Of a stretch of 60,630 bases of DNA, positions 1-60,630 are shown one piece after another (position 1 is the first letter of the stretch; every line of letters starts with the position of its first letter). The translations under genes were made by a program, and so were the position numbers. The notes beneath the pieces are model-generated. The model ran no database searches, was not told the origin of the DNA, and worked only from the letters and a program-made list of their open reading frames with translations. Source of the stretch: a virus (lineage: Duplodnaviria > Caudoviricetes); IMG/VR virus record IMGVR_UViG_3300012914_000001, positions 1-60,630 of that record; one strand, written 5' to 3'.

Positions 1-123
1 GTCGCGCCCGTCGCACCTGCAGGGCCTTGCGGACCGGTCGCGCCTGCAGCGCCCTGCTGCCCCGGCAGGCCGTCGTCGCCGTCAGCGCCGGGCGGGCCCG
101 GTGGGCCTTGCGGACCCGTCGCA
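1..123. repeat. Terminal direct overlap (identical to 60508-60630); contig circularises to 60,507 bp
   Basis: First 123 nt match the last 123 nt base for base, and the collagen ORF stays in frame across the join. Confidence 0.9.
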
Positions 124-1019
124 CCTGCAGCGCCGGCAGCGCCGTCAGCACCGTTCGCACCTGCCGGACCGGTTGCGCCCTGCGACCCCGGCAGGCCGTC
201 GTTTCCGTCAGCGCCGTCGGCACCGGGCGGGCCCGGCACGCCTTGCGGACCCTGCGCGCCCGTCGCACCGTCAGCACCGTCAGCACCGTCAGCACCCGGT
301 GCGCCGTCGGCACCGTCAGCGCCGTCAGCGCCTGCAGGGCCCGCGGGTCCCGTCGCGCCGGCAGGTCCGGGTGCCCCGTCGTTTCCGTCAGCGCCGTCAG
401 CACCGGGCGGGCCCGGCACGCCCTGCGGACCCTGCGCGCCTGTCGCGCCGTCAGCGCCGTCAGCACCCGGTGCGCCGTCGGCGCCATCAGCGCCGTCAGC
501 GCCATCAGCGCCGTCAGCGCCTGCAGGACCTTGCGGACCGGTTGCACCTGCAGGCCCGGGCGCGCCGTCGTTTCCGTCAGCGCCGTCAGCGCCGGGCGGG
601 CCCTGCGCACCCGTTGCACCGGGCGCACCGTCAGCACCGTCAGCACCGTCAGCGCCGGGTGCCCCGTCAGCGCCGTCAGCACCGGGTGCCCCGTCGGCAC
701 CGTCAGCGCCTGCCGGACCCTGCGCACCGGTTGCGCCGGCAGCGCCCGTCGCGCCGGGTGGCCCTGCAGGTCCGGTCGGGCCCGGTGGGCCCTCGTCGCC
801 GGCGCCGTCGACGTGCTCGTTCACCTCGTTCGCGATCGGCTGCCCGAGGGCACGCGCCATTTTCGCGAGCGAGTTTTGCGCGCCCGGCACGTTGCCCGGC
901 GTGTTCGAGGGCTCGGCGTCGTACTCGCCCTCGAGGGCGTCGTACAGCACCTTAGTCAGGCCGGTCCCGGTCGCGCTGCCGTCAGGCGCGATCGTGACGT
1001 CGCCCGGCGTCAGGGCCAC
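1..1019 (-). CDS. Collagen-like tail fibre, N-terminal part (continues across the origin to 59466)
   Basis: Not in the ORF track because it runs off the edge. GTG at 1019 gives VALTPGDVTIAPDG..., then G-X-Y repeats (GPPGPTGPAGPPGATGAAG...GADGADG). 1019+1042 nt = 687 codons, in frame with 59466..60485. Confidence 0.85.
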   Translation of the reverse strand, partial: MALTPGDVTIAPDGSATGTGLTKVLYDALEGEYDAEPSNTPGNVPGAQNSLAKMARALGQPIANEVNEHVDGAGDEGPPGPTGPAGPPGATGAAGATGAQGPAGADGADGAPGADGADGAPGADGADGADGAPGATGAQGPPGADGADGNDGAPGPAGATGPQGPAGADGADGADGADGADGAPGADGADGATGAQGPQGVPGPPGADGADGNDGAPGPAGATGPAGPAGADGADGADGAPGADGADGADGATGAQGPQGVPGPPGADGADGNDGLPGSQGATGPAGANGADGAAGAAGATGPQGPPGPPGADGDDGLPGQQGAAGATGPQGPAGATGA

Positions 1020-1044
1020 GAATGGTTATGGCTTAGCGGGATCG

Positions 1045-1776
1045 TCATGCGGGCGAAACGAACAGCGAGGGACAGGGCGGCGAGATGGGCCCGCCGAGCA
1101 GTGGCACGCCAGCCTCGGCGGCAGCGCCAATATATACGTTACCTTTCAGCATGATCTTAGCTGACTGGATCAGCACCTCGCCGGCTTTCATTCGACCGAA
1201 CGTCGCGTCGTCGACCGACCATGCGATGCCGGGCGCGCCGCCGGCGTTCTCGGTCAGCGTCAGAAACAGGCCGCTCGCGTGAACGAGGCTGATCGACGAA
1301 TTGCCCGGGGTCGGATCGATCGCGATCGTGTGCGCCTTTTGGGGTACGCCGTCCTCGTCGAAATCGTACGGGACGTACCACGTCGCGATGTTCGCGCGCC
1401 GAGCTCCGACCTCGTCTGCCGTCATCGCGTGCGACAGCGTCGCGCCGCCGTACCCGACGAACGCGAGCTGCCCCTCGGCAGGCTGCAGGGCGCGCTGCAG
1501 GCGCATGTCACGCCAGCCGACAGGCGACAGCCCGCCGTCGACGCGCAGCGCGGCAGCCTCGGCGAACAGCGATCCCTCGGGCGGCAGCGGGCGGCCGAGG
1601 ATCCCGAGCGCCGAGTACCCGACTTGCCCCTGCGCCTGCTCGGCGTTCGCGCCGCTGTCGTCGCCGTCGAGGCCACCGAACCCCCCGATCGCCTGAACGC
1701 TGAACGTCACCTCGCCGCCGACGAGCGCGCTGCCGACGACCTTGACGAACGCGGCGACGGCGTCGAGGGCACTCAT
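1045..1776 (-). CDS. Baseplate spike/assembly protein (Mu gp45 / gpV-like)
   Basis: GILGRPLPP...AEAAAL...RDMRL motif resembles Mu gp45; lies downstream of the gp44-like hub. Confidence 0.65.
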   Translation of the reverse strand: MSALDAVAAFVKVVGSALVGGEVTFSVQAIGGFGGLDGDDSGANAEQAQGQVGYSALGILGRPLPPEGSLFAEAAALRVDGGLSPVGWRDMRLQRALQPAEGQLAFVGYGGATLSHAMTADEVGARRANIATWYVPYDFDEDGVPQKAHTIAIDPTPGNSSISLVHASGLFLTLTENAGGAPGIAWSVDDATFGRMKAGEVLIQSAKIMLKGNVYIGAAAEAGVPLLGGPISPPCPSLFVSPA

Positions 1777-2252
1777 TGCGTCGTGGGTCGGCGCCGATTA
1801 CTCGGCAGGGGCGGCGGCGGCGTCAGGCTCGTTACCGGCGTAGGAACCGACTGCATCGGCGGCGGCGTCGCTGATGCGGAAGAAACTCGCGAGCTCGCCG
1901 AGCTCGGTCGCCGTACAGAGATTATCCCTTCGAATGCGTGCAGCAGCTGCATCTGAATCGAGCACAGCTCGAGAGAATGCTGCTTGACCAGAGAGATCCG
2001 CTCGCTCGAATGCTGCTTGACCTGCTCGATACGCTCGGTCGAGTGACGACTGATCTCGGCGTGAAAGGCCGCGTTCAAGCAGCCGTTGCGTTGCCATAGG
2101 AAGAAAGCCAAACCACCGACGATCAGGATGAACAGCGCGCTGACGATCGCCTGCGTCCGCAACGCCTGCACCACGATCTCGTGTTCGAGCATGGTCTGCG
2201 CGACCTGCGCTCGCATCAGTTCCAAACTGCCGGGGTCGATCGTCTGCTGCAT
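1773..2252 (-). CDS. Hypothetical single-TM membrane protein (moron-like, own -10 box)
   Basis: Hydrophobic IVSALFILIVGGLAFFLW segment; TGTTATTAT extended -10 lies 8 nt upstream. Confidence 0.6.
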   Translation of the reverse strand: MQQTIDPGSLELMRAQVAQTMLEHEIVVQALRTQAIVSALFILIVGGLAFFLWQRNGCLNAAFHAEISRHSTERIEQVKQHSSERISLVKQHSLELCSIQMQLLHAFEGIISVRRPSSASSRVSSASATPPPMQSVPTPVTSLTPPPPLPSNRRRPTTQ

Positions 2253-2327
2253 TTGGCCTCATAATAACACCCGTCCCGCGCACTGTCGCATCACCCGCAG
2301 GGGCTGCCGTCGATCCGTGTTGCACAC

Positions 2328-3533
2328 TCATAACTGCCACACACCTTGTCTGACCAGAGTTAGGCGCGTGACGTCGCCGTTTGCGGCGTCGCGCTGCATC
2401 GAGGTTTCCTCGACGTAATAGATTCCGAGGATCCCGCCGAGGGTGTCGTCGAGCACCTCGACGGTCGTGTCGGGCGCCCATGGCACCGGGTCGTTGCCGT
2501 CGCGGAACGACAGGCCGTCGACGGTCACGGTAATCCGGTCGAGGCCGCGGCTGCGCGTGACGAACTCGCGGCAGGCGCGGCGCGTCGCGATCGACTTGCT
2601 CGTCAGGCCCTCGTCGAGCACGGCAGCGCGGCGGGTGAACCCGCGGTCGATCAGTGCTTGGTTTCGGACGACCGAGCTGACACTCGCCCGGGCAAACCCG
2701 GCCTTGCCACCCATGCCGAACACACCCATTTCGGTCGGCGCCTCGCTGACGTCCTGATCGCGCTCGATCGAAAGGACGTTGTTAAACTGCCCGGCGCCCG
2801 GGTCGACGCCCCGGATGCTGCGCAGCTGCCCGAGGGCGTCCTGCATATCGTTCGGCGCGGCGACGACGATTTTCCCGTCGGGCCCATCCCAATGCAGCAG
2901 GCCGTGCCGGCGCAGGTGTCGGTCAGCCGCGTCGAACACCGACTCGGGCGGCTGCACTTTGCAGTTTTCCTCGGTTTCCTCGAGCGCCTCGAACCCCTGC
3001 GGCGGGTCGGCGAGCAGCCTGCCGTCGACGCCCCGGCGCCGGTTGAAAGCGTTCGGGCCTTTCGTGATGCGGCCCGTCATGACGTCGCGGGACACGTCGC
3101 CGCGAAAGTCGAAATCCGCCTCGGTCAGCCCGATGTCTTTGTACAGCGCGAGCAGGAACTCGCGAACCGTGCGCCCCTGCAGCCGGACGTTCTGCGGCGC
3201 CGACGAGTAGAACGCATCGGACAGTTTCGTGCGGATCGTGAACCGCTGCGTCGCACTTTGCTGCGCGTCGTTGATGCTGTTCAGGGACTCGATGCGCCCG
3301 GTCAGCCGCAGCCGGTCATCGACGAACACGCGAAACTCGCTGCCGAGGTCGACGAGCTCGACGAGCCGATCCCATCCGGTCTGATCGCCGAGCTCGAACG
3401 AGGCCTCGGCCGGGCGCAGGATCGTCGAGGACAGGGCGAACGTCGTCCAGTCCTCGAAATTAAAGTCGATGTGTGACGAGCCGGGGGTGCCGTACGCCTC
3501 GACCGTGACCGTGTCGAACAGGCCGTCAGCCAT
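2328..3533 (-). CDS. Baseplate hub / tail protein (Mu gp44, gpP-like)
   Basis: ESVFDAADRHLRRHGLLHWDGPDGKIVV and WAPDTTVEVLDD motifs; follows gpN-like gene. Confidence 0.8.
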   Translation of the reverse strand: MADGLFDTVTVEAYGTPGSSHIDFNFEDWTTFALSSTILRPAEASFELGDQTGWDRLVELVDLGSEFRVFVDDRLRLTGRIESLNSINDAQQSATQRFTIRTKLSDAFYSSAPQNVRLQGRTVREFLLALYKDIGLTEADFDFRGDVSRDVMTGRITKGPNAFNRRRGVDGRLLADPPQGFEALEETEENCKVQPPESVFDAADRHLRRHGLLHWDGPDGKIVVAAPNDMQDALGQLRSIRGVDPGAGQFNNVLSIERDQDVSEAPTEMGVFGMGGKAGFARASVSSVVRNQALIDRGFTRRAAVLDEGLTSKSIATRRACREFVTRSRGLDRITVTVDGLSFRDGNDPVPWAPDTTVEVLDDTLGGILGIYYVEETSMQRDAANGDVTRLTLVRQGVWQL

Positions 3534-3717
3534 GGCTACCCCACTGCGGGCGCGTCGTCGCGGGCAGCTGTCGCCGACAACGCGTCACGACGAGGTCAAC
3601 GGGATCGGCCTCGTCGGTCGAGCCGTCGTGCGCGATGACCCGCTCGACGCGCGCCTCGGCGCCGTCGCTATCTGCGTCGAGCAACCACTGTGCGTCGGGC
3701 ACGTCGAGCTCAGCCAT
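3526..3717 (-). CDS. Hypothetical protein
   Basis: 63-aa ORF packed between neighbours. Confidence 0.45.
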   Translation of the reverse strand: MAELDVPDAQWLLDADSDGAEARVERVIAHDGSTDEADPVDLVVTRCRRQLPATTRPQWGSHG

Positions 3718-3913
3718 TCTCTGTGCCCTGCAATCGCTGCGCCGGTTCGCTCGGTCCGCTCGGTCCGGGCAGTCCCACCGGGCAGGGCGAGCAGGCGCAG
3801 CCCGGGCCGTGGTGCTCGTCGCCGCAGCTCGGGCAGCCGCGGCAGACGCGACAGGCGCCGCGGTTCTCGCCGAGGACGACGTGACAGCGCGCGCAGCTGC
3901 GCGGGACGATCAT
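3710..3913 (-). CDS. Small Cys-rich hypothetical protein
   Basis: Multiple CxxC; ATGA coupling with the upstream gene. Confidence 0.5.
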   Translation of the reverse strand: MIVPRSCARCHVVLGENRGACRVCRGCPSCGDEHHGPGCACSPCPVGLPGPSGPSEPAQRLQGTENG

Positions 3914-4917
3914 GCCCGCCCCCTGGTGTCGAACACGCGCACGACGTCGCCCTCCTCGAGATAGAACGGGTCGGGCACGCGCTCGCCGTTCAGGTCGAGC
4001 AGGTCCTGCGGGTCCTGTTTCAGGCGCGCCGCGAGCGCGAACAGCGAGGTGACCGCGACGTCGACGACGAACGTTTTGACTCGGGCCCGGCTCGAAAACT
4101 TTTCGTCGGCTGACCCCGCGACGGTGTCCTCGAGCCGGATCGTGTTTCGGTGGAACTCGCTGCCGCGGGGTTCCTCGGTTCCGCCGATGCCGAGGTCGTC
4201 GGCGAGCTGCCGCTGCGTCTGCCGCATGCGCTGCAGTGTCCAGCGGAACGAGCGCGCGTCGGCCTCGAGATCTGCGACGGTTCGCCCCGGCGCGAGCAGT
4301 AGTGACTCGAGGTCGGTGCCCCGCTGCTTTAGCGTGAACACGTCGTCGTCGGCGACGCCGCCCTCGCGCTGCACGCTGAACACCGTCTGCGCCGCTGCCT
4401 TGGCGACGGTCGCGCGAGCGCTCGGCAGGGCGAACGAGGCACTCGCGAGGCTTTCCTCGTTATCCTCGACGAACGACAGCTGCACGATCGCCTGATCGCG
4501 CTCGGCCGTGTTCTCGATGCGCTTGCCCCGCTCGAGCCGGGCCCGGACCGAGCCGACCGTCGGCAGCGTCAGGGTGCCCGTCTGCTGCGTCCCGAGTGAC
4601 GCGACGAGCTCGCGCAACATGAACGGATACAGCTGCCGCGGGTTCTGCTCGAGGCCTCGCTCGCGGATCGAGTTATTGAAAATGGCCGTCAGCTGAAACT
4701 CGCGCTCGGTTTCGCCGGTGCTGTCGAGCTTGGCGCCGCGTCGACCGGCGCGCGCATGCCGGATTATCCGGATGCCGAAATCTTCCGACAGCTCGCCGAG
4801 CAGCGGGAACCGCACGACCGGCGAGTCGCCGACCTGCCATGACGCGATCGGGTAGTTCTCGAACAGGTACTGCCGACCCTGCCCCGGCGTGTCGCGAGGA
4901 TTGAACGCGGCGACCAT
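3910..4917 (-). CDS. DNA circularization / tail-tube initiator protein (Mu gpN-like) with C-terminal LysM-like motif
   Basis: ASWQ..RFP..LDSTG..REF..GTLTLPTVG N-domain; SLFALAARL..LLDLN..PDPFYLEEGDVVRV C-terminus; directly after tape measure. Confidence 0.75.
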   Translation of the reverse strand: MVAAFNPRDTPGQGRQYLFENYPIASWQVGDSPVVRFPLLGELSEDFGIRIIRHARAGRRGAKLDSTGETEREFQLTAIFNNSIRERGLEQNPRQLYPFMLRELVASLGTQQTGTLTLPTVGSVRARLERGKRIENTAERDQAIVQLSFVEDNEESLASASFALPSARATVAKAAAQTVFSVQREGGVADDDVFTLKQRGTDLESLLLAPGRTVADLEADARSFRWTLQRMRQTQRQLADDLGIGGTEEPRGSEFHRNTIRLEDTVAGSADEKFSSRARVKTFVVDVAVTSLFALAARLKQDPQDLLDLNGERVPDPFYLEEGDVVRVFDTRGRA

Positions 4918-7092
4918 TTAGAACCCACCCCCGGGCGCCTGCGCCGCAGGGCGCTTGACGCCGCGACTGCCGCCCGGCCCTGCCCTGCCCGCAGGGGCGC
5001 CGTTCTGCGGCATGTTCACGACCTGCACGCGCTGCGGCTCGCCGGATTTCATCCGGTCGGCGACGGCCTGCCCGACCGCCTTGCCGTCGATGCCCTTGCC
5101 CGCGGCGGGTGTGCCCGCGGTCGCCGGCGTGCTGCTGCTCGACTCGAGCTGCGCGATCAGTGCTTCCTTTTCCTGCAACACCTTTTCCATATCGGCGATC
5201 TGCTTGTTCTGAATCGCCTGCAGGTTCGGGCCCTGATCGTTGCGGACGCCGGTCGGATTGCCCATCGCGTCGACCTCGCCGCCGCCGCCGGCCGCGAACA
5301 GCCCGAGCGTGTTCATCATGAAACCGCCGCTTTCCTCGCGCGCCTTGGCGAGCGCTGCGCGCAGCTTGGCGGCCTCGGCCTTATGTTTCGACAGCGGCCC
5401 GGACCTGCTCGCCGCGGCGGCGCCGCTCGTCGACAGGTCATTCATGGCGTCGTTGCGCCCGCCGAACGCGTTATCGATCTGCTCTTTTCCGAGCTCATAC
5501 GCGAACGCCGCCGCCGCGCCGACCATGGCGAGCCGCAGCGCGGTCGCGAGCTTGCTCGCGCCTTTCTTCCCGCCGTCCTCGATTTCGTCCTCGATCGTGT
5601 TGCCGAGCATTTGCGCCTCGGTCAGGCCCTCGCCGAGGAACTGCTGATGCCGCTCGACGGTGCTGCCGCGGCGCTTGCCGCCGCCGCCCTTGCCACCCCC
5701 GCCGCCGCCACCCCCGCCGCCACCCCCGCCGGTGAACGCCTCGGTTATGGCAGCCGTGACCGCGCCCTCGAGGAACCCCGCCCCTGCCTTGCCACCGACG
5801 CCGATCGCGCCCGCGAGCAGCGGATTTTTAACGATGAACTTGGCGAGTTTCCCGATGCCCTCGGCGAGCTGCGGCAGGTATTTGGACAGGTCCTCGATCG
5901 CGTCGATGATTTTGGGATCGCCGGCGGCCCGCTGCAGGGTGTCGAGGGCGGCCTCGAGACGACGCTCGGGATCGTTGCGGCGCTTGTTCGCCTCGGCGAC
6001 GAGGTCGGCGCCCTTGCTCGCCGTCTGCCCGAACTCGTCGATGTGGCTTTCGAGGTCCTCGAGCGCCTTATCGTTTGCGGCCTTGCCTTTCAGGCCCGCG
6101 TCCTGCGCGCGTTTCAGGGCCGCCTCGAACGGGTCGAGGAACAGGACCTTTAGCGCCTTGCGTTCCTCGGCCTCGCCCATCGAGGCTTTCAGTCCGTCGA
6201 CGCCGCGCTGCCCGAGGGCGAGCACCCGTTTCAGGCGCCCGATCAGATCCTTTTCATTCAGCAGTTTTTTCGGGTCGATGTGCAGCGCCTTGGCGAGCGA
6301 CTTGATCTGGTTGGTATCGCCGAGCGACAGAAGGATCTGTTTGATGCCTTTCACCTGCTTGCCGATGTCGCCGAGCGGGTCCTCGGTCGCCGCGAGGGCG
6401 CCGATCATGAAATCGATCCCGCGCTTGCCGTTCAGGCCCGCGTGCCCGAGCTCGGCGCCGAGCTGCCCGACGACGCCGGCGAACTCTTCCATCGAGTTAC
6501 CGCCCTGCTCGAGCTCGTGCAGCGAGGCGAACAGGTCGCCCATCTCTGATGCGGCCATGCCGAATTTCGTGTGCAGCTGATCGGCGAGGCCGGCGAGGGT
6601 GCCGACGTCCTTTCCCGTCGCCGTCGCAGCGACGCCGATCGTCTCGAGCATATCGGCTGTGAACTTGACGTCGCCGGTCGCTTGGAACAGCTCGCCGAAC
6701 GTGTCGACCATTTCAGCCGTGCGGCGCCCGGTCTTAATCGCCGTCTGCTCGGCGAGCCGCTGAATGTCTGCCGCTTTCGAATATTCTTTCGACACGCGGC
6801 TGACGTTGAACGCGAGCTGCTTGTATTTGCTGTCGAGCTCGACGGCGCCTTTCACGGCGCCGGCAACCGACAGCCCGCCGAGCAGCCCGGACACCATGCC
6901 GAGCGAGGTGCGCGCCGTCGACCCGAGCGACTGCAGGTTCGACGTCGCTTTTTTGACGCCCGCCCCGAACACCTGCATCGCCTTTTCCGAGCGCTGCGCA
7001 GACCGCACGGCGGCGTCGCCCGACTTGGCCATGGCAGAGACGAACTGCCCGTCATCAAGCGTTAGCTTGATTGCCGCTTCACGTTCCGCCAT
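4918..7092 (-). CDS. Tail tape measure protein
   Basis: 724 aa, Ala/Gly-rich and helical, IKLTLDDGQF N-terminus; follows tube and chaperone genes. Confidence 0.85.
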   Translation of the reverse strand: MAEREAAIKLTLDDGQFVSAMAKSGDAAVRSAQRSEKAMQVFGAGVKKATSNLQSLGSTARTSLGMVSGLLGGLSVAGAVKGAVELDSKYKQLAFNVSRVSKEYSKAADIQRLAEQTAIKTGRRTAEMVDTFGELFQATGDVKFTADMLETIGVAATATGKDVGTLAGLADQLHTKFGMAASEMGDLFASLHELEQGGNSMEEFAGVVGQLGAELGHAGLNGKRGIDFMIGALAATEDPLGDIGKQVKGIKQILLSLGDTNQIKSLAKALHIDPKKLLNEKDLIGRLKRVLALGQRGVDGLKASMGEAEERKALKVLFLDPFEAALKRAQDAGLKGKAANDKALEDLESHIDEFGQTASKGADLVAEANKRRNDPERRLEAALDTLQRAAGDPKIIDAIEDLSKYLPQLAEGIGKLAKFIVKNPLLAGAIGVGGKAGAGFLEGAVTAAITEAFTGGGGGGGGGGGGGKGGGGKRRGSTVERHQQFLGEGLTEAQMLGNTIEDEIEDGGKKGASKLATALRLAMVGAAAAFAYELGKEQIDNAFGGRNDAMNDLSTSGAAAASRSGPLSKHKAEAAKLRAALAKAREESGGFMMNTLGLFAAGGGGEVDAMGNPTGVRNDQGPNLQAIQNKQIADMEKVLQEKEALIAQLESSSSTPATAGTPAAGKGIDGKAVGQAVADRMKSGEPQRVQVVNMPQNGAPAGRAGPGGSRGVKRPAAQAPGGGF

Positions 7093-7181
7093 GCGAGCAC
7101 AGTGTACCGGGCATTGCGCCGTTCGGCACTACTTGCCGTAATCGGCCGGCAGTCGCAGCAGCGCCCGCAGCTGCTCGACCG

Positions 7182-7790
7182 TCAGCTCGCCGGTGTCGAT
7201 GTCCCTGACGACCGCGCAAACGAGGGTGCGTTCGGCGAGCAGCATGCTTCCCGCGCCATAAGCAGAATGCAACTTGCCTGCTCGAAACCAGGCATACCGG
7301 CTAAAAAACTGATGTCGCTCCGTTGTTTGATCCGGGCGATGACCTGCCACATTTTCTCGCCGTCCCAATTGCCGAACGACGGGTGCTGCATCCGAACCCA
7401 TGCGTCATAGCGACCCCACAGCTCGTCAATGCTCGACGGCTCGTAATCCTGCCACAGCGTGTCGGCGTCGGGCACGTGTTGCGTGTGGCAGTCGGTGTCG
7501 CGGATAGCGACCGCGAGAATGCAATAATTCTCGTACATATCGACGAGGTCGCTGTCGCGGTCGAGGTCGAGGCTGCGTTTCGCTGCCCATGCTCGGGCCT
7601 CGACGCGAGCTTTCACCTTGACGACGTTCGACACGACGCGCAGTCGCACCGGCGTTTCGTCGACGCCGCCGGTCACGTTGCGTCGTTTGATCGACGCCGG
7701 CAGGTGCAGGATGCCGTCGCGTTCCTCGACGCCTATCTGATCCCAATTTTCGAGCACGAGCGATACCGCCCGTTCGACGTCGTCTGACAT
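7182..7790 (-). CDS. Tail assembly chaperone (G); a -1 frameshift would give a GT form ending at 7129
   Basis: Position between tube and tape measure; in-phase T TTT TTA heptamer at 7308-7302. Confidence 0.7.
   Translation of the reverse strand: MSDDVERAVSLVLENWDQIGVEERDGILHLPASIKRRNVTGGVDETPVRLRVVSNVVKVKARVEARAWAAKRSLDLDRDSDLVDMYENYCILAVAIRDTDCHTQHVPDADTLWQDYEPSSIDELWGRYDAWVRMQHPSFGNWDGEKMWQVIARIKQRSDISFLAGMPGFEQASCILLMAREACCSPNAPSFARSSGTSTPAS
7302..7308 (-). other. Putative -1 programmed ribosomal frameshift site TTTTTTA
   Basis: AGT TTT TTA in the chaperone frame; the -1 frame is open to TAG at 7129 (...GELTVEQLRALLRLPADYGK). Confidence 0.6.
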
Positions 7791-7817
7791 GTTCCGTGTG
7801 CCTCCGGATGGTTATGC

Positions 7818-7860
7818 GTCCCACCCCCGGGCGCCCGAGGGTGGGACTGTCTTTTGTGTG
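7818..7860. terminator. Strong hairpin with T-tract on the + strand (GTCCCACCC...GGGTGGGAC TGTCTTTTGTGTG)
   Basis: 14-bp arms with one mismatch (G-U on the minus strand); active strand is ambiguous. Confidence 0.45.
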
Positions 7861-7920
7861 ACTGACGGGGGGTTCACGCCGTGACGCCCGGGCGAGCCGC
7901 TCGCGCAGCTGACCCCCGCT

Positions 7921-8178
7921 CTAATGTTTGGGGTCGCCCATGGAAGGCGACGACGCCGGCGGCGACGAGGGCGGCTGCGGGTCGGGCAGAGACTCGATGT
8001 AGGCTCGCACGCTGCAGTCCTTCGCCTCGAGCACCTTGCGCAACGCGGCGCGGGTTTCGTCGTTCTCGGGCAGCTCGCGGGCGATCCAGTGCGCGAGGTC
8101 CGCGAATGGCTTGCTCGCATGCTGCAGGTCAGGACGCAGGTGCGCCCATCGAAAGTGACGCAGGATCGCGTGCGCCAC
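7921..8178 (-). CDS. Acb2/Tad1-like helical hairpin protein (putative anti-defence)
   Basis: ILRHFRWAHLRPDLQHASKPFADLA..LPENDETRAALRKVLEAKDCSVRA, a widespread phage family with the P-x-E-x-x-AL-x-K-L-E-A hairpin motif. Confidence 0.5.
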   Translation of the reverse strand: MAHAILRHFRWAHLRPDLQHASKPFADLAHWIARELPENDETRAALRKVLEAKDCSVRAYIESLPDPQPPSSPPASSPSMGDPKH

Positions 8179-8430
8179 TTACCCGACGCTCCGCAGTCCC
8201 GAGCTCGGGACGTCGCCGGCAGCTCTCGGCGACGCGGGCGGGAACCGCTTGGCGTGTGCGACGGACAGGGCCTCGGCGTCGCCCCGTCGCAGGCCGTCGC
8301 GCACGAGCGTCAGCTGCTCGTTCAGCCATGCGAGCGGCGAGTGCAGCGCTGCGCCGAGGCGCCGCCCGACCTTGAACGCGCGCCGGTGCTCGCCCCGGAT
8401 CTGACTCCACTCGCTGTCTGCTGCTCGCAT
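8179..8430 (-). CDS. Hypothetical protein
   Basis: 83-aa ORF with GAGGG upstream; abuts the next gene. Confidence 0.55.
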   Translation of the reverse strand: MRAADSEWSQIRGEHRRAFKVGRRLGAALHSPLAWLNEQLTLVRDGLRRGDAEALSVAHAKRFPPASPRAAGDVPSSGLRSVG

Positions 8431-8449
8431 GCTGCCCTCGGGTTCAGCG

Positions 8450-8496
8450 AACGCCTCGACGGTTACCGTGCGGTCGGGACCGCCCGTCGAGGCGTT
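8450..8496 (-). terminator. Hairpin after the tail tube gene
   Basis: Perfect 13-bp stem AACGCCTCGACGG/CCGTCGAGGCGTT with a nested GCGGTC/GACCGC stem; no U-tract. Confidence 0.45.
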
Positions 8497-8509
8497 GCCG
8501 GCGGTCAGC

Positions 8510-8905
8510 TTACGCGGCGGCGCGCTGCTTTTCCAGCTTGCCGACGAACTCGCATGACCCCTTAGTCGCGTCGTCGATCGAGCCGTCGAGCTTCACATTC
8601 GTATAAATCCCGTTCAGCGTCAGCACCTTGCCGCCCGGGAACTTGGCGCGCAGCTGCACGATCTTGCCGTCCTGCACGTCCTTTATGTAATTGCGCTCGA
8701 ACCCTCGCTCGCCGACGACGAAATTGAACGACACCGTCGACTCGCGCACGCCGAGGGTCACGCCGGCGCCGTCCTCGCGCAGCGTGTGCACCTGCTTGCC
8801 GTTGTTCGTCGTCGTCACGCTGAAGTCGGTAACCCTGACGAGGTCGCCGTTACCCTGCGCGAGGAACGCTTTCGCGAACAGTTCCTGCTCTGTACCGTCT
8901 GCCAT
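8510..8905 (-). CDS. Tail tube protein
   Basis: 131 aa, beta-rich, immediately downstream of the sheath; GGAG SD. Confidence 0.8.
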   Translation of the reverse strand: MADGTEQELFAKAFLAQGNGDLVRVTDFSVTTTNNGKQVHTLREDGAGVTLGVRESTVSFNFVVGERGFERNYIKDVQDGKIVQLRAKFPGGKVLTLNGIYTNVKLDGSIDDATKGSCEFVGKLEKQRAAA

Positions 8906-8942
8906 TTTCGATGACTCCTAACGCGGCGTTGCGGCCGAGCCT

Positions 8943-10454
8943 TTACGACGCGATCTTTTGTGCGACGACGCCGAGTTTCGCGAGCGGTTTCACGATCGCG
9001 AGCGGCAGGAAAATGTCGACCTGCGAACCGTCGCTGCCGTTGATCTGAACGATAATCTCGCCCGCCGTGATGCTGGCGTCGAGCGCATCGCCCTGCACGA
9101 CGCCGAGGTCGACCCAACGCCCGAGCCGTGACTCGACGAACGCCTGCACGTCCTTTCGCTCGGTCACGCCGGCGGGCAGCCGGTTCTGCCCCGCAGGCAG
9201 ATCGGGGGTGATGCTCGTGTTCGCGAACTCGACGGGCAGCGCCGTTCGCAGGTCGGCGGCGACGGTGTACATGCCGTCGGTGTCGGACATGTCGAACGCC
9301 CGATAGTCCTGCGACGCGCCGTTCAGGCTGTGCGTCGTGATGGGCCGCACGAGGAACACCTCGCCGGTCAGCAGCTCGACGTCGATCGGCGTCACGCCGT
9401 TGTTCAGCAGCACCTCGGTTTCCGCGGGCGTCAGCTTGTCAGCGACGACGTCGCGCGGGCCGAGCAATCCGAGCTTGTTTCCGATGCGGTTATAGTTCGC
9501 GCGGATCGCGATCCATTTCAGCGCGTCGCCCGCCTCGGCGCCCGCGAGCTCGCCGGGCAGGTCCTCGAAATTCTGCCCGAACACATACTCGAACGTTTCG
9601 CTGTTCCGACCGATCGCGCCCGTCTGCACGTTCGCGAGGGTCCCGGTGTGCCCGACGACGCCGACCTGCAGCAGGGCCTGATTACCCGTTTCGAGGCCGT
9701 CGATGTGAGCTGCGATGCGAGCAGCGTTGCTCGTGCCGGCAGCGCTCGTCGCGTCGGCGTTCGACAGGACGCCGATGATTCGCCGGAACTCGGTCGTCGA
9801 CACCGTCGACAGGGCCGTCGAAAAGTCGGGCTCGAGCGTGCCGCCCGTCAGCGCTGCGGGGTTCACGCTGACGGCGATGCCGCCGCCGCCCTCGACGATC
9901 GAGGCGTCGATGCGAATGTCGTTACCCCACACCCCGGCGACTTTCGCCGTGTAATCGATGTCGGCCGTATCCGCTGCCGCGGTCAGCGCGAGGTCGGCGC
10001 CCTTGGCGTTGATCGCGGCGACGGCGCGGGTGACGAACGTCGCCGGGCTTTCGCCGTTGTTCCACGGGACATCGGTGATGCGACCGTGATGCCGGAACCG
10101 CACGACGCTGTTCTGCGTCGCCGGGCCCGTGAACGTTTGCGTGCCCGTCGCTGCGACGCCGGCGCTCGGCGTCGGGCTGATCGCGAACAGCTGCCCGAGC
10201 GGGTTCCGCTTGAAAAACTTTTTGGCGGCGAGGTGTCCCTCGGTACCCGGGCCGTACGCGGTCGCCGCGTCGTCGGGCCCGAACAGCTGCCGCACCTCGG
10301 TATTATTGACGAGGTTTCCGGCGCTGCCTTTCGGTGCCATCAGCAGCGCGCGCAGCACCTCGCTGCCGGGGTTTGCGGGTTCGCCGAGCAGGTCGACGAT
10401 CAGGTAAAAACCGGGCGTTTTAACCGTCGGTGCGACGGCAACGGGAATGGTCAT
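8943..10454 (-). CDS. Contractile tail sheath protein (Mu gpL-like)
   Basis: KTPGFY N-terminus, TAKVAGVWGNDI, ETEVLLNNGVTPI...RPITT sheath motifs. Confidence 0.9.
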   Translation of the reverse strand: MTIPVAVAPTVKTPGFYLIVDLLGEPANPGSEVLRALLMAPKGSAGNLVNNTEVRQLFGPDDAATAYGPGTEGHLAAKKFFKRNPLGQLFAISPTPSAGVAATGTQTFTGPATQNSVVRFRHHGRITDVPWNNGESPATFVTRAVAAINAKGADLALTAAADTADIDYTAKVAGVWGNDIRIDASIVEGGGGIAVSVNPAALTGGTLEPDFSTALSTVSTTEFRRIIGVLSNADATSAAGTSNAARIAAHIDGLETGNQALLQVGVVGHTGTLANVQTGAIGRNSETFEYVFGQNFEDLPGELAGAEAGDALKWIAIRANYNRIGNKLGLLGPRDVVADKLTPAETEVLLNNGVTPIDVELLTGEVFLVRPITTHSLNGASQDYRAFDMSDTDGMYTVAADLRTALPVEFANTSITPDLPAGQNRLPAGVTERKDVQAFVESRLGRWVDLGVVQGDALDASITAGEIIVQINGSDGSQVDIFLPLAIVKPLAKLGVVAQKIAS

Positions 10455-10460
10455 TCGGGC

Positions 10461-10781
10461 TTACTCCGGCGGCGCTTGTTTCGGCGCGCGGGGTGTGCCT
10501 CCCCCGGTGCTCTTTTCTGTCGGTTGATCCTGTCGGTTTTGCCGCTGCCACTCGTCGGCGGTCCGCTGCACGAGGGACCCGTCGCGCAGCGCGCGCGTGT
10601 ACTCTCGGCGATACTTGCGGAACTCGTCGTGCGGGATAGCGACGATCTGTTCGGGGTGATAGTCGACGACGTTCGGTTCGAGCGTTCGACGCTCGGCACC
10701 GATGAACGTCCGGGTGCCGTACCGGGTGACGAGGGAACCCTCGACGCACGAAACGAACAGCGCGAACGACGCTTGCGACAT
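10461..10781 (-). CDS. Hypothetical protein upstream of sheath (Mu gp38-like position)
   Basis: EYTRALRDGSLV resembles the YWxRRLxDGDV motif of DUF2635-type proteins; synteny. Confidence 0.55.
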   Translation of the reverse strand: MSQASFALFVSCVEGSLVTRYGTRTFIGAERRTLEPNVVDYHPEQIVAIPHDEFRKYRREYTRALRDGSLVQRTADEWQRQNRQDQPTEKSTGGGTPRAPKQAPPE

Positions 10782-10790
10782 GCGGCAAGA

Positions 10791-11441
10791 CTACGGGATC
10801 GCATGCGCACCGGCAAGCGATGCACGGTCGACACGGCGTGCGAGCGACACGAGGAACTCGGCGAACGCCGGCGGCGTCAGGTGCGTCGCCTTGCCGCTGA
10901 CGCGCGCGTCGTGTCCTCGCCCGGTGTCGTTATGGTCGCCCGAGTGCCGCTGCGCGAAATGCGTCAGCAGCCGCGTTCCACGGGGTTTATCCCATCGGGT
11001 GTCAGGCGGCGGCTCGGCACCGACGAGCACGAGCCAAGTCAGCTTTCGGCACTCGTGCCCATATGCACTTTGGGCGACCTCGCATGTCCACTCGCCGTCG
11101 AGGCTGCGGGCCCACCCCTTGCGCGGCGGCGCGAGCAGCCCGAACCGAGGCCATGCGAGCGACCATGCCGGGTGTTCGAGCACGCCGCCGTGCCGGCGCA
11201 CTGCCGCGAGCGCTGCCGCGAACAGCCCGCCGTCGGCGCCGACCTGCATTTCAGGCCGGTTCGGGAACCGCCAAGCTACGTTTTTCGCGAGCTTGCACCA
11301 CCGCTGACACGGCGGGTGCGCGACGACGGGGTGTGGCCCGGCATAGCGAGTCGCGTCGCGTGCCTCGTCCCATATCTCGACGCCGGGCATCGACGGGTAA
11401 GGGCCCTTGCGATCGACGTACAGCGCGGCAACCGTCTGCAT
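10791..11441 (-). CDS. Putative atypical C5-cytosine DNA methyltransferase-like protein
   Basis: VVAHPPC (motif IV-like PC), GGVLEHP (ENV-like), QSAYGH...KLTWL; no clear FxGxG. Start moved to MQTVAALY, which has a TACAGT -10 7 nt upstream. Confidence 0.55.
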   Translation of the reverse strand: MQTVAALYVDRKGPYPSMPGVEIWDEARDATRYAGPHPVVAHPPCQRWCKLAKNVAWRFPNRPEMQVGADGGLFAAALAAVRRHGGVLEHPAWSLAWPRFGLLAPPRKGWARSLDGEWTCEVAQSAYGHECRKLTWLVLVGAEPPPDTRWDKPRGTRLLTHFAQRHSGDHNDTGRGHDARVSGKATHLTPPAFAEFLVSLARRVDRASLAGAHAIP

Positions 11442-11475
11442 CGGGCGCACTGTACGACCGCCTCGGCGGTCCGCA

Positions 11476-12462
11476 TCATGGGCCCGGTGGGATCGGCACA
11501 CCGATGTCGACGACCGTCAGCGGCGTCGTCGGCTCGGGCGCAGGGCGTCCGGGCAGCGCCTGCTGCAGGCGAGTGCGCAGCCAAGGCAGGAACGTGCGGG
11601 CATCGGTGCGCGAGATGACTCGGTTAACCCGCAGCGTCATCGCGTACACGTAATGCTTTTCGCCCCGGACGAACCGCGAGCGGTTCACGATTTCGAGGCT
11701 GCCCATGTTCGTCAGCTGCTCGCCGTCGGTCGTCACCTGCTGATCGGTCAGCAGCCGGGTAATGGCTTGCATCAGCCGGGCACCGTCGCCGCGTCGTTTG
11801 CCCGAGGACGCGAACGACGAGCTGACGACGAACAACCGGTAATTCTCGGTGAACGCCCGCATGCCGTCGGCAAGGCGCGTCGACCCCTGGTTCGTCGTCG
11901 CCGTGCGACCCTCGGCCGGGGTCGACTGTGTCCACACCAGCATCGCGCCGGGCAGCTGCGCGAGGCGCCCGTCGGCGATGTCTTTCTCGATCGCGCTCGC
12001 GTCGAGGTCCTCGTAATAGACCGCACGCCGCAGGGCGAGCACGCCCTCGGGACGGTCGGCGCCGTCGGTAATGTCGGCGTCGACGGTCGCCTCGTCGGCG
12101 AGGGACTCGAGCAGCGGGTCGAACCGCAGCACCGTTCCCGCCGACAGGTTATGCCGAGCGCCGCCGAGGTTCGAGCGGATCGCGACGGACAGCGACCCGC
12201 CGGGCGGGATCGTCCAGTCGCCGCCCTTGCCATGCGGCAGCTCGGTCGCCGGGTTCGGGGCGACCTTGAACACGAGGTCGTCGGCGAGCTCGCCGCCTAC
12301 CACCGGCAGCAGGTACATATTCGGCGGCAGCACGACCTCGGCGCCCGAGGTGTTCTCGACGGTCGCCGTGCCCGTCCCGCGGTCGCCGGACAGGGGCGCG
12401 AGCTGCCCGAGGATCGCCCGGGCAAGGGCCTCGATGACGTCGAAATCGACCGGTGTTGCCAT
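11476..12462 (-). CDS. Tail completion/terminator protein (Mu gp37-like) with an inserted baseplate-J-like beta domain
   Basis: Synteny between gpG and sheath; IEALARAIL and LAQLPGAMLVW flank a GTATV..VVLP..SVAIRSNLGGARHNLSAGT..ITDGAD segment. Confidence 0.55.
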   Translation of the reverse strand: MATPVDFDVIEALARAILGQLAPLSGDRGTGTATVENTSGAEVVLPPNMYLLPVVGGELADDLVFKVAPNPATELPHGKGGDWTIPPGGSLSVAIRSNLGGARHNLSAGTVLRFDPLLESLADEATVDADITDGADRPEGVLALRRAVYYEDLDASAIEKDIADGRLAQLPGAMLVWTQSTPAEGRTATTNQGSTRLADGMRAFTENYRLFVVSSSFASSGKRRGDGARLMQAITRLLTDQQVTTDGEQLTNMGSLEIVNRSRFVRGEKHYVYAMTLRVNRVISRTDARTFLPWLRTRLQQALPGRPAPEPTTPLTVVDIGVPIPPGP

Positions 12463-12467
12463 GGTGT

Positions 12468-13097
12468 TTACTCGGCGGCAGGGGCAAGGATCTGCGACAG
12501 GATCATGTCGACGGCCTCGCGCTGCGCGGCCTCGAAATCGATGTCGGTAAAGTCGCGTTTCGGCAGTCGTTTGCGTGGCGCGTCGCTGACGTGGAACCCG
12601 CCATAAGGCACGTTCGTAAACGCCTCGGCGACGGACTGATCGGCGTACGGCATGATCGACCCGGCGAGGTTCCCGGTGTCCTGCAGGATCGTGAACGCGA
12701 TCGAGGCCTCGCGCTGCCGGCGTTTCTCGCGCGCCCTGCCCTGCCGCCGCACGCGGGCCCGGCGCTGCTTGGCAGTCTCGCGCACCTGAACGAACTCGTC
12801 GCCGTCCCACTCGCCTTGCGGCGCGCCGCGCAGGCTGCGCCCGCCGCGCAGTTTCGACAGTCGGTGCTCTTTAGTCGCCGGCGCGAGGTCAGGCCATTTC
12901 GGGCGCCCGGCGACGGCGCCCTCGCGGGCGAACACCTCGTGCACCGACGACACCAGGATCTCGGCGAGCAGCGGGGTCGTCTCTGCCTGCACGTCGGCGC
13001 CCGCCTCGGCGAGCCGATGCAGGGCGGACAGCAGCGCCGAGCTGTCGAGCTCGACGTTACTGCCGCCGCCCCGGCGCCGGTAGGTGACGACGGGCAT
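12468..13097 (-). CDS. Virion morphogenesis protein (Mu gpG / P2 gpS family)
   Basis: WPDLAPAT, ILQDTGNLAGSI, TNVPYGGFH, LPKRDF signature motifs. Confidence 0.85.
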   Translation of the reverse strand: MPVVTYRRRGGGSNVELDSSALLSALHRLAEAGADVQAETTPLLAEILVSSVHEVFAREGAVAGRPKWPDLAPATKEHRLSKLRGGRSLRGAPQGEWDGDEFVQVRETAKQRRARVRRQGRAREKRRQREASIAFTILQDTGNLAGSIMPYADQSVAEAFTNVPYGGFHVSDAPRKRLPKRDFTDIDFEAAQREAVDMILSQILAPAAE

Positions 13098-13552
13098 TAG
13101 ACCCCGGGGTTAGGGTCGTCGGCGCTGTACAGCGGGCGATCGTTCGGCGGGTCGTCGGCATCGGGCTTGCCACCCGTGAACCCGCCGCAGCAGCCACCGA
13201 CGACGCCGGGGCAGCCCTCGTCGCCTGGAGCTGCCGGCGACGCCGTGCCGTTGCGCCGCTGCAGCACGTCAGCGACGGCGATCGGGTGCAGCCCGGGCAG
13301 CGGCAGGGAATGGTGCGGCGTGCCCGGCTCGCACGCGATGCCCTTGTTTGCGGTCATCATGGCCTCGTGCAGCTGCCGCAGCGCCGCGGTCTGATCCGGG
13401 CCCTCGGGCGTGTTCGCGATGACGGTCAGCGCGCACTGCTTGAACGCATACCGGTTTCCCTCGATGCGGGCTGACTGCTCGGGCGACGGCCGGTGATAGT
13501 CAAACGAGTCGAGGATCGCCTGCTGTCGCGGTGTGACGAAATCGTTTGCCAT
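13097..13552 (-). CDS. Acb2/Tad1-like hairpin protein (putative cyclic-nucleotide sponge)
   Basis: FDYHRPSPEQ..RI..NR.AFK..A.....PEGPDQTAALRQLHEAMMTANKGIA; start MANDF overlaps the upstream stop (TGATG). Confidence 0.65.
   Translation of the reverse strand: MANDFVTPRQQAILDSFDYHRPSPEQSARIEGNRYAFKQCALTVIANTPEGPDQTAALRQLHEAMMTANKGIACEPGTPHHSLPLPGLHPIAVADVLQRRNGTASPAAPGDEGCPGVVGGCCGGFTGGKPDADDPPNDRPLYSADDPNPGV
13219..13242 (-). repeat. 24-bp dispersed palindrome CGTCGCCGGCAGCTCCAGGCGACG (exact copy)
   Basis: Identical to the copies at 20109, 34468, 41172 and 55961. Confidence 0.85.
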
Positions 13553-13833
13553 CAGGCGACCTCGTCGGTTGCCGGCGGTTCTGCCGGCGGCTCGCACACG
13601 AGGATCGCCTTGATCGCCGTCGCCTGCGTTTCGAGCAGCTGCGTCAGCGCGACCGTCAGCACCGGGCCCTCGGGACATTGATCCATCACGGCCGCGGCCG
13701 TGACCTTGAACGCGAGCCGGACGCGCTCGATCCGCTCGGCCTGCGCGGGGTGTTCGGTGGTTTGCTCGGGCGAGACTCGGTCGAACGAGTCGAGTGTCGC
13801 CTGCTGCTGTGGGGTGCGGGTTGTGTCTGTCAT
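13552..13833 (-). CDS. Divergent paralog of the adjacent Acb2/Tad1-like protein
   Basis: TPQQQATLDSFD..SPEQ..RIERVRLAFK..A....PEGP..TVALTQLLE....AIKAI aligns with the 13097-13552 protein. Confidence 0.65.
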   Translation of the reverse strand: MTDTTRTPQQQATLDSFDRVSPEQTTEHPAQAERIERVRLAFKVTAAAVMDQCPEGPVLTVALTQLLETQATAIKAILVCEPPAEPPATDEVA

Positions 13834-14015
13834 CAGCTGAACCGTATACCATCGGCGCGACCGCGTCGCAGCTGCGTCGCCTGCTGCCGCATGCGCGTCG
13901 CCTCGCGGCGTCGCTTGTCTGCCTGACTCGGGTCGAGCTGTTCGAGCTCGGATGCCTCGGCGTCGAGCCGTGCTGCCTGACGCTCGAGGTCGTCAGCGCG
14001 CGTGACTTGGATCAT
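13833..14015 (-). CDS. Small coiled-coil hypothetical protein
   Basis: MIQVTRADDLERQ...; overlaps both neighbours. Confidence 0.5.
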   Translation of the reverse strand: MIQVTRADDLERQAARLDAEASELEQLDPSQADKRRREATRMRQQATQLRRGRADGIRFS

Positions 14016-14257
14016 TTCCAATGCTTTCCCGCTGCCGTGACGTGCCGCAGCGAATGGCCTGCGCCGAGCATGCATTGATGACCGGCGTCGTTCCGCTCGG
14101 CGCAGCGGTCCTGAACGACGCAGGTGCAGGTCGCGCGAGCGTCGCCGACGACGCACAGCTCGCACTCGCTGCGGGGTCCCGCGAACGCCTTGGCAGGCGT
14201 GACCTTGCGGCGCTTGCTCGTTCCCGGCGGCGGCGAGAACACCGGCCCTCGAGGCAC
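14012..14257 (-). CDS. Small Cys/His-rich hypothetical protein
   Basis: CxxC, C..GHxC...GHxxxH pattern. Confidence 0.5.
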   Translation of the reverse strand: MPRGPVFSPPPGTSKRRKVTPAKAFAGPRSECELCVVGDARATCTCVVQDRCAERNDAGHQCMLGAGHSLRHVTAAGKHWK

Positions 14258-14260
14258 CGG

Positions 14261-14752
14261 TTAGAACCCCCCGGGCCCGACCTTGCCCGGATACCGGGGG
14301 TCGCGCGAGATGACGAACACCGGTTCGCCGAGGTTCACGTCGCCGCCGACGATCGGGTTCTCGCCCGCGCCCGTACCTTCCTTTTTACTGCGCAGCTCGC
14401 CCATGCTCATTTTGACGAGCGCCGCCCGGGCCCGCTCGCCCATGCCGTGAAAGGGTCCCTCGCCGTCGTCGTTCATGAACTCGAGGCGACGCTCGCCGGC
14501 GTGCTGCGCGAATATGCTCGTCGCGTACCGACGCAGTGATGCGTCCTCCGACAGCTCGTTCAGCGCGCCGGCGTCGAACCCCTTGCGGAACATGATCGAC
14601 GTGACCTCGTCGTTTGCCGCGGCGATCGTTTCGTCGATGACGCCGGCGTCAGATCCGGTGATGTCGCCGTCGCCGTTATCGTCGAACAGCTCGACGACGC
14701 GACGGCGGGTGATCTTCCGGATCAGTTCCTCGAGGCTAGTCCAGTTCGCCAT
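14261..14752 (-). CDS. Head-tail adaptor (Mu gp36 / DUF1320-like)
   Basis: WTSLEEL..VELFDD.GDG....IDETIAAANDEV pattern; synteny after capsid. Confidence 0.75.
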   Translation of the reverse strand: MANWTSLEELIRKITRRRVVELFDDNGDGDITGSDAGVIDETIAAANDEVTSIMFRKGFDAGALNELSEDASLRRYATSIFAQHAGERRLEFMNDDGEGPFHGMGERARAALVKMSMGELRSKKEGTGAGENPIVGGDVNLGEPVFVISRDPRYPGKVGPGGF

Positions 14753-14775
14753 GGGTCCGGGGCGTCAGCGAGGGG

Positions 14776-15327
14776 TCAGGGGGTGAACGGGTTCGGCGCC
14801 TGTTTGGGGGGCAGCACGCCGACGACCTGACCGCGTGTCTCGCGGATCAGGGCCTGCAGCTTGCGCGGCAGCGCATGGATCGGGGTGCCGTGCTTGACGA
14901 CGGCGGGCACCTCGTCGCCGTTCTGATCCTTGAACCTCCCGACCCAATTGCCATGCACGACCTCGTCGGTCGTGCTGATCGGTTTCGTCGGGTCGGGCCT
15001 CGCGATGAACTGTCCGGACCGGTCGCTGATGTACGCGCCCGGGCGCTCGCGCTGATCGGTCGGCGACGCAGGACTCGGCACCTGACCGGGCAGCGGCGGC
15101 ACGACGCCGGACGCTGCGGGCGGGAACACGGCCGGGCTACCCTCGCCCGCATCGGGCTCGGCAGCGGCAGCAGTGCGGGCGTCAGCGCCGGCGCGCTCGG
15201 CGGCGTTCGCCTTGGCTGATGCGATCGTCGCGTCAGCGAGCGTCGCTTTGCCGCTTTCGGCGTGCGGCACGTCGCTCGCGGCGTTCGCCGGGGTTTCGAG
15301 GGGTGGGGGCTTTGGCTTGTTCGACAT
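14776..15327 (-). CDS. Hypothetical protein after major capsid
   Basis: 183 aa, Pro/Ala-rich N-terminus; AGGAG SD. Confidence 0.7.
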   Translation of the reverse strand: MSNKPKPPPLETPANAASDVPHAESGKATLADATIASAKANAAERAGADARTAAAAEPDAGEGSPAVFPPAASGVVPPLPGQVPSPASPTDQRERPGAYISDRSGQFIARPDPTKPISTTDEVVHGNWVGRFKDQNGDEVPAVVKHGTPIHALPRKLQALIRETRGQVVGVLPPKQAPNPFTP

Positions 15328-15370
15328 GTGCGGTCACTCCTATTGCACGGGGTGTCGCACGTCAGCGTAA

Positions 15371-15425
15371 CACACAAAAGACGGCGGGCCGTATCCTGTC
15401 GCAGTGGCAGGACACGGCCCGTCGT
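15371..15425 (-). terminator. Rho-independent terminator after major capsid
   Basis: ACGGCGGGCCGT/ACGGCCCGTCGT stem plus inner TCCTG/CAGGA; CTTTTGTGTG tail on the minus strand. Confidence 0.7.
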
Positions 15426-15451
15426 AAGTGCGGGCGCCTCGACTGTGGCGC

Positions 15452-16711
15452 TTACGCGAGGGTGTTCAGGATCAGCGCGCCGACGTTGTTCGCGATGAAC
15501 CGCGGATCCTCGCTGTAGCCCGAAACCATCATTTGCCCGGCGTGCAGACCGCGCCGCGGCAGCTCGAACTCGCGGGTGATAAACCCGGTGCCGCTCGGGC
15601 CGTTGAAACGCCAAGTCACGGCGGTCTGAATGTCCTCGGGATTGACGAGCCCTCCCGAGGGCTTTCGGATGCCGACGACCGCCTCGCCCATGATGAAGTC
15701 GATCCCGCCCGTCGACTCGTTCAGCACCTTGCCGCCGACGACATGGATCGGAGCGAGGCCCGGGATCACGATATCGCGCTTGCGCGACACGACGTCGGGC
15801 GACGGGGCATTGTCGCCGAGCATCACGCGCAGGTACGTCCGCACGTTCGCGTTCCGCAAAAACGCATTGAACACCGGCGTCGACATGAACCAGTCGGTGA
15901 TCGGCATGACCGAGTTTTCCTCGGCATCCTGCATATTCAGGATGGGATCGCCGTTCGCCGTGTTCCACTCGCTCGAACCCGCGATCGTCGTGACGTTGTT
16001 CGCGTTCCAATTGCCCGACGTCGTCAGCAGACCGCCGGTGCCAAAGATCCGCACCTCGCGCTCGAGGGCGAGGGCCCACCGGATCCGGCGCGCGAGCGCC
16101 TGCCGCGGGTCGTACGCCTTGCGCGCCGTGTGCTGCGTCACGTTCGGGATAAACCCGCCGATCGCGCGGTCGACGCAAATGAACGTCCGCAGGATGGTTT
16201 CCGGGTCGACCTCGTTAATGTCTGACTGCGTCGAGGCGAGCACGTTCACAACGCGAAAGGCGTTGTTTTCCGTGAACGTCCGGAACTGGTCCGTCAAAAA
16301 GTCGGTCGGAACGATCGGCACTGCCTCGTCGGCGCGGAACTCGTCGGGCGCGTACCCGGCGAGGAACGTGTCGATTTCCTCGGCGACGTGAACGTCGCTC
16401 GGCTGCAGGGCGAGCGTGATGCTTTGCCCTGCGCGCAGCCCGAGGTGCGGCACGTCAGTCGCGAGGGCGAGCGCGATGTTCTGCACGCCGCCGGTTGCGC
16501 CTGCGCGGCGCATGATCTGATAGGGGTCGATGCCGTACTGCGACAGCGTCTGCAGCTGCTGCAGGCCCGGCAGGCCATGGCCTGAAAGGAAACCGCCGGC
16601 GCCGGGCTGCCCCTGCGTCTGCGACAGCAGCTGACGAATGTCGGCGGTCAACGCGCCGGGCACCGGCATCAGGCCCGCAGCGGCGGGCATCCTGAAAATG
16701 TTCGGGTTCAT
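15452..16711 (-). CDS. Major capsid protein
   Basis: 419 aa after protease and decoration genes; EFRADEAVPIVP, LEREVRI, WNTANGDPI (major capsid E-like); followed by a terminator. Confidence 0.85.
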   Translation of the reverse strand: MNPNIFRMPAAAGLMPVPGALTADIRQLLSQTQGQPGAGGFLSGHGLPGLQQLQTLSQYGIDPYQIMRRAGATGGVQNIALALATDVPHLGLRAGQSITLALQPSDVHVAEEIDTFLAGYAPDEFRADEAVPIVPTDFLTDQFRTFTENNAFRVVNVLASTQSDINEVDPETILRTFICVDRAIGGFIPNVTQHTARKAYDPRQALARRIRWALALEREVRIFGTGGLLTTSGNWNANNVTTIAGSSEWNTANGDPILNMQDAEENSVMPITDWFMSTPVFNAFLRNANVRTYLRVMLGDNAPSPDVVSRKRDIVIPGLAPIHVVGGKVLNESTGGIDFIMGEAVVGIRKPSGGLVNPEDIQTAVTWRFNGPSGTGFITREFELPRRGLHAGQMMVSGYSEDPRFIANNVGALILNTLA

Positions 16712-16768
16712 AACTTGGGTTCGATCCTGCTTTAGGGGTCGCGGTGTGGAGTGTGTGCCGGCGTGCGG

Positions 16769-17161
16769 TTATGCCGCGAGGATCGTCGGCTGATCGCACA
16801 GCTCGACCTCGGCGACCTGCCCGAGGGCGGTCGTCGCAGTCACGGTGCGGCCGATGACGTTGTTACCGGCCGTCGCGAGGATCGCGCGTCCGCTTGCGTC
16901 TGACATGACGTTGACGTTTTTCGCGACGGCTGCGCCCGTTTCGATCGGCGCCTTGCCTTTCGTCTGAATGTCGCCGGCGGCGCCGTTCGCGATCGCGTTC
17001 ATGGTCACCCCGAAATACGGGGCAGTCGCTGCGGCCGCCTGCGCGACCTGATCGATCGCCGCGCCCTGCACGACGATCCGGTTCGCGGCGATGCTGCTGC
17101 CGCTGAGGTTTAGGCCGGGGCGAATGCTGCCATCCGGCACGATGCGACGAGGTTCGGGCAT
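16769..17161 (-). CDS. Capsid decoration/cement protein (DUF2190-like)
   Basis: 130 aa Ala/Gly-rich, GKAPIETGAAV..VMSDASGRAI..GNNVIGR; between protease and capsid. Confidence 0.75.
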   Translation of the reverse strand: MPEPRRIVPDGSIRPGLNLSGSSIAANRIVVQGAAIDQVAQAAAATAPYFGVTMNAIANGAAGDIQTKGKAPIETGAAVAKNVNVMSDASGRAILATAGNNVIGRTVTATTALGQVAEVELCDQPTILAA

Positions 17162-17247
17162 GTTGCTCCTAGTGGGTTATCGGGCTCGGATGCATCAGCG
17201 CGGCGCGTCTACTGCCGGTGCAGACGCGCGATGCTGCTGCGAAAGGA

Positions 17248-18867
17248 TCAGGCGGCGGCGCCGGCGATCAGGTGCTGGTTTGCTCGACGCCATGCGCTCG
17301 CGCGCTGGATCTTGACGCCGTGCTCGAGCTTGTCGAACGAGGCGTCGAGGCCCGAAAGCATCGACATAATCTGCTCGGTCTGGTTGCGACCGCTGAACGT
17401 GGACAGGTCGATCGGACCCTGCGGCTGCGGCAGCTGATGCTGCGACAGCTGCAGCGGGTGCCCGGGCTGCGGGTACTGCTGCGCGACCGGGGCGTGAAAC
17501 CCGGGGTGCTGCGTCACCTGCAGCGGCTGCGGCAACGGACCGGGCGGCGCGTACTGCGACGAGGCACCACCCGGGCCCGGGCCCGCGGCGAACGTCTGCG
17601 TCAGGTGCATGTGCGCGGGGTTCGTCGGCACGCCGTAGTGCGTCAGGAACACGAGGCGTCCGGCAGCGCGAGCGGCGCGTACCTTGCTTACGTCGCGACG
17701 GTCAGCCTCGGGCAGCTTGTTGATCTCGGTCTGAATGGTCGAGGCCCGGTGCGCGGCGAGCGAGTGCACGAGGGTGCTGTCTGTGAAGCGGCGCGAGCTG
17801 AATGCGGCCGACACGTCCTGCGACTCGACCTCGGCATCGGCGACGGCGTCGGCGCGCATCAGCGCGTCGAACTGCGCGAGCAGCTCGGTCAGCTTGCTAC
17901 GGGCGCCCATCAGGTCCGGCAGCGCGCCGAGTGCATCGGCGGCGCTCGCGTGACCGAGTGCCTTTAGCAATCCGGCGAGCTCAGCCGCCGACGTCGAGGC
18001 GTTCTCGGCAGCTCGAATGACGCTGCCGTCGGCAGCTTCGGGGGTCAGGGCGTACAGGCGGCAGAGTGTGGATCGGAGGTCTGCGGACAATGCGGTCATA
18101 GCTATCCCTTGGGTTGAGGGTGCGCCCGCGTGTGCCTCCGAGGACTGCGCCCTGATTTGTACACTACCCGCAGGCCCGAGGCCAGCCGCGCGGTTAGCGG
18201 CGGCGAGCGGCAGCAGGTCACGGATAAACGGATGATTCGTGAACGCGATGCTCGTCAGCACGGCGCCGATCGGTTTGCCGGTGATCCAGTGCACCCCGGC
18301 GGGGTTCCACGCGATCGACACCGAATTGTATTCGTCAGCGTCAATCTGCCTGCGGATCTGATCGCCGAGCTTGGCGAGCGCCCACAGCTCGCCGCGTCCG
18401 TCGTCGCCCTTGCGCACCTCGAGCTCGAGAACCCACCCGATCGCCGGCGCGCCGCTGACCGGGATCGAGCCCTCGAACGGCGGCATTTCCGAGGCGTGCT
18501 CGTAATCGAACTGAACGACCTTGCTCGTGTTGCCCGCGTACGCGACGCCGTCGAGCGTGACCGGACCGACCGTGAAACGCGGGTCGCCATACTTGGGATC
18601 GGCGCGAAAGTTCGCGAGCATTTGCGCGAACGAGTCGCCGTCGAGCGTGAACTCGCCCTGATGGTGCCCCTTGTATGTGCCCGTGTTCGCGACGTGCAGC
18701 CACTTAAACGCCGGCGTTGGCTTTCGATCGGGCTGCACCTCGACCGCGTCGGGCAGCGCGTCGGTGTCGTTCGCAGGCGAGGGCGGAACGAATGCGAGCA
18801 CGCTGTGCCCGAACTCGGTTGCTCGGTTCACGTAGCACTGCATCGCCGATGCGGCGGTCGCACCCAT
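17248..18867 (-). CDS. Mu-like prohead protease (gpI) fused to scaffold
   Basis: FDYEHAS, APAIGWV, EYNSVSI, LTSIAFTNHPF motifs; start uncertain (MGATAA chosen, TAACGT -10 upstream). Confidence 0.85.
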   Translation of the reverse strand: MGATAASAMQCYVNRATEFGHSVLAFVPPSPANDTDALPDAVEVQPDRKPTPAFKWLHVANTGTYKGHHQGEFTLDGDSFAQMLANFRADPKYGDPRFTVGPVTLDGVAYAGNTSKVVQFDYEHASEMPPFEGSIPVSGAPAIGWVLELEVRKGDDGRGELWALAKLGDQIRRQIDADEYNSVSIAWNPAGVHWITGKPIGAVLTSIAFTNHPFIRDLLPLAAANRAAGLGPAGSVQIRAQSSEAHAGAPSTQGIAMTALSADLRSTLCRLYALTPEAADGSVIRAAENASTSAAELAGLLKALGHASAADALGALPDLMGARSKLTELLAQFDALMRADAVADAEVESQDVSAAFSSRRFTDSTLVHSLAAHRASTIQTEINKLPEADRRDVSKVRAARAAGRLVFLTHYGVPTNPAHMHLTQTFAAGPGPGGASSQYAPPGPLPQPLQVTQHPGFHAPVAQQYPQPGHPLQLSQHQLPQPQGPIDLSTFSGRNQTEQIMSMLSGLDASFDKLEHGVKIQRASAWRRANQHLIAGAAA

Positions 18868-18961
18868 ATGTCGCAACGTTACGCGCGAGCTGCAGTATCG
18901 GCAAGCCAACCGGGAACGTCGCGCCGGTACCCGAGCGACGTCGTCGCGCTGACGACGAGCG

Positions 18962-20023
18962 TCAGTCGTTCGCAGGTGTGTTCGGCGGATCGTTTGCTGC
19001 GGGCATGGTCGGCAAGGGCACGCCGAGCAGAGTGATCCCGCTCGCGAACCCTCGATCGGGCAGGTCATGGATCGAGCTGCCGAGTCGCGCGAGCGGCTCG
19101 CCGACGCTGTTCGACAGCGACCGCACCCTGCAGCGGCACTGATACCCGAACGGGGGGTATGCCTCGAGCCAAAAGGGATCGTCGGCGCGCAGCACGACGA
19201 GGTGCACGGCCTGATGCGTCGCGCGCTGACGGGGCGGGCCGTCGTTGACCGTGACGATCTGCCAATAGCCGCGGAACCGCAGCACCGTCGGCTGCGTCAT
19301 CTGGCGCGCGCGCCCGGCGTTGTATGCCGAGGCGACGTTCGTCCGCAGGACGTTCTCGGCGTGCGAGTCGTTCAGGGGTGTCCACCCCGCCGCCTCGAGC
19401 CGGGGCACGACGGTGTTCGCGAACTCGCGCAGGTCGGCGCCTTTACTGACCTGCCGCACGAGCTCGCGCTGCACGGTCCGCACGACCTCGTTCGTCGTCG
19501 CGTTCGCGACGGTCACGGCGCGCCGGCGAGCCGCCGTCGTCATGCTGTCGTACACCCGGCGGGTGACCGCCTCGCGCTGCTCGAACTGCTCGACGGCGTC
19601 GCGCACCGGGCGGGTCGCGAATGCGGGGTCGGTGCTGCGGTCGTACGGGGCGAGCAGGATCGGCGCGTGCAGCGCGGCGAACGAGGGCACGGCGACGGGG
19701 CGGTCGGTGCGCGCCTCGAAATCCGCGTCGAGGGCGCCGAGCATCGAGCCGTGCAGCAGCTCGCGCTCGAGCGGATCGGCGAACCGGTCCCGATTCCAGC
19801 CGCGCTTGACCTTGCCGATCGCGCCCTGAATGTCGCGCGCCGTCGACTTGCCATGCACGGCCCGGGCGATCGTGATGCCGAGCCGCTCGGTTTCGACGGC
19901 GAGCGCGTCGGTGCCCCGCTCGATTACGTCCTCGGGCGAGCCGAACGTCGACCGCGGCTGCGCCGGGGGTTTACGCCGGCGACGGGCGAGCTGCAGCCCG
20001 CCGCAGTGCGCGCACCCGTTCAC
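18962..20023 (-). CDS. Minor head protein (Mu gpF / SPP1 gp7)
   Basis: RTNVASAYNAGR, RATHQAVH, DDPFW..YPPFGYQCRCRV. Confidence 0.9.
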   Translation of the reverse strand: MNGCAHCGGLQLARRRRKPPAQPRSTFGSPEDVIERGTDALAVETERLGITIARAVHGKSTARDIQGAIGKVKRGWNRDRFADPLERELLHGSMLGALDADFEARTDRPVAVPSFAALHAPILLAPYDRSTDPAFATRPVRDAVEQFEQREAVTRRVYDSMTTAARRRAVTVANATTNEVVRTVQRELVRQVSKGADLREFANTVVPRLEAAGWTPLNDSHAENVLRTNVASAYNAGRARQMTQPTVLRFRGYWQIVTVNDGPPRQRATHQAVHLVVLRADDPFWLEAYPPFGYQCRCRVRSLSNSVGEPLARLGSSIHDLPDRGFASGITLLGVPLPTMPAANDPPNTPAND

Positions 20024-21903
20024 GGCGCGAGCGTGCCGGGCGCGTCGTCCTCGTCGTCACCTGGACCGGGCGACGGCGGGTCGTTCCCATCACCGGGCGA
20101 CGGGGGTGCGTCGCCTGGAGCTGCCGGCGACGGGGGTGCCTCGTCGCCACGCGTTCTCGCCGACGGGGCACCGATCGGTTTCCAAGCGATAGGCCAGTGC
20201 GCCTTGCCGTCGGGTCCCATCTCGACGGTCCGCTCGCGCTCGATGCCGCACAGCGGGCAGCGGTTCTGCCGATTATGGGCGCAGCGGTCGATCTGCAGCT
20301 CGGTCATGCGCTCGGCGAGGCGGGCGACGTCGCCCGGGTCGTCGACGTCGTCGCCCATGGAGGCGCCCGACGGCAGCTGCGGGGGTTCGCCACCGGCAGG
20401 CAGCTGCCCGGGCCCGGGGGGTGCCCCGTCGTCGACGTTGATCGCCGGCATGGGCGAGTCGAGCAGCTCGCCCGGTTTCGGCGCCTCGCCGGCGGGATAC
20501 ACGACCTCGGGCCCGGGCGTCGGCGCCTGCTGACCGAGCTCGGCAGGCCGCTGCGTCCGAATGATGTACGGCTCGTCGGGCCGCACCTCGCGAATGCCGA
20601 CCCGCTGCCGGTATTCCTCGAGCGACACGGGCACGCCGGCGTCGATCGCCTTGCGCAACCGGTCGGCCTCGACGCTGCGATCGAGCGGGGGGTCGGTGCG
20701 CAGGATGAATTTCGGCGCGTGCGTGACCGCCTCGGGTCCAAAGTTCACGACGACGATCGCGTCGGTCAGGCCGTTCTCTGCCGACTCGCCGATGCGGCGG
20801 GCGTCGCCGGCGACGAGCAGATCCTCGCCCGACTGCTGCACGTTCGCGGTCTGCGCGCCGAGGCCGGTCGCCTTGGCATCGGTCGTCAGCACGTTGCCGA
20901 GGTACAGTTTCGACAGCACGTCGCGGGCGTCAGTGATCACGGCCGCGTGCACCTGCCCGGCGCCTTGCTCGGGCTGCACGATCTGCACGTCGACGTTCGC
21001 CGGCATGCGCGCCGTGTTGTGAAACCCGAGCAGCGTCAGCGCCTGAAACCCCTGCTGCAGCGCCTCGACGTTGATCGCCGGCATGCCGGGCCCGGTGCGC
21101 GGCGTCAGAATGCGCCAAGGCTTGCCGAATATTTCCATCAGCTCGAGCTGCTCGCGCACGCCGAGCCGGGCGAAAAAAGACCAGTACAGCGTACGGTACG
21201 CGAGGCCCTCGCGTTCCTGGTAATCGCCGAACATGCGCGGCCGGAACGTCAGGAACTTGTAAGGGATCGCCTCGACGGGAAACCCGACGTCGAGGAAATT
21301 GCCGACCTGCCGCATCGGGTCGATGACGCGCAGGTCACGGTCGGGCCCGAACGACAGGCGCCGGGGGTGGATCCAGTGCAGGTCGCGCACGTTCCACTCG
21401 CGCCCGTACCGGTACCATTCGATCTCGCTGCAGGCCCTGCCGTCGAAAATACCCCAGGCCAGATCGAGCAGGCGGTCGCGAAAGTTCGGGATCTGCTCGA
21501 GCTGCTCGCGAACGACGGCGGCGTATTCTTTCGCCCGGCCCTCGTCGACGCGGCGCCCGGTCGCCGGCTGCACCTCGTAATCGAGGGCGGCGATGCGGTT
21601 CAGGCGTTTCTGCAGCAGCGCCGACACGTGCCCGTCGAGCGCGATCGTCTCGCGGGCGAGGTCCGTCAGCCGCGACATGATGCCCATGTTCGCGGCCTTT
21701 ACCGCCGCATCGATGCGGTCGAGGTCGAGGCTGCGACCGAACTGCGGGCGATACTGCTCGTTCGCCGGGACATGCCCGGCGAAGTAATCACGCATCAGCG
21801 AGGCCGAGCTCGGCAGCGGCTGCGGGGCAAACGAGGTCGCTCGGAGCTCGTGCGCGGCGCGTTCGTCAACGCGGTAACGTGTGATGTCAACGGCTGCTTG
21901 CAC
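20020..21903 (-). CDS. Portal protein (DUF935, Mu gp29-like)
   Basis: DGHVSALLQKR, GRACSEIEW, EIFGKPWR, LSKLYLGNVLTT. Confidence 0.9.
   Translation of the reverse strand: MQAAVDITRYRVDERAAHELRATSFAPQPLPSSASLMRDYFAGHVPANEQYRPQFGRSLDLDRIDAAVKAANMGIMSRLTDLARETIALDGHVSALLQKRLNRIAALDYEVQPATGRRVDEGRAKEYAAVVREQLEQIPNFRDRLLDLAWGIFDGRACSEIEWYRYGREWNVRDLHWIHPRRLSFGPDRDLRVIDPMRQVGNFLDVGFPVEAIPYKFLTFRPRMFGDYQEREGLAYRTLYWSFFARLGVREQLELMEIFGKPWRILTPRTGPGMPAINVEALQQGFQALTLLGFHNTARMPANVDVQIVQPEQGAGQVHAAVITDARDVLSKLYLGNVLTTDAKATGLGAQTANVQQSGEDLLVAGDARRIGESAENGLTDAIVVVNFGPEAVTHAPKFILRTDPPLDRSVEADRLRKAIDAGVPVSLEEYRQRVGIREVRPDEPYIIRTQRPAELGQQAPTPGPEVVYPAGEAPKPGELLDSPMPAINVDDGAPPGPGQLPAGGEPPQLPSGASMGDDVDDPGDVARLAERMTELQIDRCAHNRQNRCPLCGIERERTVEMGPDGKAHWPIAWKPIGAPSARTRGDEAPPSPAAPGDAPPSPGDGNDPPSPGPGDDEDDAPGTLAP
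20109..20132 (-). repeat. 24-bp dispersed palindrome (exact copy, portal C-terminus)
   Basis: Exact match; degenerate neighbour at 20142-20165. Confidence 0.85.
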
Positions 21904-21954
21904 GACGCTAGGGTATCCCTGCCCGGGCCTAACGTCACGCAGCGCCTGCCGGCG

Positions 21955-22311
21955 TCAGCGACCCGACGAGCGGCAGGGGTCGTCGATGCGCAGGGTAAAG
22001 CTCGCGTGCCATGCCGGGCGCGACTTGGCGAACCATTCGCCGGTACGCGGGTGCACGCCCGTAATCCGCCACACCTCGTGCGGGCCCTCGTCGCTGCCGT
22101 CGTGGAATGCCCATGCCGGCAGCCACACACCCCGCGCCGCCGCACACCAGAACGTGACTGACCCGAGCTGCTGCCGCGTGAACGACCGGGTGCCGAGGCT
22201 GAACTCGGACTCGCCGACGTCGGCGCTGCGCGTGACCGTGAACCCGCGCACCTCGACGAGGTCGCCCTTGCCGTATGCGATGAACGCTTTCGAATAGAGC
22301 TCGGTCAGCAA
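21955..22311 (-). CDS. Hypothetical protein
   Basis: 118-aa ORF abutting the upstream gene. Confidence 0.55.
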   Translation of the reverse strand: MLTELYSKAFIAYGKGDLVEVRGFTVTRSADVGESEFSLGTRSFTRQQLGSVTFWCAAARGVWLPAWAFHDGSDEGPHEVWRITGVHPRTGEWFAKSRPAWHASFTLRIDDPCRSSGR

Positions 22312-22788
22312 TCAGAATTTCGGCGACAGGCCGTCGTCAGGGTGCCGGATGAATCGATCGCTCGGCAGCGGGGTCGAGAACCCCGCCATGATGACGCCGC
22401 CCCGTCGGGCGCCACAGACCTTGCACCCGCCGCCGATGCTGCGGCAGTACGCCGGCGACGTCGTCTCGAGCCACCGATGCCCGCACGGTTGCGCCTCGCA
22501 CACATACACCCGCTCGACCGCGAGCACCTCGACGCGCCACTGCGCGAGGCTTGCCTCGTCGTCGGCGAGCGGGAACCAACGGCTGCACGCCGGGCAGGGG
22601 CAGAACGCGCAGGGGTGCGCGTCGTTCGTCGCGTTGCACGAGCCCGAGCAGCGCCGGTGCGGCGGCGGTCCGGGCGGCGGCGCGCAGCTGCAGTCAGGGC
22701 AGCAGGGCCCGAGCCGGGCGCGGCAGTCGGTGCAGAACGAGTCGCACCCGGTGCAGCGCTCGTCGGGCTCGTACGAGGTCGAACGCAT
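22312..22788 (-). CDS. Very Cys-rich hypothetical protein
   Basis: MRSTSYEPDERCTGCDSFCTDC..CCPDCSC..; start overlaps the upstream stop. Confidence 0.55.
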   Translation of the reverse strand: MRSTSYEPDERCTGCDSFCTDCRARLGPCCPDCSCAPPPGPPPHRRCSGSCNATNDAHPCAFCPCPACSRWFPLADDEASLAQWRVEVLAVERVYVCEAQPCGHRWLETTSPAYCRSIGGGCKVCGARRGGVIMAGFSTPLPSDRFIRHPDDGLSPKF

Positions 22789-23063
22789 CAGCTCGGTTTC
22801 CACTCGTCGGAATACGGGCCCTGACCGCGCGCATGCCAAGGCGCGTCGTCCGTTGCGTTGCCGAGGTCCGGCGCGTTCACGGCGCGCTCGGGCAGCAGCT
22901 CGGCCGCCGTCGCCGGGTCGAGCTTGGCGCACTCGTCGAGCAGCTCGTCAGTCGGCGCCCCTGCGCGCTCGCGCGCGACGTACCGATCGTACTGCGGCCG
23001 AGGCATCACGCCCTCGACCCGCAGCCGACAGGCCCACAGAATCGCCGTCGCGCGCAGTGTCAT
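22788..23063 (-). CDS. Hypothetical protein
   Basis: TGATG coupling at both ends. Confidence 0.55.
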   Translation of the reverse strand: MTLRATAILWACRLRVEGVMPRPQYDRYVARERAGAPTDELLDECAKLDPATAAELLPERAVNAPDLGNATDDAPWHARGQGPYSDEWKPS

Positions 23064-23248
23064 CAGCCCATGCCCTCGGTCGCCTCGTGCAGCTCGTGCA
23101 GCGCGTCGTCGAGCAGGCCGATCGCGCCCTGCAGATCCCGCTGCGCAGCCCGCACCCCGGCCTGCGCGTTCTCGACCTTGCGACGTGCTTTGGCCAGGCG
23201 ATCCAGCCGCGGCCCGGTCAGCGTCAGTCCCTCGTCGCGGGTCGTCAT
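23063..23248 (-). CDS. Small coiled-coil protein
   Basis: MTTRDEG..RLAKARRKVENAQ..; coupled to neighbours. Confidence 0.55.
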   Translation of the reverse strand: MTTRDEGLTLTGPRLDRLAKARRKVENAQAGVRAAQRDLQGAIGLLDDALHELHEATEGMG

Positions 23249-23421
23249 CGCTTGCGCGGTCCCTCGTGCAGCGCCTGCCGCCCGTCGATCGTGATGAACA
23301 ATTGGCGCCGGCTCGACCCGTCGCCGCAGGCGACCGGCAGGTGCTGCAGCTTGACGACGGGCCCTGCGCGCCGTTCGAGCTCGGCGCGCTGCTGCGGTTC
23401 GGCGTCGCCTTTCGTCGTCAC
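23245..23421 (-). CDS. Hypothetical protein (58 aa, not in ORF track)
   Basis: GTGA/ATGA overlaps at both ends; VTTKGDAEPQQRAELERR... Confidence 0.45.
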   Translation of the reverse strand: MTTKGDAEPQQRAELERRAGPVVKLQHLPVACGDGSSRRQLFITIDGRQALHEGPRKR

Positions 23422-23735
23422 TCGGCGGCCTCGGGCGGCGGCGCAGGAACGCCGCAGCGACAGCTCGGGTCATACCAGTTATGCACGCACTCGACCGCCG
23501 GGCCCTGCTGCTTGGCAGGCGCCGGCGGCACCTGCGGGCGCGAGGCGCGCTCGTGCGGCGGGCAGTAGTGCGCGACCCCGCCGCCGACCCGTGTCGCGTG
23601 TTGCTTGCACATGACCCGGCCGCAGCTGCCGTTCACCCCTTGGCGTTTCACGGGGTAATCGCAGAGATAATATCCGGGCTGCTGACACGTCTGACACGGC
23701 AGACGCTTGCCGCCCTTGCCGAGCGTTTCGGTCAT
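23418..23735 (-). CDS. Zinc-finger protein
   Basis: CQTC..LCDYP..CGRVMCKQHA..YCPPH. Confidence 0.6.
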   Translation of the reverse strand: MTETLGKGGKRLPCQTCQQPGYYLCDYPVKRQGVNGSCGRVMCKQHATRVGGGVAHYCPPHERASRPQVPPAPAKQQGPAVECVHNWYDPSCRCGVPAPPPEAAE

Positions 23736-24319
23736 GGGTCGCTGCTCGTCGGTGTGCAGTCGATGCTCGGGCTCGAGTCGACCGAGCAGCTCGGGCTCGA
23801 GTCGGGCGTCGACTGCGGTGCGTCCCATGAACCCGAGGCGCCCGCGCCGCCCGACGCGCCGCCGTGTCCCTCGAACGAGGGCGAGGAAAGCGACACGGGT
23901 TCGGCGAACAGCACCGGGCCCGGGTCGGCGGGCATCGACGGAACGCTGAACCCCTCGTCGGCGCGGCGCTGCTCGACCTTTTCTGCCCTGCGCGCAGCGA
24001 CCCTCGTGTCGGTCCGCAGCGCGGGGTGCGCGACGCCGACGGGTGCCCATTCGCGGCCCGGTGCGCCGCCGAGGCCGAGCCGCACCGGCGGCGCGAACGA
24101 GGCCGGATTGTTCGGCGTCGGCAGGGGCGGCGGGGGTGGCCACTCGGGCCGCTGCCGCGGCAGCACGACGCGCTCGGTCCGGTCCGTCGCGTCGTAATCG
24201 TACGCCGCAGCGAGCCGGCGCCGCTTGCGGCGGCTGATGAACACGGCGCGAATGATGACCCCTGCCGCAGCCGCGACGGCGATGCAGGCGAGGGCGATGC
24301 CGATAGTTTCGATGTTCAT
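23732..24319 (-). CDS. Membrane-anchored protein with low-complexity tail
   Basis: N-terminal TM followed by RRKRRR; FEGHGGASGGAGASGSW. Confidence 0.6.
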   Translation of the reverse strand: MNIETIGIALACIAVAAAAGVIIRAVFISRRKRRRLAAAYDYDATDRTERVVLPRQRPEWPPPPPLPTPNNPASFAPPVRLGLGGAPGREWAPVGVAHPALRTDTRVAARRAEKVEQRRADEGFSVPSMPADPGPVLFAEPVSLSSPSFEGHGGASGGAGASGSWDAPQSTPDSSPSCSVDSSPSIDCTPTSSDP

Positions 24320-24507
24320 GCCTGTTTCCTTTCGACGGGTCGGCGCGAGGCGAGCGGCTCGGTTGGCTGCTCGTCGTCCTCGCGCACGACCTCGGGTGCC
24401 TCGGTACCATCCCACTCGGCGCCGCAGCCGGCGCACGCCCCGGTCGTAATGCTGATCGCAGTCGAGCCGCAACGCCCGCATGCCGGACGCCAAGTGTCGG
24501 CGTTCAT
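24316..24507 (-). CDS. Small zinc-ribbon protein
   Basis: CGRC...CAGC; ATGA coupling. Confidence 0.55.
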   Translation of the reverse strand: MNADTWRPACGRCGSTAISITTGACAGCGAEWDGTEAPEVVREDDEQPTEPLASRRPVERKQA

Positions 24508-24935
24508 CCGGGGGTGCCTATCGTCGGCAGGCCATACTCGCGCCGCTTGCGCCGCAGGTACGCCTCGCATTCCGCGCGCGCGCCGGCGACGCCGTTCGCG
24601 CTGACCGCCCTGCTCGTCGCCGCGACGCGGCCGTCGTCGTCGAGCAGCAGCCAAGCGACGAACGAGTCGACCCCTTTCACCTCGCGCCGTTTCACGTACC
24701 CGTACCCCGGGCAGGCCCGCCGCCGAGCGCCGCGCCGGCGAGGCTGCTTGACGAGCACCCCGTCGCGCCAAGCTTGCGCCGCCGCGAGCGCCTTTCGCAC
24801 GCCGCCGTGCACGTTGTAACTGAACGTTTTGCTCGGCACGCCGGGCGGGCGCGCGACCCATGCCCGGGTCCCGTTGTATTCGAACCGCGTGATGTACCGG
24901 CGCGGCCGGTCCGCATGTCTCCCCACTGCTGTCAT
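24504..24935 (-). CDS. AP2-domain DNA-binding protein (two AP2-like units)
   Basis: YITR..AWVAR..SKTFS...GGVRKALAAAQAWRD, then FVAW..TSRAVSANG..GARA. Confidence 0.65.
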   Translation of the reverse strand: MTAVGRHADRPRRYITRFEYNGTRAWVARPPGVPSKTFSYNVHGGVRKALAAAQAWRDGVLVKQPRRRGARRRACPGYGYVKRREVKGVDSFVAWLLLDDDGRVAATSRAVSANGVAGARAECEAYLRRKRREYGLPTIGTPG

Positions 24936-25852
24936 TTTCTTACCGCCTTTCGGATCTCTGTTTTGACGGCCTCGAACGCCGCCGCCGCGTCTGGAATGCT
25001 CGCGTGCCGATATGCCTGCATCACCTCGTAAAAAGGCTGCTCGTCGAACCAAGCGTCGAGCCGTTCGACGTCCGGCAGCGGCGCGCCCATAAGGGGCCCG
25101 ACGAATGCGAGCAGCTCGACGAGCTCGTCGTGCACGGCCGCCGCCGGTTGCTCGTCGTTCGACCCGTCGTCGAGCTGCTGCATTCGCAGCTTGATCCTGC
25201 GGCGCAGCTCGTCGCCGATCCGCAGCAGGTCGCGCGGTTCGCCCGGCGGCCGCGGGTCGGGCGCGTGCGTCCCGATGAATTGCAGAATGATGTCGAGCTC
25301 GCGAACGAGCACCTCGCTGCACGCGGACCCGAGGGCTTTCAGATCACGCGCCGACTGCTGCCGCCGGCGCAGCTCGTCGATCAGGTCACGCCAGCCGTTG
25401 CGCTGCTTTTCCCATGCGCGCTTATCGGCGTCGTCCTCGCCGGTGTCACCGGTGCCGTCCTCGCCGACGCCGGTTAGTCCCGCGATGAACGACAGCACCT
25501 CGTCGAGCGCGCAGGCGACGGCGTTCTGATCCTGGTCGCCCGTCGCCTCGTGCGACCGTTGCGCCTCGTTCCGCCGACGCGCGAGCTCGCGGGCAAGCAC
25601 CCGCACCCGTTGCATAGCCCGGTCGCCGGCCGGCTCGAACGGTTCCTCGCCGACGATCTGATGGGCAAGCTCGTTTCCCATGACGGCGGTCAGCCCGGGC
25701 ACGGTGCGCGCGAACCCGTCGACGAGGCCGCTGTCGCTGTACGAGCCGACCCGCTCGACGATCGAGGCGAGCACACCGACCGGAACGTGCTGCTCGATCA
25801 GCTCGCGCAGCAGGGCGCGAACGCGCAGCATCGAGCGCCACCGGGGCGTCAC
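24932..25852 (-). CDS. Hypothetical helical protein
   Basis: ~306 aa with recurring ELxRRR...ELxxxLxFI units; GTGA coupling. Confidence 0.6.
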   Translation of the reverse strand: MTPRWRSMLRVRALLRELIEQHVPVGVLASIVERVGSYSDSGLVDGFARTVPGLTAVMGNELAHQIVGEEPFEPAGDRAMQRVRVLARELARRRNEAQRSHEATGDQDQNAVACALDEVLSFIAGLTGVGEDGTGDTGEDDADKRAWEKQRNGWRDLIDELRRRQQSARDLKALGSACSEVLVRELDIILQFIGTHAPDPRPPGEPRDLLRIGDELRRRIKLRMQQLDDGSNDEQPAAAVHDELVELLAFVGPLMGAPLPDVERLDAWFDEQPFYEVMQAYRHASIPDAAAAFEAVKTEIRKAVRK

Positions 25853-26412
25853 TGCTGCCCCCTGCCCTCGAGGCGCTCGCTCGATGCCTTGCCGTCGGGC
25901 CGCACGCGCCCGGTCATCGGGTGCCGTGTCCACCCCTCGGGTTCGTCGTGCCCATCCCATGACAGCACGGCACGCCAGCCGGCGTCGCGATGCTCGGCGT
26001 CATAGTCCCATGCATTGATCCAGACGGCGGCGCCGATGTGCCCGAGCGACAGCTGCACGCCGCCGCCGTTCCACGGTTCGAGGAACAGCGCGCGCCCGTC
26101 GTGCAGGCGGGTGATCCAGAGAAAGTCGACGCCCTCGGCGCGATAGGCGGTCATGCCGATCCGCTTGGCGACGTACAGCTCGCGGTCGCTGACCGGCGCG
26201 GGTCGCGAATAGTCACGCCCCGGCGGCGTCCGGACGCTGCCGGCGAACGGGACGTGCCCTCGGGCGCCCGGGGGTAGCCCGATGGATCGGCCGTCGCTCG
26301 TTACGACCTCGAGCTCGATCGTGCTCGTGTTCTCGATCAGCGCGCCGCCGTCCTCGGTCAGCGCGTACGACAGCTGAACGAACGGCAGCGGGGGTTCGGC
26401 GCGCGCGGTCAT
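25849..26412 (-). CDS. Hypothetical protein
   Basis: Trp-rich C-terminus WDGHDEPEGWTRHPMTGRVRPDG. Confidence 0.6.
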   Translation of the reverse strand: MTARAEPPLPFVQLSYALTEDGGALIENTSTIELEVVTSDGRSIGLPPGARGHVPFAGSVRTPPGRDYSRPAPVSDRELYVAKRIGMTAYRAEGVDFLWITRLHDGRALFLEPWNGGGVQLSLGHIGAAVWINAWDYDAEHRDAGWRAVLSWDGHDEPEGWTRHPMTGRVRPDGKASSERLEGRGQQ

Positions 26413-26627
26413 GCCTGCACCTCGCCGCCGGTCAGCTGCATTATGCAGGAAACGATCGCGTCGTCGAACGTCGCGCCGAGCCCGACGACCTCGCGTTCAC
26501 CCTTGGCGTCGATGAAATGCAGCGTCGCGCGGGCCGAGCCCGACGGCTCGTCGATGTCCAGAAACGCCCGGCGCAGCAGCGCGTCGGCGCGACACCACTG
26601 CAGCAGCCACTCGAGCGGATTGATCAC
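26409..26627 (-). CDS. Hypothetical protein
   Basis: 72 aa; overlaps both neighbours by 4 nt. Confidence 0.55.
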   Translation of the reverse strand: MINPLEWLLQWCRADALLRRAFLDIDEPSGSARATLHFIDAKGEREVVGLGATFDDAIVSCIMQLTGGEVQA

Positions 26628-26902
26628 GGGTGCACCTCGCCGAGGTCGAACAGGTGCCCGACGAACGCGCCGCCCTCGGTCTGAAAGGTTCCAACGAACG
26701 GCGCGAGCGACAGGCTATCGGCGTTGTGCCCCGTACCGCGCAGCGCGAGGCGACGCCGGACGCTCGGCGCCGACGGGTCGACCATTGCCCACAGGCTCGG
26801 CGCGCCGTGCTGCGTCTGCACCGACAGCAGCCTCGCCCCTGCCGGCATCACGATCGTGATGTCATCGGAGATGGGCACGGCGAACTTATAGATCGTCATC
26901 AT
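26624..26902 (-). CDS. Conserved phage hypothetical protein (TIYKF..MPxGA.LLSVQ..LWAxVDP..GTGH..VGT family)
   Basis: Recognisable widespread phage family motif. Confidence 0.7.
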   Translation of the reverse strand: MMTIYKFAVPISDDITIVMPAGARLLSVQTQHGAPSLWAMVDPSAPSVRRRLALRGTGHNADSLSLAPFVGTFQTEGGAFVGHLFDLGEVHP

Positions 26903-27393
26903 GCTGCACCTCGCGAGCTGATGCGCTCGCCGAGCTCGAGCAGCCAACGGCCGGCGCGTGCCCGCAGCGGCAACGCCGGGGCGAGTGCCGCCGATGCGCG
27001 CTGCTGCAGCTTCGCCGCTCGCCTCGCGGCCTCGTTCGCGTGCACCGACCCTGCCGCTTTCGTCGCCTCGCACTGCGCGCCGACGAGCTGAAACAGGTGC
27101 TGCCGTCCCTCGCGCCAATAGCGCAGCGCGGGGTCGTCGCCGTCGATACCCGGCGGCTGCACGTCCGGCATGCGAGCGGTCGCCTCGTCGAGCAGGTGCC
27201 GCAGCGCCGTCGAGGTCGCGTCGAGCTGCACGCCGATGCCCGCGCAGCGGCCTGCCTCGTAAGCCTCGGTCAGCAGGGTTCGCATCGAGCCGGCGCTGCC
27301 GGGTCGCTCGGCGTCGTCGTGCAGCTGCAGGACGCGGGTCGTTAGTTCCTCGAACAACGCAGCTGTGCTGATGTTCGTCAGTCGTTGGTTCAT
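26899..27393 (-). CDS. Hypothetical protein
   Basis: 164-aa ORF directly downstream of terL. Confidence 0.6.
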   Translation of the reverse strand: MNQRLTNISTAALFEELTTRVLQLHDDAERPGSAGSMRTLLTEAYEAGRCAGIGVQLDATSTALRHLLDEATARMPDVQPPGIDGDDPALRYWREGRQHLFQLVGAQCEATKAAGSVHANEAARRAAKLQQRASAALAPALPLRARAGRWLLELGERISSRGAA

Positions 27394-27437
27394 CGCGGGG
27401 TGCTTCCCGGGGTGAGAGGTGTAGGTGTCGGTGTGTC

Positions 27438-29072
27438 TTATCGGACCGTGTTGGGACCGAGCTTGCCCATCATAGTCAGACCGCCGCTCGCGGCGCCAGC
27501 CTGCATCACGCCGAGCATCATTGCCGCCTGATCGTGCAGCTGTGTCAGGGCATCGACGCGGTTATCGATGCCGCCTGCCTTGCCGGTAAAGTCACGCACT
27601 TCCTTACAGAACGGCGCGATCCAGTCGGCGCCGACGGGCGCCCGCGCCGGCACCCGAACCCGCGACTCGCGCGCTGCTTTCGCCGTCGGCAGCGACCGCA
27701 GCAGCTTGGATCCGCGAGGCACGACGGGCACGACGTACAGCTGCGAATGTGTCTGCGCCGCGACTAGCTCGAGCAGCCGGAACGCGCCGACCTCCTCGAG
27801 CAGCACCGGCGCGCCCGGGTAATGCACCTGCTGCAGGTCGTTCAGAAACTCGAGCAGCTCGAGCGGTTCGAGCCACAGCTGTTCGGCCCACACGACATCG
27901 AGGTTCACCTCGTGCACGAGCTGCTTACGCCGCGTTTCGGGGTCGAGGATCCATCGCTGCGTCTGCCATGCCCATGCGACGACGATACCGCTCGGGTCGG
28001 GTTTGCCGTCTTTCCTGCGGGGTTTCTTCTGACGCGAGCTGTCCTTTCCCTCGATGCCCGGGTCGCAGCTGATCAGCAGCACCGACCCCTCGCTGCGCGC
28101 CGTCGTGTACCGTGACAGTTCCGGGAACAGCTTTTTGCCGCGAGGCCTGACGTCCTGCATCAGGTTCGGCCAGAAGTAAGGGCCGAGCAGCGAGGCCCAC
28201 TCGATAATCGCTGCGACGTCGTACCGCCAAGGGCACAGCGGTTTGCCGCCGACAATGCGTTCGTTACCGTCGTCGTCCTCGATCAGCTCGATGTCCTCGA
28301 GGATCCGCAGCGTAATGATCTCGAACCGAGGCGCGTCCGGATCGGACTCGAGCCACGCTTTAATGCGGCCGATCGGGTCGTCCTCGTCCCATCGTTGCAT
28401 GCCGACGAACACGCTGCACCCCGGCTCGCGGCGCGACATCAGCGTGCCTCGGAACGTATTGAACGCCTCGTCGCGCGCGTTCTGCGACGCCGCCTCGTCG
28501 TGATCTTTCAGCGGGTCGTCGTACAGAATCAGGTCGAACCCCTCGCCGATCCATTGCCCATGCCGCCCGCCGGCGACGAGCTGCCCGCCGGTGCTCGTTT
28601 GCCAGAACGCGACCGACTTGCTCGGGTCGAAATGCTGCGCGGTCCGCTGTTCCTCGCCGACCCAAACCCCCGCCGTCGCGGCGAGCTCGCGCATTTCCCG
28701 GCTGCGCCTGAACGCAATGTCGTTGGCATAGGTGCAGTACGCGACGCGCGGTCGCGCCCGGTACCGCAGCAGCCGCGCTGCCGCCGCCTGAAATATGCTC
28801 GTTTTGAGGTGCCGACTCGGCGCCTCGATAATGCAGAACACGGGCCCGCGCATCGCCCGGTCGAACGCATCGACGAGCTTTGCCATATGGTCGGGCCGAC
28901 GGAACCGCGGCTGATGCAGCGCGATGAACTTGAACAGGTCGAACTCGGCCTCGCGGGTGTCGAGCGCCCGGCGCGCCTTGGCTCGAACCATCAGGTCGCG
29001 ACGCCGCGCTGCCGCGAGCTCGACGAGCGACCCGCCCTCGTCCGTCATGTCGATCGGCGGCGGCGCTATCAC
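27438..29072 (-). CDS. terL: Terminase large subunit
   Basis: Walker A-like IIEAPSRHLKTS, GEGFDLILYDDPLKD Walker B, MQRWDEDD motif, nuclease ISCDPG...DNRVDALTQ; start may be 29072 (GTG) or 29048. Confidence 0.9.
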   Translation of the reverse strand: MIAPPPIDMTDEGGSLVELAAARRRDLMVRAKARRALDTREAEFDLFKFIALHQPRFRRPDHMAKLVDAFDRAMRGPVFCIIEAPSRHLKTSIFQAAAARLLRYRARPRVAYCTYANDIAFRRSREMRELAATAGVWVGEEQRTAQHFDPSKSVAFWQTSTGGQLVAGGRHGQWIGEGFDLILYDDPLKDHDEAASQNARDEAFNTFRGTLMSRREPGCSVFVGMQRWDEDDPIGRIKAWLESDPDAPRFEIITLRILEDIELIEDDDGNERIVGGKPLCPWRYDVAAIIEWASLLGPYFWPNLMQDVRPRGKKLFPELSRYTTARSEGSVLLISCDPGIEGKDSSRQKKPRRKDGKPDPSGIVVAWAWQTQRWILDPETRRKQLVHEVNLDVVWAEQLWLEPLELLEFLNDLQQVHYPGAPVLLEEVGAFRLLELVAAQTHSQLYVVPVVPRGSKLLRSLPTAKAARESRVRVPARAPVGADWIAPFCKEVRDFTGKAGGIDNRVDALTQLHDQAAMMLGVMQAGAASGGLTMMGKLGPNTVR

Positions 29073-29242
29073 GCGCAGGCACCCTCGTCCCATGCGAGGC
29101 CGCAGCTGCACACGAGGTGCCCGCAGTTCCTCGGGTGGCAGCAGTACCGCATCGCGCTGTGATCACAGTCAGGCGGGATCTCGACGCGTCGTCGGCGACG
29201 GGCCCACCCGAGCGCGAGCACCCCCTGCCGCGTCCGCTTCAA
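29069..29242 (-). CDS. Small Cys-rich protein between terS and terL (not in ORF track)
   Basis: 57 aa ..DCDHSAMRYCCHPRNCGHLVCSCG..; 4-nt overlaps at both ends. Confidence 0.45.
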   Translation of the reverse strand: MKRTRQGVLALGWARRRRRVEIPPDCDHSAMRYCCHPRNCGHLVCSCGLAWDEGACA

Positions 29243-29901
29243 TTGACGGCCTCGCCCTCGCGCACGACCCGCAGCGCCTCGACCCCGCCCTCGACGACCG
29301 CCGCGAGCTGCTCGTCGGTCAGGCCCTCGAACTCGTCCTGCGATGTCAGCTTGACGTTTTTCGGCGGCTCGATGCCGTTGTAACGACCGAACGCCTCGGC
29401 CGCATCGAGTGCGACTTTCATTGCCGCGACGCTGCCGTTCTCGAGCATGCGCAGCCGCACGGTCCGGAACGTGAACAGCACCTCGGCGAGCGCCTCGTCG
29501 CGCGCCTGCGGGTTGCTACGGAAAGCGTGCCGCAGCAGCCGGTTCGCCTCGCTCGCGATGTGCTCGACCGTGCCCGGGTGCACACCCCATTTCTGCGCGA
29601 GGGCCTGATGCGACCTGCCCGGTTCCCATGCGCCCGACTGCATCAGCTGCAGGACGACGTCGATTCGCTGCTCGCGCGGCGTCCTCGACGCCTGCCACAC
29701 CTCGAACTCGTTCGGCGCTGCCGGTGTCTCGTGGTCCCGCCCGTCGCGAGCTGCTCTCGGCGACTTGCGCCTCGCTGCTTTGGGGGCTTTCGACCCCTGC
29801 CCTTTCGTCGCGCGCGCGCGTGACCGATCGGCAGCAGGGCGCCGTTTCACCCCCCCGGGTGACTTGGCCTTTCGCCGAGGCGGTTTCTGTCGCTGTGTCA
29901 T
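29239..29901 (-). CDS. terS: Probable terminase small subunit
   Basis: First gene of the late operon, upstream of terL; basic N-terminus, HTH-like LAQKWGVHPGTV, LTDEQL C-terminal motif. Confidence 0.65.
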   Translation of the reverse strand: MTQRQKPPRRKAKSPGGVKRRPAADRSRARATKGQGSKAPKAARRKSPRAARDGRDHETPAAPNEFEVWQASRTPREQRIDVVLQLMQSGAWEPGRSHQALAQKWGVHPGTVEHIASEANRLLRHAFRSNPQARDEALAEVLFTFRTVRLRMLENGSVAAMKVALDAAEAFGRYNGIEPPKNVKLTSQDEFEGLTDEQLAAVVEGGVEALRVVREGEAVN

Positions 29902-30136
29902 CGTTCGCAATGGGAAACGTACCGCGAGAATGCGTCAGGTTCCACGGTGCGCGTTACGGCGACGAGGTCGCACCTAACTCGATCGACTGCGTCGATTCCC
30001 TCTAGGCAGACACGGGTCGAGCAAGGCAGTCTGCGACGCGAGACGACGAGGCGGCGGCTGTCCCCCCCCGGTCACGCCTCGTCGTCGCGCTTATTCGAGC
30101 AGGGGTTTCAGGGCGGGAACAGGGGCAGGCAGGGGC

Positions 30137-31168
30137 ATGACTAACGAGGGCGAGCGGCGAGCGGCTCGGGTGAAACACATTGACCCGGCGGCACTCGCCG
30201 AGCTGCGGACGGCGCTCGACCGCGATGGCAGCGGGCTGTCGCTGCACGCGATCGACGTCATCGATTATGCCGAGCACCTGCGCGAGCAGCTCGACCGCAC
30301 CCTCGCGAAAGACTTTCTCGCGCTGTACACGTCGGCACGCGCCCTGACGTCGGCATGGCATCCTGACGTCGAGCGCGCCGCGCTGTGGGATTACGTCGAG
30401 CACCTCGGCCTGCTCGTGCGCCGGCTCGCCCCGCTGTACGACGACGTTCGGATACAGCTTCGGATGCAGCTCGAACTCGACGCGACCCGACGACGCCCGC
30501 TGCCGTTAATCCTGCAGGGCGCAGTGCCCGCCGGCCCGTTCTCTGCCGCGCTGCGGGACGCCGACCCGGCGCTGCTCGCCCTGCCGAGCCTGCTGCCCGA
30601 CGGCGTGCTGCACCTGCCGACGGACAAGCTCGCCGAGGTCATTCAAAACCAGGTCGACTCGTACGCCGGGCGCGGCCTGATCAATCCGGACGAACTCGCC
30701 TCGGTCGAGGTCGAGGTCGAGCCGCTCGGGCCCGACGAGGTCGCCGTGAAAGTCACCTCGCCCGAGCTGCTGCGCCGGCTCGCGCAGGACGGTCAGAACG
30801 AGCGCGCCGACGCGGCCGCCGATGAACTCGCGTTCGTCAAGTTCACCCTCGGCCCGACGCTGCGCACCCGCATCGGCGCCCTGCTCGCGACGGGTCGGTT
30901 CGGGCAGACGCTGCCCGCGTCGCTGCAGACGCTGCTCGTGCTCGGCATGCTCGACGCCGAGGCGACCGACCCCCGAATGCACGTGCAGGACCCGCAGGCG
31001 CACGTCAGCAGCGAGGGCATATTCATCCGGTTCGCGCTGCCGCACGAGGACCGCGCCCGCCGGGCCGAGGTCGTCCGGCTGCTGATGCACGAGCTTGCCG
31101 AGTGGTGCGGCGACGAGGACCCGCTGCACGCGGCGTTCGCAGCTGCAGTCGAGCGCCTGCCCCGATAG
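30137..31168 (+). CDS. Hypothetical protein with possible internal ribbon-helix-helix motif
   Basis: 343 aa, good codon bias; FVKFTLGPTLRTRIGALLATGRFGQT. Confidence 0.65.
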   Translation: MTNEGERRAARVKHIDPAALAELRTALDRDGSGLSLHAIDVIDYAEHLREQLDRTLAKDFLALYTSARALTSAWHPDVERAALWDYVEHLGLLVRRLAPLYDDVRIQLRMQLELDATRRRPLPLILQGAVPAGPFSAALRDADPALLALPSLLPDGVLHLPTDKLAEVIQNQVDSYAGRGLINPDELASVEVEVEPLGPDEVAVKVTSPELLRRLAQDGQNERADAAADELAFVKFTLGPTLRTRIGALLATGRFGQTLPASLQTLLVLGMLDAEATDPRMHVQDPQAHVSSEGIFIRFALPHEDRARRAEVVRLLMHELAEWCGDEDPLHAAFAAAVERLPR

Positions 31169-31179
31169 AATGCCCGGCC

Positions 31180-31473
31180 GTGAACGGACGCCGCCCGACT
31201 AAGCTCGACAGCCCGCCGCCGGGCACCCGCTGCCCGGCGTGTTGGGTCGACCTCGTCATCGACCCCCGGATCGTCGCGGTCTGCCCGCGCTGTTTCGTCC
31301 TCGTCGTCTGCCTCGCGCCCGAGCGGGTGCTGCGCCTCGTGCCCGCTGACCTGCCCCGGCTGTCGCCCGCCGACCGGCATCGCCTGCAGCTGCGGCAAAT
31401 CGCGCTGATCGGCGATGCGTCGCACCGGTGGCGCACTCTGCCCCGAACCCCGTCCCGGCCGCTGCACCGATGA
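31180..31473 (+). CDS. Zinc-ribbon hypothetical protein
   Basis: CPAC...CPRC. Confidence 0.5.
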   Translation: MNGRRPTKLDSPPPGTRCPACWVDLVIDPRIVAVCPRCFVLVVCLAPERVLRLVPADLPRLSPADRHRLQLRQIALIGDASHRWRTLPRTPSRPLHR

Positions 31474-31504
31474 CGTGCCGCATCGGCACGCATGACGATT
31501 TCGT

Positions 31505-31531
31505 TCAAGGGTCGCGCGCCCGCTCCGTTCT
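31505..31531 (+). promoter_or_regulatory. Sigma28-like promoter TCAAG-N14-TCCGTTCT
   Basis: One of five copies; 7 nt before the ATG at 31539. Confidence 0.6.
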
Positions 31532-31538
31532 GATGGGC

Positions 31539-31886
31539 ATGACAACGCCAGCCGACCTCGCCCTCGCCGCGATCGACGACAGCATCGCGGCCGCCGGCGA
31601 CACCGTAACGATCGAGCACACATTCGAAATCGCTGACGAACTCGCCCTGCGATGCGACGGCAACGTCGACGCCTCGACCGAGATGAACCAGGTCGAGTTT
31701 TGGGGCACTACCAAAACGGGGCAGCACTGGCGTGTGCACCTCGTCGGCATCGACGAGTCGGTCGAGGTCGAGGCCGAGGCCGACACCCTCGAGGCGGCAT
31801 GGTCCCGCGACGGCGTCGCCTGCGCCGCCTGCGGTTTCGTCATGGATCCGACCGACACCTGCGTCGCCTGCGGGGTGGCGCTGTGA
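31539..31886 (+). CDS. Acidic hypothetical protein with C-terminal zinc ribbon
   Basis: EFWG...WRVHL; CAAC..CVAC. Confidence 0.65.
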   Translation: MTTPADLALAAIDDSIAAAGDTVTIEHTFEIADELALRCDGNVDASTEMNQVEFWGTTKTGQHWRVHLVGIDESVEVEAEADTLEAAWSRDGVACAACGFVMDPTDTCVACGVAL

Positions 31887-32464
31887 CCGGCCGCAAATGG
31901 ACGTACGAGCGGTACGTCAAATCCGTGTTCGGTGGCGACCCGATCGCTGACTTTGCCCGGCACGTCGCCGCGCAGCTGTCCGGGCCCGACACGACGGGCG
32001 AGATGACCGACGAGCAGGCGCGCGAAACCGTGCGCGCGACCGTCGTGTCGAGCGCCGGCGAGGCCGCAGACCGCCTGCGCGACCGCAGGACGGCGTTCGA
32101 CGCATGGCGGGCGGGCGGGTTCGAGCAGCGCCTGATCGACGAAATCATGACCATGGCGAGGGCGTTCGCCGACGAGGGCCCATGCCCCGAATGCGAGCAG
32201 TTCGCCGCGCACGAGGGCATTTGCGCCGGGCCCGTTGACGCTAGCTATGACCCCGCGAACGACCCGGCCGTCATCGCCGCTGCCGCGCTGCACCCGCCGA
32301 TGCAGCCGGACGGGTTCGAGCAGGTGTGCGCCGCCTGCGGCTGCCTCGGCAAGGTACACCGGTATCTGAACGCGATGTGCCCGCCGACCGTCATGCGCGG
32401 GGTGCCCGTCATCGAAACGAACCACCGGCTTTATTGGCGGCAGACGACGTTTTTCACCCCCTGA
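31883..32464 (+). CDS. Hypothetical protein
   Basis: GTGA coupling; CPEC..H..C and CAAC..HR...C; followed by a terminator. Confidence 0.6.
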   Translation: MTGRKWTYERYVKSVFGGDPIADFARHVAAQLSGPDTTGEMTDEQARETVRATVVSSAGEAADRLRDRRTAFDAWRAGGFEQRLIDEIMTMARAFADEGPCPECEQFAAHEGICAGPVDASYDPANDPAVIAAAALHPPMQPDGFEQVCAACGCLGKVHRYLNAMCPPTVMRGVPVIETNHRLYWRQTTFFTP

Positions 32465-32485
32465 CCGCACCCGTTCCTATATGGG

Positions 32486-32521
32486 CCGCCCGAGATTTTC
32501 TGTCGGGCGGTTCCGCTTTTT
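32486..32521 (+). terminator. Rho-independent terminator
   Basis: CCGCCCGA/TCGGGCGG stem, then TTCCGCTTTTT. Confidence 0.65.
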
Positions 32522-32523
32522 GT

Positions 32524-32550
32524 TCAAGGGTCGAGGCCCGGCGTCGTTCT
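32524..32550 (+). promoter_or_regulatory. Sigma28-like promoter TCAAG-N14-GTCGTTCT
   Basis: Followed by GATGGGC ATG exactly as at 31505. Confidence 0.6.
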
Positions 32551-32557
32551 GATGGGC

Positions 32558-32797
32558 ATGAACGCATCGACGATCCTGTTCCCGAACGTTGAAACCCTCG
32601 AGGTCTATCCCGCCGCGCAGTCGCAGTGCGCGCAGGTGAAAGTGCCCGGCGAGCGGTACCGCCGCACCGTTGCAGACATGTCTTACAACGACGGTGTTTG
32701 GCGTCGCTACACCGGGACCCGCGAGGCGGGCGAGCCGCTGACCGACGCGGAACTCGCGGCGATCGCAGCCGCACCCCGCGTGTGTCTCTGCGGCTGA
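32558..32797 (+). CDS. Hypothetical protein (single-gene cassette)
   Basis: Flanked by a promoter motif and a hairpin. Confidence 0.65.
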   Translation: MNASTILFPNVETLEVYPAAQSQCAQVKVPGERYRRTVADMSYNDGVWRRYTGTREAGEPLTDAELAAIAAAPRVCLCG

Positions 32798-32817
32798 ACC
32801 ACCCTGAAACACCCGCA

Positions 32818-32853
32818 AGGCCCGCCGAGCAATCGAGCGGGCCTCGACGTTTT
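32818..32853 (+). terminator. Terminator-like hairpin
   Basis: AGGCCCGC/GCGGGCCT stem with a GCAA-capped inner stem, then CGACGTTTT. Confidence 0.5.
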
Positions 32854-32857
32854 GTGT

Positions 32858-32885
32858 TCAAGCGTTACCCTGACAGTGCCGTTCG
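32858..32885 (+). promoter_or_regulatory. Sigma28-like promoter TCAAG-N15-GCCGTTCG
   Basis: Followed by TATGGGC ATG (32893). Confidence 0.55.
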
Positions 32886-32892
32886 TATGGGC

Positions 32893-33432
32893 ATGATCAC
32901 GCTGCGCACCTGCTGCCTCGCCCTGCTGCTCGCCGCCTGCGGCGGCGTCGCCGTCGACCCGTCGAGCGAGTACTCGGGCGACGAGGCCGAGTCGCCTGCG
33001 GCCGCGGTCGACGAGGTCGCGCCCGCCGCGCCCGAGCCGGCGCCCGCACCCGAGCCTGCCCCTGCCCCGTCGCCGGCAGCTCCCGTCGACGAGCCGGAAC
33101 CCGCACCGTCGCCCATGGAAGGCGACGACGTCGTCATCATTCTGCCGACGACCGACACGTTCGAGCTGCCCGCCGAACCCTGCACGAGCGAGGACGCGCC
33201 CGAGCCGTCGACGCCGAGCGACGAGTCGCCGGAGTACTCCGACGACGCCGAGCTGCTCGCGAACGGCGAGGCCTGCGACGCCGACTCGCTGTGCGCGAGC
33301 GGGGTGTGCGACCCCGTCCTGCGCGCCGGTGTCGACACGACCGAGGGCTACTGCATCGAGCTGCCCGCCGACGGCACGACCCATTTCTGCACGTGGATGT
33401 TTGGCGCCTGCATCGCACTCGACCGCCGATGA
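32893..33432 (+). CDS. Lipoprotein with Pro/Ala linker and Cys-rich C-terminal domain
   Basis: Lipobox LLLAAC|GG; (PAPE)n linker; NGEACDADSLCASGVC. Confidence 0.75.
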   Translation: MITLRTCCLALLLAACGGVAVDPSSEYSGDEAESPAAAVDEVAPAAPEPAPAPEPAPAPSPAAPVDEPEPAPSPMEGDDVVIILPTTDTFELPAEPCTSEDAPEPSTPSDESPEYSDDAELLANGEACDADSLCASGVCDPVLRAGVDTTEGYCIELPADGTTHFCTWMFGACIALDRR

Positions 33433-33719
33433 CAGCTGAACAATTCGAGGACGCTTGGCGCCGAGGCCGCCGTCGGTTCGACCGGGTCGGTCGCATCGAG
33501 GTGTCGCCCGCGTACGTCGAGGGGTGGGAACGTCGCACGGCAGCGCTGCGGTTCGAGCGCGACCGGTGGCTCGACGTCGTCATGACCGGCCCTGCGCGCC
33601 GGGGCGATTACCTGCGGCAGCAGCGCGTCGACGAACTCGACGCGGCGCTGTGGCAGCTCGCCCTCGTCCGGCATCACCTGCAGCGGATTAACGCGTTAGC
33701 TGCAGCTGACGCTGCCTGA
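33429..33719 (+). CDS. Hypothetical protein
   Basis: ATGA coupling; converges on ruvC. Confidence 0.55.
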   Translation: MTAEQFEDAWRRGRRRFDRVGRIEVSPAYVEGWERRTAALRFERDRWLDVVMTGPARRGDYLRQQRVDELDAALWQLALVRHHLQRINALAAADAA

Positions 33720-34263
33720 CCTGCGCGGCCTCGGCGGCCGCCGTTCGCTCGGCGATCCGGTGCTGCCGCAGCGTGCAGACCGCGACGGCGAGGGCGTCGG
33801 CGGCGTGCGAGCTGCACCGTTTGATGCCGAACAGGCGCTGCACCCCCGCCTGCACGAGGTGCTTTTCGGCGTGCCCGTGCCCGCGCCCGAGCAGCGCGAC
33901 TTTCGCCGACACCGGCTGCGGCTCGTAACACGGGATCGGCTCGGCGAGCGCCGTGCACGCTGCCATGCGCATCATGCCGGTCACGGCGTGCACGTACCGC
34001 AGAACGATGTGCATCGGCTGCCCCGCTCGATCCTGCCCGGCGTGCACCCCCGCCTGCGCCTCGAACCCGAGGGCGTCCGGGCACCATTGGTTCATCAGGC
34101 GGTCGATGCCGACGGCGATGCGGTTCAGCCGCACGCCGATCGGTAACTCGGCATCCGGCTCGCCCATGTCGCCGTACGCGAGCACCCGCGTCGAGGCGGG
34201 CAGCGCCTCGATAACCCCGAACCCGAGCGTGCGAACGCCCGGGTCGAAACCGGCGACGATCAA
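33688..34263 (-). CDS. ruvC: Holliday junction resolvase RuvC
   Basis: AGFDPG..LGFGVI, RLNRI, PDALGFE, AKVALLG.G.AEK..VQ, HAADALAVA. Confidence 0.9.
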   Translation of the reverse strand: MIVAGFDPGVRTLGFGVIEALPASTRVLAYGDMGEPDAELPIGVRLNRIAVGIDRLMNQWCPDALGFEAQAGVHAGQDRAGQPMHIVLRYVHAVTGMMRMAACTALAEPIPCYEPQPVSAKVALLGRGHGHAEKHLVQAGVQRLFGIKRCSSHAADALAVAVCTLRQHRIAERTAAAEAAQVRQRQLQLTR

Positions 34264-34388
34264 CGGAACACCGGCCGCAGCAGGATGCCGACGACGTACG
34301 TCACGCACACGAGCGCGACGCAGGCGACGGCCGCCTGCGGACCCGTCAGATCCGCAGGCAGCCCGAGCAGCTCGATCAGCCCGGTCAT
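34260..34388 (-). CDS. Small membrane protein (42 aa, not in ORF track)
   Basis: AAVACVALVCVTYVVGILL; 4-nt overlaps on both sides. Confidence 0.5.
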   Translation of the reverse strand: MTGLIELLGLPADLTGPQAAVACVALVCVTYVVGILLRPVFR

Positions 34389-34876
34389 GGGTTCGCCGCG
34401 ACGACGGTGCCGTCGGGCAGCGTCATCGCCGGCTCGCCGGGTTCGGGATACCGGTACCCCTGCACGTCGTCGCCTGGAGCTGCCGGCGACGGCTCGTCGT
34501 CGAGGCCCGAAAGGTCGTCCTCGTCGCCGAGGTCGAACGAGCTCGGCAGCCCGAACACCTGCGGCAGCGGCGGCGGCACGTCGGTTTCCGCCTCGTGCGG
34601 GTCGATCTCGCGCGACCGTTGCGTCGGGCTGGCGACCCGGCGTGCCTCGTTCCGTTCGTCGATCGCGAGCTGCAGCGCGTACTGCAGGCCCTGCTCGGCG
34701 CGATCCATCGCGAGCCCTCGCTGCACGAGGGACATGGTTTCGTCGTCGACCTTATCGATGACGGCGAGCAGGTCGAGGCGGAACTCTGAGCTCGCTCGAG
34801 CGATGACCCGCTCGCGTCGCTCGACGAGTTTCGTCAGCGCGGCCTGCACGCGCTTGGCTCGATCGAGCGCCTGCAT
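34385..34876 (-). CDS. Hypothetical protein
   Basis: Helical N-terminus, acidic tail; coupled to neighbours. Confidence 0.65.
   Translation of the reverse strand: MQALDRAKRVQAALTKLVERRERVIARASSEFRLDLLAVIDKVDDETMSLVQRGLAMDRAEQGLQYALQLAIDERNEARRVASPTQRSREIDPHEAETDVPPPLPQVFGLPSSFDLGDEDDLSGLDDEPSPAAPGDDVQGYRYPEPGEPAMTLPDGTVVAANP
34468..34491 (-). repeat. 24-bp dispersed palindrome (exact copy)
   Basis: Exact match. Confidence 0.85.
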
Positions 34877-35262
34877 CAGGCGGCGCCCTCGACGACCGGT
34901 TCAGCCTCGTCGTTCGCCGGCTCGTCGGTGTCATCGCCGGCCGCGGCCGCCTTGCCGTCGCGCTGACGCTTACCCGCGAAACCGTCGAACTCGAGCGCGG
35001 TCTGCGCGTCGACGTTCGCCTCGTGCGTGTCGACCTCGTCGGCAAGCACGCTGATCTTTTCGCGCAGCAGTTTCAGCTCGCCGTTGTATTTCTCGGCGGC
35101 CGCCGACTTTTTGCCCTCGACCTCCTCGGCCTTTTTCAAATACGAGGCGAGCTCGTCGCAGCGAGCTCGCCACTGCTCGTCGGTCAGCCTGACGCGAACG
35201 AGGCCGGTGCCCTCGTCAGTTTTCCCCGCCCGTTTCTCGTTTCCTTTTTTGCGTGCTGCCAT
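34876..35262 (-). CDS. Hypothetical coiled-coil protein
   Basis: VRLTDEQW..RCDELA..; GAGGA SD. Confidence 0.7.
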   Translation of the reverse strand: MAARKKGNEKRAGKTDEGTGLVRVRLTDEQWRARCDELASYLKKAEEVEGKKSAAAEKYNGELKLLREKISVLADEVDTHEANVDAQTALEFDGFAGKRQRDGKAAAAGDDTDEPANDEAEPVVEGAA

Positions 35263-36004
35263 GTTCTCGGTCCTCGTTCTCGTTAGAGCGGCGTGCCGCC
35301 GCGTGCGTGATCCACCCCTCGAAAGTGCGGTCCCAATTACGACCGGCTCGCATGATATGTTCAGCCCGCCGAAACAGATTCGCCTCGGCAGTCAGGTCGA
35401 CCTCGACCTCGAACCCGGCGGCAAGCTCGGCGGCGAGCGCCGCGTGTTGCTCGTTCGGCTGCCACTCGGCGGGCGGCGTGCTGCGCGGCAGTAGCGCGCG
35501 GTACTGCTGATGCCGACGCACCTGCAGCGAGCCGTCCGGCGACCGCTCGATTCGGTCGTCGTCGACGAGCCACGTCAGCGCGACCTCGGCGGCCTCGGGC
35601 TCGACCCCCGCCTCGCGCGCGAGGTCGGCGAGCGGCATGTGCAGCCGCCCGGTGCTGTCGCTGATCGTCAGGATCGTTATCCACAGCAGCCGCACCTCGG
35701 CACTCGACGCAGTCCAGACTGCCGACTTTGGTAACCAGCCGTAGATCGGCGCGTACGGTCGCCGCGTGATCAGCTCGACGCACACCCGCAGCCCGCCCGG
35801 TTCGCGCTCGATGCGGCCTGTCGCAGCGATGCGGTCGACGGCGGCCGCGAGCTCGTCGGCGGGCAGCGCTATGCCGAGCACGTGCACGAGGTCGCCGGGT
35901 TCCTCGAGCCTGATGCGGCAGCGGTCGTCGGCCTGCGCCAGCATCGCGAGCCAAACGGGTTCGTCACGGTGTTCGAGGGCGGGGGGTTTAGCGGGAGTGT
36001 TCAT
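35216..36004 (-). CDS. Replication-initiator paralog (wHTH plus DnaT-like domain)
   Basis: YAPIY..LPKSAVW...RLLWITILTISD..G..LAREAGV; WQPNEQH..FR..NWDRTFEGWI. Confidence 0.6.
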   Translation of the reverse strand: MNTPAKPPALEHRDEPVWLAMLAQADDRCRIRLEEPGDLVHVLGIALPADELAAAVDRIAATGRIEREPGGLRVCVELITRRPYAPIYGWLPKSAVWTASSAEVRLLWITILTISDSTGRLHMPLADLAREAGVEPEAAEVALTWLVDDDRIERSPDGSLQVRRHQQYRALLPRSTPPAEWQPNEQHAALAAELAAGFEVEVDLTAEANLFRRAEHIMRAGRNWDRTFEGWITHAAARRSNENEDREHGSTQKRKRETGGEN

Positions 36005-36058
36005 GTCGGTTTCTTTCTTCTGTGGGCCGGGTGGCCCGGGTCATCTGATCAGAGTCGC

Positions 36059-36223
36059 TTATCGAACGGCACGCATTCGCGTTCTGCGGGCCTCGAGCGA
36101 GGCCGCGACGGACGGGTCGAGTTTTTCGAGAACGCTCGAGGACGCCCCTAAAGCGGCGCGGCGCGAGGCCGGATCGCCGTCCGCACGCGCGAGCAGGCGT
36201 GACACCCGAGCAGCGGGGGTCAT
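36059..36223 (-). CDS. Small hypothetical protein
   Basis: 54 aa; ATGA coupling with the rep gene. Confidence 0.4.
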   Translation of the reverse strand: MTPAARVSRLLARADGDPASRRAALGASSSVLEKLDPSVAASLEARRTRMRAVR

Positions 36224-37359
36224 TCGTTCGCCGCCCGGGGTCGGTCAGCGGCGCGGCTGCGCAGGTGCAGCAGGAACGGATCGAACACCTCGGTCGGATG
36301 CAGCGCGCCCGCCGGCAGGTGATACTCGTCCTCGAACCGCTTGACCTCGCGCCGCAGCTGCAGGCCGTTCGCATCGGCGAACGCCGCGTGATCCGGATGA
36401 ACCCACTCGGGCAGCCCGGGCACGCTCGGTCGTTTCGGTTTCGCCCGCGGCGGCGTCGCGCCGCCCGCCTTGGGAAAGTCAGGGGCATCGAGGATCCAGC
36501 GGTCGAACCGCTTATCGACGCCTGAAATGCTCGTCGGAAACGACCGCTGAAAGCGCGTTGACCGGAACTTTTCGCACTCGATCTGCAGGTCGATCCCGAG
36601 TGCGGCGCACTTTGCCGCGTGCCGGGGTTTGGGTTTCCAGCCCGGCGGCACCACGATCGTTTCGCCCGCCGGCACCTCGCGCGCGGGTCCGTCTTTAGCA
36701 GGATCGCTAGGGATCAGATCCGGATCCGGATCTGGATCTTCTAAAGGATCGACAGAGGCAGAGGCAGGGAAAGCGTGACGAATGTGATTCGCGTGATGCG
36801 TCACGCTCGGCGGAACGATTACGGGTGTTTGCAGACCGGTCGGGCGAGGCTGCTGTCGCGCCCGACCCCGCCGCGGGACGCCTGACGGGGTGTCCTCGCC
36901 CTCGGGCGGCGCGTCCGGGACGTGACGTGCGTGATGCGTCACGCTCGTCACACTATTCGTAACGGGTTCGAACCCGCCGGCGGCGACCGGCGCGACCGCT
37001 TTCCGGGCCCGGTAATCGCGCGCTCGCTGTGCTGCGCGCTGCTGCGCGGTCGACTGGATCTCGCGGTATTTGTGATGGTTGATCACATGCCACCCGCCGT
37101 CGATGTCGCGGATCCGGCGGCCGTCGGCGTCCTTTGTTCGGCTGTACCGGTCCGGCTGCCGAAAGTGTTCGAGCGCGTCCTCGACCTGTTCGGGGGTGAC
37201 CTCGGCGTCCCGCGCTAGTCCCGGGACACTCGCCCACACATTGCCCTCGGCGTCGGCGAGCATCAGCAGGGTTATCCAAACGAGCTTGCGGTGTGCGGGC
37301 TGGCCCACCCATACGGTCGACCGCAGCATGCTCGCGAATATCTTAGCGAATCCATTCAT
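36220..37359 (-). CDS. Replication initiator / replisome organizer (lambda O-like architecture)
   Basis: FAKIFASMLRSTVW..KLVWITLLMLAD..G.V.ASVPGLA..SRT....GRRI..IDGGW.VINH.KYR; VT-rich iteron region, DPDPDPD linker, DnaT-like C-terminus. Confidence 0.75.
   Translation of the reverse strand: MNGFAKIFASMLRSTVWVGQPAHRKLVWITLLMLADAEGNVWASVPGLARDAEVTPEQVEDALEHFRQPDRYSRTKDADGRRIRDIDGGWHVINHHKYREIQSTAQQRAAQRARDYRARKAVAPVAAGGFEPVTNSVTSVTHHARHVPDAPPEGEDTPSGVPRRGRARQQPRPTGLQTPVIVPPSVTHHANHIRHAFPASASVDPLEDPDPDPDLIPSDPAKDGPAREVPAGETIVVPPGWKPKPRHAAKCAALGIDLQIECEKFRSTRFQRSFPTSISGVDKRFDRWILDAPDFPKAGGATPPRAKPKRPSVPGLPEWVHPDHAAFADANGLQLRREVKRFEDEYHLPAGALHPTEVFDPFLLHLRSRAADRPRAANE
36791..36947. repeat. Putative iterons GCGTGATGCGTCACGCTCG x2 (36791-36809, 36929-36947)
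   Basis: Exact 19-bp repeat inside the rep gene; inverted copies upstream. Confidence 0.65.
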
Positions 37360-37452
37360 GATTATGCCCACCCCTGGACTGTGCAAACGTACCGCACCGT
37401 TCAGGTACACTTTGTGCCTCGCATTTTTCCGGCCGGCGTGTCAATGTCCCAT

Positions 37453-37498
37453 AGCGTGACGCATCACGATTAGGGCGTGACCTGTCATGACGCATCAC
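37453..37498. promoter_or_regulatory. Iteron-like sites in the divergent intergenic control region
   Basis: GTGACGCATCAC at 37456-37467 and ATGACGCATCAC at 37487-37498. Confidence 0.6.
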
Positions 37499-37565
37499 AC
37501 ACCCGCCCCGAATAGGGGCACGACGCAACGGCCGCACCGGTCCGGCACATAAGGGACTGCCCGCG

Positions 37566-37790
37566 ATGACGACGACACCGAACCGCACGTCGCCCATGGA
37601 GGCGACCGACGCCCTGCGCACCCTTGCCCGCGAGGTCGAGGGTCGAGCGCAAGGGCGCGCCGAGCTCGCGCACTTTGCCGCATGGGTTCGCACCCGCCTC
37701 GACGTTCTCGCCGAGTCGCTGACACCTGCACACCGATCGCGTACGAGCAGCGCGAAAGCGACTCGACGGATCGACTCGACCCTGAACTAA
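37566..37790 (+). CDS. Hypothetical protein, first gene of the rightward operon
   Basis: 74 aa; AAGGGA upstream. Confidence 0.55.
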   Translation: MTTTPNRTSPMEATDALRTLAREVEGRAQGRAELAHFAAWVRTRLDVLAESLTPAHRSRTSSAKATRRIDSTLN

Positions 37791-37806
37791 TCCGTCGCCG
37801 AGGGCT

Positions 37807-38256
37807 ATGGGCGCTCGCTCGCTGGATCACTTGCTCGAGCTGCCGCAGTGCGCGCGGTGTGACCGACCCGTCGAAAGCATCGATGACCGGTGGGATCCGC
37901 TCGTGCCCGGCAGGGTGCTGACGGCGACGTGTCACGGCGATCGCGAGGTGTCGATCGTTCGCGACGACGACCTGCGCGCCGCGATCCCGGGCACTTGGCA
38001 GCTCGGGTTCGCGTTCACGGAACAGGCTTATCGCGGCTGGCGTGTGATGCGCGGGCCGTTTGCCGACGGGTTCATCGGCATCGCCTCGACGAACCGTGAC
38101 GCCGAGGGGTTCGGCGAGGTCGACCTGCGCGACACTTTCGCCGCGCCTCGCCCTTATGAGCCGACCCGCGACGGCCGTCATCGGCGGCACGATGAACTCG
38201 ACCCTCGACGGATCTGGCCCTGCACGCCGGACTCGATCCGAAAGCCCCGGACCTGA
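37807..38256 (+). CDS. Zinc-binding hypothetical protein
   Basis: LPQCARCDRPVE...ATCHG. Confidence 0.6.
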   Translation: MGARSLDHLLELPQCARCDRPVESIDDRWDPLVPGRVLTATCHGDREVSIVRDDDLRAAIPGTWQLGFAFTEQAYRGWRVMRGPFADGFIGIASTNRDAEGFGEVDLRDTFAAPRPYEPTRDGRHRRHDELDPRRIWPCTPDSIRKPRT

Positions 38257-38257
38257 C

Positions 38258-38491
38258 ATGCGCCTCGACGTCGAAATGTCGCGGTCGCAGTACTGCACCG
38301 GGTTCGCCGAACGCATCGCCCGCCTGCTGCGCGCCGGCACGTTCTGCGCGCTGCGCGGTCGGTGGCGAGTGCGCCGACAGCTCGCGCTGTACGACCGCCG
38401 CTCGGAACTGCGCGACATGCGCCGGGTGACGTACGCCCTCGAACCCCTCGACACCGTCGCTCGCGACGTGCTGAACCGGCAGGCGCACTGA
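38258..38491 (+). CDS. Hypothetical protein (paralog of the next gene)
   Basis: L.AGT...G.WRV...RR...LEPLD.VA shared with 38491-38718. Confidence 0.6.
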   Translation: MRLDVEMSRSQYCTGFAERIARLLRAGTFCALRGRWRVRRQLALYDRRSELRDMRRVTYALEPLDTVARDVLNRQAH

Positions 38492-38718
38492 TGCGAATGC
38501 TGCTCGAGCTGCACGTCACCCCCCGGGCGTTCAAGGCGAACGAGCACCTGCAGGTCGAGGCGCACCTCGGCGCCGGCACCTGCGCCAAGGCGCCCGGGAA
38601 ATGGCGCGTCGTCAAGTGCGTCGAGGATCTGCCGCTCGGAATGATCCGGCGGTTCATGTTCGAGCTCGAACCGCTCGACGCCGTCGCTTGCACGACGGCC
38701 GCAAATCAGCAGCTGTGA
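38491..38718 (+). CDS. Hypothetical protein (paralog of the previous gene)
   Basis: TGATG coupling; shared motif. Confidence 0.6.
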   Translation: MRMLLELHVTPRAFKANEHLQVEAHLGAGTCAKAPGKWRVVKCVEDLPLGMIRRFMFELEPLDAVACTTAANQQL

Positions 38719-38736
38719 AAGGGACCGACACCCGCC

Positions 38737-39165
38737 ATGGGCATTAAAAGCAGACGTTACGCGCAGGATACAAAGGTTCCCGCCGGGATCACGAAAGACG
38801 AAATCGAAAAGCTGCTGCGAAAGGGCGGCGCATCGAACATCTATTCGGGGTTCGACGAGGACCGGAAACTGATCACGCTCGGGTTCCGGATCGACGGTCG
38901 GCATTACAAGCTGACGAGCTCGACGGACCGCCCGACGCGGCGCTGCGACGAGCAGCAGATCGAGCGCGAGGCATGGCGTGTCCTGCTGCTGCTGCTGAAA
39001 GCAAAGCTCGAGGTTATCGCCGCCGGCGGTACGACGTTCGAGTCAGAATTTCTGGCGAACCTGCTGCTGCCCGACGGCTCGACCGTCGGCGAGGACGTGC
39101 TGCCGAAAGTCGCGATCGCTTACGAAACCTCGATCATGCCGAACCTACTCGGCGCCGGGGCATGA
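38737..39165 (+). CDS. Conserved phage hypothetical protein
   Basis: RYA.DTKVP...EIEKLL..GA...WR.LLL.LKAKLE...TFE.EFL...LPDG.TVGE family. Confidence 0.75.
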   Translation: MGIKSRRYAQDTKVPAGITKDEIEKLLRKGGASNIYSGFDEDRKLITLGFRIDGRHYKLTSSTDRPTRRCDEQQIEREAWRVLLLLLKAKLEVIAAGGTTFESEFLANLLLPDGSTVGEDVLPKVAIAYETSIMPNLLGAGA

Positions 39166-39389
39166 ACGACGGCGCCCGATGGTTCCGCGCGACGTGCGGC
39201 TGCTCGAACGAGTGCGGGTTTCTGTGGGCGCTGTTCCCTAGCGCGACCGATGCGCCCGCGGGCATGGTGTTCCACCGTTCCGATCTAGGGTGGTGCGTGT
39301 ACACGCCGAGCTCCGGAACGGAACACACCCGGCTCGCGTTCGTCGATGCCGTCGCCATGGTGGAACAGGCGGCAGGCATTCGAGCCTGA
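39162..39389 (+). CDS. Hypothetical protein
   Basis: 75 aa; ATGA coupling. Confidence 0.5.
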   Translation: MNDGARWFRATCGCSNECGFLWALFPSATDAPAGMVFHRSDLGWCVYTPSSGTEHTRLAFVDAVAMVEQAAGIRA

Positions 39390-39456
39390 CGCATGCAAGG
39401 CTGACGCAGCAACGGCCGCAAGCACGCTGCCGTTTGACAAATTGGAGGGCCGCCAA

Positions 39457-40569
39457 ATGGCGCAAGCAATCGATATTGAACCCGACGTCGTCACCTCGAT
39501 CCAGCCGCACCCGTTCGCAGCGACCTGTCGCGCGACCGGCATTCATTCGCGCGACCGCGAGCAGTGGCTGCGCGCTCGCCGCCATGGCCTGACCGGCAGC
39601 GAGGTCGCCGCCGTCCTCGGCCTGCACCCGTACCGCAGCGCGCTCGAGGTGTACGCGGACAAGGTCGGCGCCGACGTCGAGGATCGCAGGATGCACGAGG
39701 CCGCGCTGTGGGGTCAGCTGTTCGAGCCGGCGATCCTCGCCGAGTATGGGCGCCGCAGCGGGCGCGTCGTCGTGCCTTGCGGCGAGCTGATGCAGTCGCG
39801 CGAGCGTGACTTTTGGCTCGTCACCCCTGACGGCATTCAGCTCGAGGGACCCAACATGCCGGCATGGGCAGTCGGGCCCGGCCTCGCCGAGGTCAAAACG
39901 ACCGGCGACGGCCCGGCATGGTTCGAGGAAATCCCGGCGCACGTGCAGGTGCAGGTGCAGCATCAGCTGCTCGTCACCCGCGCGCTGTGGCTGTCGCTGC
40001 CATGGCTGCCCTTTCCCGAGCGCGAGCTGCAGTGGCTCGACATCGAGCCGCACCGCGAGTTTCAGGCGATGCTCGGCGAGAAATGCGACGCCTTTTGGAC
40101 TCGCGTCCTCGAGCGCCGCCCGCCGGATCCGGACGGCAGCGACAGCGCGCGCCGGGCGATCGTCGCCCTGAACCCGAACGTGCGCGACGAGCTGATCGAA
40201 TTTGACGAGGCCGCCGAGGCCGTCGCCGACGAACTCGAGGTGATCAGCGAGGCGCAGGCCAAGCTCGAAAAGCGCAAGGCGTTTCTTTCGAACCGCGTCC
40301 TGCACGTCCTCGGCGAGCAAAAAGCAGCGCTGCTGCCGAGCGGTCGGTATTTCAATTCGTGGACTGTCGCGCCGAGCGAGACGAAATGCGGGTGCGGCGC
40401 CGTGCACGCGACGCGCGCCGGGTTCCGCGCCTGCCGCCTGATGCAGCCGCGAAAGAAACCGCACCCGCTGCCCATGGCAAAGCGGTCGCTGTCGCTCGAC
40501 GCCGACCCGGAACTCGAGGCACTGCTCGTCGCGTCGCTCGAACTCGTGCACCGAAACGAGGGCCGGTGA
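39457..40569 (+). CDS. YqaJ-family viral recombinase exonuclease
   Basis: WLRARRHGLTGSEVAAVLG..PYRS, G..FEP.I, TPDG, EVKT, QVQHQL; GGAGG SD. Confidence 0.9.
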   Translation: MAQAIDIEPDVVTSIQPHPFAATCRATGIHSRDREQWLRARRHGLTGSEVAAVLGLHPYRSALEVYADKVGADVEDRRMHEAALWGQLFEPAILAEYGRRSGRVVVPCGELMQSRERDFWLVTPDGIQLEGPNMPAWAVGPGLAEVKTTGDGPAWFEEIPAHVQVQVQHQLLVTRALWLSLPWLPFPERELQWLDIEPHREFQAMLGEKCDAFWTRVLERRPPDPDGSDSARRAIVALNPNVRDELIEFDEAAEAVADELEVISEAQAKLEKRKAFLSNRVLHVLGEQKAALLPSGRYFNSWTVAPSETKCGCGAVHATRAGFRACRLMQPRKKPHPLPMAKRSLSLDADPELEALLVASLELVHRNEGR

Positions 40570-40760
40570 TGTTCGGGATCGAGCCGCCCGACGACGACGA
40601 GGACGACGCGCCCGACAGCGAGCGGACCCTGCGCGCCGATCATGAATACGATCAGCAGCGCGACGACGCGCTGACCGACCGCCTGCGCGAGCTGCGGCAG
40701 CGGCTCGAGGCCGACCTCGACGAGCGCGACCCCGGATGGCGCGCCGAGGTGCCGTTCTGA
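40569..40760 (+). CDS. Small acidic protein
   Basis: Coupled; ends in EVPF, resembling an SSB C-terminal tail. Confidence 0.5.
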   Translation: MFGIEPPDDDEDDAPDSERTLRADHEYDQQRDDALTDRLRELRQRLEADLDERDPGWRAEVPF

Positions 40761-41356
40761 TGGCAGGTTATGATCGCCCGCTCCACGACCTGACCCCTTG
40801 CCCGCGGCTCGATGGCAGCCGCGTGTGCATGCGCTCGCTCGGCGCGAGTCGCTGCCATTACTGCGGGCGCGACCTGCCGATGTCGCACCCGACGGTCATC
40901 GAGGACCGCGTTCCCGAGGGGCAGGTCGTCGCAGCGCCTCGACACTCGGTCATCTCTGCTGCTCGTCGCATCAAGCGCGCGCTGTACGCCGAGGCCGACC
41001 GCGTCGCGGGCATCGATACGAGTCACCTCGGCGGGTCCGGGCCGATGCCCGCGGGCCGCCTCGCATGGTTCCGCGAGCAGGCGCGCAGCGCGCTGTCGCT
41101 GCGCGAGGCCGACGAACTGATCGAGGCGCTGCCCGAGCTGCTCGACGAGGTCGACCGGCTGCGCGCGCTCGCGTCGCCGGCAGCTCCAGGCGACGCGGCG
41201 CCGACGACGTTCGCACTGGCGTTGTCCTATGACCCGGCGATAAGCCCGGTCGTGCTCGAGCACTGCCTCGCCTGCGGCATGACGCTCGGGCAGCTACCCG
41301 GCGGCGGGCGCACCTGCGTCCGCTGCGACGTCGACGACGAGGGAACCGACGGATGA
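40760..41356 (+). CDS. Hypothetical protein with two zinc ribbons
   Basis: CHYC, CLAC..CVRC; LIEALPELLDEVDRLR (Ead/Ea22-like helix). Confidence 0.6.
   Translation: MAGYDRPLHDLTPCPRLDGSRVCMRSLGASRCHYCGRDLPMSHPTVIEDRVPEGQVVAAPRHSVISAARRIKRALYAEADRVAGIDTSHLGGSGPMPAGRLAWFREQARSALSLREADELIEALPELLDEVDRLRALASPAAPGDAAPTTFALALSYDPAISPVVLEHCLACGMTLGQLPGGGRTCVRCDVDDEGTDG
41172..41195 (+). repeat. 24-bp dispersed palindrome (exact copy)
   Basis: Exact match, on the + strand within a + strand gene. Confidence 0.85.
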
Positions 41357-41634
41357 ACGACACACGACCTGACGGGTTCTATTGGGTCCGCACCTCGAAC
41401 GGCGGCCTCGAGATAGCGCGCTTGCACGCCGGCGAGTGGCTGCTGACGGGCACGGATCAGCCGTTCGCCGAGGGCGACTTTCGCCATATCTCGGGACGCC
41501 TGACCGCGCCCGGCGAGCGCATGCCCGGCGCCGAGCTCGCGGGTCATCTCGTGCACGTCGCGCGGATCAACGGGTTCGCGCTCGGGTACGAGCTGCAGGA
41601 TCTCGAACGGGGCAAGGCAAGCAAATCGGCGTGA
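41353..41634 (+). CDS. Hypothetical protein
   Basis: RPDGFYWVR..EIA...W..TG phage motif. Confidence 0.65.
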   Translation: MNDTRPDGFYWVRTSNGGLEIARLHAGEWLLTGTDQPFAEGDFRHISGRLTAPGERMPGAELAGHLVHVARINGFALGYELQDLERGKASKSA

Positions 41635-41909
41635 CCGACGGCGAGGACCGCGAGGCGGCGTTTCGCCGGCTGCTGCAGGACCCCGTCGCTTATGCCGCAT
41701 GGGCCGCCGGCGTGCGGCGACAGTGGGAACGCGAGCACGGCGTCGAGTGGTTTCACGGGTATCGCGACGGCCGCGAGGTGTGGCGTCCGGTGTGCCCTGC
41801 CGAGGACCCGATGACGCCTGCACGTTTCAGAATGAACCCGCGTCGCGCCGAGGCGTACGCCGCCAAGCTGCAGGCGGCGCGAACCGGAACACACCCCGTG
41901 CGGGGGTGA
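41631..41909 (+). CDS. Hypothetical protein
   Basis: GTGA coupling. Confidence 0.55.
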   Translation: MTDGEDREAAFRRLLQDPVAYAAWAAGVRRQWEREHGVEWFHGYRDGREVWRPVCPAEDPMTPARFRMNPRRAEAYAAKLQAARTGTHPVRG

Positions 41910-41921
41910 TCATTTTTCCGT

Positions 41922-41948
41922 TCAAGTGCGGCGCACTCGAGCCGTTCT
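41922..41948 (+). promoter_or_regulatory. Sigma28-like promoter TCAAG-N14-GCCGTTCT
   Basis: 8 nt before the ATG at 41957; would also drive recT. Confidence 0.6.
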
Positions 41949-41956
41949 CTGCGCCC

Positions 41957-42118
41957 ATGGGCAAGGGCAAGGGCGAGAAATCTGTTAGCATCGAGGACCT
42001 GCGGGCGGCGTCGATCAACCTGAAAGCTTGGCGCACCGGCGCACTCGTGCGCCTCGCCCGCAAGCAGACCGAGCGTGTGATGCGGCGAACGCACCCCGTC
42101 ACCTCTAACAAGCGATAG
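41957..42118 (+). CDS. Small basic protein
   Basis: MGKGKGEKSVSIEDLR...; start supported by the promoter motif. Confidence 0.5.
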   Translation: MGKGKGEKSVSIEDLRAASINLKAWRTGALVRLARKQTERVMRRTHPVTSNKR

Positions 42119-42125
42119 AACCGAC

Positions 42126-43256
42126 ATGGCTGACAACCGACGACCGCAGGGACAGGGACAGCGCCCGCAGCAGCAGGCGCGACCGCAAGGGCAGCAGGGG
42201 CAGCAGCAGCCGCCGAGCAAGCTCGACGAGGTGCGCACCCTCGTCAAGCATCGGATGCAGCCCGCCATGTCGCGGCTGCTCGCACACCGTTCAGTCGAGG
42301 ACCGCACGCGGTTCGCGCAGGTGTTTCTGAACGCGCTCGAGGTGAACCCCGATCTGATCGACTGCAGCCCGGGCTCGATCGCGCGCGCGATGCAGCACTG
42401 CGCCGAGGTCGACCTCGTGCCGGGCGGCGCCTACCCGCACGCCTACCTGATTCCCTATTGGAACAGCGATCGCAAGGTGAACGAGGTTCAGTTTCAGATC
42501 AGCGTGTGGGGGTATGTCGAGCTGATCCGACGCTCGGGTCAGGTCAAAAAAGTGTGGGCCGACGTCATCTATTCGGGCGACACGTACGAGACGAACAGCG
42601 GCACCGACGGCAAGTCGATCGTGCATAAACCGAACTGGTTTGCGCCGCGTGAAAAGCGCGGGCACCTCGTCGGCGCGTACGCCTGCGCGCTGCTCGATAA
42701 CGGCGAGACTGTGTTCGAGCCGGTCAGCGCCGAGGATCTCGAACTCGCCCGCGCACAGAACCGCGGCAAGTCGCCGGCGTGGACAACGTGGCCCGATCAG
42801 CAGCGCCAAAAGGTCGCACTGAAACGCCTGCAGAAATACCTGCCGAAAGGCCCTGCAGACCGCGCCCTCGAAATCGACGAGGATCCGGGCACGCGCCCTC
42901 GCGGCATTATCGACGCCGAGGGGCACGAGGTGCAGCCGCCGACCGACGACGCCGAGCCGCAGCCGCAGGGTCCGCTCGACCGCGCCGTCGAGCAGCATAA
43001 GGTCGAGCAGCAGGTGCAGCAGACGCAGGGCGGCAGTCAGGCGACGAGCGTTGTCGACCGCGACGCGCTGTTCGCGATGCTGTGCGACGCCGACGAGCGA
43101 TGGCAGCGACAGCGGCCGCGGGTCGACGGATGGGACGAGGTCGAGGCGCTGTCGGCGCTCGGGTTCCTGCGGACCATACTCGGCGACGGTGTCGGTCTCG
43201 ACGGCACACCCCCGATCGTTCCCGAGTGCATGCGCCTGCCGCGCGACGCGGCGTGA
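42126..43256 (+). CDS. recT: RecT single-strand annealing protein
   Basis: NPDLIDCSPGSI, HAYLIPY, QFQISVWGYVELIRRSG, SPAW, KVALKRLQKYLP. Confidence 0.9.
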   Translation: MADNRRPQGQGQRPQQQARPQGQQGQQQPPSKLDEVRTLVKHRMQPAMSRLLAHRSVEDRTRFAQVFLNALEVNPDLIDCSPGSIARAMQHCAEVDLVPGGAYPHAYLIPYWNSDRKVNEVQFQISVWGYVELIRRSGQVKKVWADVIYSGDTYETNSGTDGKSIVHKPNWFAPREKRGHLVGAYACALLDNGETVFEPVSAEDLELARAQNRGKSPAWTTWPDQQRQKVALKRLQKYLPKGPADRALEIDEDPGTRPRGIIDAEGHEVQPPTDDAEPQPQGPLDRAVEQHKVEQQVQQTQGGSQATSVVDRDALFAMLCDADERWQRQRPRVDGWDEVEALSALGFLRTILGDGVGLDGTPPIVPECMRLPRDAA

Positions 43257-43508
43257 TTTTTCCGCGCGCAGGGGGTTAACGGCGTACCCTCGCCGACCGT
43301 TCCGTTCCGGCTCGGAGGGTACCGTTTTGGCAGTCCTGCTCGTGTTTGGGATCAGCGCGCGCGCCGTCGCGATATTCGACTCGTTCGGCGACACCGACAT
43401 CGAGCGCCGCGAGGCGCTCGAACAGGTCCTCGTCGACGCGCACCTGCGCCGGCTCGCCGAGGTCGACAATCGTATGCGGCGCATCGCACGCGGCGGCAGG
43501 GGTGCAGG

Positions 43509-43796
43509 GTGAACGCGCGGCTGACGGGTTCGCCCGAGCCGTGCACCCGCCTCGGCGCCGTCGACGCAGGCTGGCGTTTCGCCGTCGCGAACCCGGGCGA
43601 GGTGCTCGTGCTGCAGCACTCGGGCGCCGAGGGCAATCGGTGGCAGCTGCGCGCGCACAGCCTCGAGGTCGGCGTCGCCGTCGTCGCGTTCAAGGCGCAC
43701 CGGCAGAACGTCGTGCACGGCGCCGTTGCGCTATGGCACGCCGGGCATGTGACTCGGTTCGACACGGCCGCTGACCTGCGGACGGGCACCGGTTGA
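43509..43796 (+). CDS. Hypothetical protein
   Basis: 95 aa; coupled to neighbours. Confidence 0.55.
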   Translation: MNARLTGSPEPCTRLGAVDAGWRFAVANPGEVLVLQHSGAEGNRWQLRAHSLEVGVAVVAFKAHRQNVVHGAVALWHAGHVTRFDTAADLRTGTG

Positions 43797-44170
43797 TTTC
43801 GTTCAAGGGTCGAGGGCTCGTGCCGATCATAGATCCGAATGCGTTCCCATTTGGCGAACTCGAGCGGCTGCCCGTCGTCACCTGCAGCTGCGGGCGACAC
43901 GCGGCGGGCGCCTGCCCCGATGACTATCGGCGCGACCTCGAGCCTTGCGACTCGACGATCGCCGAGCTGCAGTCCGTCGTCGTCGCGATGCGGCACCGGG
44001 GCGACGACGTCGCGCACCTCGAACGCGAACTCGAGCTGTTCGTCGCGCAGCTGCTGCACGTCGCGAGCCTGCCCGAGCCGCAGCAGCCACCGAAACACGT
44101 GCAGCTGATCCGACTTTCGATTGCAGTCGCAGCGACTGCCGTCCGTTACCGCGAGGAACTCACACCATGA
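43793..44170 (+). CDS. Hypothetical protein
   Basis: 125 aa; ATGA coupling with the ATPase; start uncertain. Confidence 0.55.
   Translation: MISFKGRGLVPIIDPNAFPFGELERLPVVTCSCGRHAAGACPDDYRRDLEPCDSTIAELQSVVVAMRHRGDDVAHLERELELFVAQLLHVASLPEPQQPPKHVQLIRLSIAVAATAVRYREELTP
43803..43829 (+). promoter_or_regulatory. Sigma28-like promoter TCAAG-N14-GCCGATCA
   Basis: Best match to the TCAAG-N14-GCCGATA consensus; shares 18 bp exactly with 31497-31514. Confidence 0.6.
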
Positions 44171-45468
44171 CGACCGCCAAACCCGATAAACCCTCGACGC
44201 TCCGAATCGTCGACCTGAAAGTGCAGAACATCAAACGTGTACGCGCCGTGCACATAACGCCGAACGGCGAGTCGACGGTCATACTCGGCGGCAAAAACGG
44301 GGCGGGTAAGTCGAGCGTCCTCGATGCAATTCAAATGGCGCTCGGCGGCGCCAAGGCGATCCCGGCCGACCCCGTGCGGCACGGCGCCAAGCGTGGATCG
44401 ATCGTCGCGAACCTCGGCGACCTCGTCGTCGAGCGAGTCATCGCATCGGACGGCGCGACGACGCTGACGGTGCGCGACGCCGACGGCAATAAAAAGAGCA
44501 GCCCGCAGCGCCTGCTCGACGAACTCTGTTCGCGCATCGCGTTCGACCCCTTGGCGTTTATGACCATGGATCCGAGCAAGCAGAACGAGACTCTGCGGCA
44601 GCTGCTCGGCCTCGACTTTTCGACGCTCGATGCCGAACACGAGCGCTGTTACTCGAAACGCACCGACATCAATCGCGACGCCGCCGCAGCGCGCGCGACC
44701 GCCGAGGCGCTCGTCGTTGCCCCGAACGCACCCGCGCACCCGGTCGTCGTCGCCGACCTGCTCGCACAGCTCGAGTCAGCGAACGCGCAGGCCGAGGTCG
44801 TCCGCACGCACGAGCGGTCCCTGACGACGCTGCGCACCGACATCGACAATCTGCAGCGCGAGGCCGACCGCATCGACGCGCAGCTGATGCAGAAACGAAT
44901 GCAGCTGAAAGGACTCGAGCGCCAGCCGCCGCCGGCGGCGCCGGACACGGCGGCGATCAGCAAACAGATCGGCGAGGCCGAGCTGACGAATCGTCACGTG
45001 CACCTGCGCGGGCAGCGCGACGCGCTCGAACAAAAGGCGACGGCGCTCGAGGAATCTGCCGCCAAGCTGACGGCGAGGCTCGCCGAAATCGAGGCCGACA
45101 AAGCGCGGCAGCTCGCCGCCTGCACGTTCCCGGTGCCGGGCCTGACCCTCGGCGACGACGGCCCGATGCTCGACGGCGTGCCCCTCGTGCAGGCGAGCGC
45201 TGCACAGAAACTGCGGGTGTCGGTCGCCCTCGGCCTCGCCATGAACCCGAGGCTGAAAGTGTTGCTCGTGCGCGACGCCTCGCTGCTCGACGAAACGAGC
45301 CTCGCCCTCGTCGCCGAAATGGCGGCAGCCGCCGACGCGCAGGTGTGGCTCGAGCGGGTCGGCGACGGCGACCCGACCGCCGTCGTCATCGCTGACGGGC
45401 AGGTGTCGGGCGACGTCGAGCCGGCGAACGACGCGACCCCTGCGCCCGGCGCGGCTGCCTCGGCATGA
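44167..45468 (+). CDS. SbcC/Rad50-like ABC ATPase with coiled coil
   Basis: LKVQNIKRV, GKNGAGKSSVLDAI Walker A, coiled coil, ASAAQKLR signature, LLVRDASLLD. Confidence 0.85.
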   Translation: MTTAKPDKPSTLRIVDLKVQNIKRVRAVHITPNGESTVILGGKNGAGKSSVLDAIQMALGGAKAIPADPVRHGAKRGSIVANLGDLVVERVIASDGATTLTVRDADGNKKSSPQRLLDELCSRIAFDPLAFMTMDPSKQNETLRQLLGLDFSTLDAEHERCYSKRTDINRDAAAARATAEALVVAPNAPAHPVVVADLLAQLESANAQAEVVRTHERSLTTLRTDIDNLQREADRIDAQLMQKRMQLKGLERQPPPAAPDTAAISKQIGEAELTNRHVHLRGQRDALEQKATALEESAAKLTARLAEIEADKARQLAACTFPVPGLTLGDDGPMLDGVPLVQASAAQKLRVSVALGLAMNPRLKVLLVRDASLLDETSLALVAEMAAAADAQVWLERVGDGDPTAVVIADGQVSGDVEPANDATPAPGAAASA

Positions 45469-45475
45469 CCCCCTG

Positions 45476-45847
45476 TCACCCCGCCTTTCGTTCGGCAACC
45501 AGACGCGGTCTGGTTGCCGATGGCAGCGGCGTCAGCTCGGCAGCGCGCTCGTCAGCCTCGGCGAGGAACGCCTCGAGCGTCAGGCCTCGCCGCCCGGACA
45601 GCGCGGCATGGTTCGCGCACAGCGGCACGCTTTCCGCGCCGAACGCGACGAGCCGCAGCACCCGCGAGAACGCGATCCCGCACGAGGGCACGGCGCAGGC
45701 GAGGCCCTCGACCTCGGTCCCTCGGCACTTGCGGACCCGGCACCGGACGCACCGGGTGCCGCTCGGGATCAGGACGCCGCAACCGCCCTCGCACAGTCGA
45801 GGCTCGGGCGCCGGTCGCTTAAATCGGGCTTTCCGTAAGTTCAGCAT
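45476..45847 (-). CDS. Zinc-finger protein in inverted orientation
   Basis: CEGGC..CVRC..CAVPSC..LCANH; fills the gap in the + strand operon. Confidence 0.55.
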   Translation of the reverse strand: MLNLRKARFKRPAPEPRLCEGGCGVLIPSGTRCVRCRVRKCRGTEVEGLACAVPSCGIAFSRVLRLVAFGAESVPLCANHAALSGRRGLTLEAFLAEADERAAELTPLPSATRPRLVAERKAG

Positions 45848-45923
45848 AACCGCGTCAGTGGCACGGCCGTTTCCGGCTGGCCAAGTTTCAGACGCAACGG
45901 CGCCGGCCGCAGGGCGCAGCAGG

Positions 45924-45952
45924 GTTTCAGCTGTAACGTTCCACGCGAAACG
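45924..45952. repeat. 29-bp repeat containing parS-like CGTTCCACGCGAAACG (copy 1)
   Basis: 28/29 identical to 46979-47007. Confidence 0.6.
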
Positions 45953-45955
45953 GGG

Positions 45956-46168
45956 GTGCCCGTGAAACGCCCGGCGAATTGTCTCTGCCCGGCGTGCGGC
46001 GATCAGGGCGTCGTCGCCTCGTACGGCGGCGGGCGCCATTTCGTCGCCTGCTGCCTGACCTGCAGCGAGCGCCCGTTCGCGCCCTCGGGCAGCGGCAGCA
46101 GCGAGGGGCAGGCCGTCGACCGCTGGATCCGCGCCGCCGAGCGCGCCGTGCTACGGGGTGCCGCATGA
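45956..46168 (+). CDS. Lar-like (restriction alleviation) zinc-ribbon protein
   Basis: CPACG....FVACC.TC....QAVDRW pattern. Confidence 0.45.
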   Translation: MPVKRPANCLCPACGDQGVVASYGGGRHFVACCLTCSERPFAPSGSGSSEGQAVDRWIRAAERAVLRGAA

Positions 46169-46392
46169 TCCGGCAGCTGCTCGCCCTCGCGTTCCGGACC
46201 GTGCGCGACGCCTACCGTCAGGCTCGCTCGCTCGATGCTGCGTTCGCCCCGCTGCGACCCGCCGAGAAAGCTGCCCGCGTCGCCCTGCGCGAGGCGTACG
46301 AGCGGCGCTGCCCTCGCTGCGGGTATCAGAGTTTCGGGCGACCGCACTGCCCGATGTGCGACGCGCGGATCGCGAGGCCTGACAATGGCTGA
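46165..46392 (+). CDS. Zinc-ribbon hypothetical protein
   Basis: CPRCG..CPMC. Confidence 0.55.
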   Translation: MIRQLLALAFRTVRDAYRQARSLDAAFAPLRPAEKAARVALREAYERRCPRCGYQSFGRPHCPMCDARIARPDNG

Positions 46393-46663
46393 AGGCGAAC
46401 CCGACGTGTGTTGGCACTGTCACGTGTGCCTCGTTCCCGAGCCGGCGCACTGCGATCAGTGCCCGCCGCCGGGCGAGTGCGACCTCGTCGGGTGCATCGA
46501 GCCGGGCTGCTGCGGCGAGTCGCCGGTGCCCTCGCGCCTCGACCGCTGCCTCGACCTGCTGCGGCGGGTCATCGACGAGGACCGTGACCCCGCGACGCTG
46601 CGGGCCCTGTCGCGCGACATCGCGAACGAGCTTGGCGTGCCCGACCCGCTCGCACAGAATTGA
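46385..46663 (+). CDS. Cys-rich hypothetical protein
   Basis: CWHCHVC..HCDQC..ECD..GC..GCC. Confidence 0.55.
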   Translation: MAEGEPDVCWHCHVCLVPEPAHCDQCPPPGECDLVGCIEPGCCGESPVPSRLDRCLDLLRRVIDEDRDPATLRALSRDIANELGVPDPLAQN

Positions 46664-46667
46664 CCCC

Positions 46668-46814
46668 GTGCCCCTCGCCGTCGTCCTGATCGCCGTCGCC
46701 CTGATCGCCGTCGCCCTGCTCGTCGCGTTCGGGCTCGGCGTCCTCGTCGGGCGCCGGCGCGAGCGACGACAGCTCGAGCAGCGCCTGTTCGGGATCATGG
46801 TGCGACCGCGATGA
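46668..46814 (+). CDS. Small membrane protein
   Basis: LAVVLIAVALIAVALLVAFGLGVLVG then RRR. Confidence 0.55.
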   Translation: MPLAVVLIAVALIAVALLVAFGLGVLVGRRRERRQLEQRLFGIMVRPR

Positions 46815-46972
46815 ACCGCACCGTTCTCGCCGTCCTCGATGTCGTCGCGGCAGCGTACCTCGTCGCGTTCGCCGCCGCGTGCGTCGCCGGGCTGCAGGTG
46901 TTCCCGGCGCCGTTCGGCGTGCTCGTGCCCGCAGCGCTCGGCAGTGTCGCCGTGATCTGGATCCTGCGATGA
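46811..46972 (+). CDS. Small two-TM membrane protein (not in ORF track)
   Basis: 53 aa, two hydrophobic segments; ATGA overlaps on both sides. Confidence 0.55.
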   Translation: MNRTVLAVLDVVAAAYLVAFAAACVAGLQVFPAPFGVLVPAALGSVAVIWILR

Positions 46973-47694
46973 CCGGGCGTTTCAGCAGTAACGTTCCACG
47001 CGAAACGCGCGCCTGCGCATGGTGTCGCCGGCAGCTCTCGGCGACGGCCCCCGGGTGGCAGCGGTTCTGCGACAAACGCTGCCGTCAGACCGAATGGCGT
47101 GCGCGGCAGGTGTCCCTGATGGAGGGGCGCGACGGGCAGCCTCGCCGGGTCGGGTACGCCGATCCGCCGTACCCGGGCATGTCTTACCGTTGCTACGGCG
47201 ATCAGCCGAACTATGCCGGCGAGGTCGATCATGCCGAGCTCGTCGAGCGGCTGCGGGGTTTCGACGGGTGGGCCCTGTCGACGTCAGCCAAAACGCTGCG
47301 GCAGGTGCTGCTGCTGTGCCCGCCCGAGGCCGACGTCGCCGCTTGGGTCAAACCGATCGGGGTCAGCCGCAAAACGCGCGGGCCGCACAACACATGGGAA
47401 CCGGTGATCTACGTGCCGGCGCGCCTGCGGCAGCCCGGCATGCGGGACTGGATCGCGGCGATGCCCGCCCGCGGCGGCGACTCGGACCTGCTCGGGCGCA
47501 AACCGCTCGCGTTCTGCCGGTGGCTGTTCGAGCTGCTCGGCGTCGCGCCGTGCGACACGTTCGTCGACATGTTCCCGGGCAGCGAGGTCGTCACCCGGGC
47601 GTATGCCGCCGCGTCGCTGCAGGCCTCGGGCGACGAGGTGTCTCGACGCGTTCTCGGCGACGGGTCGATCGAGTCGTTCAGTTCGAGGGTTTGA
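46969..47694 (+). CDS. Amino-DNA methyltransferase-like protein (N6A/N4C, beta-type motif order) with N-terminal zinc finger
   Basis: YADPPY, AWVKP, WEPVI, KP..FC.W, VDMFPGS; N-terminal CAWC..FCDKRCR. Confidence 0.75.
   Translation: MTGRFSSNVPRETRACAWCRRQLSATAPGWQRFCDKRCRQTEWRARQVSLMEGRDGQPRRVGYADPPYPGMSYRCYGDQPNYAGEVDHAELVERLRGFDGWALSTSAKTLRQVLLLCPPEADVAAWVKPIGVSRKTRGPHNTWEPVIYVPARLRQPGMRDWIAAMPARGGDSDLLGRKPLAFCRWLFELLGVAPCDTFVDMFPGSEVVTRAYAAASLQASGDEVSRRVLGDGSIESFSSRV
46979..47007. repeat. 29-bp repeat containing parS-like site (copy 2)
   Basis: GTTTCAGCAGTAACGTTCCACGCGAAACG. Confidence 0.6.
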
Positions 47695-48124
47695 CGCCGC
47701 AGCCCTCGCGCAGCAGGGCCTCGACGTGACGCACGTCGAGGCGCCCGGCGTCGATGATTAGCTGCGCGGCGTCGAGTCGGCGCAGCTGTTCCTGCTCGCG
47801 GAACAGCCGGCGGTCGGCGCGCTCGCGCTCGAGCACGTGCCAAAAGGCGCCGCCCGTCAGCAGCAGGACGAACACGCCGGCCCATGCCGCGAGCTTGATC
47901 GTCATCGAGGCACTGCGCACCTGCTGTTTCGTGTCGGCCGCCTCGCGCAGAACGTCGAGCATGTCGGCGCTGCGCTTGTCCCATGCGTCGAGGATCGGTT
48001 TCATTTGCGTCCCGAGCTCGGTACGCACGGCGTCGCGGATCCATAGCTGCTGCGTCGAGGTCGGCGGCGGCGCGTCGTCGTCCTCGATGACGAGCTCGAG
48101 GCGGGGGTCGGTTCGGTCAGTCAT
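47678..48124 (-). CDS. Single-TM protein, last gene of the lysis region
   Basis: LAAWAGVFVLLLTGGAFW between helical segments. Confidence 0.6.
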   Translation of the reverse strand: MTDRTDPRLELVIEDDDAPPPTSTQQLWIRDAVRTELGTQMKPILDAWDKRSADMLDVLREAADTKQQVRSASMTIKLAAWAGVFVLLLTGGAFWHVLERERADRRLFREQEQLRRLDAAQLIIDAGRLDVRHVEALLREGCGVKPSN

Positions 48125-48332
48125 GTGGCTTGCCCTCGAGGGCGTCGCGCCCTGCGCGTGCGTTGCGTCTGATGCGGTCGGCGAGCTCGCGGCCGTCGAC
48201 CGCGAGCCGGCGGGTTTCGCGACGGGTGCACTCGATCGCGAGGTCGAGCTGCCCCTGCACCTCGTCGAATGGTTCCGGTGGCAGGACCGTCTGCCTCGGC
48301 GGGTCGAGCCACTCGCGCAGCCAACGCCACAT
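48117..48332 (-). CDS. Hypothetical protein (lysis region)
   Basis: MWRWLREWL..; packed between neighbours. Confidence 0.5.
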   Translation of the reverse strand: MWRWLREWLDPPRQTVLPPEPFDEVQGQLDLAIECTRRETRRLAVDGRELADRIRRNARAGRDALEGKPHD

Positions 48333-48334
48333 GT

Positions 48335-48754
48335 TCACGGCCCACCCCGCGGCCGCCGGTCGGCGACCGTCCGTTCGAGGACCTGCAGCTGCGCGAGCAG
48401 TTTCGTCAGCACGTCGTCCTGACCCCGCAGTCGTTCCGTGATCTGCCGCTTGTTCTCGGCATCGGCCTCGAGCAGCTTGGCGAGTTTCTCGACGAACTGA
48501 TCTTTCGCCGCGTTCGCTGCTCGCCGCTCGGTCCGTTCCTCCTGTCGGTCCGCTTTCTCCGAACGAACCCACAGCAGCAGCACGGCGCCGACCGTCGAGG
48601 AACCGATCAGGCTCCACAGCGCATTCAAGGGATCGCCGGTCTGCGACGTGGCTGACGTCGCGGTCGTCGCATGCTGCGCGAGGGCTAGCGCCTGCGTCGC
48701 AGCGAACGAGCCGCAGGCGCCCGCGAACGCCGCCGCCGCGAGACGAGCTTTCAC
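48335..48754 (-). CDS. Holin/antiholin-like membrane protein
   Basis: Signal-like N-terminus, TM LWSLIGSSTVGAVLLLWV, coiled coil; directly after the endolysin. Confidence 0.5.
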   Translation of the reverse strand: MKARLAAAAFAGACGSFAATQALALAQHATTATSATSQTGDPLNALWSLIGSSTVGAVLLLWVRSEKADRQEERTERRAANAAKDQFVEKLAKLLEADAENKRQITERLRGQDDVLTKLLAQLQVLERTVADRRPRGGP

Positions 48755-49215
48755 GGTCGCCCATACCGCCGCACGAACTCGCCCGCGAGCTCGACGTGCC
48801 AAGCGTCGATGAACTTTTCGTCGCCGCGCGACCGGCCGTCGCCGTCGAAATCGAGCCCGACACGGATCGGGATCCCGAGCACGATCGCCCGGGCGTCGAA
48901 TATCCCGATCAGGCGCGCGATGCGCAGGTCGTCTTTCCAAGCAGGCGCTTTCAGGTCGACGTCGTACGGCGCGACGTCGACCGCGAGCGAGAAAGGCCGA
49001 CCGTCTAGCTCGACGTTGTGCATGCTGTCGGGCCAATGCTTCGTTGACGCTTTGTCTGCGAATGCCTTTTCCTGCGCGACCTTGTCACGGAACCCGCAGA
49101 TCAGGCTGAAATCGAACTTGGCGGGAACGAACGCCGCGACGTCGTCGACGAGCACGACGAGCGGCGGCGCGAGGGTCGCTCGCACCGCGAGGCTAGCTTT
49201 CCCGAATGTGATCAC
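48751..49215 (-). CDS. Endolysin, M15-family (L-Ala-D-Glu type) peptidase
   Basis: FGKAS, DFSLICGFR...Q, SMHN...SLAVD, D..HVEL zinc-ligand motifs. Confidence 0.85.
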   Translation of the reverse strand: MITFGKASLAVRATLAPPLVVLVDDVAAFVPAKFDFSLICGFRDKVAQEKAFADKASTKHWPDSMHNVELDGRPFSLAVDVAPYDVDLKAPAWKDDLRIARLIGIFDARAIVLGIPIRVGLDFDGDGRSRGDEKFIDAWHVELAGEFVRRYGRP

Positions 49216-49682
49216 TCGGCCGCCTGCGCCTCGGGCGGCCCGGCCTCGAGCGAGGCACTCGTCACGTCGGGCACGGCGACGCCGGCTCGCTGCGCCTGAC
49301 TGATCTGCACCGACAGTAGGAGCTCGCGCATGGTGCGGGTGATGTTCTCGACGGCGCAGGTCGTCGCGATGATTCGCGCTGCGTCGGCACCCGAGCGTTC
49401 GGCGAGCGCCTGCGCGAGGCCCTGACAGGCGAGCTGCACGTGCTCGTCGACGTGCCGCAGGATCGGTTTCACCCGTGCCGACGGTCCGCAGCCGAACGAC
49501 GTAAACAGTGCGAACGCGCACGCTGCGATGACGACCGTCGACAGCGCGGTCACGGTCACGACCCCTGCGCGCAGAAATGGTTGCTTCAGATTTGGCGGAC
49601 CGAACACTGCTGTAAAGACGAGCGCGGCGCCCGCGCCGAGCCCGAGGACGCCGAGCACGATTAGGAGTGTTTCGAGGTTCAT
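49212..49682 (-). CDS. Two-TM membrane protein with lipobox-like Cys (lysis accessory?)
   Basis: Two hydrophobic helices then FGC|GP; AAAGG SD and TGCTACTCT -10 upstream. Confidence 0.55.
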   Translation of the reverse strand: MNLETLLIVLGVLGLGAGAALVFTAVFGPPNLKQPFLRAGVVTVTALSTVVIAACAFALFTSFGCGPSARVKPILRHVDEHVQLACQGLAQALAERSGADAARIIATTCAVENITRTMRELLLSVQISQAQRAGVAVPDVTSASLEAGPPEAQAAE

Positions 49683-49716
49683 GTGCTTACCTTTCGACCT
49701 GCGCAGAGTAGCAGTG

Positions 49717-49854
49717 TCAGGGTCCGTCGCCCATCGCCTCGCCGTCGAGCACTGCGCCCTCGACGACATGGGCCTCGCATTCCACCCCTGAAACAACCGG
49801 CTCGGCGTCGACGACGACGCCCTCGATGACGGCGGCAGACAGCTCGACCGTCAT
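49717..49854 (-). CDS. Small acidic Val-rich protein
   Basis: 45 aa; ATGA coupling. Confidence 0.45.
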   Translation of the reverse strand: MTVELSAAVIEGVVVDAEPVVSGVECEAHVVEGAVLDGEAMGDGP

Positions 49855-50174
49855 ACGCCGTCGCGCAATATCTCGACCGGGCGCCAACGGGTCCGCAGCA
49901 CCGCGCCGCCGACGAGCGTGATATCGGCGCGCACGCGGGCCGTGCCCTCGGCGCCGGCGGGAATGTCGTCCTCGTCGTGCGAGCGCGTCAGCGTCGCGCT
50001 CGTCTCGGTCGCAGCGCTGACCGTCGCAGGCCACGTCGCGGCGCTGCCGTTCGCAAACCGCACGAGCAGGCTCGCGGTGTCGATCGTCGACAGGTCGAAC
50101 TCGCCGCCCGAGCTCGTCACCTCGAACACCGTTCGAACCGGCGCTGCGGCGCCCACATAAAGCGATCCGGACAT
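49851..50174 (-). CDS. Beta-sandwich virion accessory protein (BppU-N-like)
   Basis: LYVG..FEV..FDLS....LLVR..G..ATW pattern. Confidence 0.55.
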   Translation of the reverse strand: MSGSLYVGAAAPVRTVFEVTSSGGEFDLSTIDTASLLVRFANGSAATWPATVSAATETSATLTRSHDEDDIPAGAEGTARVRADITLVGGAVLRTRWRPVEILRDGV

Positions 50175-50187
50175 GATGGTTAAACGA

Positions 50188-50298
50188 GTCGGCCTCGCTA
50201 CAGAGAACACTCGGGCAAGCACTCCCGAGTGCTCGACTCGCTGACGGCAACGTGCCGACATACACGGCGACGGCAGCGAGCCCTGCGTCGAGACCGAC
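50188..50298 (-). ncRNA. Candidate structured RNA (~111 nt, three-way junction)
   Basis: Extended -10 TGGTATAGT at 50314-50306; terminal stem and two arms fold with G-U pairs only on the minus strand. Confidence 0.55.
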
Positions 50299-50344
50299 CG
50301 CGTCGACTATACCAGGGTTCGCGCGAGTCGGTAGCGCTGCGCGA

Positions 50345-50854
50345 TCAGCTGCCGAGCAGCGTGCGCATTTCGTTCAGCGCGCCTGCCCATCCGTCGTTGT
50401 CGTACTGCGTCGTTTCCGTCGCGACGACGGCGCGGCATCCGTTGACGTCGCGCACGGCGATCATGCGCTCGTGCACGAGCTGCGGCCGCGGTCCGGTTCG
50501 TCCGTCGGGCAGCGTGCCCATGCCGCCGTTGACGACGCACCGGACGATCCATGAATGCCCGCCCTCGCTCGGCAGCGTCACGGCGACGGTGCCGTCGACG
50601 GATATCGGCGACACTGCCGGGCCCGACGTCGCGCCGACGAGCGTCAGCGCCGGCGCACCGGGACTGCAGCGCGGCGGGTTCGCGGCGATCCCGAGCTCGG
50701 GATCGAACCCGTCGGCGCTGAATACTTGGAACAGCACGGTCGACACCCCCGCCGGCGGCAGCTGTTTCAGCCGCAGCACGAGCTCGGCGTCAGGATCGGC
50801 GTCGAACCCCTGATCGCTGCTGTCGGCGTTGATCGTAAAAAGCGCGTCTGCCAT
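50345..50854 (-). CDS. Stand-alone paralog of the N-terminal anchor domain of the adjacent fibre
   Basis: MADALFTIN.DSSD.G..WIVRCVVNGG..LVHER.IAVRD.NG..ATETTQYD.DGWAG shared with 50864-52174. Confidence 0.8.
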   Translation of the reverse strand: MADALFTINADSSDQGFDADPDAELVLRLKQLPPAGVSTVLFQVFSADGFDPELGIAANPPRCSPGAPALTLVGATSGPAVSPISVDGTVAVTLPSEGGHSWIVRCVVNGGMGTLPDGRTGPRPQLVHERMIAVRDVNGCRAVVATETTQYDNDGWAGALNEMRTLLGS

Positions 50855-50863
50855 GGGTTCCGT

Positions 50864-52174
50864 TTACAGCGGCTCGAGCTGAAAGTCGTCGATGTGGGCA
50901 AAGTGACCGAACGACGCCGTGCCGACGCACCTGACATTCGCGTAAACCGGGTTAGTCGGCGGCAGCTGCGCACCGTTGCCGAGCGCCGTCGAGTGCGTCG
51001 TCCGCAAAACGCCGCCGATATAAAACCGCCATTCGTTCGCGCTGACCCGCTCGATCTCGAGCTCTTGGAACAGCCCGGATGTCGTCGCGACACCGGTGTC
51101 TTTCGCGACCGCGACGCCGCCGCCGGTGCTCGTGTAGCTATGCCAATTGCCCGGTGCGCCTGCAGCTAGCCCGCCCGCGTAGTCATAAAAGAAACCCGCG
51201 AACACCTCGGCCTCGACAGAGAACCCAGACGCCGAGCAGAGTGCCGTCCACATTTGCCCGGCGTTATTGACGGGCGATCCAGGGGCAACGCGATAACGTA
51301 CCTTGCTCAGCCGCGACTGACCGATGCCGCTGCGACCGACGCAAATGCCGGCCATTGAACTATTGCCGACGCCCGCCGTGATGCGGACGGCGCCGATGCA
51401 GGGATCGCCGACCGGCTGATCGCAGAAACAGGTGCCCTGCCCGCTGAACTCGAAAAAGCTCCACCCTAGATCGCCGATGTTCGCCGTAAACGACGACGCA
51501 TTGATCGGCGAGGAACTCGATGCGGCGTTGCCGCCGACGAACGTGTCGCGAATGACGCTGCTGCCGCCGCCGCCTGCCGGACCCTGCGGACCCGCGGGTC
51601 CTGTCGCGCCTGTCGCGCCGGGCGCGCCGGGGGCACCGTCAGCGCCGTCAGCGCCGTCCGCACCCGCAGGGCCCTGCGGGCCCTCGATGACGGCGAACTC
51701 GCCTGCCCATCCGTCGAGGTCGTACTGCGTCGTTTCCGTCGCAATGATGGGCCGCACGCCGTTGCCGTCGCGGACCGCGATCAGCCGCTCGTGCACGAGC
51801 CGGGGGTCGAACACGACGCGCCCGTCATCGAGCGTCGCCTGCCCGCCGTTGACGACGCACCGGACGATCCAGGCGACCCGGTCGTCGGCAGGCAGCTCGA
51901 CCGTGACCTCGCCGTCGACGCTGCTCGGCGACACGTTCGGGCCCGACGTCGCGCCCTGCAGGACGAGGTCGGGCGCGCCCTTGCTCTTACGCGGCGGGTT
52001 CGACAGCGGGTCGAGCGAGGGGTCGAACGCCGCGGCGTCCCACACCTGAAACCGCACCGTCTGCACGCCGCTCGGCGGCTGCGTTTTGAGCTGCAGCACG
52101 AGCTCCTCGAGCGGGTCGGCGTCGTACCCTCGATCGCTGCTGTCGCCGTTGATCGTGAAAAGCGCGTCTGCCAT
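50864..52174 (-). CDS. Short collagen fibre with lectin/concanavalin-like head
   Basis: Anchor domain, G-X-Y run, beta-rich head (DTGVA..ELEI..RFYIGGVLRTTH). Confidence 0.75.
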   Translation of the reverse strand: MADALFTINGDSSDRGYDADPLEELVLQLKTQPPSGVQTVRFQVWDAAAFDPSLDPLSNPPRKSKGAPDLVLQGATSGPNVSPSSVDGEVTVELPADDRVAWIVRCVVNGGQATLDDGRVVFDPRLVHERLIAVRDGNGVRPIIATETTQYDLDGWAGEFAVIEGPQGPAGADGADGADGAPGAPGATGATGPAGPQGPAGGGGSSVIRDTFVGGNAASSSSPINASSFTANIGDLGWSFFEFSGQGTCFCDQPVGDPCIGAVRITAGVGNSSMAGICVGRSGIGQSRLSKVRYRVAPGSPVNNAGQMWTALCSASGFSVEAEVFAGFFYDYAGGLAAGAPGNWHSYTSTGGGVAVAKDTGVATTSGLFQELEIERVSANEWRFYIGGVLRTTHSTALGNGAQLPPTNPVYANVRCVGTASFGHFAHIDDFQLEPL

Positions 52175-52177
52175 GCG

Positions 52178-52528
52178 TCAGCCCTGTTTTAGGGGCGAGC
52201 CGTCGACCTCGATCAGCAGCGACCCAAACCATCGGTTGTGATGCGCCTCGGCGAGGCGCACGAGGTGCGGCCCGCCCTCGCGTGGAATGAACGAGATCAG
52301 CGACGGGGCGAGCCGTCGGTACACCCGGCGCTGCGCCGTCGAGGCGCCGCCCGAGCTCGTCACGGTGAACTCGAGCGGCAGCACGATCCCGGCGGGCAGA
52401 GTTTTGGAGTAATCGACCTCGATCAGGCAGGCCGCGAACGCGCGCACCGTCGGCGTCTGCTGACTCAACGTCAGCCGGATCAGATCCTGCCCATAGGTGA
52501 CCGGGCTGACCTCGTCGACGACTGCCAT
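52178..52528 (-). CDS. Hypothetical tail-region beta protein
   Basis: SFIPREGGPHLVRL Ig-like motif. Confidence 0.65.
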   Translation of the reverse strand: MAVVDEVSPVTYGQDLIRLTLSQQTPTVRAFAACLIEVDYSKTLPAGIVLPLEFTVTSSGGASTAQRRVYRRLAPSLISFIPREGGPHLVRLAEAHHNRWFGSLLIEVDGSPLKQG

Positions 52529-52903
52529 TTATTCGATGTCCACGTGAACGAACAGCGACCCGTGTGCCTCGCGCACGAGCCGCAGGGTGTAGTGACCGGC
52601 CGACAGCGGGGTGAACCGCTGCACGCTCGACTGCCCGCCGGGACTCGACACGTTCGGCGGCGGGAACGTCGGCGCCTCGGCGAGAAAGGCGATGAACAGC
52701 TCGCCGTCGAGGGCAGCGTCGAGCGGCGCGAGCACCCCGCCGACCCGGGCAGAGACCTCGACCTCGACGCCGACCTCGCCCCGGTGCCGCAAATGCTGAT
52801 GTTCCGGGCGCGGGTTCAGCCGTCCGGGGCGACTGCCCGTCGGCGGATCGACCCAAGGCACGACCGTCGTGCCGTCTGTGAACTCTGCCCGAAAGTCAGC
52901 CAT
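52529..52903 (-). CDS. Hypothetical tail-region beta protein
   Basis: FTPLSAGHYTLRL Ig-like motif. Confidence 0.65.
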   Translation of the reverse strand: MADFRAEFTDGTTVVPWVDPPTGSRPGRLNPRPEHQHLRHRGEVGVEVEVSARVGGVLAPLDAALDGELFIAFLAEAPTFPPPNVSSPGGQSSVQRFTPLSAGHYTLRLVREAHGSLFVHVDIE

Positions 52904-52907
52904 GCAT

Positions 52908-53324
52908 TCAGCCGTCTGCCGCCGTGAGCTCGGGCGGCGGCACCGGCGTCGCGCCCTCGGGAACGCTACCGTGCCCGACCGGGGTGACGCTCGCGAGGTG
53001 CTGCGGCGGTCGCGCCTCGCGCCGCGCCCGCGCGCCGAGCGCGCCGAGCCGGTCGAGCTCGGGCACTTTCGGATCGTCCTCGTCGCGGTCGATGGGCAGC
53101 GCGTGAAACGCCGCGAGCTGCTGTTCGAGGTCGGCGATCAGCGCGTCGAGCGGACCGAGCCGCTGCATCAGCTGACCCCGCTGCTGACGCAGCTCGACGA
53201 TCTTGCGCGACACGTCGTCGACCGACAGCAGCTGCGCGCGCTGCGCCGGCATGACGATCATGTGCCGCTCGCCAATGCGGCGCATGCGGGTCGCCCGCAC
53301 CTGCCCGAGGCGAACCTCGCTCAC
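52908..53324 (-). CDS. Coiled-coil hypothetical protein
   Basis: Heptad segment; GTGA coupling. Confidence 0.55.
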   Translation of the reverse strand: MSEVRLGQVRATRMRRIGERHMIVMPAQRAQLLSVDDVSRKIVELRQQRGQLMQRLGPLDALIADLEQQLAAFHALPIDRDEDDPKVPELDRLGALGARARREARPPQHLASVTPVGHGSVPEGATPVPPPELTAADG

Positions 53325-53572
53325 TGCTGCCCCTCGTCCGGCGCCGGCGGCGACTCGGCGGCGATCGTGGCGACGAGCTCGCCGTGCTGCCGCTCGAACT
53401 CGGTCAGGCGTGCCTCGGCCTCGGCGAGCCGGTTGCGGGCGTTAGCGACGCGCTGCTGCGCCTCGTCGATCAGCTCCTCGAGCTGCAGTTTATCCCGCTG
53501 CCTCTGCAGCGCTCGGCGCTGCGCCTGTCGCGCTGCGCCTGCCTCGAGGGCGGGGTTAATCGGTTGCGTCAT
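53321..53572 (-). CDS. Coiled-coil hypothetical protein (fibre chaperone?)
   Basis: 83 aa; AAAGGA SD; follows the fibre gene. Confidence 0.6.
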   Translation of the reverse strand: MTQPINPALEAGAARQAQRRALQRQRDKLQLEELIDEAQQRVANARNRLAEAEARLTEFERQHGELVATIAAESPPAPDEGQQ

Positions 53573-53587
53573 GTCGGGTCCTTTCGT

Positions 53588-54748
53588 TCAGGTGTAAACG
53601 CCCTCGTTTGTCCGATAGCTGCGGGCGGTCACGTTTCCGGTTATCGATGTGATCTCGAGCCCGACGATCGCCGGACCGCCGAACTCGCCGAACACGACGA
53701 CATACAGCGGATCGCTCGTCCCGAGGATCGGCATCGCGCCGCTATCGAGCGAGCCGTTTTCCAAGATCACGTAATGGTTCGACTCGTACGCGCCGAGGCT
53801 GGCGCTCGGGTCGGTCTTTACCGCAAGCGTCGTGAACGAGCCGTCGATCGCGACGCGAATGATCTCGGCCCGCGGCATGTTCGTCGGAAACCCGCCGTGC
53901 CCGTTCTCGCCGTTCAGCGCTACGAACACGTTGACGAGGCTGTCGCCCGGGCGCACGGGCAGCGGGAAAATCAGATTACGCTGCGCGGCGACGTCGACCT
54001 GTTCCCATGTCAGTTTCCCGCTCGCGTGCGTCGATCGACTCCAGCCGACGTCGAGCTCGTGCGGGATCAGCATGGTGCGAAACGTCTCGTTATCGTCGTC
54101 GATGACGAGGTCGCCGGCGTCCTCGAGCGTGATGTCGGCGCCCGCCTGCACGACGAGGTCGGCGCCGCTCAGTAGGACAATGTTTCCGCCGTTCAGAACG
54201 TTGATGTCGCCGCCGCTCAGTAGGTTGATATTCCCGCCGCTTTCGACATCGAGGTCACCGGTCGCCGTCAGCTGGATCTCGCCGCCGACGCGGATAAACC
54301 CCGTGCCCTCGACGTTCATCTCGGAACCGGTATTGATGTCGAGCCGGCCGCCGCTTTCGACGTTCAGGATGCCGCCGCTGCCGATGCGCAGCTCGCCGAG
54401 GACGTCGACGAGCGACCCCGCGAGGCCGGTCAGGTTTGCGCCCGAGAGTAGCCTCGTGTCGCTGTTCGCGCCGAAATCGATGTCGCCGTCGATCGTGCCC
54501 GTGACGCCGTTGACGATCGACAGCGTCGAGCCCGAGGCGAACGCGACCGCGCTGCCCGAGAGAAAGTCGACATCGCTGCCGAACCGGACGTCGGCGCCCT
54601 CGTACTGCAGGACGCCGCCGAGCGTGTACGTCCCGCCGTTGACGCCGTCGATCGCTTTCAGCAGCTCGTTCTGCAGGAACGTCATCTGCGCCGAGGTCAG
54701 CACCTCGTTCAGACTCCAGCCGCCGGGGTTTGCTGCAGTCAGTGTCAT
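53588..54748 (-). CDS. Tail fibre/spike protein with beta-solenoid repeats
   Basis: After the gp48-like gene; WSLNEVLTSAQM attachment motif; ~8-aa GG.INV/LSGG repeats. Confidence 0.7.
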   Translation of the reverse strand: MTLTAANPGGWSLNEVLTSAQMTFLQNELLKAIDGVNGGTYTLGGVLQYEGADVRFGSDVDFLSGSAVAFASGSTLSIVNGVTGTIDGDIDFGANSDTRLLSGANLTGLAGSLVDVLGELRIGSGGILNVESGGRLDINTGSEMNVEGTGFIRVGGEIQLTATGDLDVESGGNINLLSGGDINVLNGGNIVLLSGADLVVQAGADITLEDAGDLVIDDDNETFRTMLIPHELDVGWSRSTHASGKLTWEQVDVAAQRNLIFPLPVRPGDSLVNVFVALNGENGHGGFPTNMPRAEIIRVAIDGSFTTLAVKTDPSASLGAYESNHYVILENGSLDSGAMPILGTSDPLYVVVFGEFGGPAIVGLEITSITGNVTARSYRTNEGVYT

Positions 54749-55449
54749 GGGTTCAATCCTGTTAGATCGAGCAGGTCGACGTCGAGGATAAACCCGACGC
54801 CGGTCAGCACCTGAAAGTTATGCGTTGCCGGCAGTACTTTGTTCAAGTGCGCGCGCGCTCGCTCGATGATTCGCTGCTCGGCGAGGCCCGGCACGACGCC
54901 GCTGCCGATGTCGAATATCGCCGTGACGACGAACTCGGTCGAGTAGTTTGCAAAGCGCGTCGACTTGCGCCCGCCGAACGGCAGCGCGCCGGCGAGGTCC
55001 TCGAACGCTCGCCCCGGCACGGTGTCGGTCGTCTCGACGTGCGAGAACATGACGACCGACAGGCGGTCGTCGATCTGCGCGAGGTCGGCGGCGATGTCCG
55101 GCAGCGTGCCGCGCACCCGTTCGGTGAACAGCTGCTCGACGACGGCCTGCCGCTCGAGCTCGCTGTCGCCCGGCTCGGGCACGGCCTGCAGTAGCTGCTC
55201 GTAATACTCGAGCAGGTCGGTCGCGTGCCGAGGGAACGCCTGCAGGATCGCCCGCTCGCCGGTCGTCGCCGCGGCGGCAAGGCCGGTTGCGCGGGCCTGT
55301 CGCCACAGTCCGTCGATCGTCCCGTCGTCATCGAGCGCCGATCCGCCGACGCCGACGCTCGAGCGCATCGCCGCATAGATCGTTTCGGTGTGCGTCGACC
55401 CGCCACCGAACTCGAACGGGAACCCGTTTTGCCACCCGAACCCACCCAT
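54745..55449 (-). CDS. Baseplate wedge protein (Mu gp48 / DUF2313-like)
   Basis: FPRHATDLLEYYEQLL..ERQAVV..LNKVLPAT. Confidence 0.7.
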   Translation of the reverse strand: MGGFGWQNGFPFEFGGGSTHTETIYAAMRSSVGVGGSALDDDGTIDGLWRQARATGLAAAATTGERAILQAFPRHATDLLEYYEQLLQAVPEPGDSELERQAVVEQLFTERVRGTLPDIAADLAQIDDRLSVVMFSHVETTDTVPGRAFEDLAGALPFGGRKSTRFANYSTEFVVTAIFDIGSGVVPGLAEQRIIERARAHLNKVLPATHNFQVLTGVGFILDVDLLDLTGLNP

Positions 55450-55452
55450 CGC

Positions 55453-55950
55453 TTACCACCCGAACAGAACGACGGTGCTGCCGTCGACGAGGGCGTTCGC
55501 TGAATTGAACACGCACACCCGGATCCGATTCGTTTGCGCGTCGACCGCCGCCTGCGCCTTTCGCACGACGCTCGGGTCAGGGTCGATGACGTGCGCGGTC
55601 GCCCACAGAAACGAAATGGCGGCGTCGTCGCCGGCCTCGTCGGGCACCGGGGTCGGGTACGCGATCAGGTAATCGCCGGTCGCCGACCGCGTCAGGGACG
55701 GATCGTCGTACGGCGGCGCGGTCAGGCGTTTCGGGTTCCACGTTTCGACGCGCGCGACGACGCTCGGGCTCGGCTCGGCGACGAACGCGAGGGCCGTGCG
55801 CGGGGTGACGAGGCCCATGCCCGCGCACTGCCACATGATCAGGTTCGCGATCCGTGCGTCCCATTGCCGGCGCGCGTCGCGCACCGGCGAGCTGTTCTCG
55901 ACCTCGGGCCCGAACGAGTCACGGTCGGGCCGCAGTGGCCACCCCGTCAT
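55453..55950 (-). CDS. Hypothetical baseplate-region protein
   Basis: TRSATGDYLIAY tail-type motif; ATGA coupling. Confidence 0.65.
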   Translation of the reverse strand: MTGWPLRPDRDSFGPEVENSSPVRDARRQWDARIANLIMWQCAGMGLVTPRTALAFVAEPSPSVVARVETWNPKRLTAPPYDDPSLTRSATGDYLIAYPTPVPDEAGDDAAISFLWATAHVIDPDPSVVRKAQAAVDAQTNRIRVCVFNSANALVDGSTVVLFGW

Positions 55951-56192
55951 CGCGCACCCGCGTCGCCTGGAGCTGCCGGCGACGGGGCGGCTGCGGGCGG
56001 CAGGGGCGGCTCGGCCTTGCAAGCGTCGAGCGTGACACCGACGGCGGCGAGCGGCGTGCACACGTCGACCCCGAACGCGAACGCCGCGGGCACTGCCGCA
56101 GCGAGGACGATCGCGAGCACGGCGAGGATCTGGTTTCGCCGGCGCAGCGCTGCAGGTTTGGGTTCGGGCGTCTGCTCGGTTTCAGGGGTCAT
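55947..56192 (-). CDS. Small membrane protein inserted in the baseplate module
   Basis: RRRNQILAVLAIVLAAAVPAAFAF; AAAGGA SD. Confidence 0.6.
   Translation of the reverse strand: MTPETEQTPEPKPAALRRRNQILAVLAIVLAAAVPAAFAFGVDVCTPLAAVGVTLDACKAEPPLPPAAAPSPAAPGDAGAR
55961..55984 (-). repeat. 24-bp dispersed palindrome (exact copy)
   Basis: Exact match. Confidence 0.85.
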
Positions 56193-56204
56193 GTCGGTCC
56201 TTTC

Positions 56205-57785
56205 TCACGGCAGCTCGTACGCTGCGAACTTGCCGAGGGTGATGCGGCGCGGGCCCTCGACGGGATCGGCAGGCAGGCTCGGCGACTGCGCGCTGATGCT
56301 CGTCAGGGTCGCGTCGCTCGCGACCGACCCGAGTGCCTCGCTGATGAACGTGACGAGCGACTGCCCGGCGCGCAGCGGGTATTCCTCGCTCGGCATCGGG
56401 CGCCGGAACGCGCGCGCGCCGAGCGGATCGGTCGCGAGGTTCAGCACCTCGCCCGGGCCGAGGCTGTCGAAATACGCCTCGACCGCCTCGGCGATCGAGT
56501 CTTTTTGCAGGCTCGCCGGGCTGATCCAGTCGCCGACCGCGACGGTGTGCGACGGCGCCGAGGACAGCTGCACGCGGTACACGCCGGCGCCGAGGTCCGT
56601 CACGGTGCCGACGTTCAGGGTTTCGAACCGACTCGTCGGCACGTCCCATACCATCAGCCCGACGCCGGCAAGGCTCGACACCCCGTTCGGCAGCAGGCCC
56701 GCGCCGCTCGCCGTGATGCGAAAGTCGACCGTGCTCGACACGAGCGAGACTGCGACCGAGCCGCTGCCGCTGTTCGCCGGCGGGAACGGCTGCAGGTCGG
56801 TCCACCCTGCGGCGCTGCCCTTGCGCAGCGCGAGCTGCACGACGGTGTTCGCCGGCTGCGGGGTGTCGGGCACGACGACGACGAACGCCTGCCCCGGCAG
56901 GTCCGGCGATCCCGGCGGGACGATCGCCGCCTGCACCTGCAGCAGCACGCCGGAGCTCGCGACGCGCGCGTTCGGGCCGATGCCGATGCCGCGTTTTTGC
57001 GTGACCGCGACGAGCACACTGCCGGCGTTCATCGCCGCCGGGTAAACGAATGCGTCCTCGACGGCGTTGCTCGCCTTGCGCGCGAGCCCCCGGATCATGG
57101 CGTCGTTCCCTGCGCCCGGCTTATGCCGCACCCGCGACATGAGTCGCGCGCTGAACTCGGCGTCGGTTTCGGCGGGACCCCCGCCGGTGAACTGCGTCTG
57201 CACGACGGCGACCGGGTTCGAGCTCGCCGGCGCGTTGCTCCACCGAATTTCGTCGTCGGGTTCGAGGTTCGTCTCGATGCCGCCGTCGATGCCGATGACG
57301 ACGAGGCTGACCTGCCCGCTCGCGTTCGCGACGCCGCTGACGAGCACCTGATACCGCTTGCCCGCCTCGTCGGTGCCGAACGTCGCGAATGGATCGGGCA
57401 CCGTCGTCGAGCCGATGTACGTCGTTCCGGGCAGTCCCGTCGCGAGCACGAGGCCGTTACCGCCGGTCGCCGGCAGATAGCGCTCACCCCACTGCGGCGC
57501 GTGATAGTTCTGCAGGAACGCCGAGCCCGACCGGTCGATGCGGATCTGCTGCGCGAGGAACTCGTCGCGCTTTTGGATCCCTTGGCAGGCGAGGTCGATC
57601 GCGTCGGCCTCGACGTAAAAGCGCCCGCCGGCGGTCGTCACGCGCCGGATCGTGTCCTCGGTAAACGGCTCGTGCGTTTTGGGGTCGTCGATGTTCCGCA
57701 GGCCGTTGCGGAAAAACCGCAGAATGTCCTCGCGGATCTCGCCCCTGCGGAACACGGCGAACTCGCGCTCGATCGGTGTGGGCAT
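56205..57785 (-). CDS. Baseplate J-like protein (Mu gp47)
   Basis: FLQNYHAPQWG, GGIETNL, FTGGGPAETDAEFSARL...PGAGN, AFVYP..GSV.V. Confidence 0.9.
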   Translation of the reverse strand: MPTPIEREFAVFRRGEIREDILRFFRNGLRNIDDPKTHEPFTEDTIRRVTTAGGRFYVEADAIDLACQGIQKRDEFLAQQIRIDRSGSAFLQNYHAPQWGERYLPATGGNGLVLATGLPGTTYIGSTTVPDPFATFGTDEAGKRYQVLVSGVANASGQVSLVVIGIDGGIETNLEPDDEIRWSNAPASSNPVAVVQTQFTGGGPAETDAEFSARLMSRVRHKPGAGNDAMIRGLARKASNAVEDAFVYPAAMNAGSVLVAVTQKRGIGIGPNARVASSGVLLQVQAAIVPPGSPDLPGQAFVVVVPDTPQPANTVVQLALRKGSAAGWTDLQPFPPANSGSGSVAVSLVSSTVDFRITASGAGLLPNGVSSLAGVGLMVWDVPTSRFETLNVGTVTDLGAGVYRVQLSSAPSHTVAVGDWISPASLQKDSIAEAVEAYFDSLGPGEVLNLATDPLGARAFRRPMPSEEYPLRAGQSLVTFISEALGSVASDATLTSISAQSPSLPADPVEGPRRITLGKFAAYELP

Positions 57786-57792
57786 GCTGCGG

Positions 57793-58239
57793 TTACTCTG
57801 TGAACGTGAACGTGCGCTCGGCGTCGCGACGCGGCGCCAATAGGTCGGTGTACTCGATGCCGGTGTTCAGCTGCGTTTTATCCGTCGCGTCGACCTCGCC
57901 GGCAACCTGTTTGAACGCGACGACGCCGGCGTCGACGGCGGGCCGCAGCGCCTCGCGCGACATCGACTCGACGAGCTCGGGCGACTCGCTCGTCACATGC
58001 GTCAGCTCGCGGTACCGCTGCCCGAACCCGAGCACGGCTGCGCCCGAACCGCGCTGCGTTCGCAGCAGGTGCACGACGAGGCCGTCGGCGATCGTCGCGC
58101 TGTCGACGAGCGACAGATACTCGCCCGTCGCGGGGTCGATCTGATCGGCGAGGATAGCCGGCGGCGGTTCGCTGACAGCCTGCTGCGTCAGCGTGAACGC
58201 GCTCGCCGGCGTCACGCCGGCAGGCGGTATGTTCGACAT
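57793..58239 (-). CDS. Baseplate wedge / sheath initiator (gp25 / Mu gp46-like)
   Basis: LRTQRGS...GFGQR...REALRP.V..G; directly upstream of gp47. Confidence 0.7.
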   Translation of the reverse strand: MSNIPPAGVTPASAFTLTQQAVSEPPPAILADQIDPATGEYLSLVDSATIADGLVVHLLRTQRGSGAAVLGFGQRYRELTHVTSESPELVESMSREALRPAVDAGVVAFKQVAGEVDATDKTQLNTGIEYTDLLAPRRDAERTFTFTE

Positions 58240-58252
58240 CACGCCGACTGTA

Positions 58253-58582
58253 TCACGGGATCGGACAGAACAGCCCCGGCACCTCGACCTCGAGCGGCAG
58301 CGATGGGAACGCCGGCAGCACTGGTGTCGACGGGTACGCGAGTGTCGGGCGCGCCGGCACACCGGGCAGCGCCGGCGGCGTCGGCATGCTGACGACGAGC
58401 GGCAGCGATGGGAACGCCGGCACTGCCGGTGTCGATGGGAACGGCAGCGTCGGGCGCGCAGGAACGCCCGGCAGCTCGGGCGGATCGGGCACGGTCACGT
58501 CGAGCGGCAGCGATGGGAATGCCGGCGGCACCGGCGTCGATGGGAACGCCGGCGCCGGCAGGGGCGGGAACGCGCAGGCCAA
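58253..58582 (-). CDS. Proline-rich protein with 35-aa tandem repeats
   Basis: FPSTP..PAFPSLPL...P.PP.LPGVPARPTL repeated ~2.6 times; 105-bp DNA period (58291, 58396, 58501). Confidence 0.65.
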   Translation of the reverse strand: MACAFPPLPAPAFPSTPVPPAFPSLPLDVTVPDPPELPGVPARPTLPFPSTPAVPAFPSLPLVVSMPTPPALPGVPARPTLAYPSTPVLPAFPSLPLEVEVPGLFCPIP

Positions 58583-58586
58583 TGCC

Positions 58587-58922
58587 TTAGGCGATCAATT
58601 CTTTCCGGACCGTGACAGAGAGCACGGCCTGCGCCGTCGTGCCGTCGCCGATGACGTTCACCTGCTCGCCGGCGACCATGGCGATGTTTGGGAAATCCGT
58701 CGGCATGTTGTAAACGCCCGCCGGCACCGAATATCGGCGCTTGACGTTCGCTGCAGTCGCCGTCGTGCCGAGCGCGAGCGACACCGTTTTTGCGTCGCCG
58801 GTCGACGGCTGCTGCAGGTTCACTGCGATGATTGTCCAGATCTGACCGGTCGGAACAGCGACGCCGAGCGTTGCGTTACTCGTCGTGACTGCCTGACTGC
58901 CGAGGGGTGCGGTTAGTCCCAT
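58587..58922 (-). CDS. Hypothetical beta-rich virion protein
   Basis: 111 aa, VPTGQIWTI..; packed in the operon. Confidence 0.65.
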   Translation of the reverse strand: MGLTAPLGSQAVTTSNATLGVAVPTGQIWTIIAVNLQQPSTGDAKTVSLALGTTATAANVKRRYSVPAGVYNMPTDFPNIAMVAGEQVNVIGDGTTAQAVLSVTVRKELIA

Positions 58923-58940
58923 GATGGTTGTCCGTTCGTT

Positions 58941-59465
58941 TTATGTTGGATCGGGATCGGTTTTGGCTGCGTCGCGCGCCTCGCGCTGCGCCTGTCGTTC
59001 TGCCTCGCGCTGCGCCTCGCGTTCGGCGGCGCGCGCGTTCTGTTTCTGCCGCTTTCGCAGCTCGCGTTCGAGCAGCTCGAGCGGGTACGCCTCGAGTCGA
59101 TCGGCAGGCGGCGCGAGTTTCAGGGTCGTCGCGGCCTCGAGGCGAATGCGCGCGTCGCGCACGTCGAGGATATCGAGCGGCAGGACCATTCGCGACCCCG
59201 CTGCCTGCACGACGACGTGCGGCGTTTTTGGTTCCGAGCTCCGCACGGCGGCCTCGGCGAACAGCTCGGTCAGCGCGTCGCCCTCGGGCAGGTGCGCCGT
59301 CCACGCCAACGACTCGGCGTCGAACACGATCGCGAGTGCCGCGTTCGGATCCTCGAATACCTGCGGCGCGAGCCGCCGCAGGCAAACCGCGGCCGCGACC
59401 GGCATCGGAACGAACCCCTGAAACACGAGCTTTTGAAGCGCGCGCGTGTGCGGCGATTGTGGCAT
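58941..59465 (-). CDS. Hypothetical protein with coiled-coil C-terminus
   Basis: Abuts the fibre stop codon (TAA ATG). Confidence 0.6.
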   Translation of the reverse strand: MPQSPHTRALQKLVFQGFVPMPVAAAVCLRRLAPQVFEDPNAALAIVFDAESLAWTAHLPEGDALTELFAEAAVRSSEPKTPHVVVQAAGSRMVLPLDILDVRDARIRLEAATTLKLAPPADRLEAYPLELLERELRKRQKQNARAAEREAQREAERQAQREARDAAKTDPDPT

Positions 59466-60630
59466 TTACGATGTCCTCGCGCCGAGGCCCTTGCTCGAGT
59501 AGCCGATGTAATCGATGTCGAGCGTTCGCGCCGCTGACGTTCGGGTGAAAATGTGGGTGCCCATCTGCAGCGTTTCAAGGTCCGGGACCGCCGAGGTGTG
59601 CGTCGCCTCGAGGACGCCGTCGATCCATAGCTCTAGCTCGCCGAGCACGTCCTGCCGGATCTCGTGCACGTTCCACCCCGTCCCGACGGCGACGCCGGTG
59701 TCGGTTAGCTCGATGGTCCCGCCTGCCTCGCGCGTATGAAAGTGGATGTTTGTGCTGCCGAGGTTGGTATCGACGATCGACAGGATCGAGTCTGTTTCGC
59801 TGTTCGGGTTGCCGCCGATTGTGGCCATGAACCCGAGCCTGCAGCCAAACGTCGTCAGCGTGTTCATTCGCGCGATGAACATCGCACTCTCGATTTCGTC
59901 GCCGCGGAACAGCCCGTGCGCCTCGTTGATGCTCTTACAGAGACAGACGCCGTCGCCCGACACGATTCCAGACGTCATCCGGAGAATGCCGAGGTGATTG
60001 TTTTCGCTGTCCAGCTGCGCGATCGAACCCGAGTTGTTGATCGAGAAAGCGAACCAATTCAAGTCGCCGACCTGATAGGGCGGATCGAGGAACAGCGCCG
60101 GCACCGACCCCACGTACGCCGTGTACATGAACTCGTCGAAAAACCAGTGATGCCCCTGGTTTTTTTTGTACGTCAGACCGAGCGTCGCGTCGATCGTGAT
60201 CCCGTATTGCGCGCTCGCCTCGACGTCGATGACGCCGCCGCCGGCATAGTTCAGCGCGGCGCCGGCGAGCGTCGAAAAGCTGTGCGCTATGATGTCGGTG
60301 ACCGTGCCGATGCGCGCAGGGAATGAGTTATTTACGAGCTGCAGACTCGTCGCGAGCGCGAGGCCGGCGCTCGGGTTGCAAACGATCGAGAATTGAATCG
60401 TCGGCCCGAACGTGCCCGTCGCACCCTGCGACCCCGGCAGGCCGTCGTTTCCGTCAGCGCCGTCGGCACCGGGCGGGCCCGGCACGCCCTGCGGACCCTG
60501 CGCGCCCGTCGCGCCCGTCGCACCTGCAGGGCCTTGCGGACCGGTCGCGCCTGCAGCGCCCTGCTGCCCCGGCAGGCCGTCGTCGCCGTCAGCGCCGGGC
60601 GGGCCCGGTGGGCCTTGCGGACCCGTCGCA
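59466..60630 (-). CDS. Collagen-like tail fibre, C-terminal part with lectin-like head
   Basis: End of the G-X-Y run, then [35 protein letters not shown]. Confidence 0.8.
60508..60630. repeat. Terminal direct overlap (identical to 1-123)
   Basis: Exact match. Confidence 0.9.

Follow-up and report, generated by a model that had tools for sequence, protein, structure and literature searches.

Dispersed 24-bp paired-arm sites, mostly within genes, in an uncultivated soil phage and its relatives

The genome and its inventory of sites

The window, that is, the whole stretch of 60,630 nucleotides analysed here, is the complete 60.6-kb genome of an uncultivated soil phage, designated w. It is almost entirely coding, with about 84 predicted proteins, and its nearest isolated phages share only 25–32% identity when sheath and terminase are compared. 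The sample consisted of three independent genomes, w and its relatives g1 and g2 (portal proteins 77% and 58% identical to that of w, respectively), plus fragments (g3 and others). A baseplate alignment search for more relatives gave no new ones, a search of species genomes with a sheath alignment found neither a prophage relative nor a host, and language-model and structure look-alike searches with two conserved unknown proteins returned nothing usable. Four sequencing runs, all in the form of contigs, yielded neither molecule ends nor informative variants at the sites.

The sequence CGTCGCCGGCAGCTCCAGGCGACG occurs exactly five times in w (13219, 20109, 34468, 41172 and 55961), as was originally predicted, and none of 100 dinucleotide shuffles of the genome gave any match. 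It reads on the plus strand only at 41172; the other four copies are on the minus strand, which is the sense strand of their genes, and the claim that all five are in sense orientation and read SPAAPGD therefore holds. The flanks of the copies are unrelated, so that the repeat is confined to 24 bp. It had been called a hidden palindrome; the 24-bp repeat stands, but a full palindrome it is not, having 7-bp inverted arms around an asymmetric 10-bp centre. With up to three mismatches allowed there are eight matches in w, adding 8211, 33068 and 47023, and none in the shuffles. The sites and the two promoters discussed below are as follows.

13219–13242, minus: exact 24-mer, in an ORF matching phrog_1454 (unknown function), reading SPAAPGD
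20109–20132, minus: exact copy, in the disordered C-terminal tail of the portal protein
34468–34491, minus: exact copy, near the C-terminus of ORF 34385–34876
41172–41195, plus: exact copy, in the zinc-ribbon-rich ORF 40736–41356
55961–55984, minus: exact copy, at the C-terminus of the 81-aa membrane ORF 55947–56192(−)
8211–8234, plus: near copy with 2 mismatches, inverted relative to ORF 8179–8430(−), reading SPRAAGD
33068–33091, plus: near copy with 2 mismatches and right arm TCGACG, in the Pro/Ala linker of a lipoprotein-like ORF
47023–47046, plus: near copy with 3 mismatches and left arm TGTCGC, in the CxxC...CxxxC zinc ribbon of a methyltransferase, reading CRRQLSAT
18917–18940, unstranded: arms-only site between genes, followed after 12 nt by the −35 of a sigma70-like promoter
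29742–29765, minus: arms-only site in the basic N-terminal extension of an HTH protein upstream of the large terminase, reading SPRAARD
47612–47635, plus: arms-only site at the methyltransferase C-terminus, reading SLQASGD
20142–20165, minus: degenerate member with 1 arm mismatch, 9 nt from the 20109 copy
47639–47662, plus: decayed member with 2 arm mismatches
3556–3579, unstranded: possible decayed copy, with the left arm and most of the class-1 spacer kept and 2 mismatches in the right arm
10826–10849, minus: near-site TGTCGC-N12-TCGACC, with the −35 of the second sigma70-like promoter beginning 9 nt downstream
18876–18904, minus: sigma70-like promoter TTGCCG-N17-TAACGT, ending 9 nt before the called start codon
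10788–10816: second sigma70-like promoter, adjoining the near-site at 10826

Several of these positions are shared with the relatives. That of the 20109 copy is common to g1 44234 and the g2 cluster at 16438–16531, and that of 55961, whose membrane ORF is conserved in both relatives and which lies 11 nt short of the next gene start, to g1 23229 and g2 39965. The 8211 position, after the tail tube gene, recurs at g1 32273, at g2 30737 and in g3 fragments, and the intergenic 18917 position at g1 42129 and g2 21522. The 13219 copy lies inside a segment of about 40 aa missing from the g1 ortholog, and the g1 position aligned to 41172 is without a site. Turnover is seen in ORF 34385–34876, the g1 ortholog carrying its site elsewhere within the same gene. 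In g3 fragment L108 two strict sites accompany the match to the ortholog of the 33068 gene, at a stretch matching the 5' part of that gene, and at the junction holding the 10826 near-site g2 carries two strict sites in tandem.

The looser variants are of unequal standing. Those at 8211, 33068, 47023, 29742 and 47612 are upheld; 8211 is indeed opposite in orientation to its gene, and 47023 does lie in another frame. At 29742 and 47612 only the arms are kept, yet these variants are conserved in relatives: the 29742 spacer is the same as that at g1 52929, and the 47612 site is identical at g1 12729, its position being common also to g2 50550. The member at 20142 starts 33 nt from that at 20109, and its spacer type, ACGCGTTC, recurs at g2 16531, at g1 12756 and in g3 L108. 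Two other proposed variants, 3556 and 47639, each with two arm mismatches, fall at a noise level at which 74 hits are obtained at N12 as against 42–113 at other spacings. The g1 counterpart of 47639 (12756) has an intact core; no support for 3556 was found in the relatives.

Spacing, conservation and coding constraint

The "palindrome" consists of two conserved 6–7-bp arms with 12 bp of free spacer between them. It belongs to a wider family, CGTCGC-N12-GCGACG, whose most uniform members are the five identical copies, a subset homogenised in this lineage. The core of the family, GTCGC-N12-GCGAC, occurs 11 times in w, 12 in g1 and 16 in g2, giving 39 strict sites in total. It is enriched at a spacing of 12 only, the other 40 spacings in the range 0–40 giving 0–6 occurrences each, and the everted control gave 4, 2 and 1 for w, g1 and g2. 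In a de novo search for inverted repeats with 6-mer arms it came out on top in each of the three genomes. Codon-preserving shuffles, put forward in the original prediction as a check, never reached the observed counts: in 200 synonymous-codon shuffles of each genome, applied to coding sequence only and leaving the intergenic sites unshuffled, the means were 5.6, 4.7 and 5.5 and the maxima 10, 8 and 10.

The consensus of the family is CGTCGCC-NNN-RG|CY-NNN-GGCGACG. Each arm has exactly one A/T pair, symmetrically placed, and the centre shows a weak RG|CY preference, with G at position 12 in 49 of 78 symmetrised half-sites. Seven syntenic positions, comprising 20 sites, hold a site in two or three of the genomes; here the arms are kept while spacer identity is 54% and that of the flanks 41–44%. 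The sites are thus dispersed, non-random and conserved in relatives, the last of these being another check that had been proposed. Spacers are homogenised within a genome and differ between genomes: pairs identical at 10 or more of 12 bases number 21 of 55 in w (null mean 0.07) and 7 of 120 in g2 (null mean 0.15). Such homogenisation is the pattern expected of sites tracking a lineage-specific reader. Seven of the eight class-1 copies in w are co-oriented with transcription, and the dominant g2 spacer occurs in both orientations.

A degenerate scan of viral_contigs with CGTCGCC-N10-GGCGACG matched at least 117 stretches. The fetched loci of g1, g2, the independent record G005 and g3 had 2–5 sites each, and among the listed loci L041, L045, L049, L097, L139 and L141 had 2 each. 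Related phages of similar GC content had 0 sites across 21.5 and 18.5 kb of syntenic DNA. The exact 24-mer had 0 matches in viral_contigs and 0 in 185,579 species genomes (genome_contigs), and the suggestion of a decoy for a host factor gains no support from the latter.

Most sites are read in one frame, and one might ask whether the signal is a protein-level S-P...G-D motif, or a by-product of codon or dipeptide bias in a GC-rich genome. A single frame accounts for 29 of 34 coding sites and the motif is located in disordered tails, both as this explanation would have it. The fixed frame is, however, mostly explained by codon compatibility, which from arithmetic on phase counts predicts about 69% in the preferred frame, and spacings N10 and N13, more codon-compatible than N12, are not enriched. 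Five of the 39 strict sites are intergenic and three are in another frame. Among S-[PL]-x3-[GS]-D peptides the serine codon is TCG in 22 of 23, as against 48% genome-wide, and AGC in 1 of 23, though AGC makes up 36% of serine codons; the constraint is therefore on nucleic acid and not on the peptide. This had been the original contention, and it is borne out also by 47023, where the rare cysteine codon TGT is kept in all three phages. Codon usage rules out a peptide motif; a codon artefact is ruled out by the enrichment at a single spacing, by the synonymous shuffles and by the lack of sites in the related clade. The peptide or codon explanation is thus largely refuted, and we consider it scarcely credible.

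Placement and possible modes of action

Most sites lie inside ORFs, 30–320 nt before the stop codon. Twenty-five of 38 are no more than 160 nt upstream of the next co-directional start, compared with 22% of random positions, and none of 2000 random sets matched this. Such placement near gene ends could reflect where a site is tolerated rather than function. Two sigma70-like promoters are conserved, that at 18876–18904 in both g1 and g2, and at four of the six instances of the two a strict site lies 2–20 nt upstream of the −35; the near-site in w is at a fifth. The gap between site and −35 varies (12, 20 and 14 nt in the three phages), which argues against a fixed activator geometry. A general link to sigma70-like promoters was rejected, a full TTG-N16-18-TANNNT being found within 130 nt at only 3 of 39 sites and a −10-like TANNNT element 25–50 nt downstream at only 5 of 39. 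The sites are not intrinsic terminators either: no T-run follows them, the stem would be 6–7 bp with a loop of 10–12 nt, and they are mostly inside ORFs.

The crowding of sites just before the next gene start, some only 11–23 nt away, and the co-orientation of the w class-1 copies would also suit an element acting in RNA or single-stranded DNA. Such an element would be a hairpin, with a 6–7-bp stem and 10–12-nt loop, in polycistronic transcripts, recognised at gene junctions by a sequence-specific RNA-binding protein or nuclease that would process or stabilise the messages or couple their translation. The same stem arises from either orientation, and the hairpin is part of the minimum-free-energy structure at all ten sites folded. 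At eight of the ten, however, the z-score of the fold is nothing out of the ordinary (+0.4 to −1.6), and at just two did no more than 1 of 200 shuffles fold equally well. The arms are invariant and show no covariation; the four inner pairs of the six in the spacer, 8–17 to 11–14, are complementary in 18–38% of 34 unique sites, near random, and pair 7–18 is U-G-compatible about as often as incompatible (5 versus 3). The g2 spacer class, being present in both orientations, would give different loops, and Rfam 15, which includes CRISPR repeat families, had 0 matches at gathering score in the whole window. Invariant arms with near-random inner spacer pairs fit sequence readout better than a hairpin, and action through RNA or single-stranded DNA appears rather unlikely.

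Alternatively, the sites may be recognised by a DNA enzyme: a nickase or endonuclease, a recombinase (with an 11-2-11 or 12|12 layout and a preferred central G|C), or a modification enzyme. Spacers within a genome would become alike through cutting and repair, as is expected of repeated break-and-copy repair, and the phage does encode a YqaJ exonuclease, RecT, RuvC and an SMC-like ATPase. The conserved outer arms, the weak central RG|CY preference and the symmetric A/T pair of each arm are also in keeping with an enzyme, as is the high density of sites around the methyltransferase gene in w and g1. The scanned proteins, on the other hand, include no recombinase, HNH, GIY-YIG or nickase apart from two weak HNH-like PHROG matches on a zinc ribbon (E 0.001–0.007), and identical direct repeats acted upon by a recombinase would delete essential genes. 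Moreover, an inversion interrupts the methyltransferase gene in g2 and in G005, and g2 is nonetheless the richest in sites. The breakpoint of this large inversion of g2 relative to w and g1 is within the methyltransferase ORF and not at a site, which disposes of the idea that sites are inversion breakpoints. We think a DNA enzyme unlikely.

It may be asked whether the five identical copies are simply products of copying, either of a tiny in-frame mobile cassette or by microhomology-templated gene conversion, any function being secondary. Identity over 24 of 24 bases between unrelated flanks is what one would expect, at 13219, 34468 and 41172 the aligned g1 position has no site, and the same spacer types appear at non-homologous loci in different genomes. 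Ortholog alignments nevertheless show no clean 8-codon insertion, and a 24-bp insertion cassette was rejected: the 13219 copy is within the longer segment that g1 lacks, and those at 34468 and 41172 align as substitutions. Arms of 6–7 bp would provide very short homology, and copying alone is insufficient for an arms-only family that is old, syntenic and under selection. Copying as the whole account we judge distinctly improbable. A combined reading, itself improbable, has a genome-wide control network of a kind not described before, placed inside ORFs in the one codon-compatible frame, with templated copying through the 6–7-bp arms spreading the 24-mer and even seeding new sites, so that each site is both operator and minimal self-propagating in-frame element; a break or stall at one site would be followed by copying from another.

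The reading that we prefer, with about an even chance of being correct, is that a dimeric or tetrameric protein uses the sites, on double-stranded DNA, as operators or as something akin to stoperators. The binding site for a dimeric protein proposed originally thus remains the best reading. The family itself, its conservation, its placement and the DNA-level constraint are observed; binding and its effect are what we infer. The sites would form a clade-specific family of dispersed double-stranded DNA sites, and the candidate reader would recognise their sequence through two identical DNA-binding lobes, as a dimer or tetramer, each lobe gripping one 6–7-bp arm about 18 bp from the other. This reader is most likely phage-encoded, and the sites would be used genome-wide for transcription control: those adjoining the few sigma70-like promoters as operators, those at gene ends as roadblocks or insulators in the manner of stoperators. 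Because the genome is almost entirely coding, the sites presumably survive where common codons can write Ser-Pro...Gly-Asp, in disordered tails and linkers. In each lineage the spacer would have drifted toward a single favoured sequence, whether because it co-evolved with the reader or because sites were copied from one another. As regards a dimer in particular, simple dimers seldom have half-sites whose centres lie about 18 bp apart, and five identical copies with an asymmetric spacer exceed what a symmetric dimer needs.

No regulator family was identified among the 36 proteins scanned against Pfam and 30 against PHROGs of the approximately 84 predicted, although the protein upstream of the large terminase gave a sub-threshold HTH match in the profile scan (E 0.16). 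Three readers had been suggested, and the results speak against each. Neither the "AP2" (24504) nor the "RHH" (30137) protein is backed by Pfam or PHROG, and tblastn matched neither in g2, the genome with the most sites; the zinc-finger methyltransferase (46969) is the gene split in g2 and in G005. Zinc ribbons are found in ORF 40736–41356 and at the N-terminus of the methyltransferase. The same scans revealed no integrase, repressor or partition (ParA/ParB) gene, and no prophage relative turned up in species genomes; a lysogeny-type silencer is therefore unlikely.

Comparison with known systems

We found no description of the motif in the literature, in agreement with the original statement that no described family was known. 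The P2 late-promoter element TGT-N12-ACA is described as read by the zinc-finger activator Ogr and as present in four copies, each tied to a promoter (PMC3931495). The present sites share with it the dyad form, the 12 unspecified base pairs between the arms, the occurrence of several copies in the genome of a contractile-tailed phage and the location upstream of late operons. They differ in number (11–16 copies) and in having arms GTCGC rather than TGT, the sequences being unrelated; a −10-like element stands at promoter distance at few of them and the −35 gap is not fixed.

The promoters of T7-like phages are about 23 bp in length, near-identical within a genome and different between relatives around a shared core; they point the same way as the genes and often sit within the 3' end of the gene before them. 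Near-identity within a genome, difference between phages, a shared core and a place near the 3' end of the preceding gene are seen here too, as is, for most class-1 copies in w, co-orientation with genes. T7-like promoters, however, are not palindromic and need a phage RNA polymerase, whereas our sites have dyad arms, and the ORFs and proteins scanned include neither an unexplained ORF large enough for a polymerase nor a sigma family.

NikR operators consist of 6–7-bp half-sites 11–16 bp apart, bound by a tetramer with two ribbon-helix-helix lobes. The short dyad half-sites set far apart and the non-conserved spacer are alike, and this geometry indicates that one protein can read such a layout. 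NikR has one or few operators per genome, in a metal regulon; here the sites are many, and no NikR-like or RHH family was detected in the phage.

Like the present sites, REP/RAYT elements and integron attC sites are imperfect palindromes scattered at the ends of genes, in which the outer core is conserved and the centre varies. They are longer than the present sites, however, lie between genes, work as folded single strands and depend on a RAYT or IntI gene, and the scanned proteins include neither. The present sites are 24 bp in length, lack extended pairing, and occupy syntenic, stable positions within core genes. As to parS/ParB, ParA and ParB were absent from the scanned proteins and an SMC-like ATPase is present.

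The stoperators of Cluster A mycobacteriophages, which are temperate phages with a known (L5-type immunity) repressor, are described as asymmetric 13-mers, many per genome, at promoters and at gene ends or in short intergenic gaps; they are proposed to stop both initiation and elongation, and are read in a strictly orientation-dependent way by a monomer with two domains (PMC9283540). The present sites resemble them in being dispersed (11, 12 and 16 per genome) and in lying at promoters and gene ends. Unlike the 13-mers, they are 24 bp in length with dyad arms and a free spacer, and are mostly in ORFs; they obey no clear orientation rule (7 of 8 co-oriented in w, both orientations in g2), and a repressor or lysogeny module was not found among the scanned proteins. 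In Cluster A the sequence of the site tracks the lineage's own reader. The conserved arms and lineage-specific, homogenised spacer described here would likewise offer a handle on the co-evolution of site and reader, or else on an undescribed copying mechanism.

The sites are a clean natural case of a DNA signal and a protein code written on the same bases, with measurable signs of the sharing in the fixed TCG serine, the kept rare TGT and the single reading frame. The arms also provide a simple marker by which members of the clade may be recognised in metagenomes. If a protein does read the sites, this clade would regulate or organise its whole genome by a system that bears comparison with the stoperators yet is differently built, with dyad arms and a free spacer, located mostly in genes, and in an apparently non-temperate phage.

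Genome and gene content

The window is an entire virus record with 123-bp identical ends and 69% G+C, and its annotated genes encode a contractile-tailed phage with the following landmarks:

8943–10454, tail sheath
20020–21903, portal
27438–29111, large terminase
56205–57785, baseplate wedge

Also annotated are an endolysin, a set of recombination/ATPase genes (RuvC, YqaJ exonuclease, RecT and an SMC-like ATPase) and a DPPY-motif methyltransferase carrying an N-terminal zinc ribbon; the majority of the remaining proteins have no family match. Megablast of the window gave zero matches, and the nearest isolated phages share only 25–32% identity in sheath and terminase. Two complete or near-complete relatives were found, g1 (portal identity 77%) and g2 (58%). 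Relative to the window and g1, the whole late block of g2 (terminase to lysis, ~41 kb) is inverted.

Dense 9-bp-periodic repeats (GCGCTGACGGCGCTGACGG...) occur in the tail-fibre region (1–780, 51570–51660 and 60420–60500), continue across the record ends and are apparently collagen-like Gly-X-Y coding. The adjacent genes 50345–50854 and 50864–52174 (minus strand) have a common N-terminal domain, both starting MADALFTIN, and many shared 15-mers at an offset of 1320 bp, which looks like a tail-fibre or receptor-binding module duplicated in tandem. The neighbouring ORFs 35216–36004 and 36220–37410 (minus strand) match the same single gene in g1, likewise in g2, with weak PHROG matches to lambda O-like replication initiators (E 0.001–0.008), and may represent a duplicated initiator.

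The repeated 24-mer and its wider arm family

The original prediction of an exact 24-mer at 13219, 20109, 34468, 41172 and 55961 was confirmed; none of 100 shuffles contained a copy. Four copies lie on the minus strand and one on the plus strand, always matching the sense strand of the gene they sit in, and all five read SPAAPGD, as had been proposed. Their flanks are unrelated to one another, and in a k-mer census all dispersed 20-mers present at least three times in the window traced back to the 24-mer or to the bases directly beside it. The 55961 copy sits in an 81-aa membrane ORF kept in both relatives. Allowing up to three mismatches adds 8211, 33068 and 47023. The repeat had been called a palindrome; it does possess 7-bp inverted arms, but its 10-bp centre is asymmetric, so it is not a full palindrome.

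A short related repeat, GTCGCCCATGGA(A/G)GGCG..., has four copies (7932, 20349, 33107 and 37588) read as S-P-M-E-G-D or the reverse; two of them (7932 and 33107) have an arm spacing of 9 nt instead of 12. The g1 and g2 N12 sites with spacer CGCCGTCCATGG have the same 12 bases as this repeat.

The exact 24-mer is absent from g1, g2, an independent 35-kb record (G005) bearing the same sites as g2, and the fragments found of a fourth phage (g3). The inverted arms GTCGC...GCGAC are enriched in all three genomes solely at 12-nt spacing, with 11 copies in the window, 12 in g1 and 16 in g2; each of the 40 remaining spacings examined (range 0–40) gave 0–6, and everted arms gave 4, 2 and 1. When 6-mer arms of every sequence were scanned blindly at spacings 0–20, CGTCGC-N12 ranked first among inverted repeats in each genome. 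None of the synonymous-codon shuffles (200 per genome, proteins preserved, intergenic DNA unshuffled) reached the observed counts; their means were 5.6, 4.7 and 5.5. The symmetrised consensus is CGTCGCC-NNN-RG|CY-NNN-GGCGACG. In a more distant clade (portal ~50%, sheath 61–62%) no sites were found in 21.5 and 18.5 kb from portal to tail, a region holding four strict sites (intact arms at spacing 12) in the window; since this clade has the same G+C content, the family is clade-specific rather than a by-product of composition.

Constraint on the DNA

The CGTCGC-N12-GCGACG family is a real, conserved, DNA-level signal. As the original prediction held, the constraint is not on the peptide: of the 23 S-[PL]-x3-[GS]-D peptides in the three proteomes, 22 encode Ser as TCG and Asp as GAC, the genome-wide shares of Ser codons being 48% TCG and 36% AGC. 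The methyltransferase site, expected to be out of frame, does lie in a different frame, where all three phages retain TGT for Cys, the less common of its two codons in genomes of this kind. Five sites are intergenic. A single reading frame is common to 29 of the 34 coding sites, a bias which needs no special cause, since arm codon phases across all genes already predict that frame for ~69% of N12 pairs; alternative frames depend on the less frequent Arg codons CGT (6%) or CGA (10%). Spacings N10 and N13, better suited than N12 to the commonest codon phases, showed no enrichment.

Relatives do keep the sites, at seven positions.

Site positions common to two or three genomes
Baseplate junction
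Methyltransferase zinc ribbon
Gap upstream of gene 17248–18867
N-terminal extension of the HTH protein upstream of terminase
Portal tail
ORF after tail tube
Methyltransferase C-terminus

Here the flanks are 41–44% identical (ungapped) and the spacer 54%, and the site is nevertheless present each time; arm identity follows from the search criterion, and what counts as evidence is that sites recur in the same location. One gene has its site at different positions in the window and g1, as expected of turnover under selection.

Might the sites be recognized as RNA? All ten sites folded form a short hairpin, and spacer complementarity among 34 unique sites reaches 50% at pair 7–18 and 56% at 12–13 (18–38% at the other four), averaging 2.3 of 6 pairs versus 1.8 in random windows. 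Hairpin stability is ordinary for G+C-rich sequence (z +0.4 to −2.9; two of ten beat nearly all shuffles), the stem shows no covariation because the arms never vary, the dominant g2 spacer is found in both orientations relative to transcription, and Rfam has no family match in the window. This favours sequence readout on duplex DNA, with a sequence-specific RNA or hairpin binder as the less probable alternative.

Spacers, placement and likely function

In the window, 21/55 site pairs agree at 10 or more of the 12 spacer bases (null mean 0.07, maximum 2), as do 7/120 pairs in g2 (null mean 0.15, maximum 5), the latter built on a different spacer, GCCGGCGCCGG; in g1 the figure is 2/66, not above the null maximum. 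At shared positions the window has its own spacer and g1 and g2 bear others. For three of the five exact copies, g1 lacks a corresponding site at the aligned position, and at none of these did the alignment reveal a clean 8-codon insertion. Such concerted spacers fit a reader protein with lineage-specific extended specificity, and fit copying between sites as well. In T7-group promoters the extended specificity of the reader differs between lineages.

The next co-directional start lies within 160 nt downstream for 25 of 38 sites (median 83 nt), these being non-independent because of synteny; for random positions the share is 22% and the median 420 nt, with 0/2000 random sets reaching the observed values. 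This gene-end preference may also be a matter of where the sequence can bear a 24-bp constraint. The three genomes have very few sigma70-like promoters; two are conserved (TTGCCG-N17-TANNNT):

10788–10816, minus strand, conserved sigma70-like promoter
18876–18904, minus strand, conserved sigma70-like promoter

Where a nearby start is called they end 7–9 nt before the ATG, which suggests leaderless or near-leaderless late transcripts. Strict sites lie 2–20 nt upstream of the −35 at four of the six instances of these promoters, and a fifth, in the window, has a one-mismatch site. Promoter-like elements are missing downstream of most sites and the distance to the −35 is variable, so the sites are not simply activator boxes; an arrangement of gene end, site, promoter and then the following gene suits a barrier or operator. 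A 15–17-mer, (GA)CCCTTGAACGAAAT(C), containing a −35-like TTGAAC, has three plus-strand copies (~31497, 32522 and 43795) in the two plus-strand gene blocks and may mark early promoters.

Three readers had been proposed. The proteins at 24504 and 30137 have no Pfam or PHROG family match and no tblastn match in g2, and relatives of the former, with no domain call, are confined to close phages. Nor does the methyltransferase fare better, its gene being cut into N- and C-terminal pieces by one inversion breakpoint in g2, with the same junction in G005:

g2 (L014–L016), ~8.6–8.9 kb (plus strand) and 50524–50898 (minus strand), split methyltransferase; window counterpart 46969–47694

Uncharacterised proteins common to all three phages are the remaining candidates; look-alike searches with two conserved proteins gave nothing usable. 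Because the scanned proteins include no recognised integrase, repressor or partition family and a search for prophage relatives found none, a lysogeny silencer is unlikely, and the sites more likely serve a temporal regulator or organiser. The 18-mer TAACGTTCCACGCGAAAC occurs twice ~1 kb apart (45934–45951 and 46989–47006, plus strand), the second copy directly preceding the zinc ribbon of the methyltransferase and kept in g1. Its core, GTTCCACGCGAAAC, resembles the parS consensus; no accompanying ParB gene was found.

Parallels in geometry, concerted evolution and architecture exist with NikR-type operators, T7-group promoters, REP elements and attC sites. A literature search in a limited corpus returned no description of the motif. 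Among the closest by mode of working are the stoperators/operators of Cluster A mycobacteriophages, likewise dispersed and located at promoters and gene ends; unlike the window sites, which are not members, stoperators are asymmetric monomer-read 13-mers of temperate phages (PMC9283540). The TGT-N12-ACA elements of P2-type late promoters share the dyad and the spacer length (PMC3931495) but are tied one-to-one to promoters, and again the window sites are not members. Most likely these are dispersed phage operator sites, with a putative function and reader, which depart from known ones in their unusual embedding in coding sequence and their lineage-specific homogenisation.

Follow-up and report, generated by a model that had tools for sequence, protein, structure and literature searches.

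What occupies the 170-nt gap that, within the late block of this phage, has tail-fibre genes on one side and lysis genes on the other? The window, by which we mean the whole stretch of DNA that was analysed, is a complete virus record of 60,630 bp with terminal repeats and 68.7 % G+C, belonging to a myovirus whose structural genes were named by PHROG matches and whose best sheath-protein match among GenBank phages reaches 25 % identity. Its minus-strand genes form one long late block, which crosses the record ends and stops at 47678, facing plus-strand genes, and the element considered here fills the gap within that block. Among the contigs of four soil DNA runs that were compared, one of 299 bases, from a separate study, is identical over 50090-50388, and the contigs matched to the stretch held no variants informative for covariation. 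The genes that define the phage type and the upstream side of the gap are the following.

Minus strand: PHROG-matched genes for the large terminase, portal, head protease, major head protein, tail sheath, tape measure, baseplate hub and baseplate wedge
50864-52174, minus strand: tail-fibre gene with a collagen-like stretch
50345-50854: 169-aa ORF upstream of the element

The initial annotation had read the gap as a minus-strand RNA with its own promoter and an alternative fold, acting as a free small RNA or as a conformational switch for the downstream genes. The structural core of this reading was borne out, and the conditions named as refuting it that were checked, namely, a fold no better than shuffles, no kept helices in relatives and a conserved ORF across the region, were not observed. 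In fact, the minus strand from 50299 to 50187 (~113 nt) forms a three-way junction, made of a closing helix P1 and two arms, which RNAfold returned as minimum-energy and centroid structure alike, and all the positions that had been assigned are correct (TGGTATAGT at 50314-50306, the complementary strands GTCGGTCTCG and CGAGGCCGAC, the two arms and the ATG at 50174). The elements of the fold are listed below in the 5' to 3' direction of the RNA.

50289..50299, minus strand: 5' strand of P1, GGUCGGUCUCG, which pairs with 50187-50197
50298-50289 with 50197-50188, minus strand: core of P1, GTCGGTCTCG paired with CGAGGCCGAC
50235..50282, minus strand: arm P2 (arm 1), with the basal helix GGCUCGCUG/CAGCGAGUC and internal pairs
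Inside 50235..50282, minus strand: tip of arm P2, the apical hairpin CGUGU/GCACG with GUCG within its loop
50205..50234, minus strand: arm P3 (arm 2), an 11-bp helix with the loop A-GUGCUU-G
50187..50204, minus strand: junction strand U-CUGU-AG, followed by the 3' strand of P1, CGAGGCCGACU
50175..50186, minus strand: single-stranded linker CGUUUAACCAUC, carrying U[UG][UA]AAC and followed by the ATG at 50174

In addition, the CUGU of the junction strand pairs with GCAG at 50283-50286. The stability of this fold was far beyond that of shuffled sequences: the minus strand gave -76.3 kcal/mol over 50175-50314 (z -5.18) and -71.2 kcal/mol over 50175-50300 (z -6.51), with none of 200 dinucleotide shuffles as good in either case, whereas the plus strand was weaker over the same intervals (-55.6 kcal/mol, z -2.68, and -51.1 kcal/mol, z -2.67, respectively). 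P1 contributes 11-19 kcal/mol. It might be supposed that such a fold has no function and arises by chance in G+C-rich DNA, which folds well; indeed, when 116-nt windows were folded on both strands across the genome (n=10,086), the element ranked only 24th by raw energy. However, it ranked first after regression on GC, at -4.65 sd, and neighbouring, non-structured stretches of similar composition gave z values of 0.17 to 0.92.

The linker leads directly into a series of genes on the same strand, and the position that had been claimed for the element, ahead of genes leading into the lysis cassette, was confirmed.

49851..50174, minus strand: p107, a 107-aa Ig-like beta-sandwich protein by predicted structure, the first gene past the RNA
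49717..49854, minus strand: acidic ORF of 45 aa, with its ATG overlapping the stop codon of p107 (ATGA) and a counterpart readable in both relatives
49212-49682, minus strand: membrane protein
About 48751-49200, minus strand: endolysin (phrog_465, E 8.7e-14)
About 48335-48760, minus strand: coiled-coil membrane protein
47678-48124, minus strand: 148-aa protein, the last of the minus-strand operon

Holin and spanin may be among the lysis genes, as suggested by gene position and by hydrophobic or coiled-coil sequence. As for p107, no Pfam or PHROG match was obtained; its structural model is an all-beta sandwich (pLDDT 82.6), which matched in BFVD the BppU N-terminal domain as well as tail-fibre and baseplate proteins (best E 1.1e-06, with 59 matches at E <= 0.001), and gave weak Ig-like matches only among solved structures. 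A profile search of 1.84 billion proteins recovered 108 p107 relatives, counted as representatives, and members of this family also occur as tandem repeats in giant proteins with Ig domains of the ASH/Cep192/HYDIN type. The interval between p107 and the next large gene was also considered as a possible site of structured RNA and was discarded, since it holds the small ORF listed above and gave z values of 0.17 to 0.92.

Is the gap truly non-coding? In each of the three phages that carry the element, the p107 frame runs through it without a stop, giving in-frame ORFs of 136, 144 and 191 aa, and one could thus propose that p107 begins further upstream, with an N-terminal extension encoded here. 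Long open frames, however, occur in all six frames at 69 % G+C, and the leader shows no bias at third codon positions (GC3 0.68/0.57/0.60, against about 0.8-0.9 in genes). Furthermore, the would-be extensions have no mutual similarity, their register with respect to the conserved loops differs between the window and the relatives, and 14 of the 14 aligned p107 homologues share the same N terminus, with starts within 4 residues. We therefore give the extension hardly any credence: the region of the element is non-coding, with no conserved ORF across it. An upstream leader peptide, ending at the UAA or UGA of the motif that precedes the AUG, was rejected as well, because the frames are inconsistent and have no common start codon.

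The RNA had further been described as unlike tRNA, 5S or SRP RNA, in agreement with what we observed. A scan of the whole window with the 4227 models of Rfam 15 gave 0 matches at gathering thresholds. At E <= 10, the interval 49000-51500 gave 3 noise matches, the strongest of which scored 19.9 bits where 50 are required and lies on the opposite strand, and the three copies of the RNA gave one, mir-2290, at 16.1 bits against 50; overall, no Rfam family, 5S included, was found at threshold or at E < 0.9. ARAGORN called 0 tRNA or tmRNA genes in the window, and full-text searching of the literature found no description of such an element, which is not proof of absence.

Evidence of conservation comes from relatives, for which the probes were peptide patterns, derived from the p107 sequence or from alignments (of p107, the N-terminal domain of the tail fibre or the 148-aa protein). 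The same 3 loci came back from all five scans of viral contigs (from 69, 21, 37, 37 and 94 pattern matches), and two of these three viral records are identical over the region read, so that two further distinct phages are available, here called L002 and L003, with p107 proteins 83 % and 67 % identical to that of the window, respectively. Metagenome contigs gave 1 locus from 125 pattern matches, with the same range as one of the viral-contig records, while in 185,579 prokaryote genomes no locus emerged from the 600, 15 and 35 pattern matches obtained. GenBank phages yielded no match to the DNA of the stretch and none to the p107 protein. The p107 relative P0004, sought in viral contigs, likewise returned no match. 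A DNA pattern for the arm-1 hairpin hit 12 viral loci, the only real one being a relative already known. Two further loci of that pattern came within E <= 0.1 (21.3 bits) and were taken for noise; the one examined is surrounded by overlapping ORFs and has no -10 motif ahead of it.

In both L002 and L003, the stretch before the p107 start folds independently into the same topology at the same place, with -77.4 kcal/mol (z -4.63) and -66.7 kcal/mol (z -4.00), respectively, and none of 200 shuffles as good in either. The G-U pairs of the window had been taken as a sign of a minus-strand RNA, and this holds in all three phages, where the sense fold beats the antisense one (-71.2 versus -51.1 kcal/mol in the window, -77.4 versus -71.9 in L002 and -66.7 versus -56.5 in L003). 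P1 measures 11, 14 and 12 bp, with the 5' strands GGUCGGUCUCG, GGUCGACCUCGCUG and UGCCCGGUCGCC in the window, L002 and L003, respectively, and the basal helix of P2 is built in the two relatives from the exact partner strands GCUUUCA/UGAAAGC and CGAGGUGC/GCAUCUCG, which differ in sequence. The loops, on the other hand, are kept while the stems drift. In particular, both relatives carry GUGCCU as the P3 hexaloop, although their stems have other sequences, which gives GUGCYU overall, and GUCG is present in the P2 loop of all three phages. UC(U/A)CUG on the 3' side of the junction and U[UG][UA]AAC exactly four bases before the AUG are also shared by all three. P2 and P3 stand side by side, 0-4 nt apart, and begin 17-21 nt past the inferred transcription start. 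The strands of the junction differ among the three copies (AC/-/U/AG, UUCUG/GUUC/CU/GC and GAU/G/A/CAA).

The RNA is 57/31/32 % identical over ungapped columns, compared to 85/73/74 % for the adjacent coding sequence, and its alignment was fitted by hand to the structure, since MAFFT gave no sensible alignment. Of the 39 consensus pairs in this hand alignment, both partners differ among the phages in 27 and a single partner in 2, 11 have no standard pair in at least one sequence, and the structure conservation index is 0.93; pair counts, index and shuffle z are all inflated by the fitting, and the independent folds of single sequences are the less biased evidence. As regards the relatives, then, the helices were found to be kept through sequence change, while a statistical covariation test such as R-scape is impossible with three distinct sequences. 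A covariance model built from the window RNA alone scored the three copies at 139/22, 31.3/16.0 and 19.5/12.0 bits (sense/antisense), although it aligned the L003 copy only partly and, in a wider search, found that copy, at 19.5 bits, among noise hits. The search for a second copy elsewhere, in the window and in the searched parts of the relatives' genomes, returned noise only, a weak result, as the genome-wide search missed true copies too.

Similarity between the phages starts at the -10 motif, and the genes upstream of it differ in each, being a truncated fibre in the window, a fibre rich in glycine in L002 and an unrelated ORF of 244 aa in L003. It follows that the RNA belongs to the downstream module. 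That the element stands exactly at the onset of similarity could also be expected of a DNA-level feature, such as an inverted-repeat recombination site or a module boundary. However, the G-U strand asymmetry recurs in all three copies, and helices that persist through a nearly complete replacement of their sequences are unlike a sequence-specific DNA site; together with the ranking after GC correction, these observations leave a DNA-level role, or no function at all, very improbable. Thus, the element is probably a conserved, unnamed, structured regulatory RNA of a rare clade of uncultured soil myoviruses.

The next question is where this RNA would begin. A promoter of its own had been proposed, and the part of this proposal that stands is a conserved extended -10 directly ahead of the RNA; on the other side, no -35 accompanies it and the motif by itself is at chance level.

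50306..50314, minus strand: extended -10 promoter-like motif TGGTATAGT, with TGTTATAGT and TGCTATCGT in the relatives
50299, minus strand: transcription start inferred from promoter geometry, a G, seventh past the -10 hexamer, with which P1 begins

The consensus is TGnTAT(A/C)GT, preceded by C and separated from P1 by a 6-nt spacer in all three phages, and TG, T-12, A-11 and T-7, which are the bases that an extended -10 needs, are kept in all of them. The motif occurs once in the genome, where 0.53 occurrences are expected, and at least once in 40 of 100 shuffles; its weight comes from conservation in the relatives and not from this count. The two-hexamer promoter scan makes no call at 50306-50314, because no -35 was found with the motif. 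A start at the seventh or eighth base after the -10 hexamer would leave 0-1 unpaired bases before P1 in all three phages. The motif could be an active promoter directly upstream of p107 and the lysis genes.

As to where the RNA would end, no terminator-like site was found in 49000-51500, nor on the minus strand from 50300 to 47678, while a canonical hairpin plus U tract is present after the capsid gene of the same phage. After P1, the U runs measure 3, 4 and 0 bases in the three copies, and a conserved start codon follows at 11-22 nt. The absence of a terminator after P1, together with this conserved start codon, makes an mRNA leader likelier than a free small RNA. We hold with middling confidence that the element is the structured 5' leader (~113 nt) of an internally promoted mRNA for p107, the 45-aa protein and the lysis genes. 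Such an mRNA would start near 50299, at the foot of P1, from the internal extended -10 promoter, and its 5' end would consequently be buried in a G+C-rich helix of 11-14 bp. 5'-terminal helices, of which the ompA-type stabilisers are examples, protect bacterial mRNAs from 5'-end-dependent decay, and the buried end may stabilise the message in the same sense. The GUGCYU and GUCG loops may contact a protein or an RNA that tunes the production or translation of the lysis-module message, and the A/U-richer linker with U[UG][UA]AAC-N4-AUG would stay open as a landing site for the ribosome. No Shine-Dalgarno sequence was found in the linker before the p107 AUG, which is unremarkable, since many genes of the same phage also have no clear one. 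The upstream late operon has no terminator either, so that read-through RNAs carry the element internally, and protection of a 5' end is not applicable to them.

The free small RNA of the initial annotation, by comparison, would be a molecule of ~115 nt that arises at that same promoter, is freed when the linker is cleaved or when transcription terminates inefficiently after P1, and acts in trans on targets of the phage or the host through its loops. Stable small RNAs are usually built with their 5' and 3' ends brought together by a closing helix, the conservation of loops on drifting stems would suit such a role, the linker past P1 is the most A/U-rich stretch, with UUUU four bases past P1 in one relative, and a phage precedent exists in the short PR' transcript that gives rise to the 74-nt regulator StxS, in what PMC7547250 reports of it. 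None of the copies, however, ends in a hairpin plus U tract, L003 has no U run at all after P1, and the motif at a fixed 4 nt from the AUG ties the element to the downstream gene. A free small RNA is consequently less likely than a leader and not what we would expect, and the claim that the element is one is not supported.

The same can be said, more firmly, of the conformational switch. The junction is the centroid, P1 provides its 11-19 kcal/mol, and the rival pairings are unconserved or at chance level. The helix AGCGAGTCG/CGACTCGTT, which had been proposed to compete with the junction just before the ATG, is present in the window sequence and has no counterpart in either relative. Similarly, the arm-2 loop does match GGCAC of arm 1 over 5 bp, and shuffles of the arm reach such a match in 3932 of 5000 cases; loop-arm complementarity was attained in 3932, 3085 and 1074 of 5000 shuffles for the three copies, and a loop-arm pseudoknot was rejected on this ground. 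In the window, the mean unpaired probability of the start region (-14..+6) is 0.77 in a transcript that starts at 50299 and 0.35 in a read-through RNA. In the relatives, the corresponding read-through and promoter-initiated values are 0.45/0.45 and 0.38/0.41. A scheme like that of T4 gene e, in which the read-through RNA hides the start and the promoter-initiated RNA frees it, thus holds in the window only and was set aside. A riboswitch was discarded too: the nucleotides of the junction are unconserved, no terminator is present, the occlusion of the start is unconserved and the junction fold coincides with the centroid.

Read-through RNA bears on a further alternative, namely, that the element is a processing or insulating site in the late transcript, where P1, stacked on an arm, would be cut by an RNase specific for double strands, such as RNase III, so as to separate the lysis message from the tail-fibre message, and the -10-like motif would be no working promoter. 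Intergenic sites of this kind, structured and recognised by RNase III, are familiar from T7 and lambda and could serve as a precedent by analogy. With no terminator after the tail-fibre genes, read-through RNA includes the element, and in the window and L003 P1 can be extended in that RNA by pairing of the -10 region with the linker before the AUG. P1, however, has only 11-14 bp, compared to the about two turns of nearly continuous double-stranded RNA that RNase III calls for; a length of ~20 bp would require stacking on P1b/P2 or an extension in read-through RNA, and the extension is unconserved, being absent in L002, just as the occlusion of the start in such RNA is confined to the window. 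Moreover, the retention of TG, T-12, A-11 and T-7 at a fixed 6 nt from P1 would be left unexplained. We therefore consider a processing site unlikely.

Two other proposals start from the position of the fold directly past a promoter motif. According to the first, the element would be a put-like RNA, which binds the transcribing RNA polymerase and lets it resist pausing or termination through the lysis module. Two neighbouring stem-loops directly past a promoter motif, in a phage, are in keeping with it; against it, there is no downstream terminator-like site to overcome, the enclosing helix P1 is foreign to put, the junction and stem sequences are unconserved, and one copy is present per genome window searched, 2.5 kb from the operon end. 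We accordingly rate it as highly doubtful. The second proposal, bolder than the mRNA leader and one that we would not expect to prove right, is that of a new class of phage RNA, a three-way-junction "cap" on the lysis transcript, whose loops would dock host RNA polymerase, ribosome or ribonuclease. If this were true, the message would resist decay or termination, and the timing of lysis would be set by an RNA and not by a protein regulator; its way of working would be akin to that of put and of nuclease-resistant viral RNAs, to which it would be unrelated.

The position of the element at the entry to the lysis genes matters, as the timing of lysis decides burst size. Catalogues of structured phage RNAs are poor and hardly include those of uncultured soil phages. 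The present one shows what is expected of a functional RNA, namely, a fold that outlasts the turnover of its sequence, conserved loops and a fixed place between a promoter motif and a start codon. If the element controls the stability or translation of the message, it would represent a new RNA-based timing of lysis, and in that case a compact stabilising leader could be reused in expression constructs. The reach of these considerations is limited for now to three related uncultured phages.

It is useful to compare the element with systems that resemble it in one respect or another. With 5S rRNA, tRNA and Y RNA it shares a length of ~115 nt and ends joined by a closing helix, and with 5S rRNA also a three-way junction; different from these RNAs, it has no Rfam match (at E <= 10, noise aside), no ARAGORN call and no terminator that defines its 3' end. 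The put RNAs of HK022 are described in PMC9378689, as far as its account of them goes, as ~70 nt long, with two stem-loops in a V shape, putL lying just downstream of PL. Like them, the element is cis-encoded and promoter-proximal and has two adjacent stem-loops, a resemblance of layout only. The put RNAs, in that same account, have no closing helix and act on downstream terminators, whereas the element has the enclosing P1 and none is predicted downstream of it. No put-type match was returned by the Rfam scans, whose models may not include a put family.

The leader RNA of lambdoid PR', known as lambda 6S RNA and as the source of StxS, likewise offers a short non-coding segment behind a promoter, or in our case a promoter-like motif, that precedes phage lysis genes, and the account of StxS in PMC7547250 indicates that a by-product of regulation can gain a function of its own. 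The PR' leader, as presented there, ends at the intrinsic terminator tR' and depends on the Q antiterminator, whereas no terminator follows the element; moreover, PR' is lambdoid, and the element is placed distally in the late operon of a myovirus unrelated to lambdoid phages. Finally, different from the ompA-type 5' stem-loops, the element is no simple hairpin, as its 113 nt form a three-way junction in which two apical loops are conserved. In common with them, it would place a stable helix at the inferred 5' end, or at most 1 base from it, and then an open stretch for ribosome binding.

The genes around the three-way-junction RNA differ in part between the window and the third phage, in which (region L008, 10033-13036) the open reading frame (ORF) directly upstream of the RNA encodes an unrelated protein of 244 amino acids, a tblastn search of this region with the window endolysin gave no match, and p107, the Ig-like protein encoded first after the RNA, is retained together with the coiled-coil protein and the 148-aa protein. 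Taken together, these gene contents argue that the lysis module is a mosaic around a conserved RNA-p107 core. In both relatives we could also recognize counterparts, with repeated (L)VEG-type motifs, of a small ORF which follows p107 and shows no excess RNA structure (49717-49854, minus):

49717-49854, minus strand: acidic ORF of 45 aa (MTVELSAAVIEGVVVD...), the start of which overlaps the p107 stop codon in an ATGA.

Directly upstream of the RNA, the window carries a 169-aa ORF (50345-50854, minus strand) sharing 64 % identity with residues 1 to 168 of its paralogue, the adjacent 436-aa tail fibre (50864-52174, minus strand), and ending approximately where the collagen-like part of that fibre starts. 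Since L002, the relative closest in p107, encodes two full-length fibres, both with this same N-terminal domain, the 169-aa ORF seems to be what remains of a second tail fibre after loss of its distal part.

A 299-base soil-metagenome contig from another study is identical to positions 50090-50388, including the entire RNA, and another soil run contains 53 % of the words sampled from 47600-52200. On the strength of these matches, we conclude that the window phage recurs in soils.

Elsewhere in the genome, a folded site was found in the gap that follows the gene for the major head protein:

15328-15451, minus strand: 14-bp G+C hairpin, then CGUCUUUUGUGUGUU.

The folding z-score of this interval is -4.16 on the minus strand, and the opposite strand folds more strongly (z, -5.72); the hairpin with the following CGUCUUUUGUGUGUU is a terminator or attenuator of the classic type. 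The second-ranking GC-corrected folding outlier genome-wide (23725-23840, plus strand; -72.1 kcal/mol, -4.51 sd) falls among overlapping candidate ORFs on both strands. The TGNTAWNNT pattern has only four matches genome-wide, among them the following:

2261-2269, minus strand: TGTTATTAT, a TGNTAWNNT match within 1798-2269.

This match lies shortly upstream of a GAGG and an ATG at 2251, with which an ORF of about 150 aa begins; the ORF, missed by the high-GC3 gene filter, may represent a separately promoted accessory gene.

As for p107 itself, its domain occurs in tandem, in up to 21 copies, in two giant proteins recovered by the profile search (P0006 and P0014, of 2737 and 2778 aa), which also contain Ig domains of the ASH/Cep192/HYDIN type.
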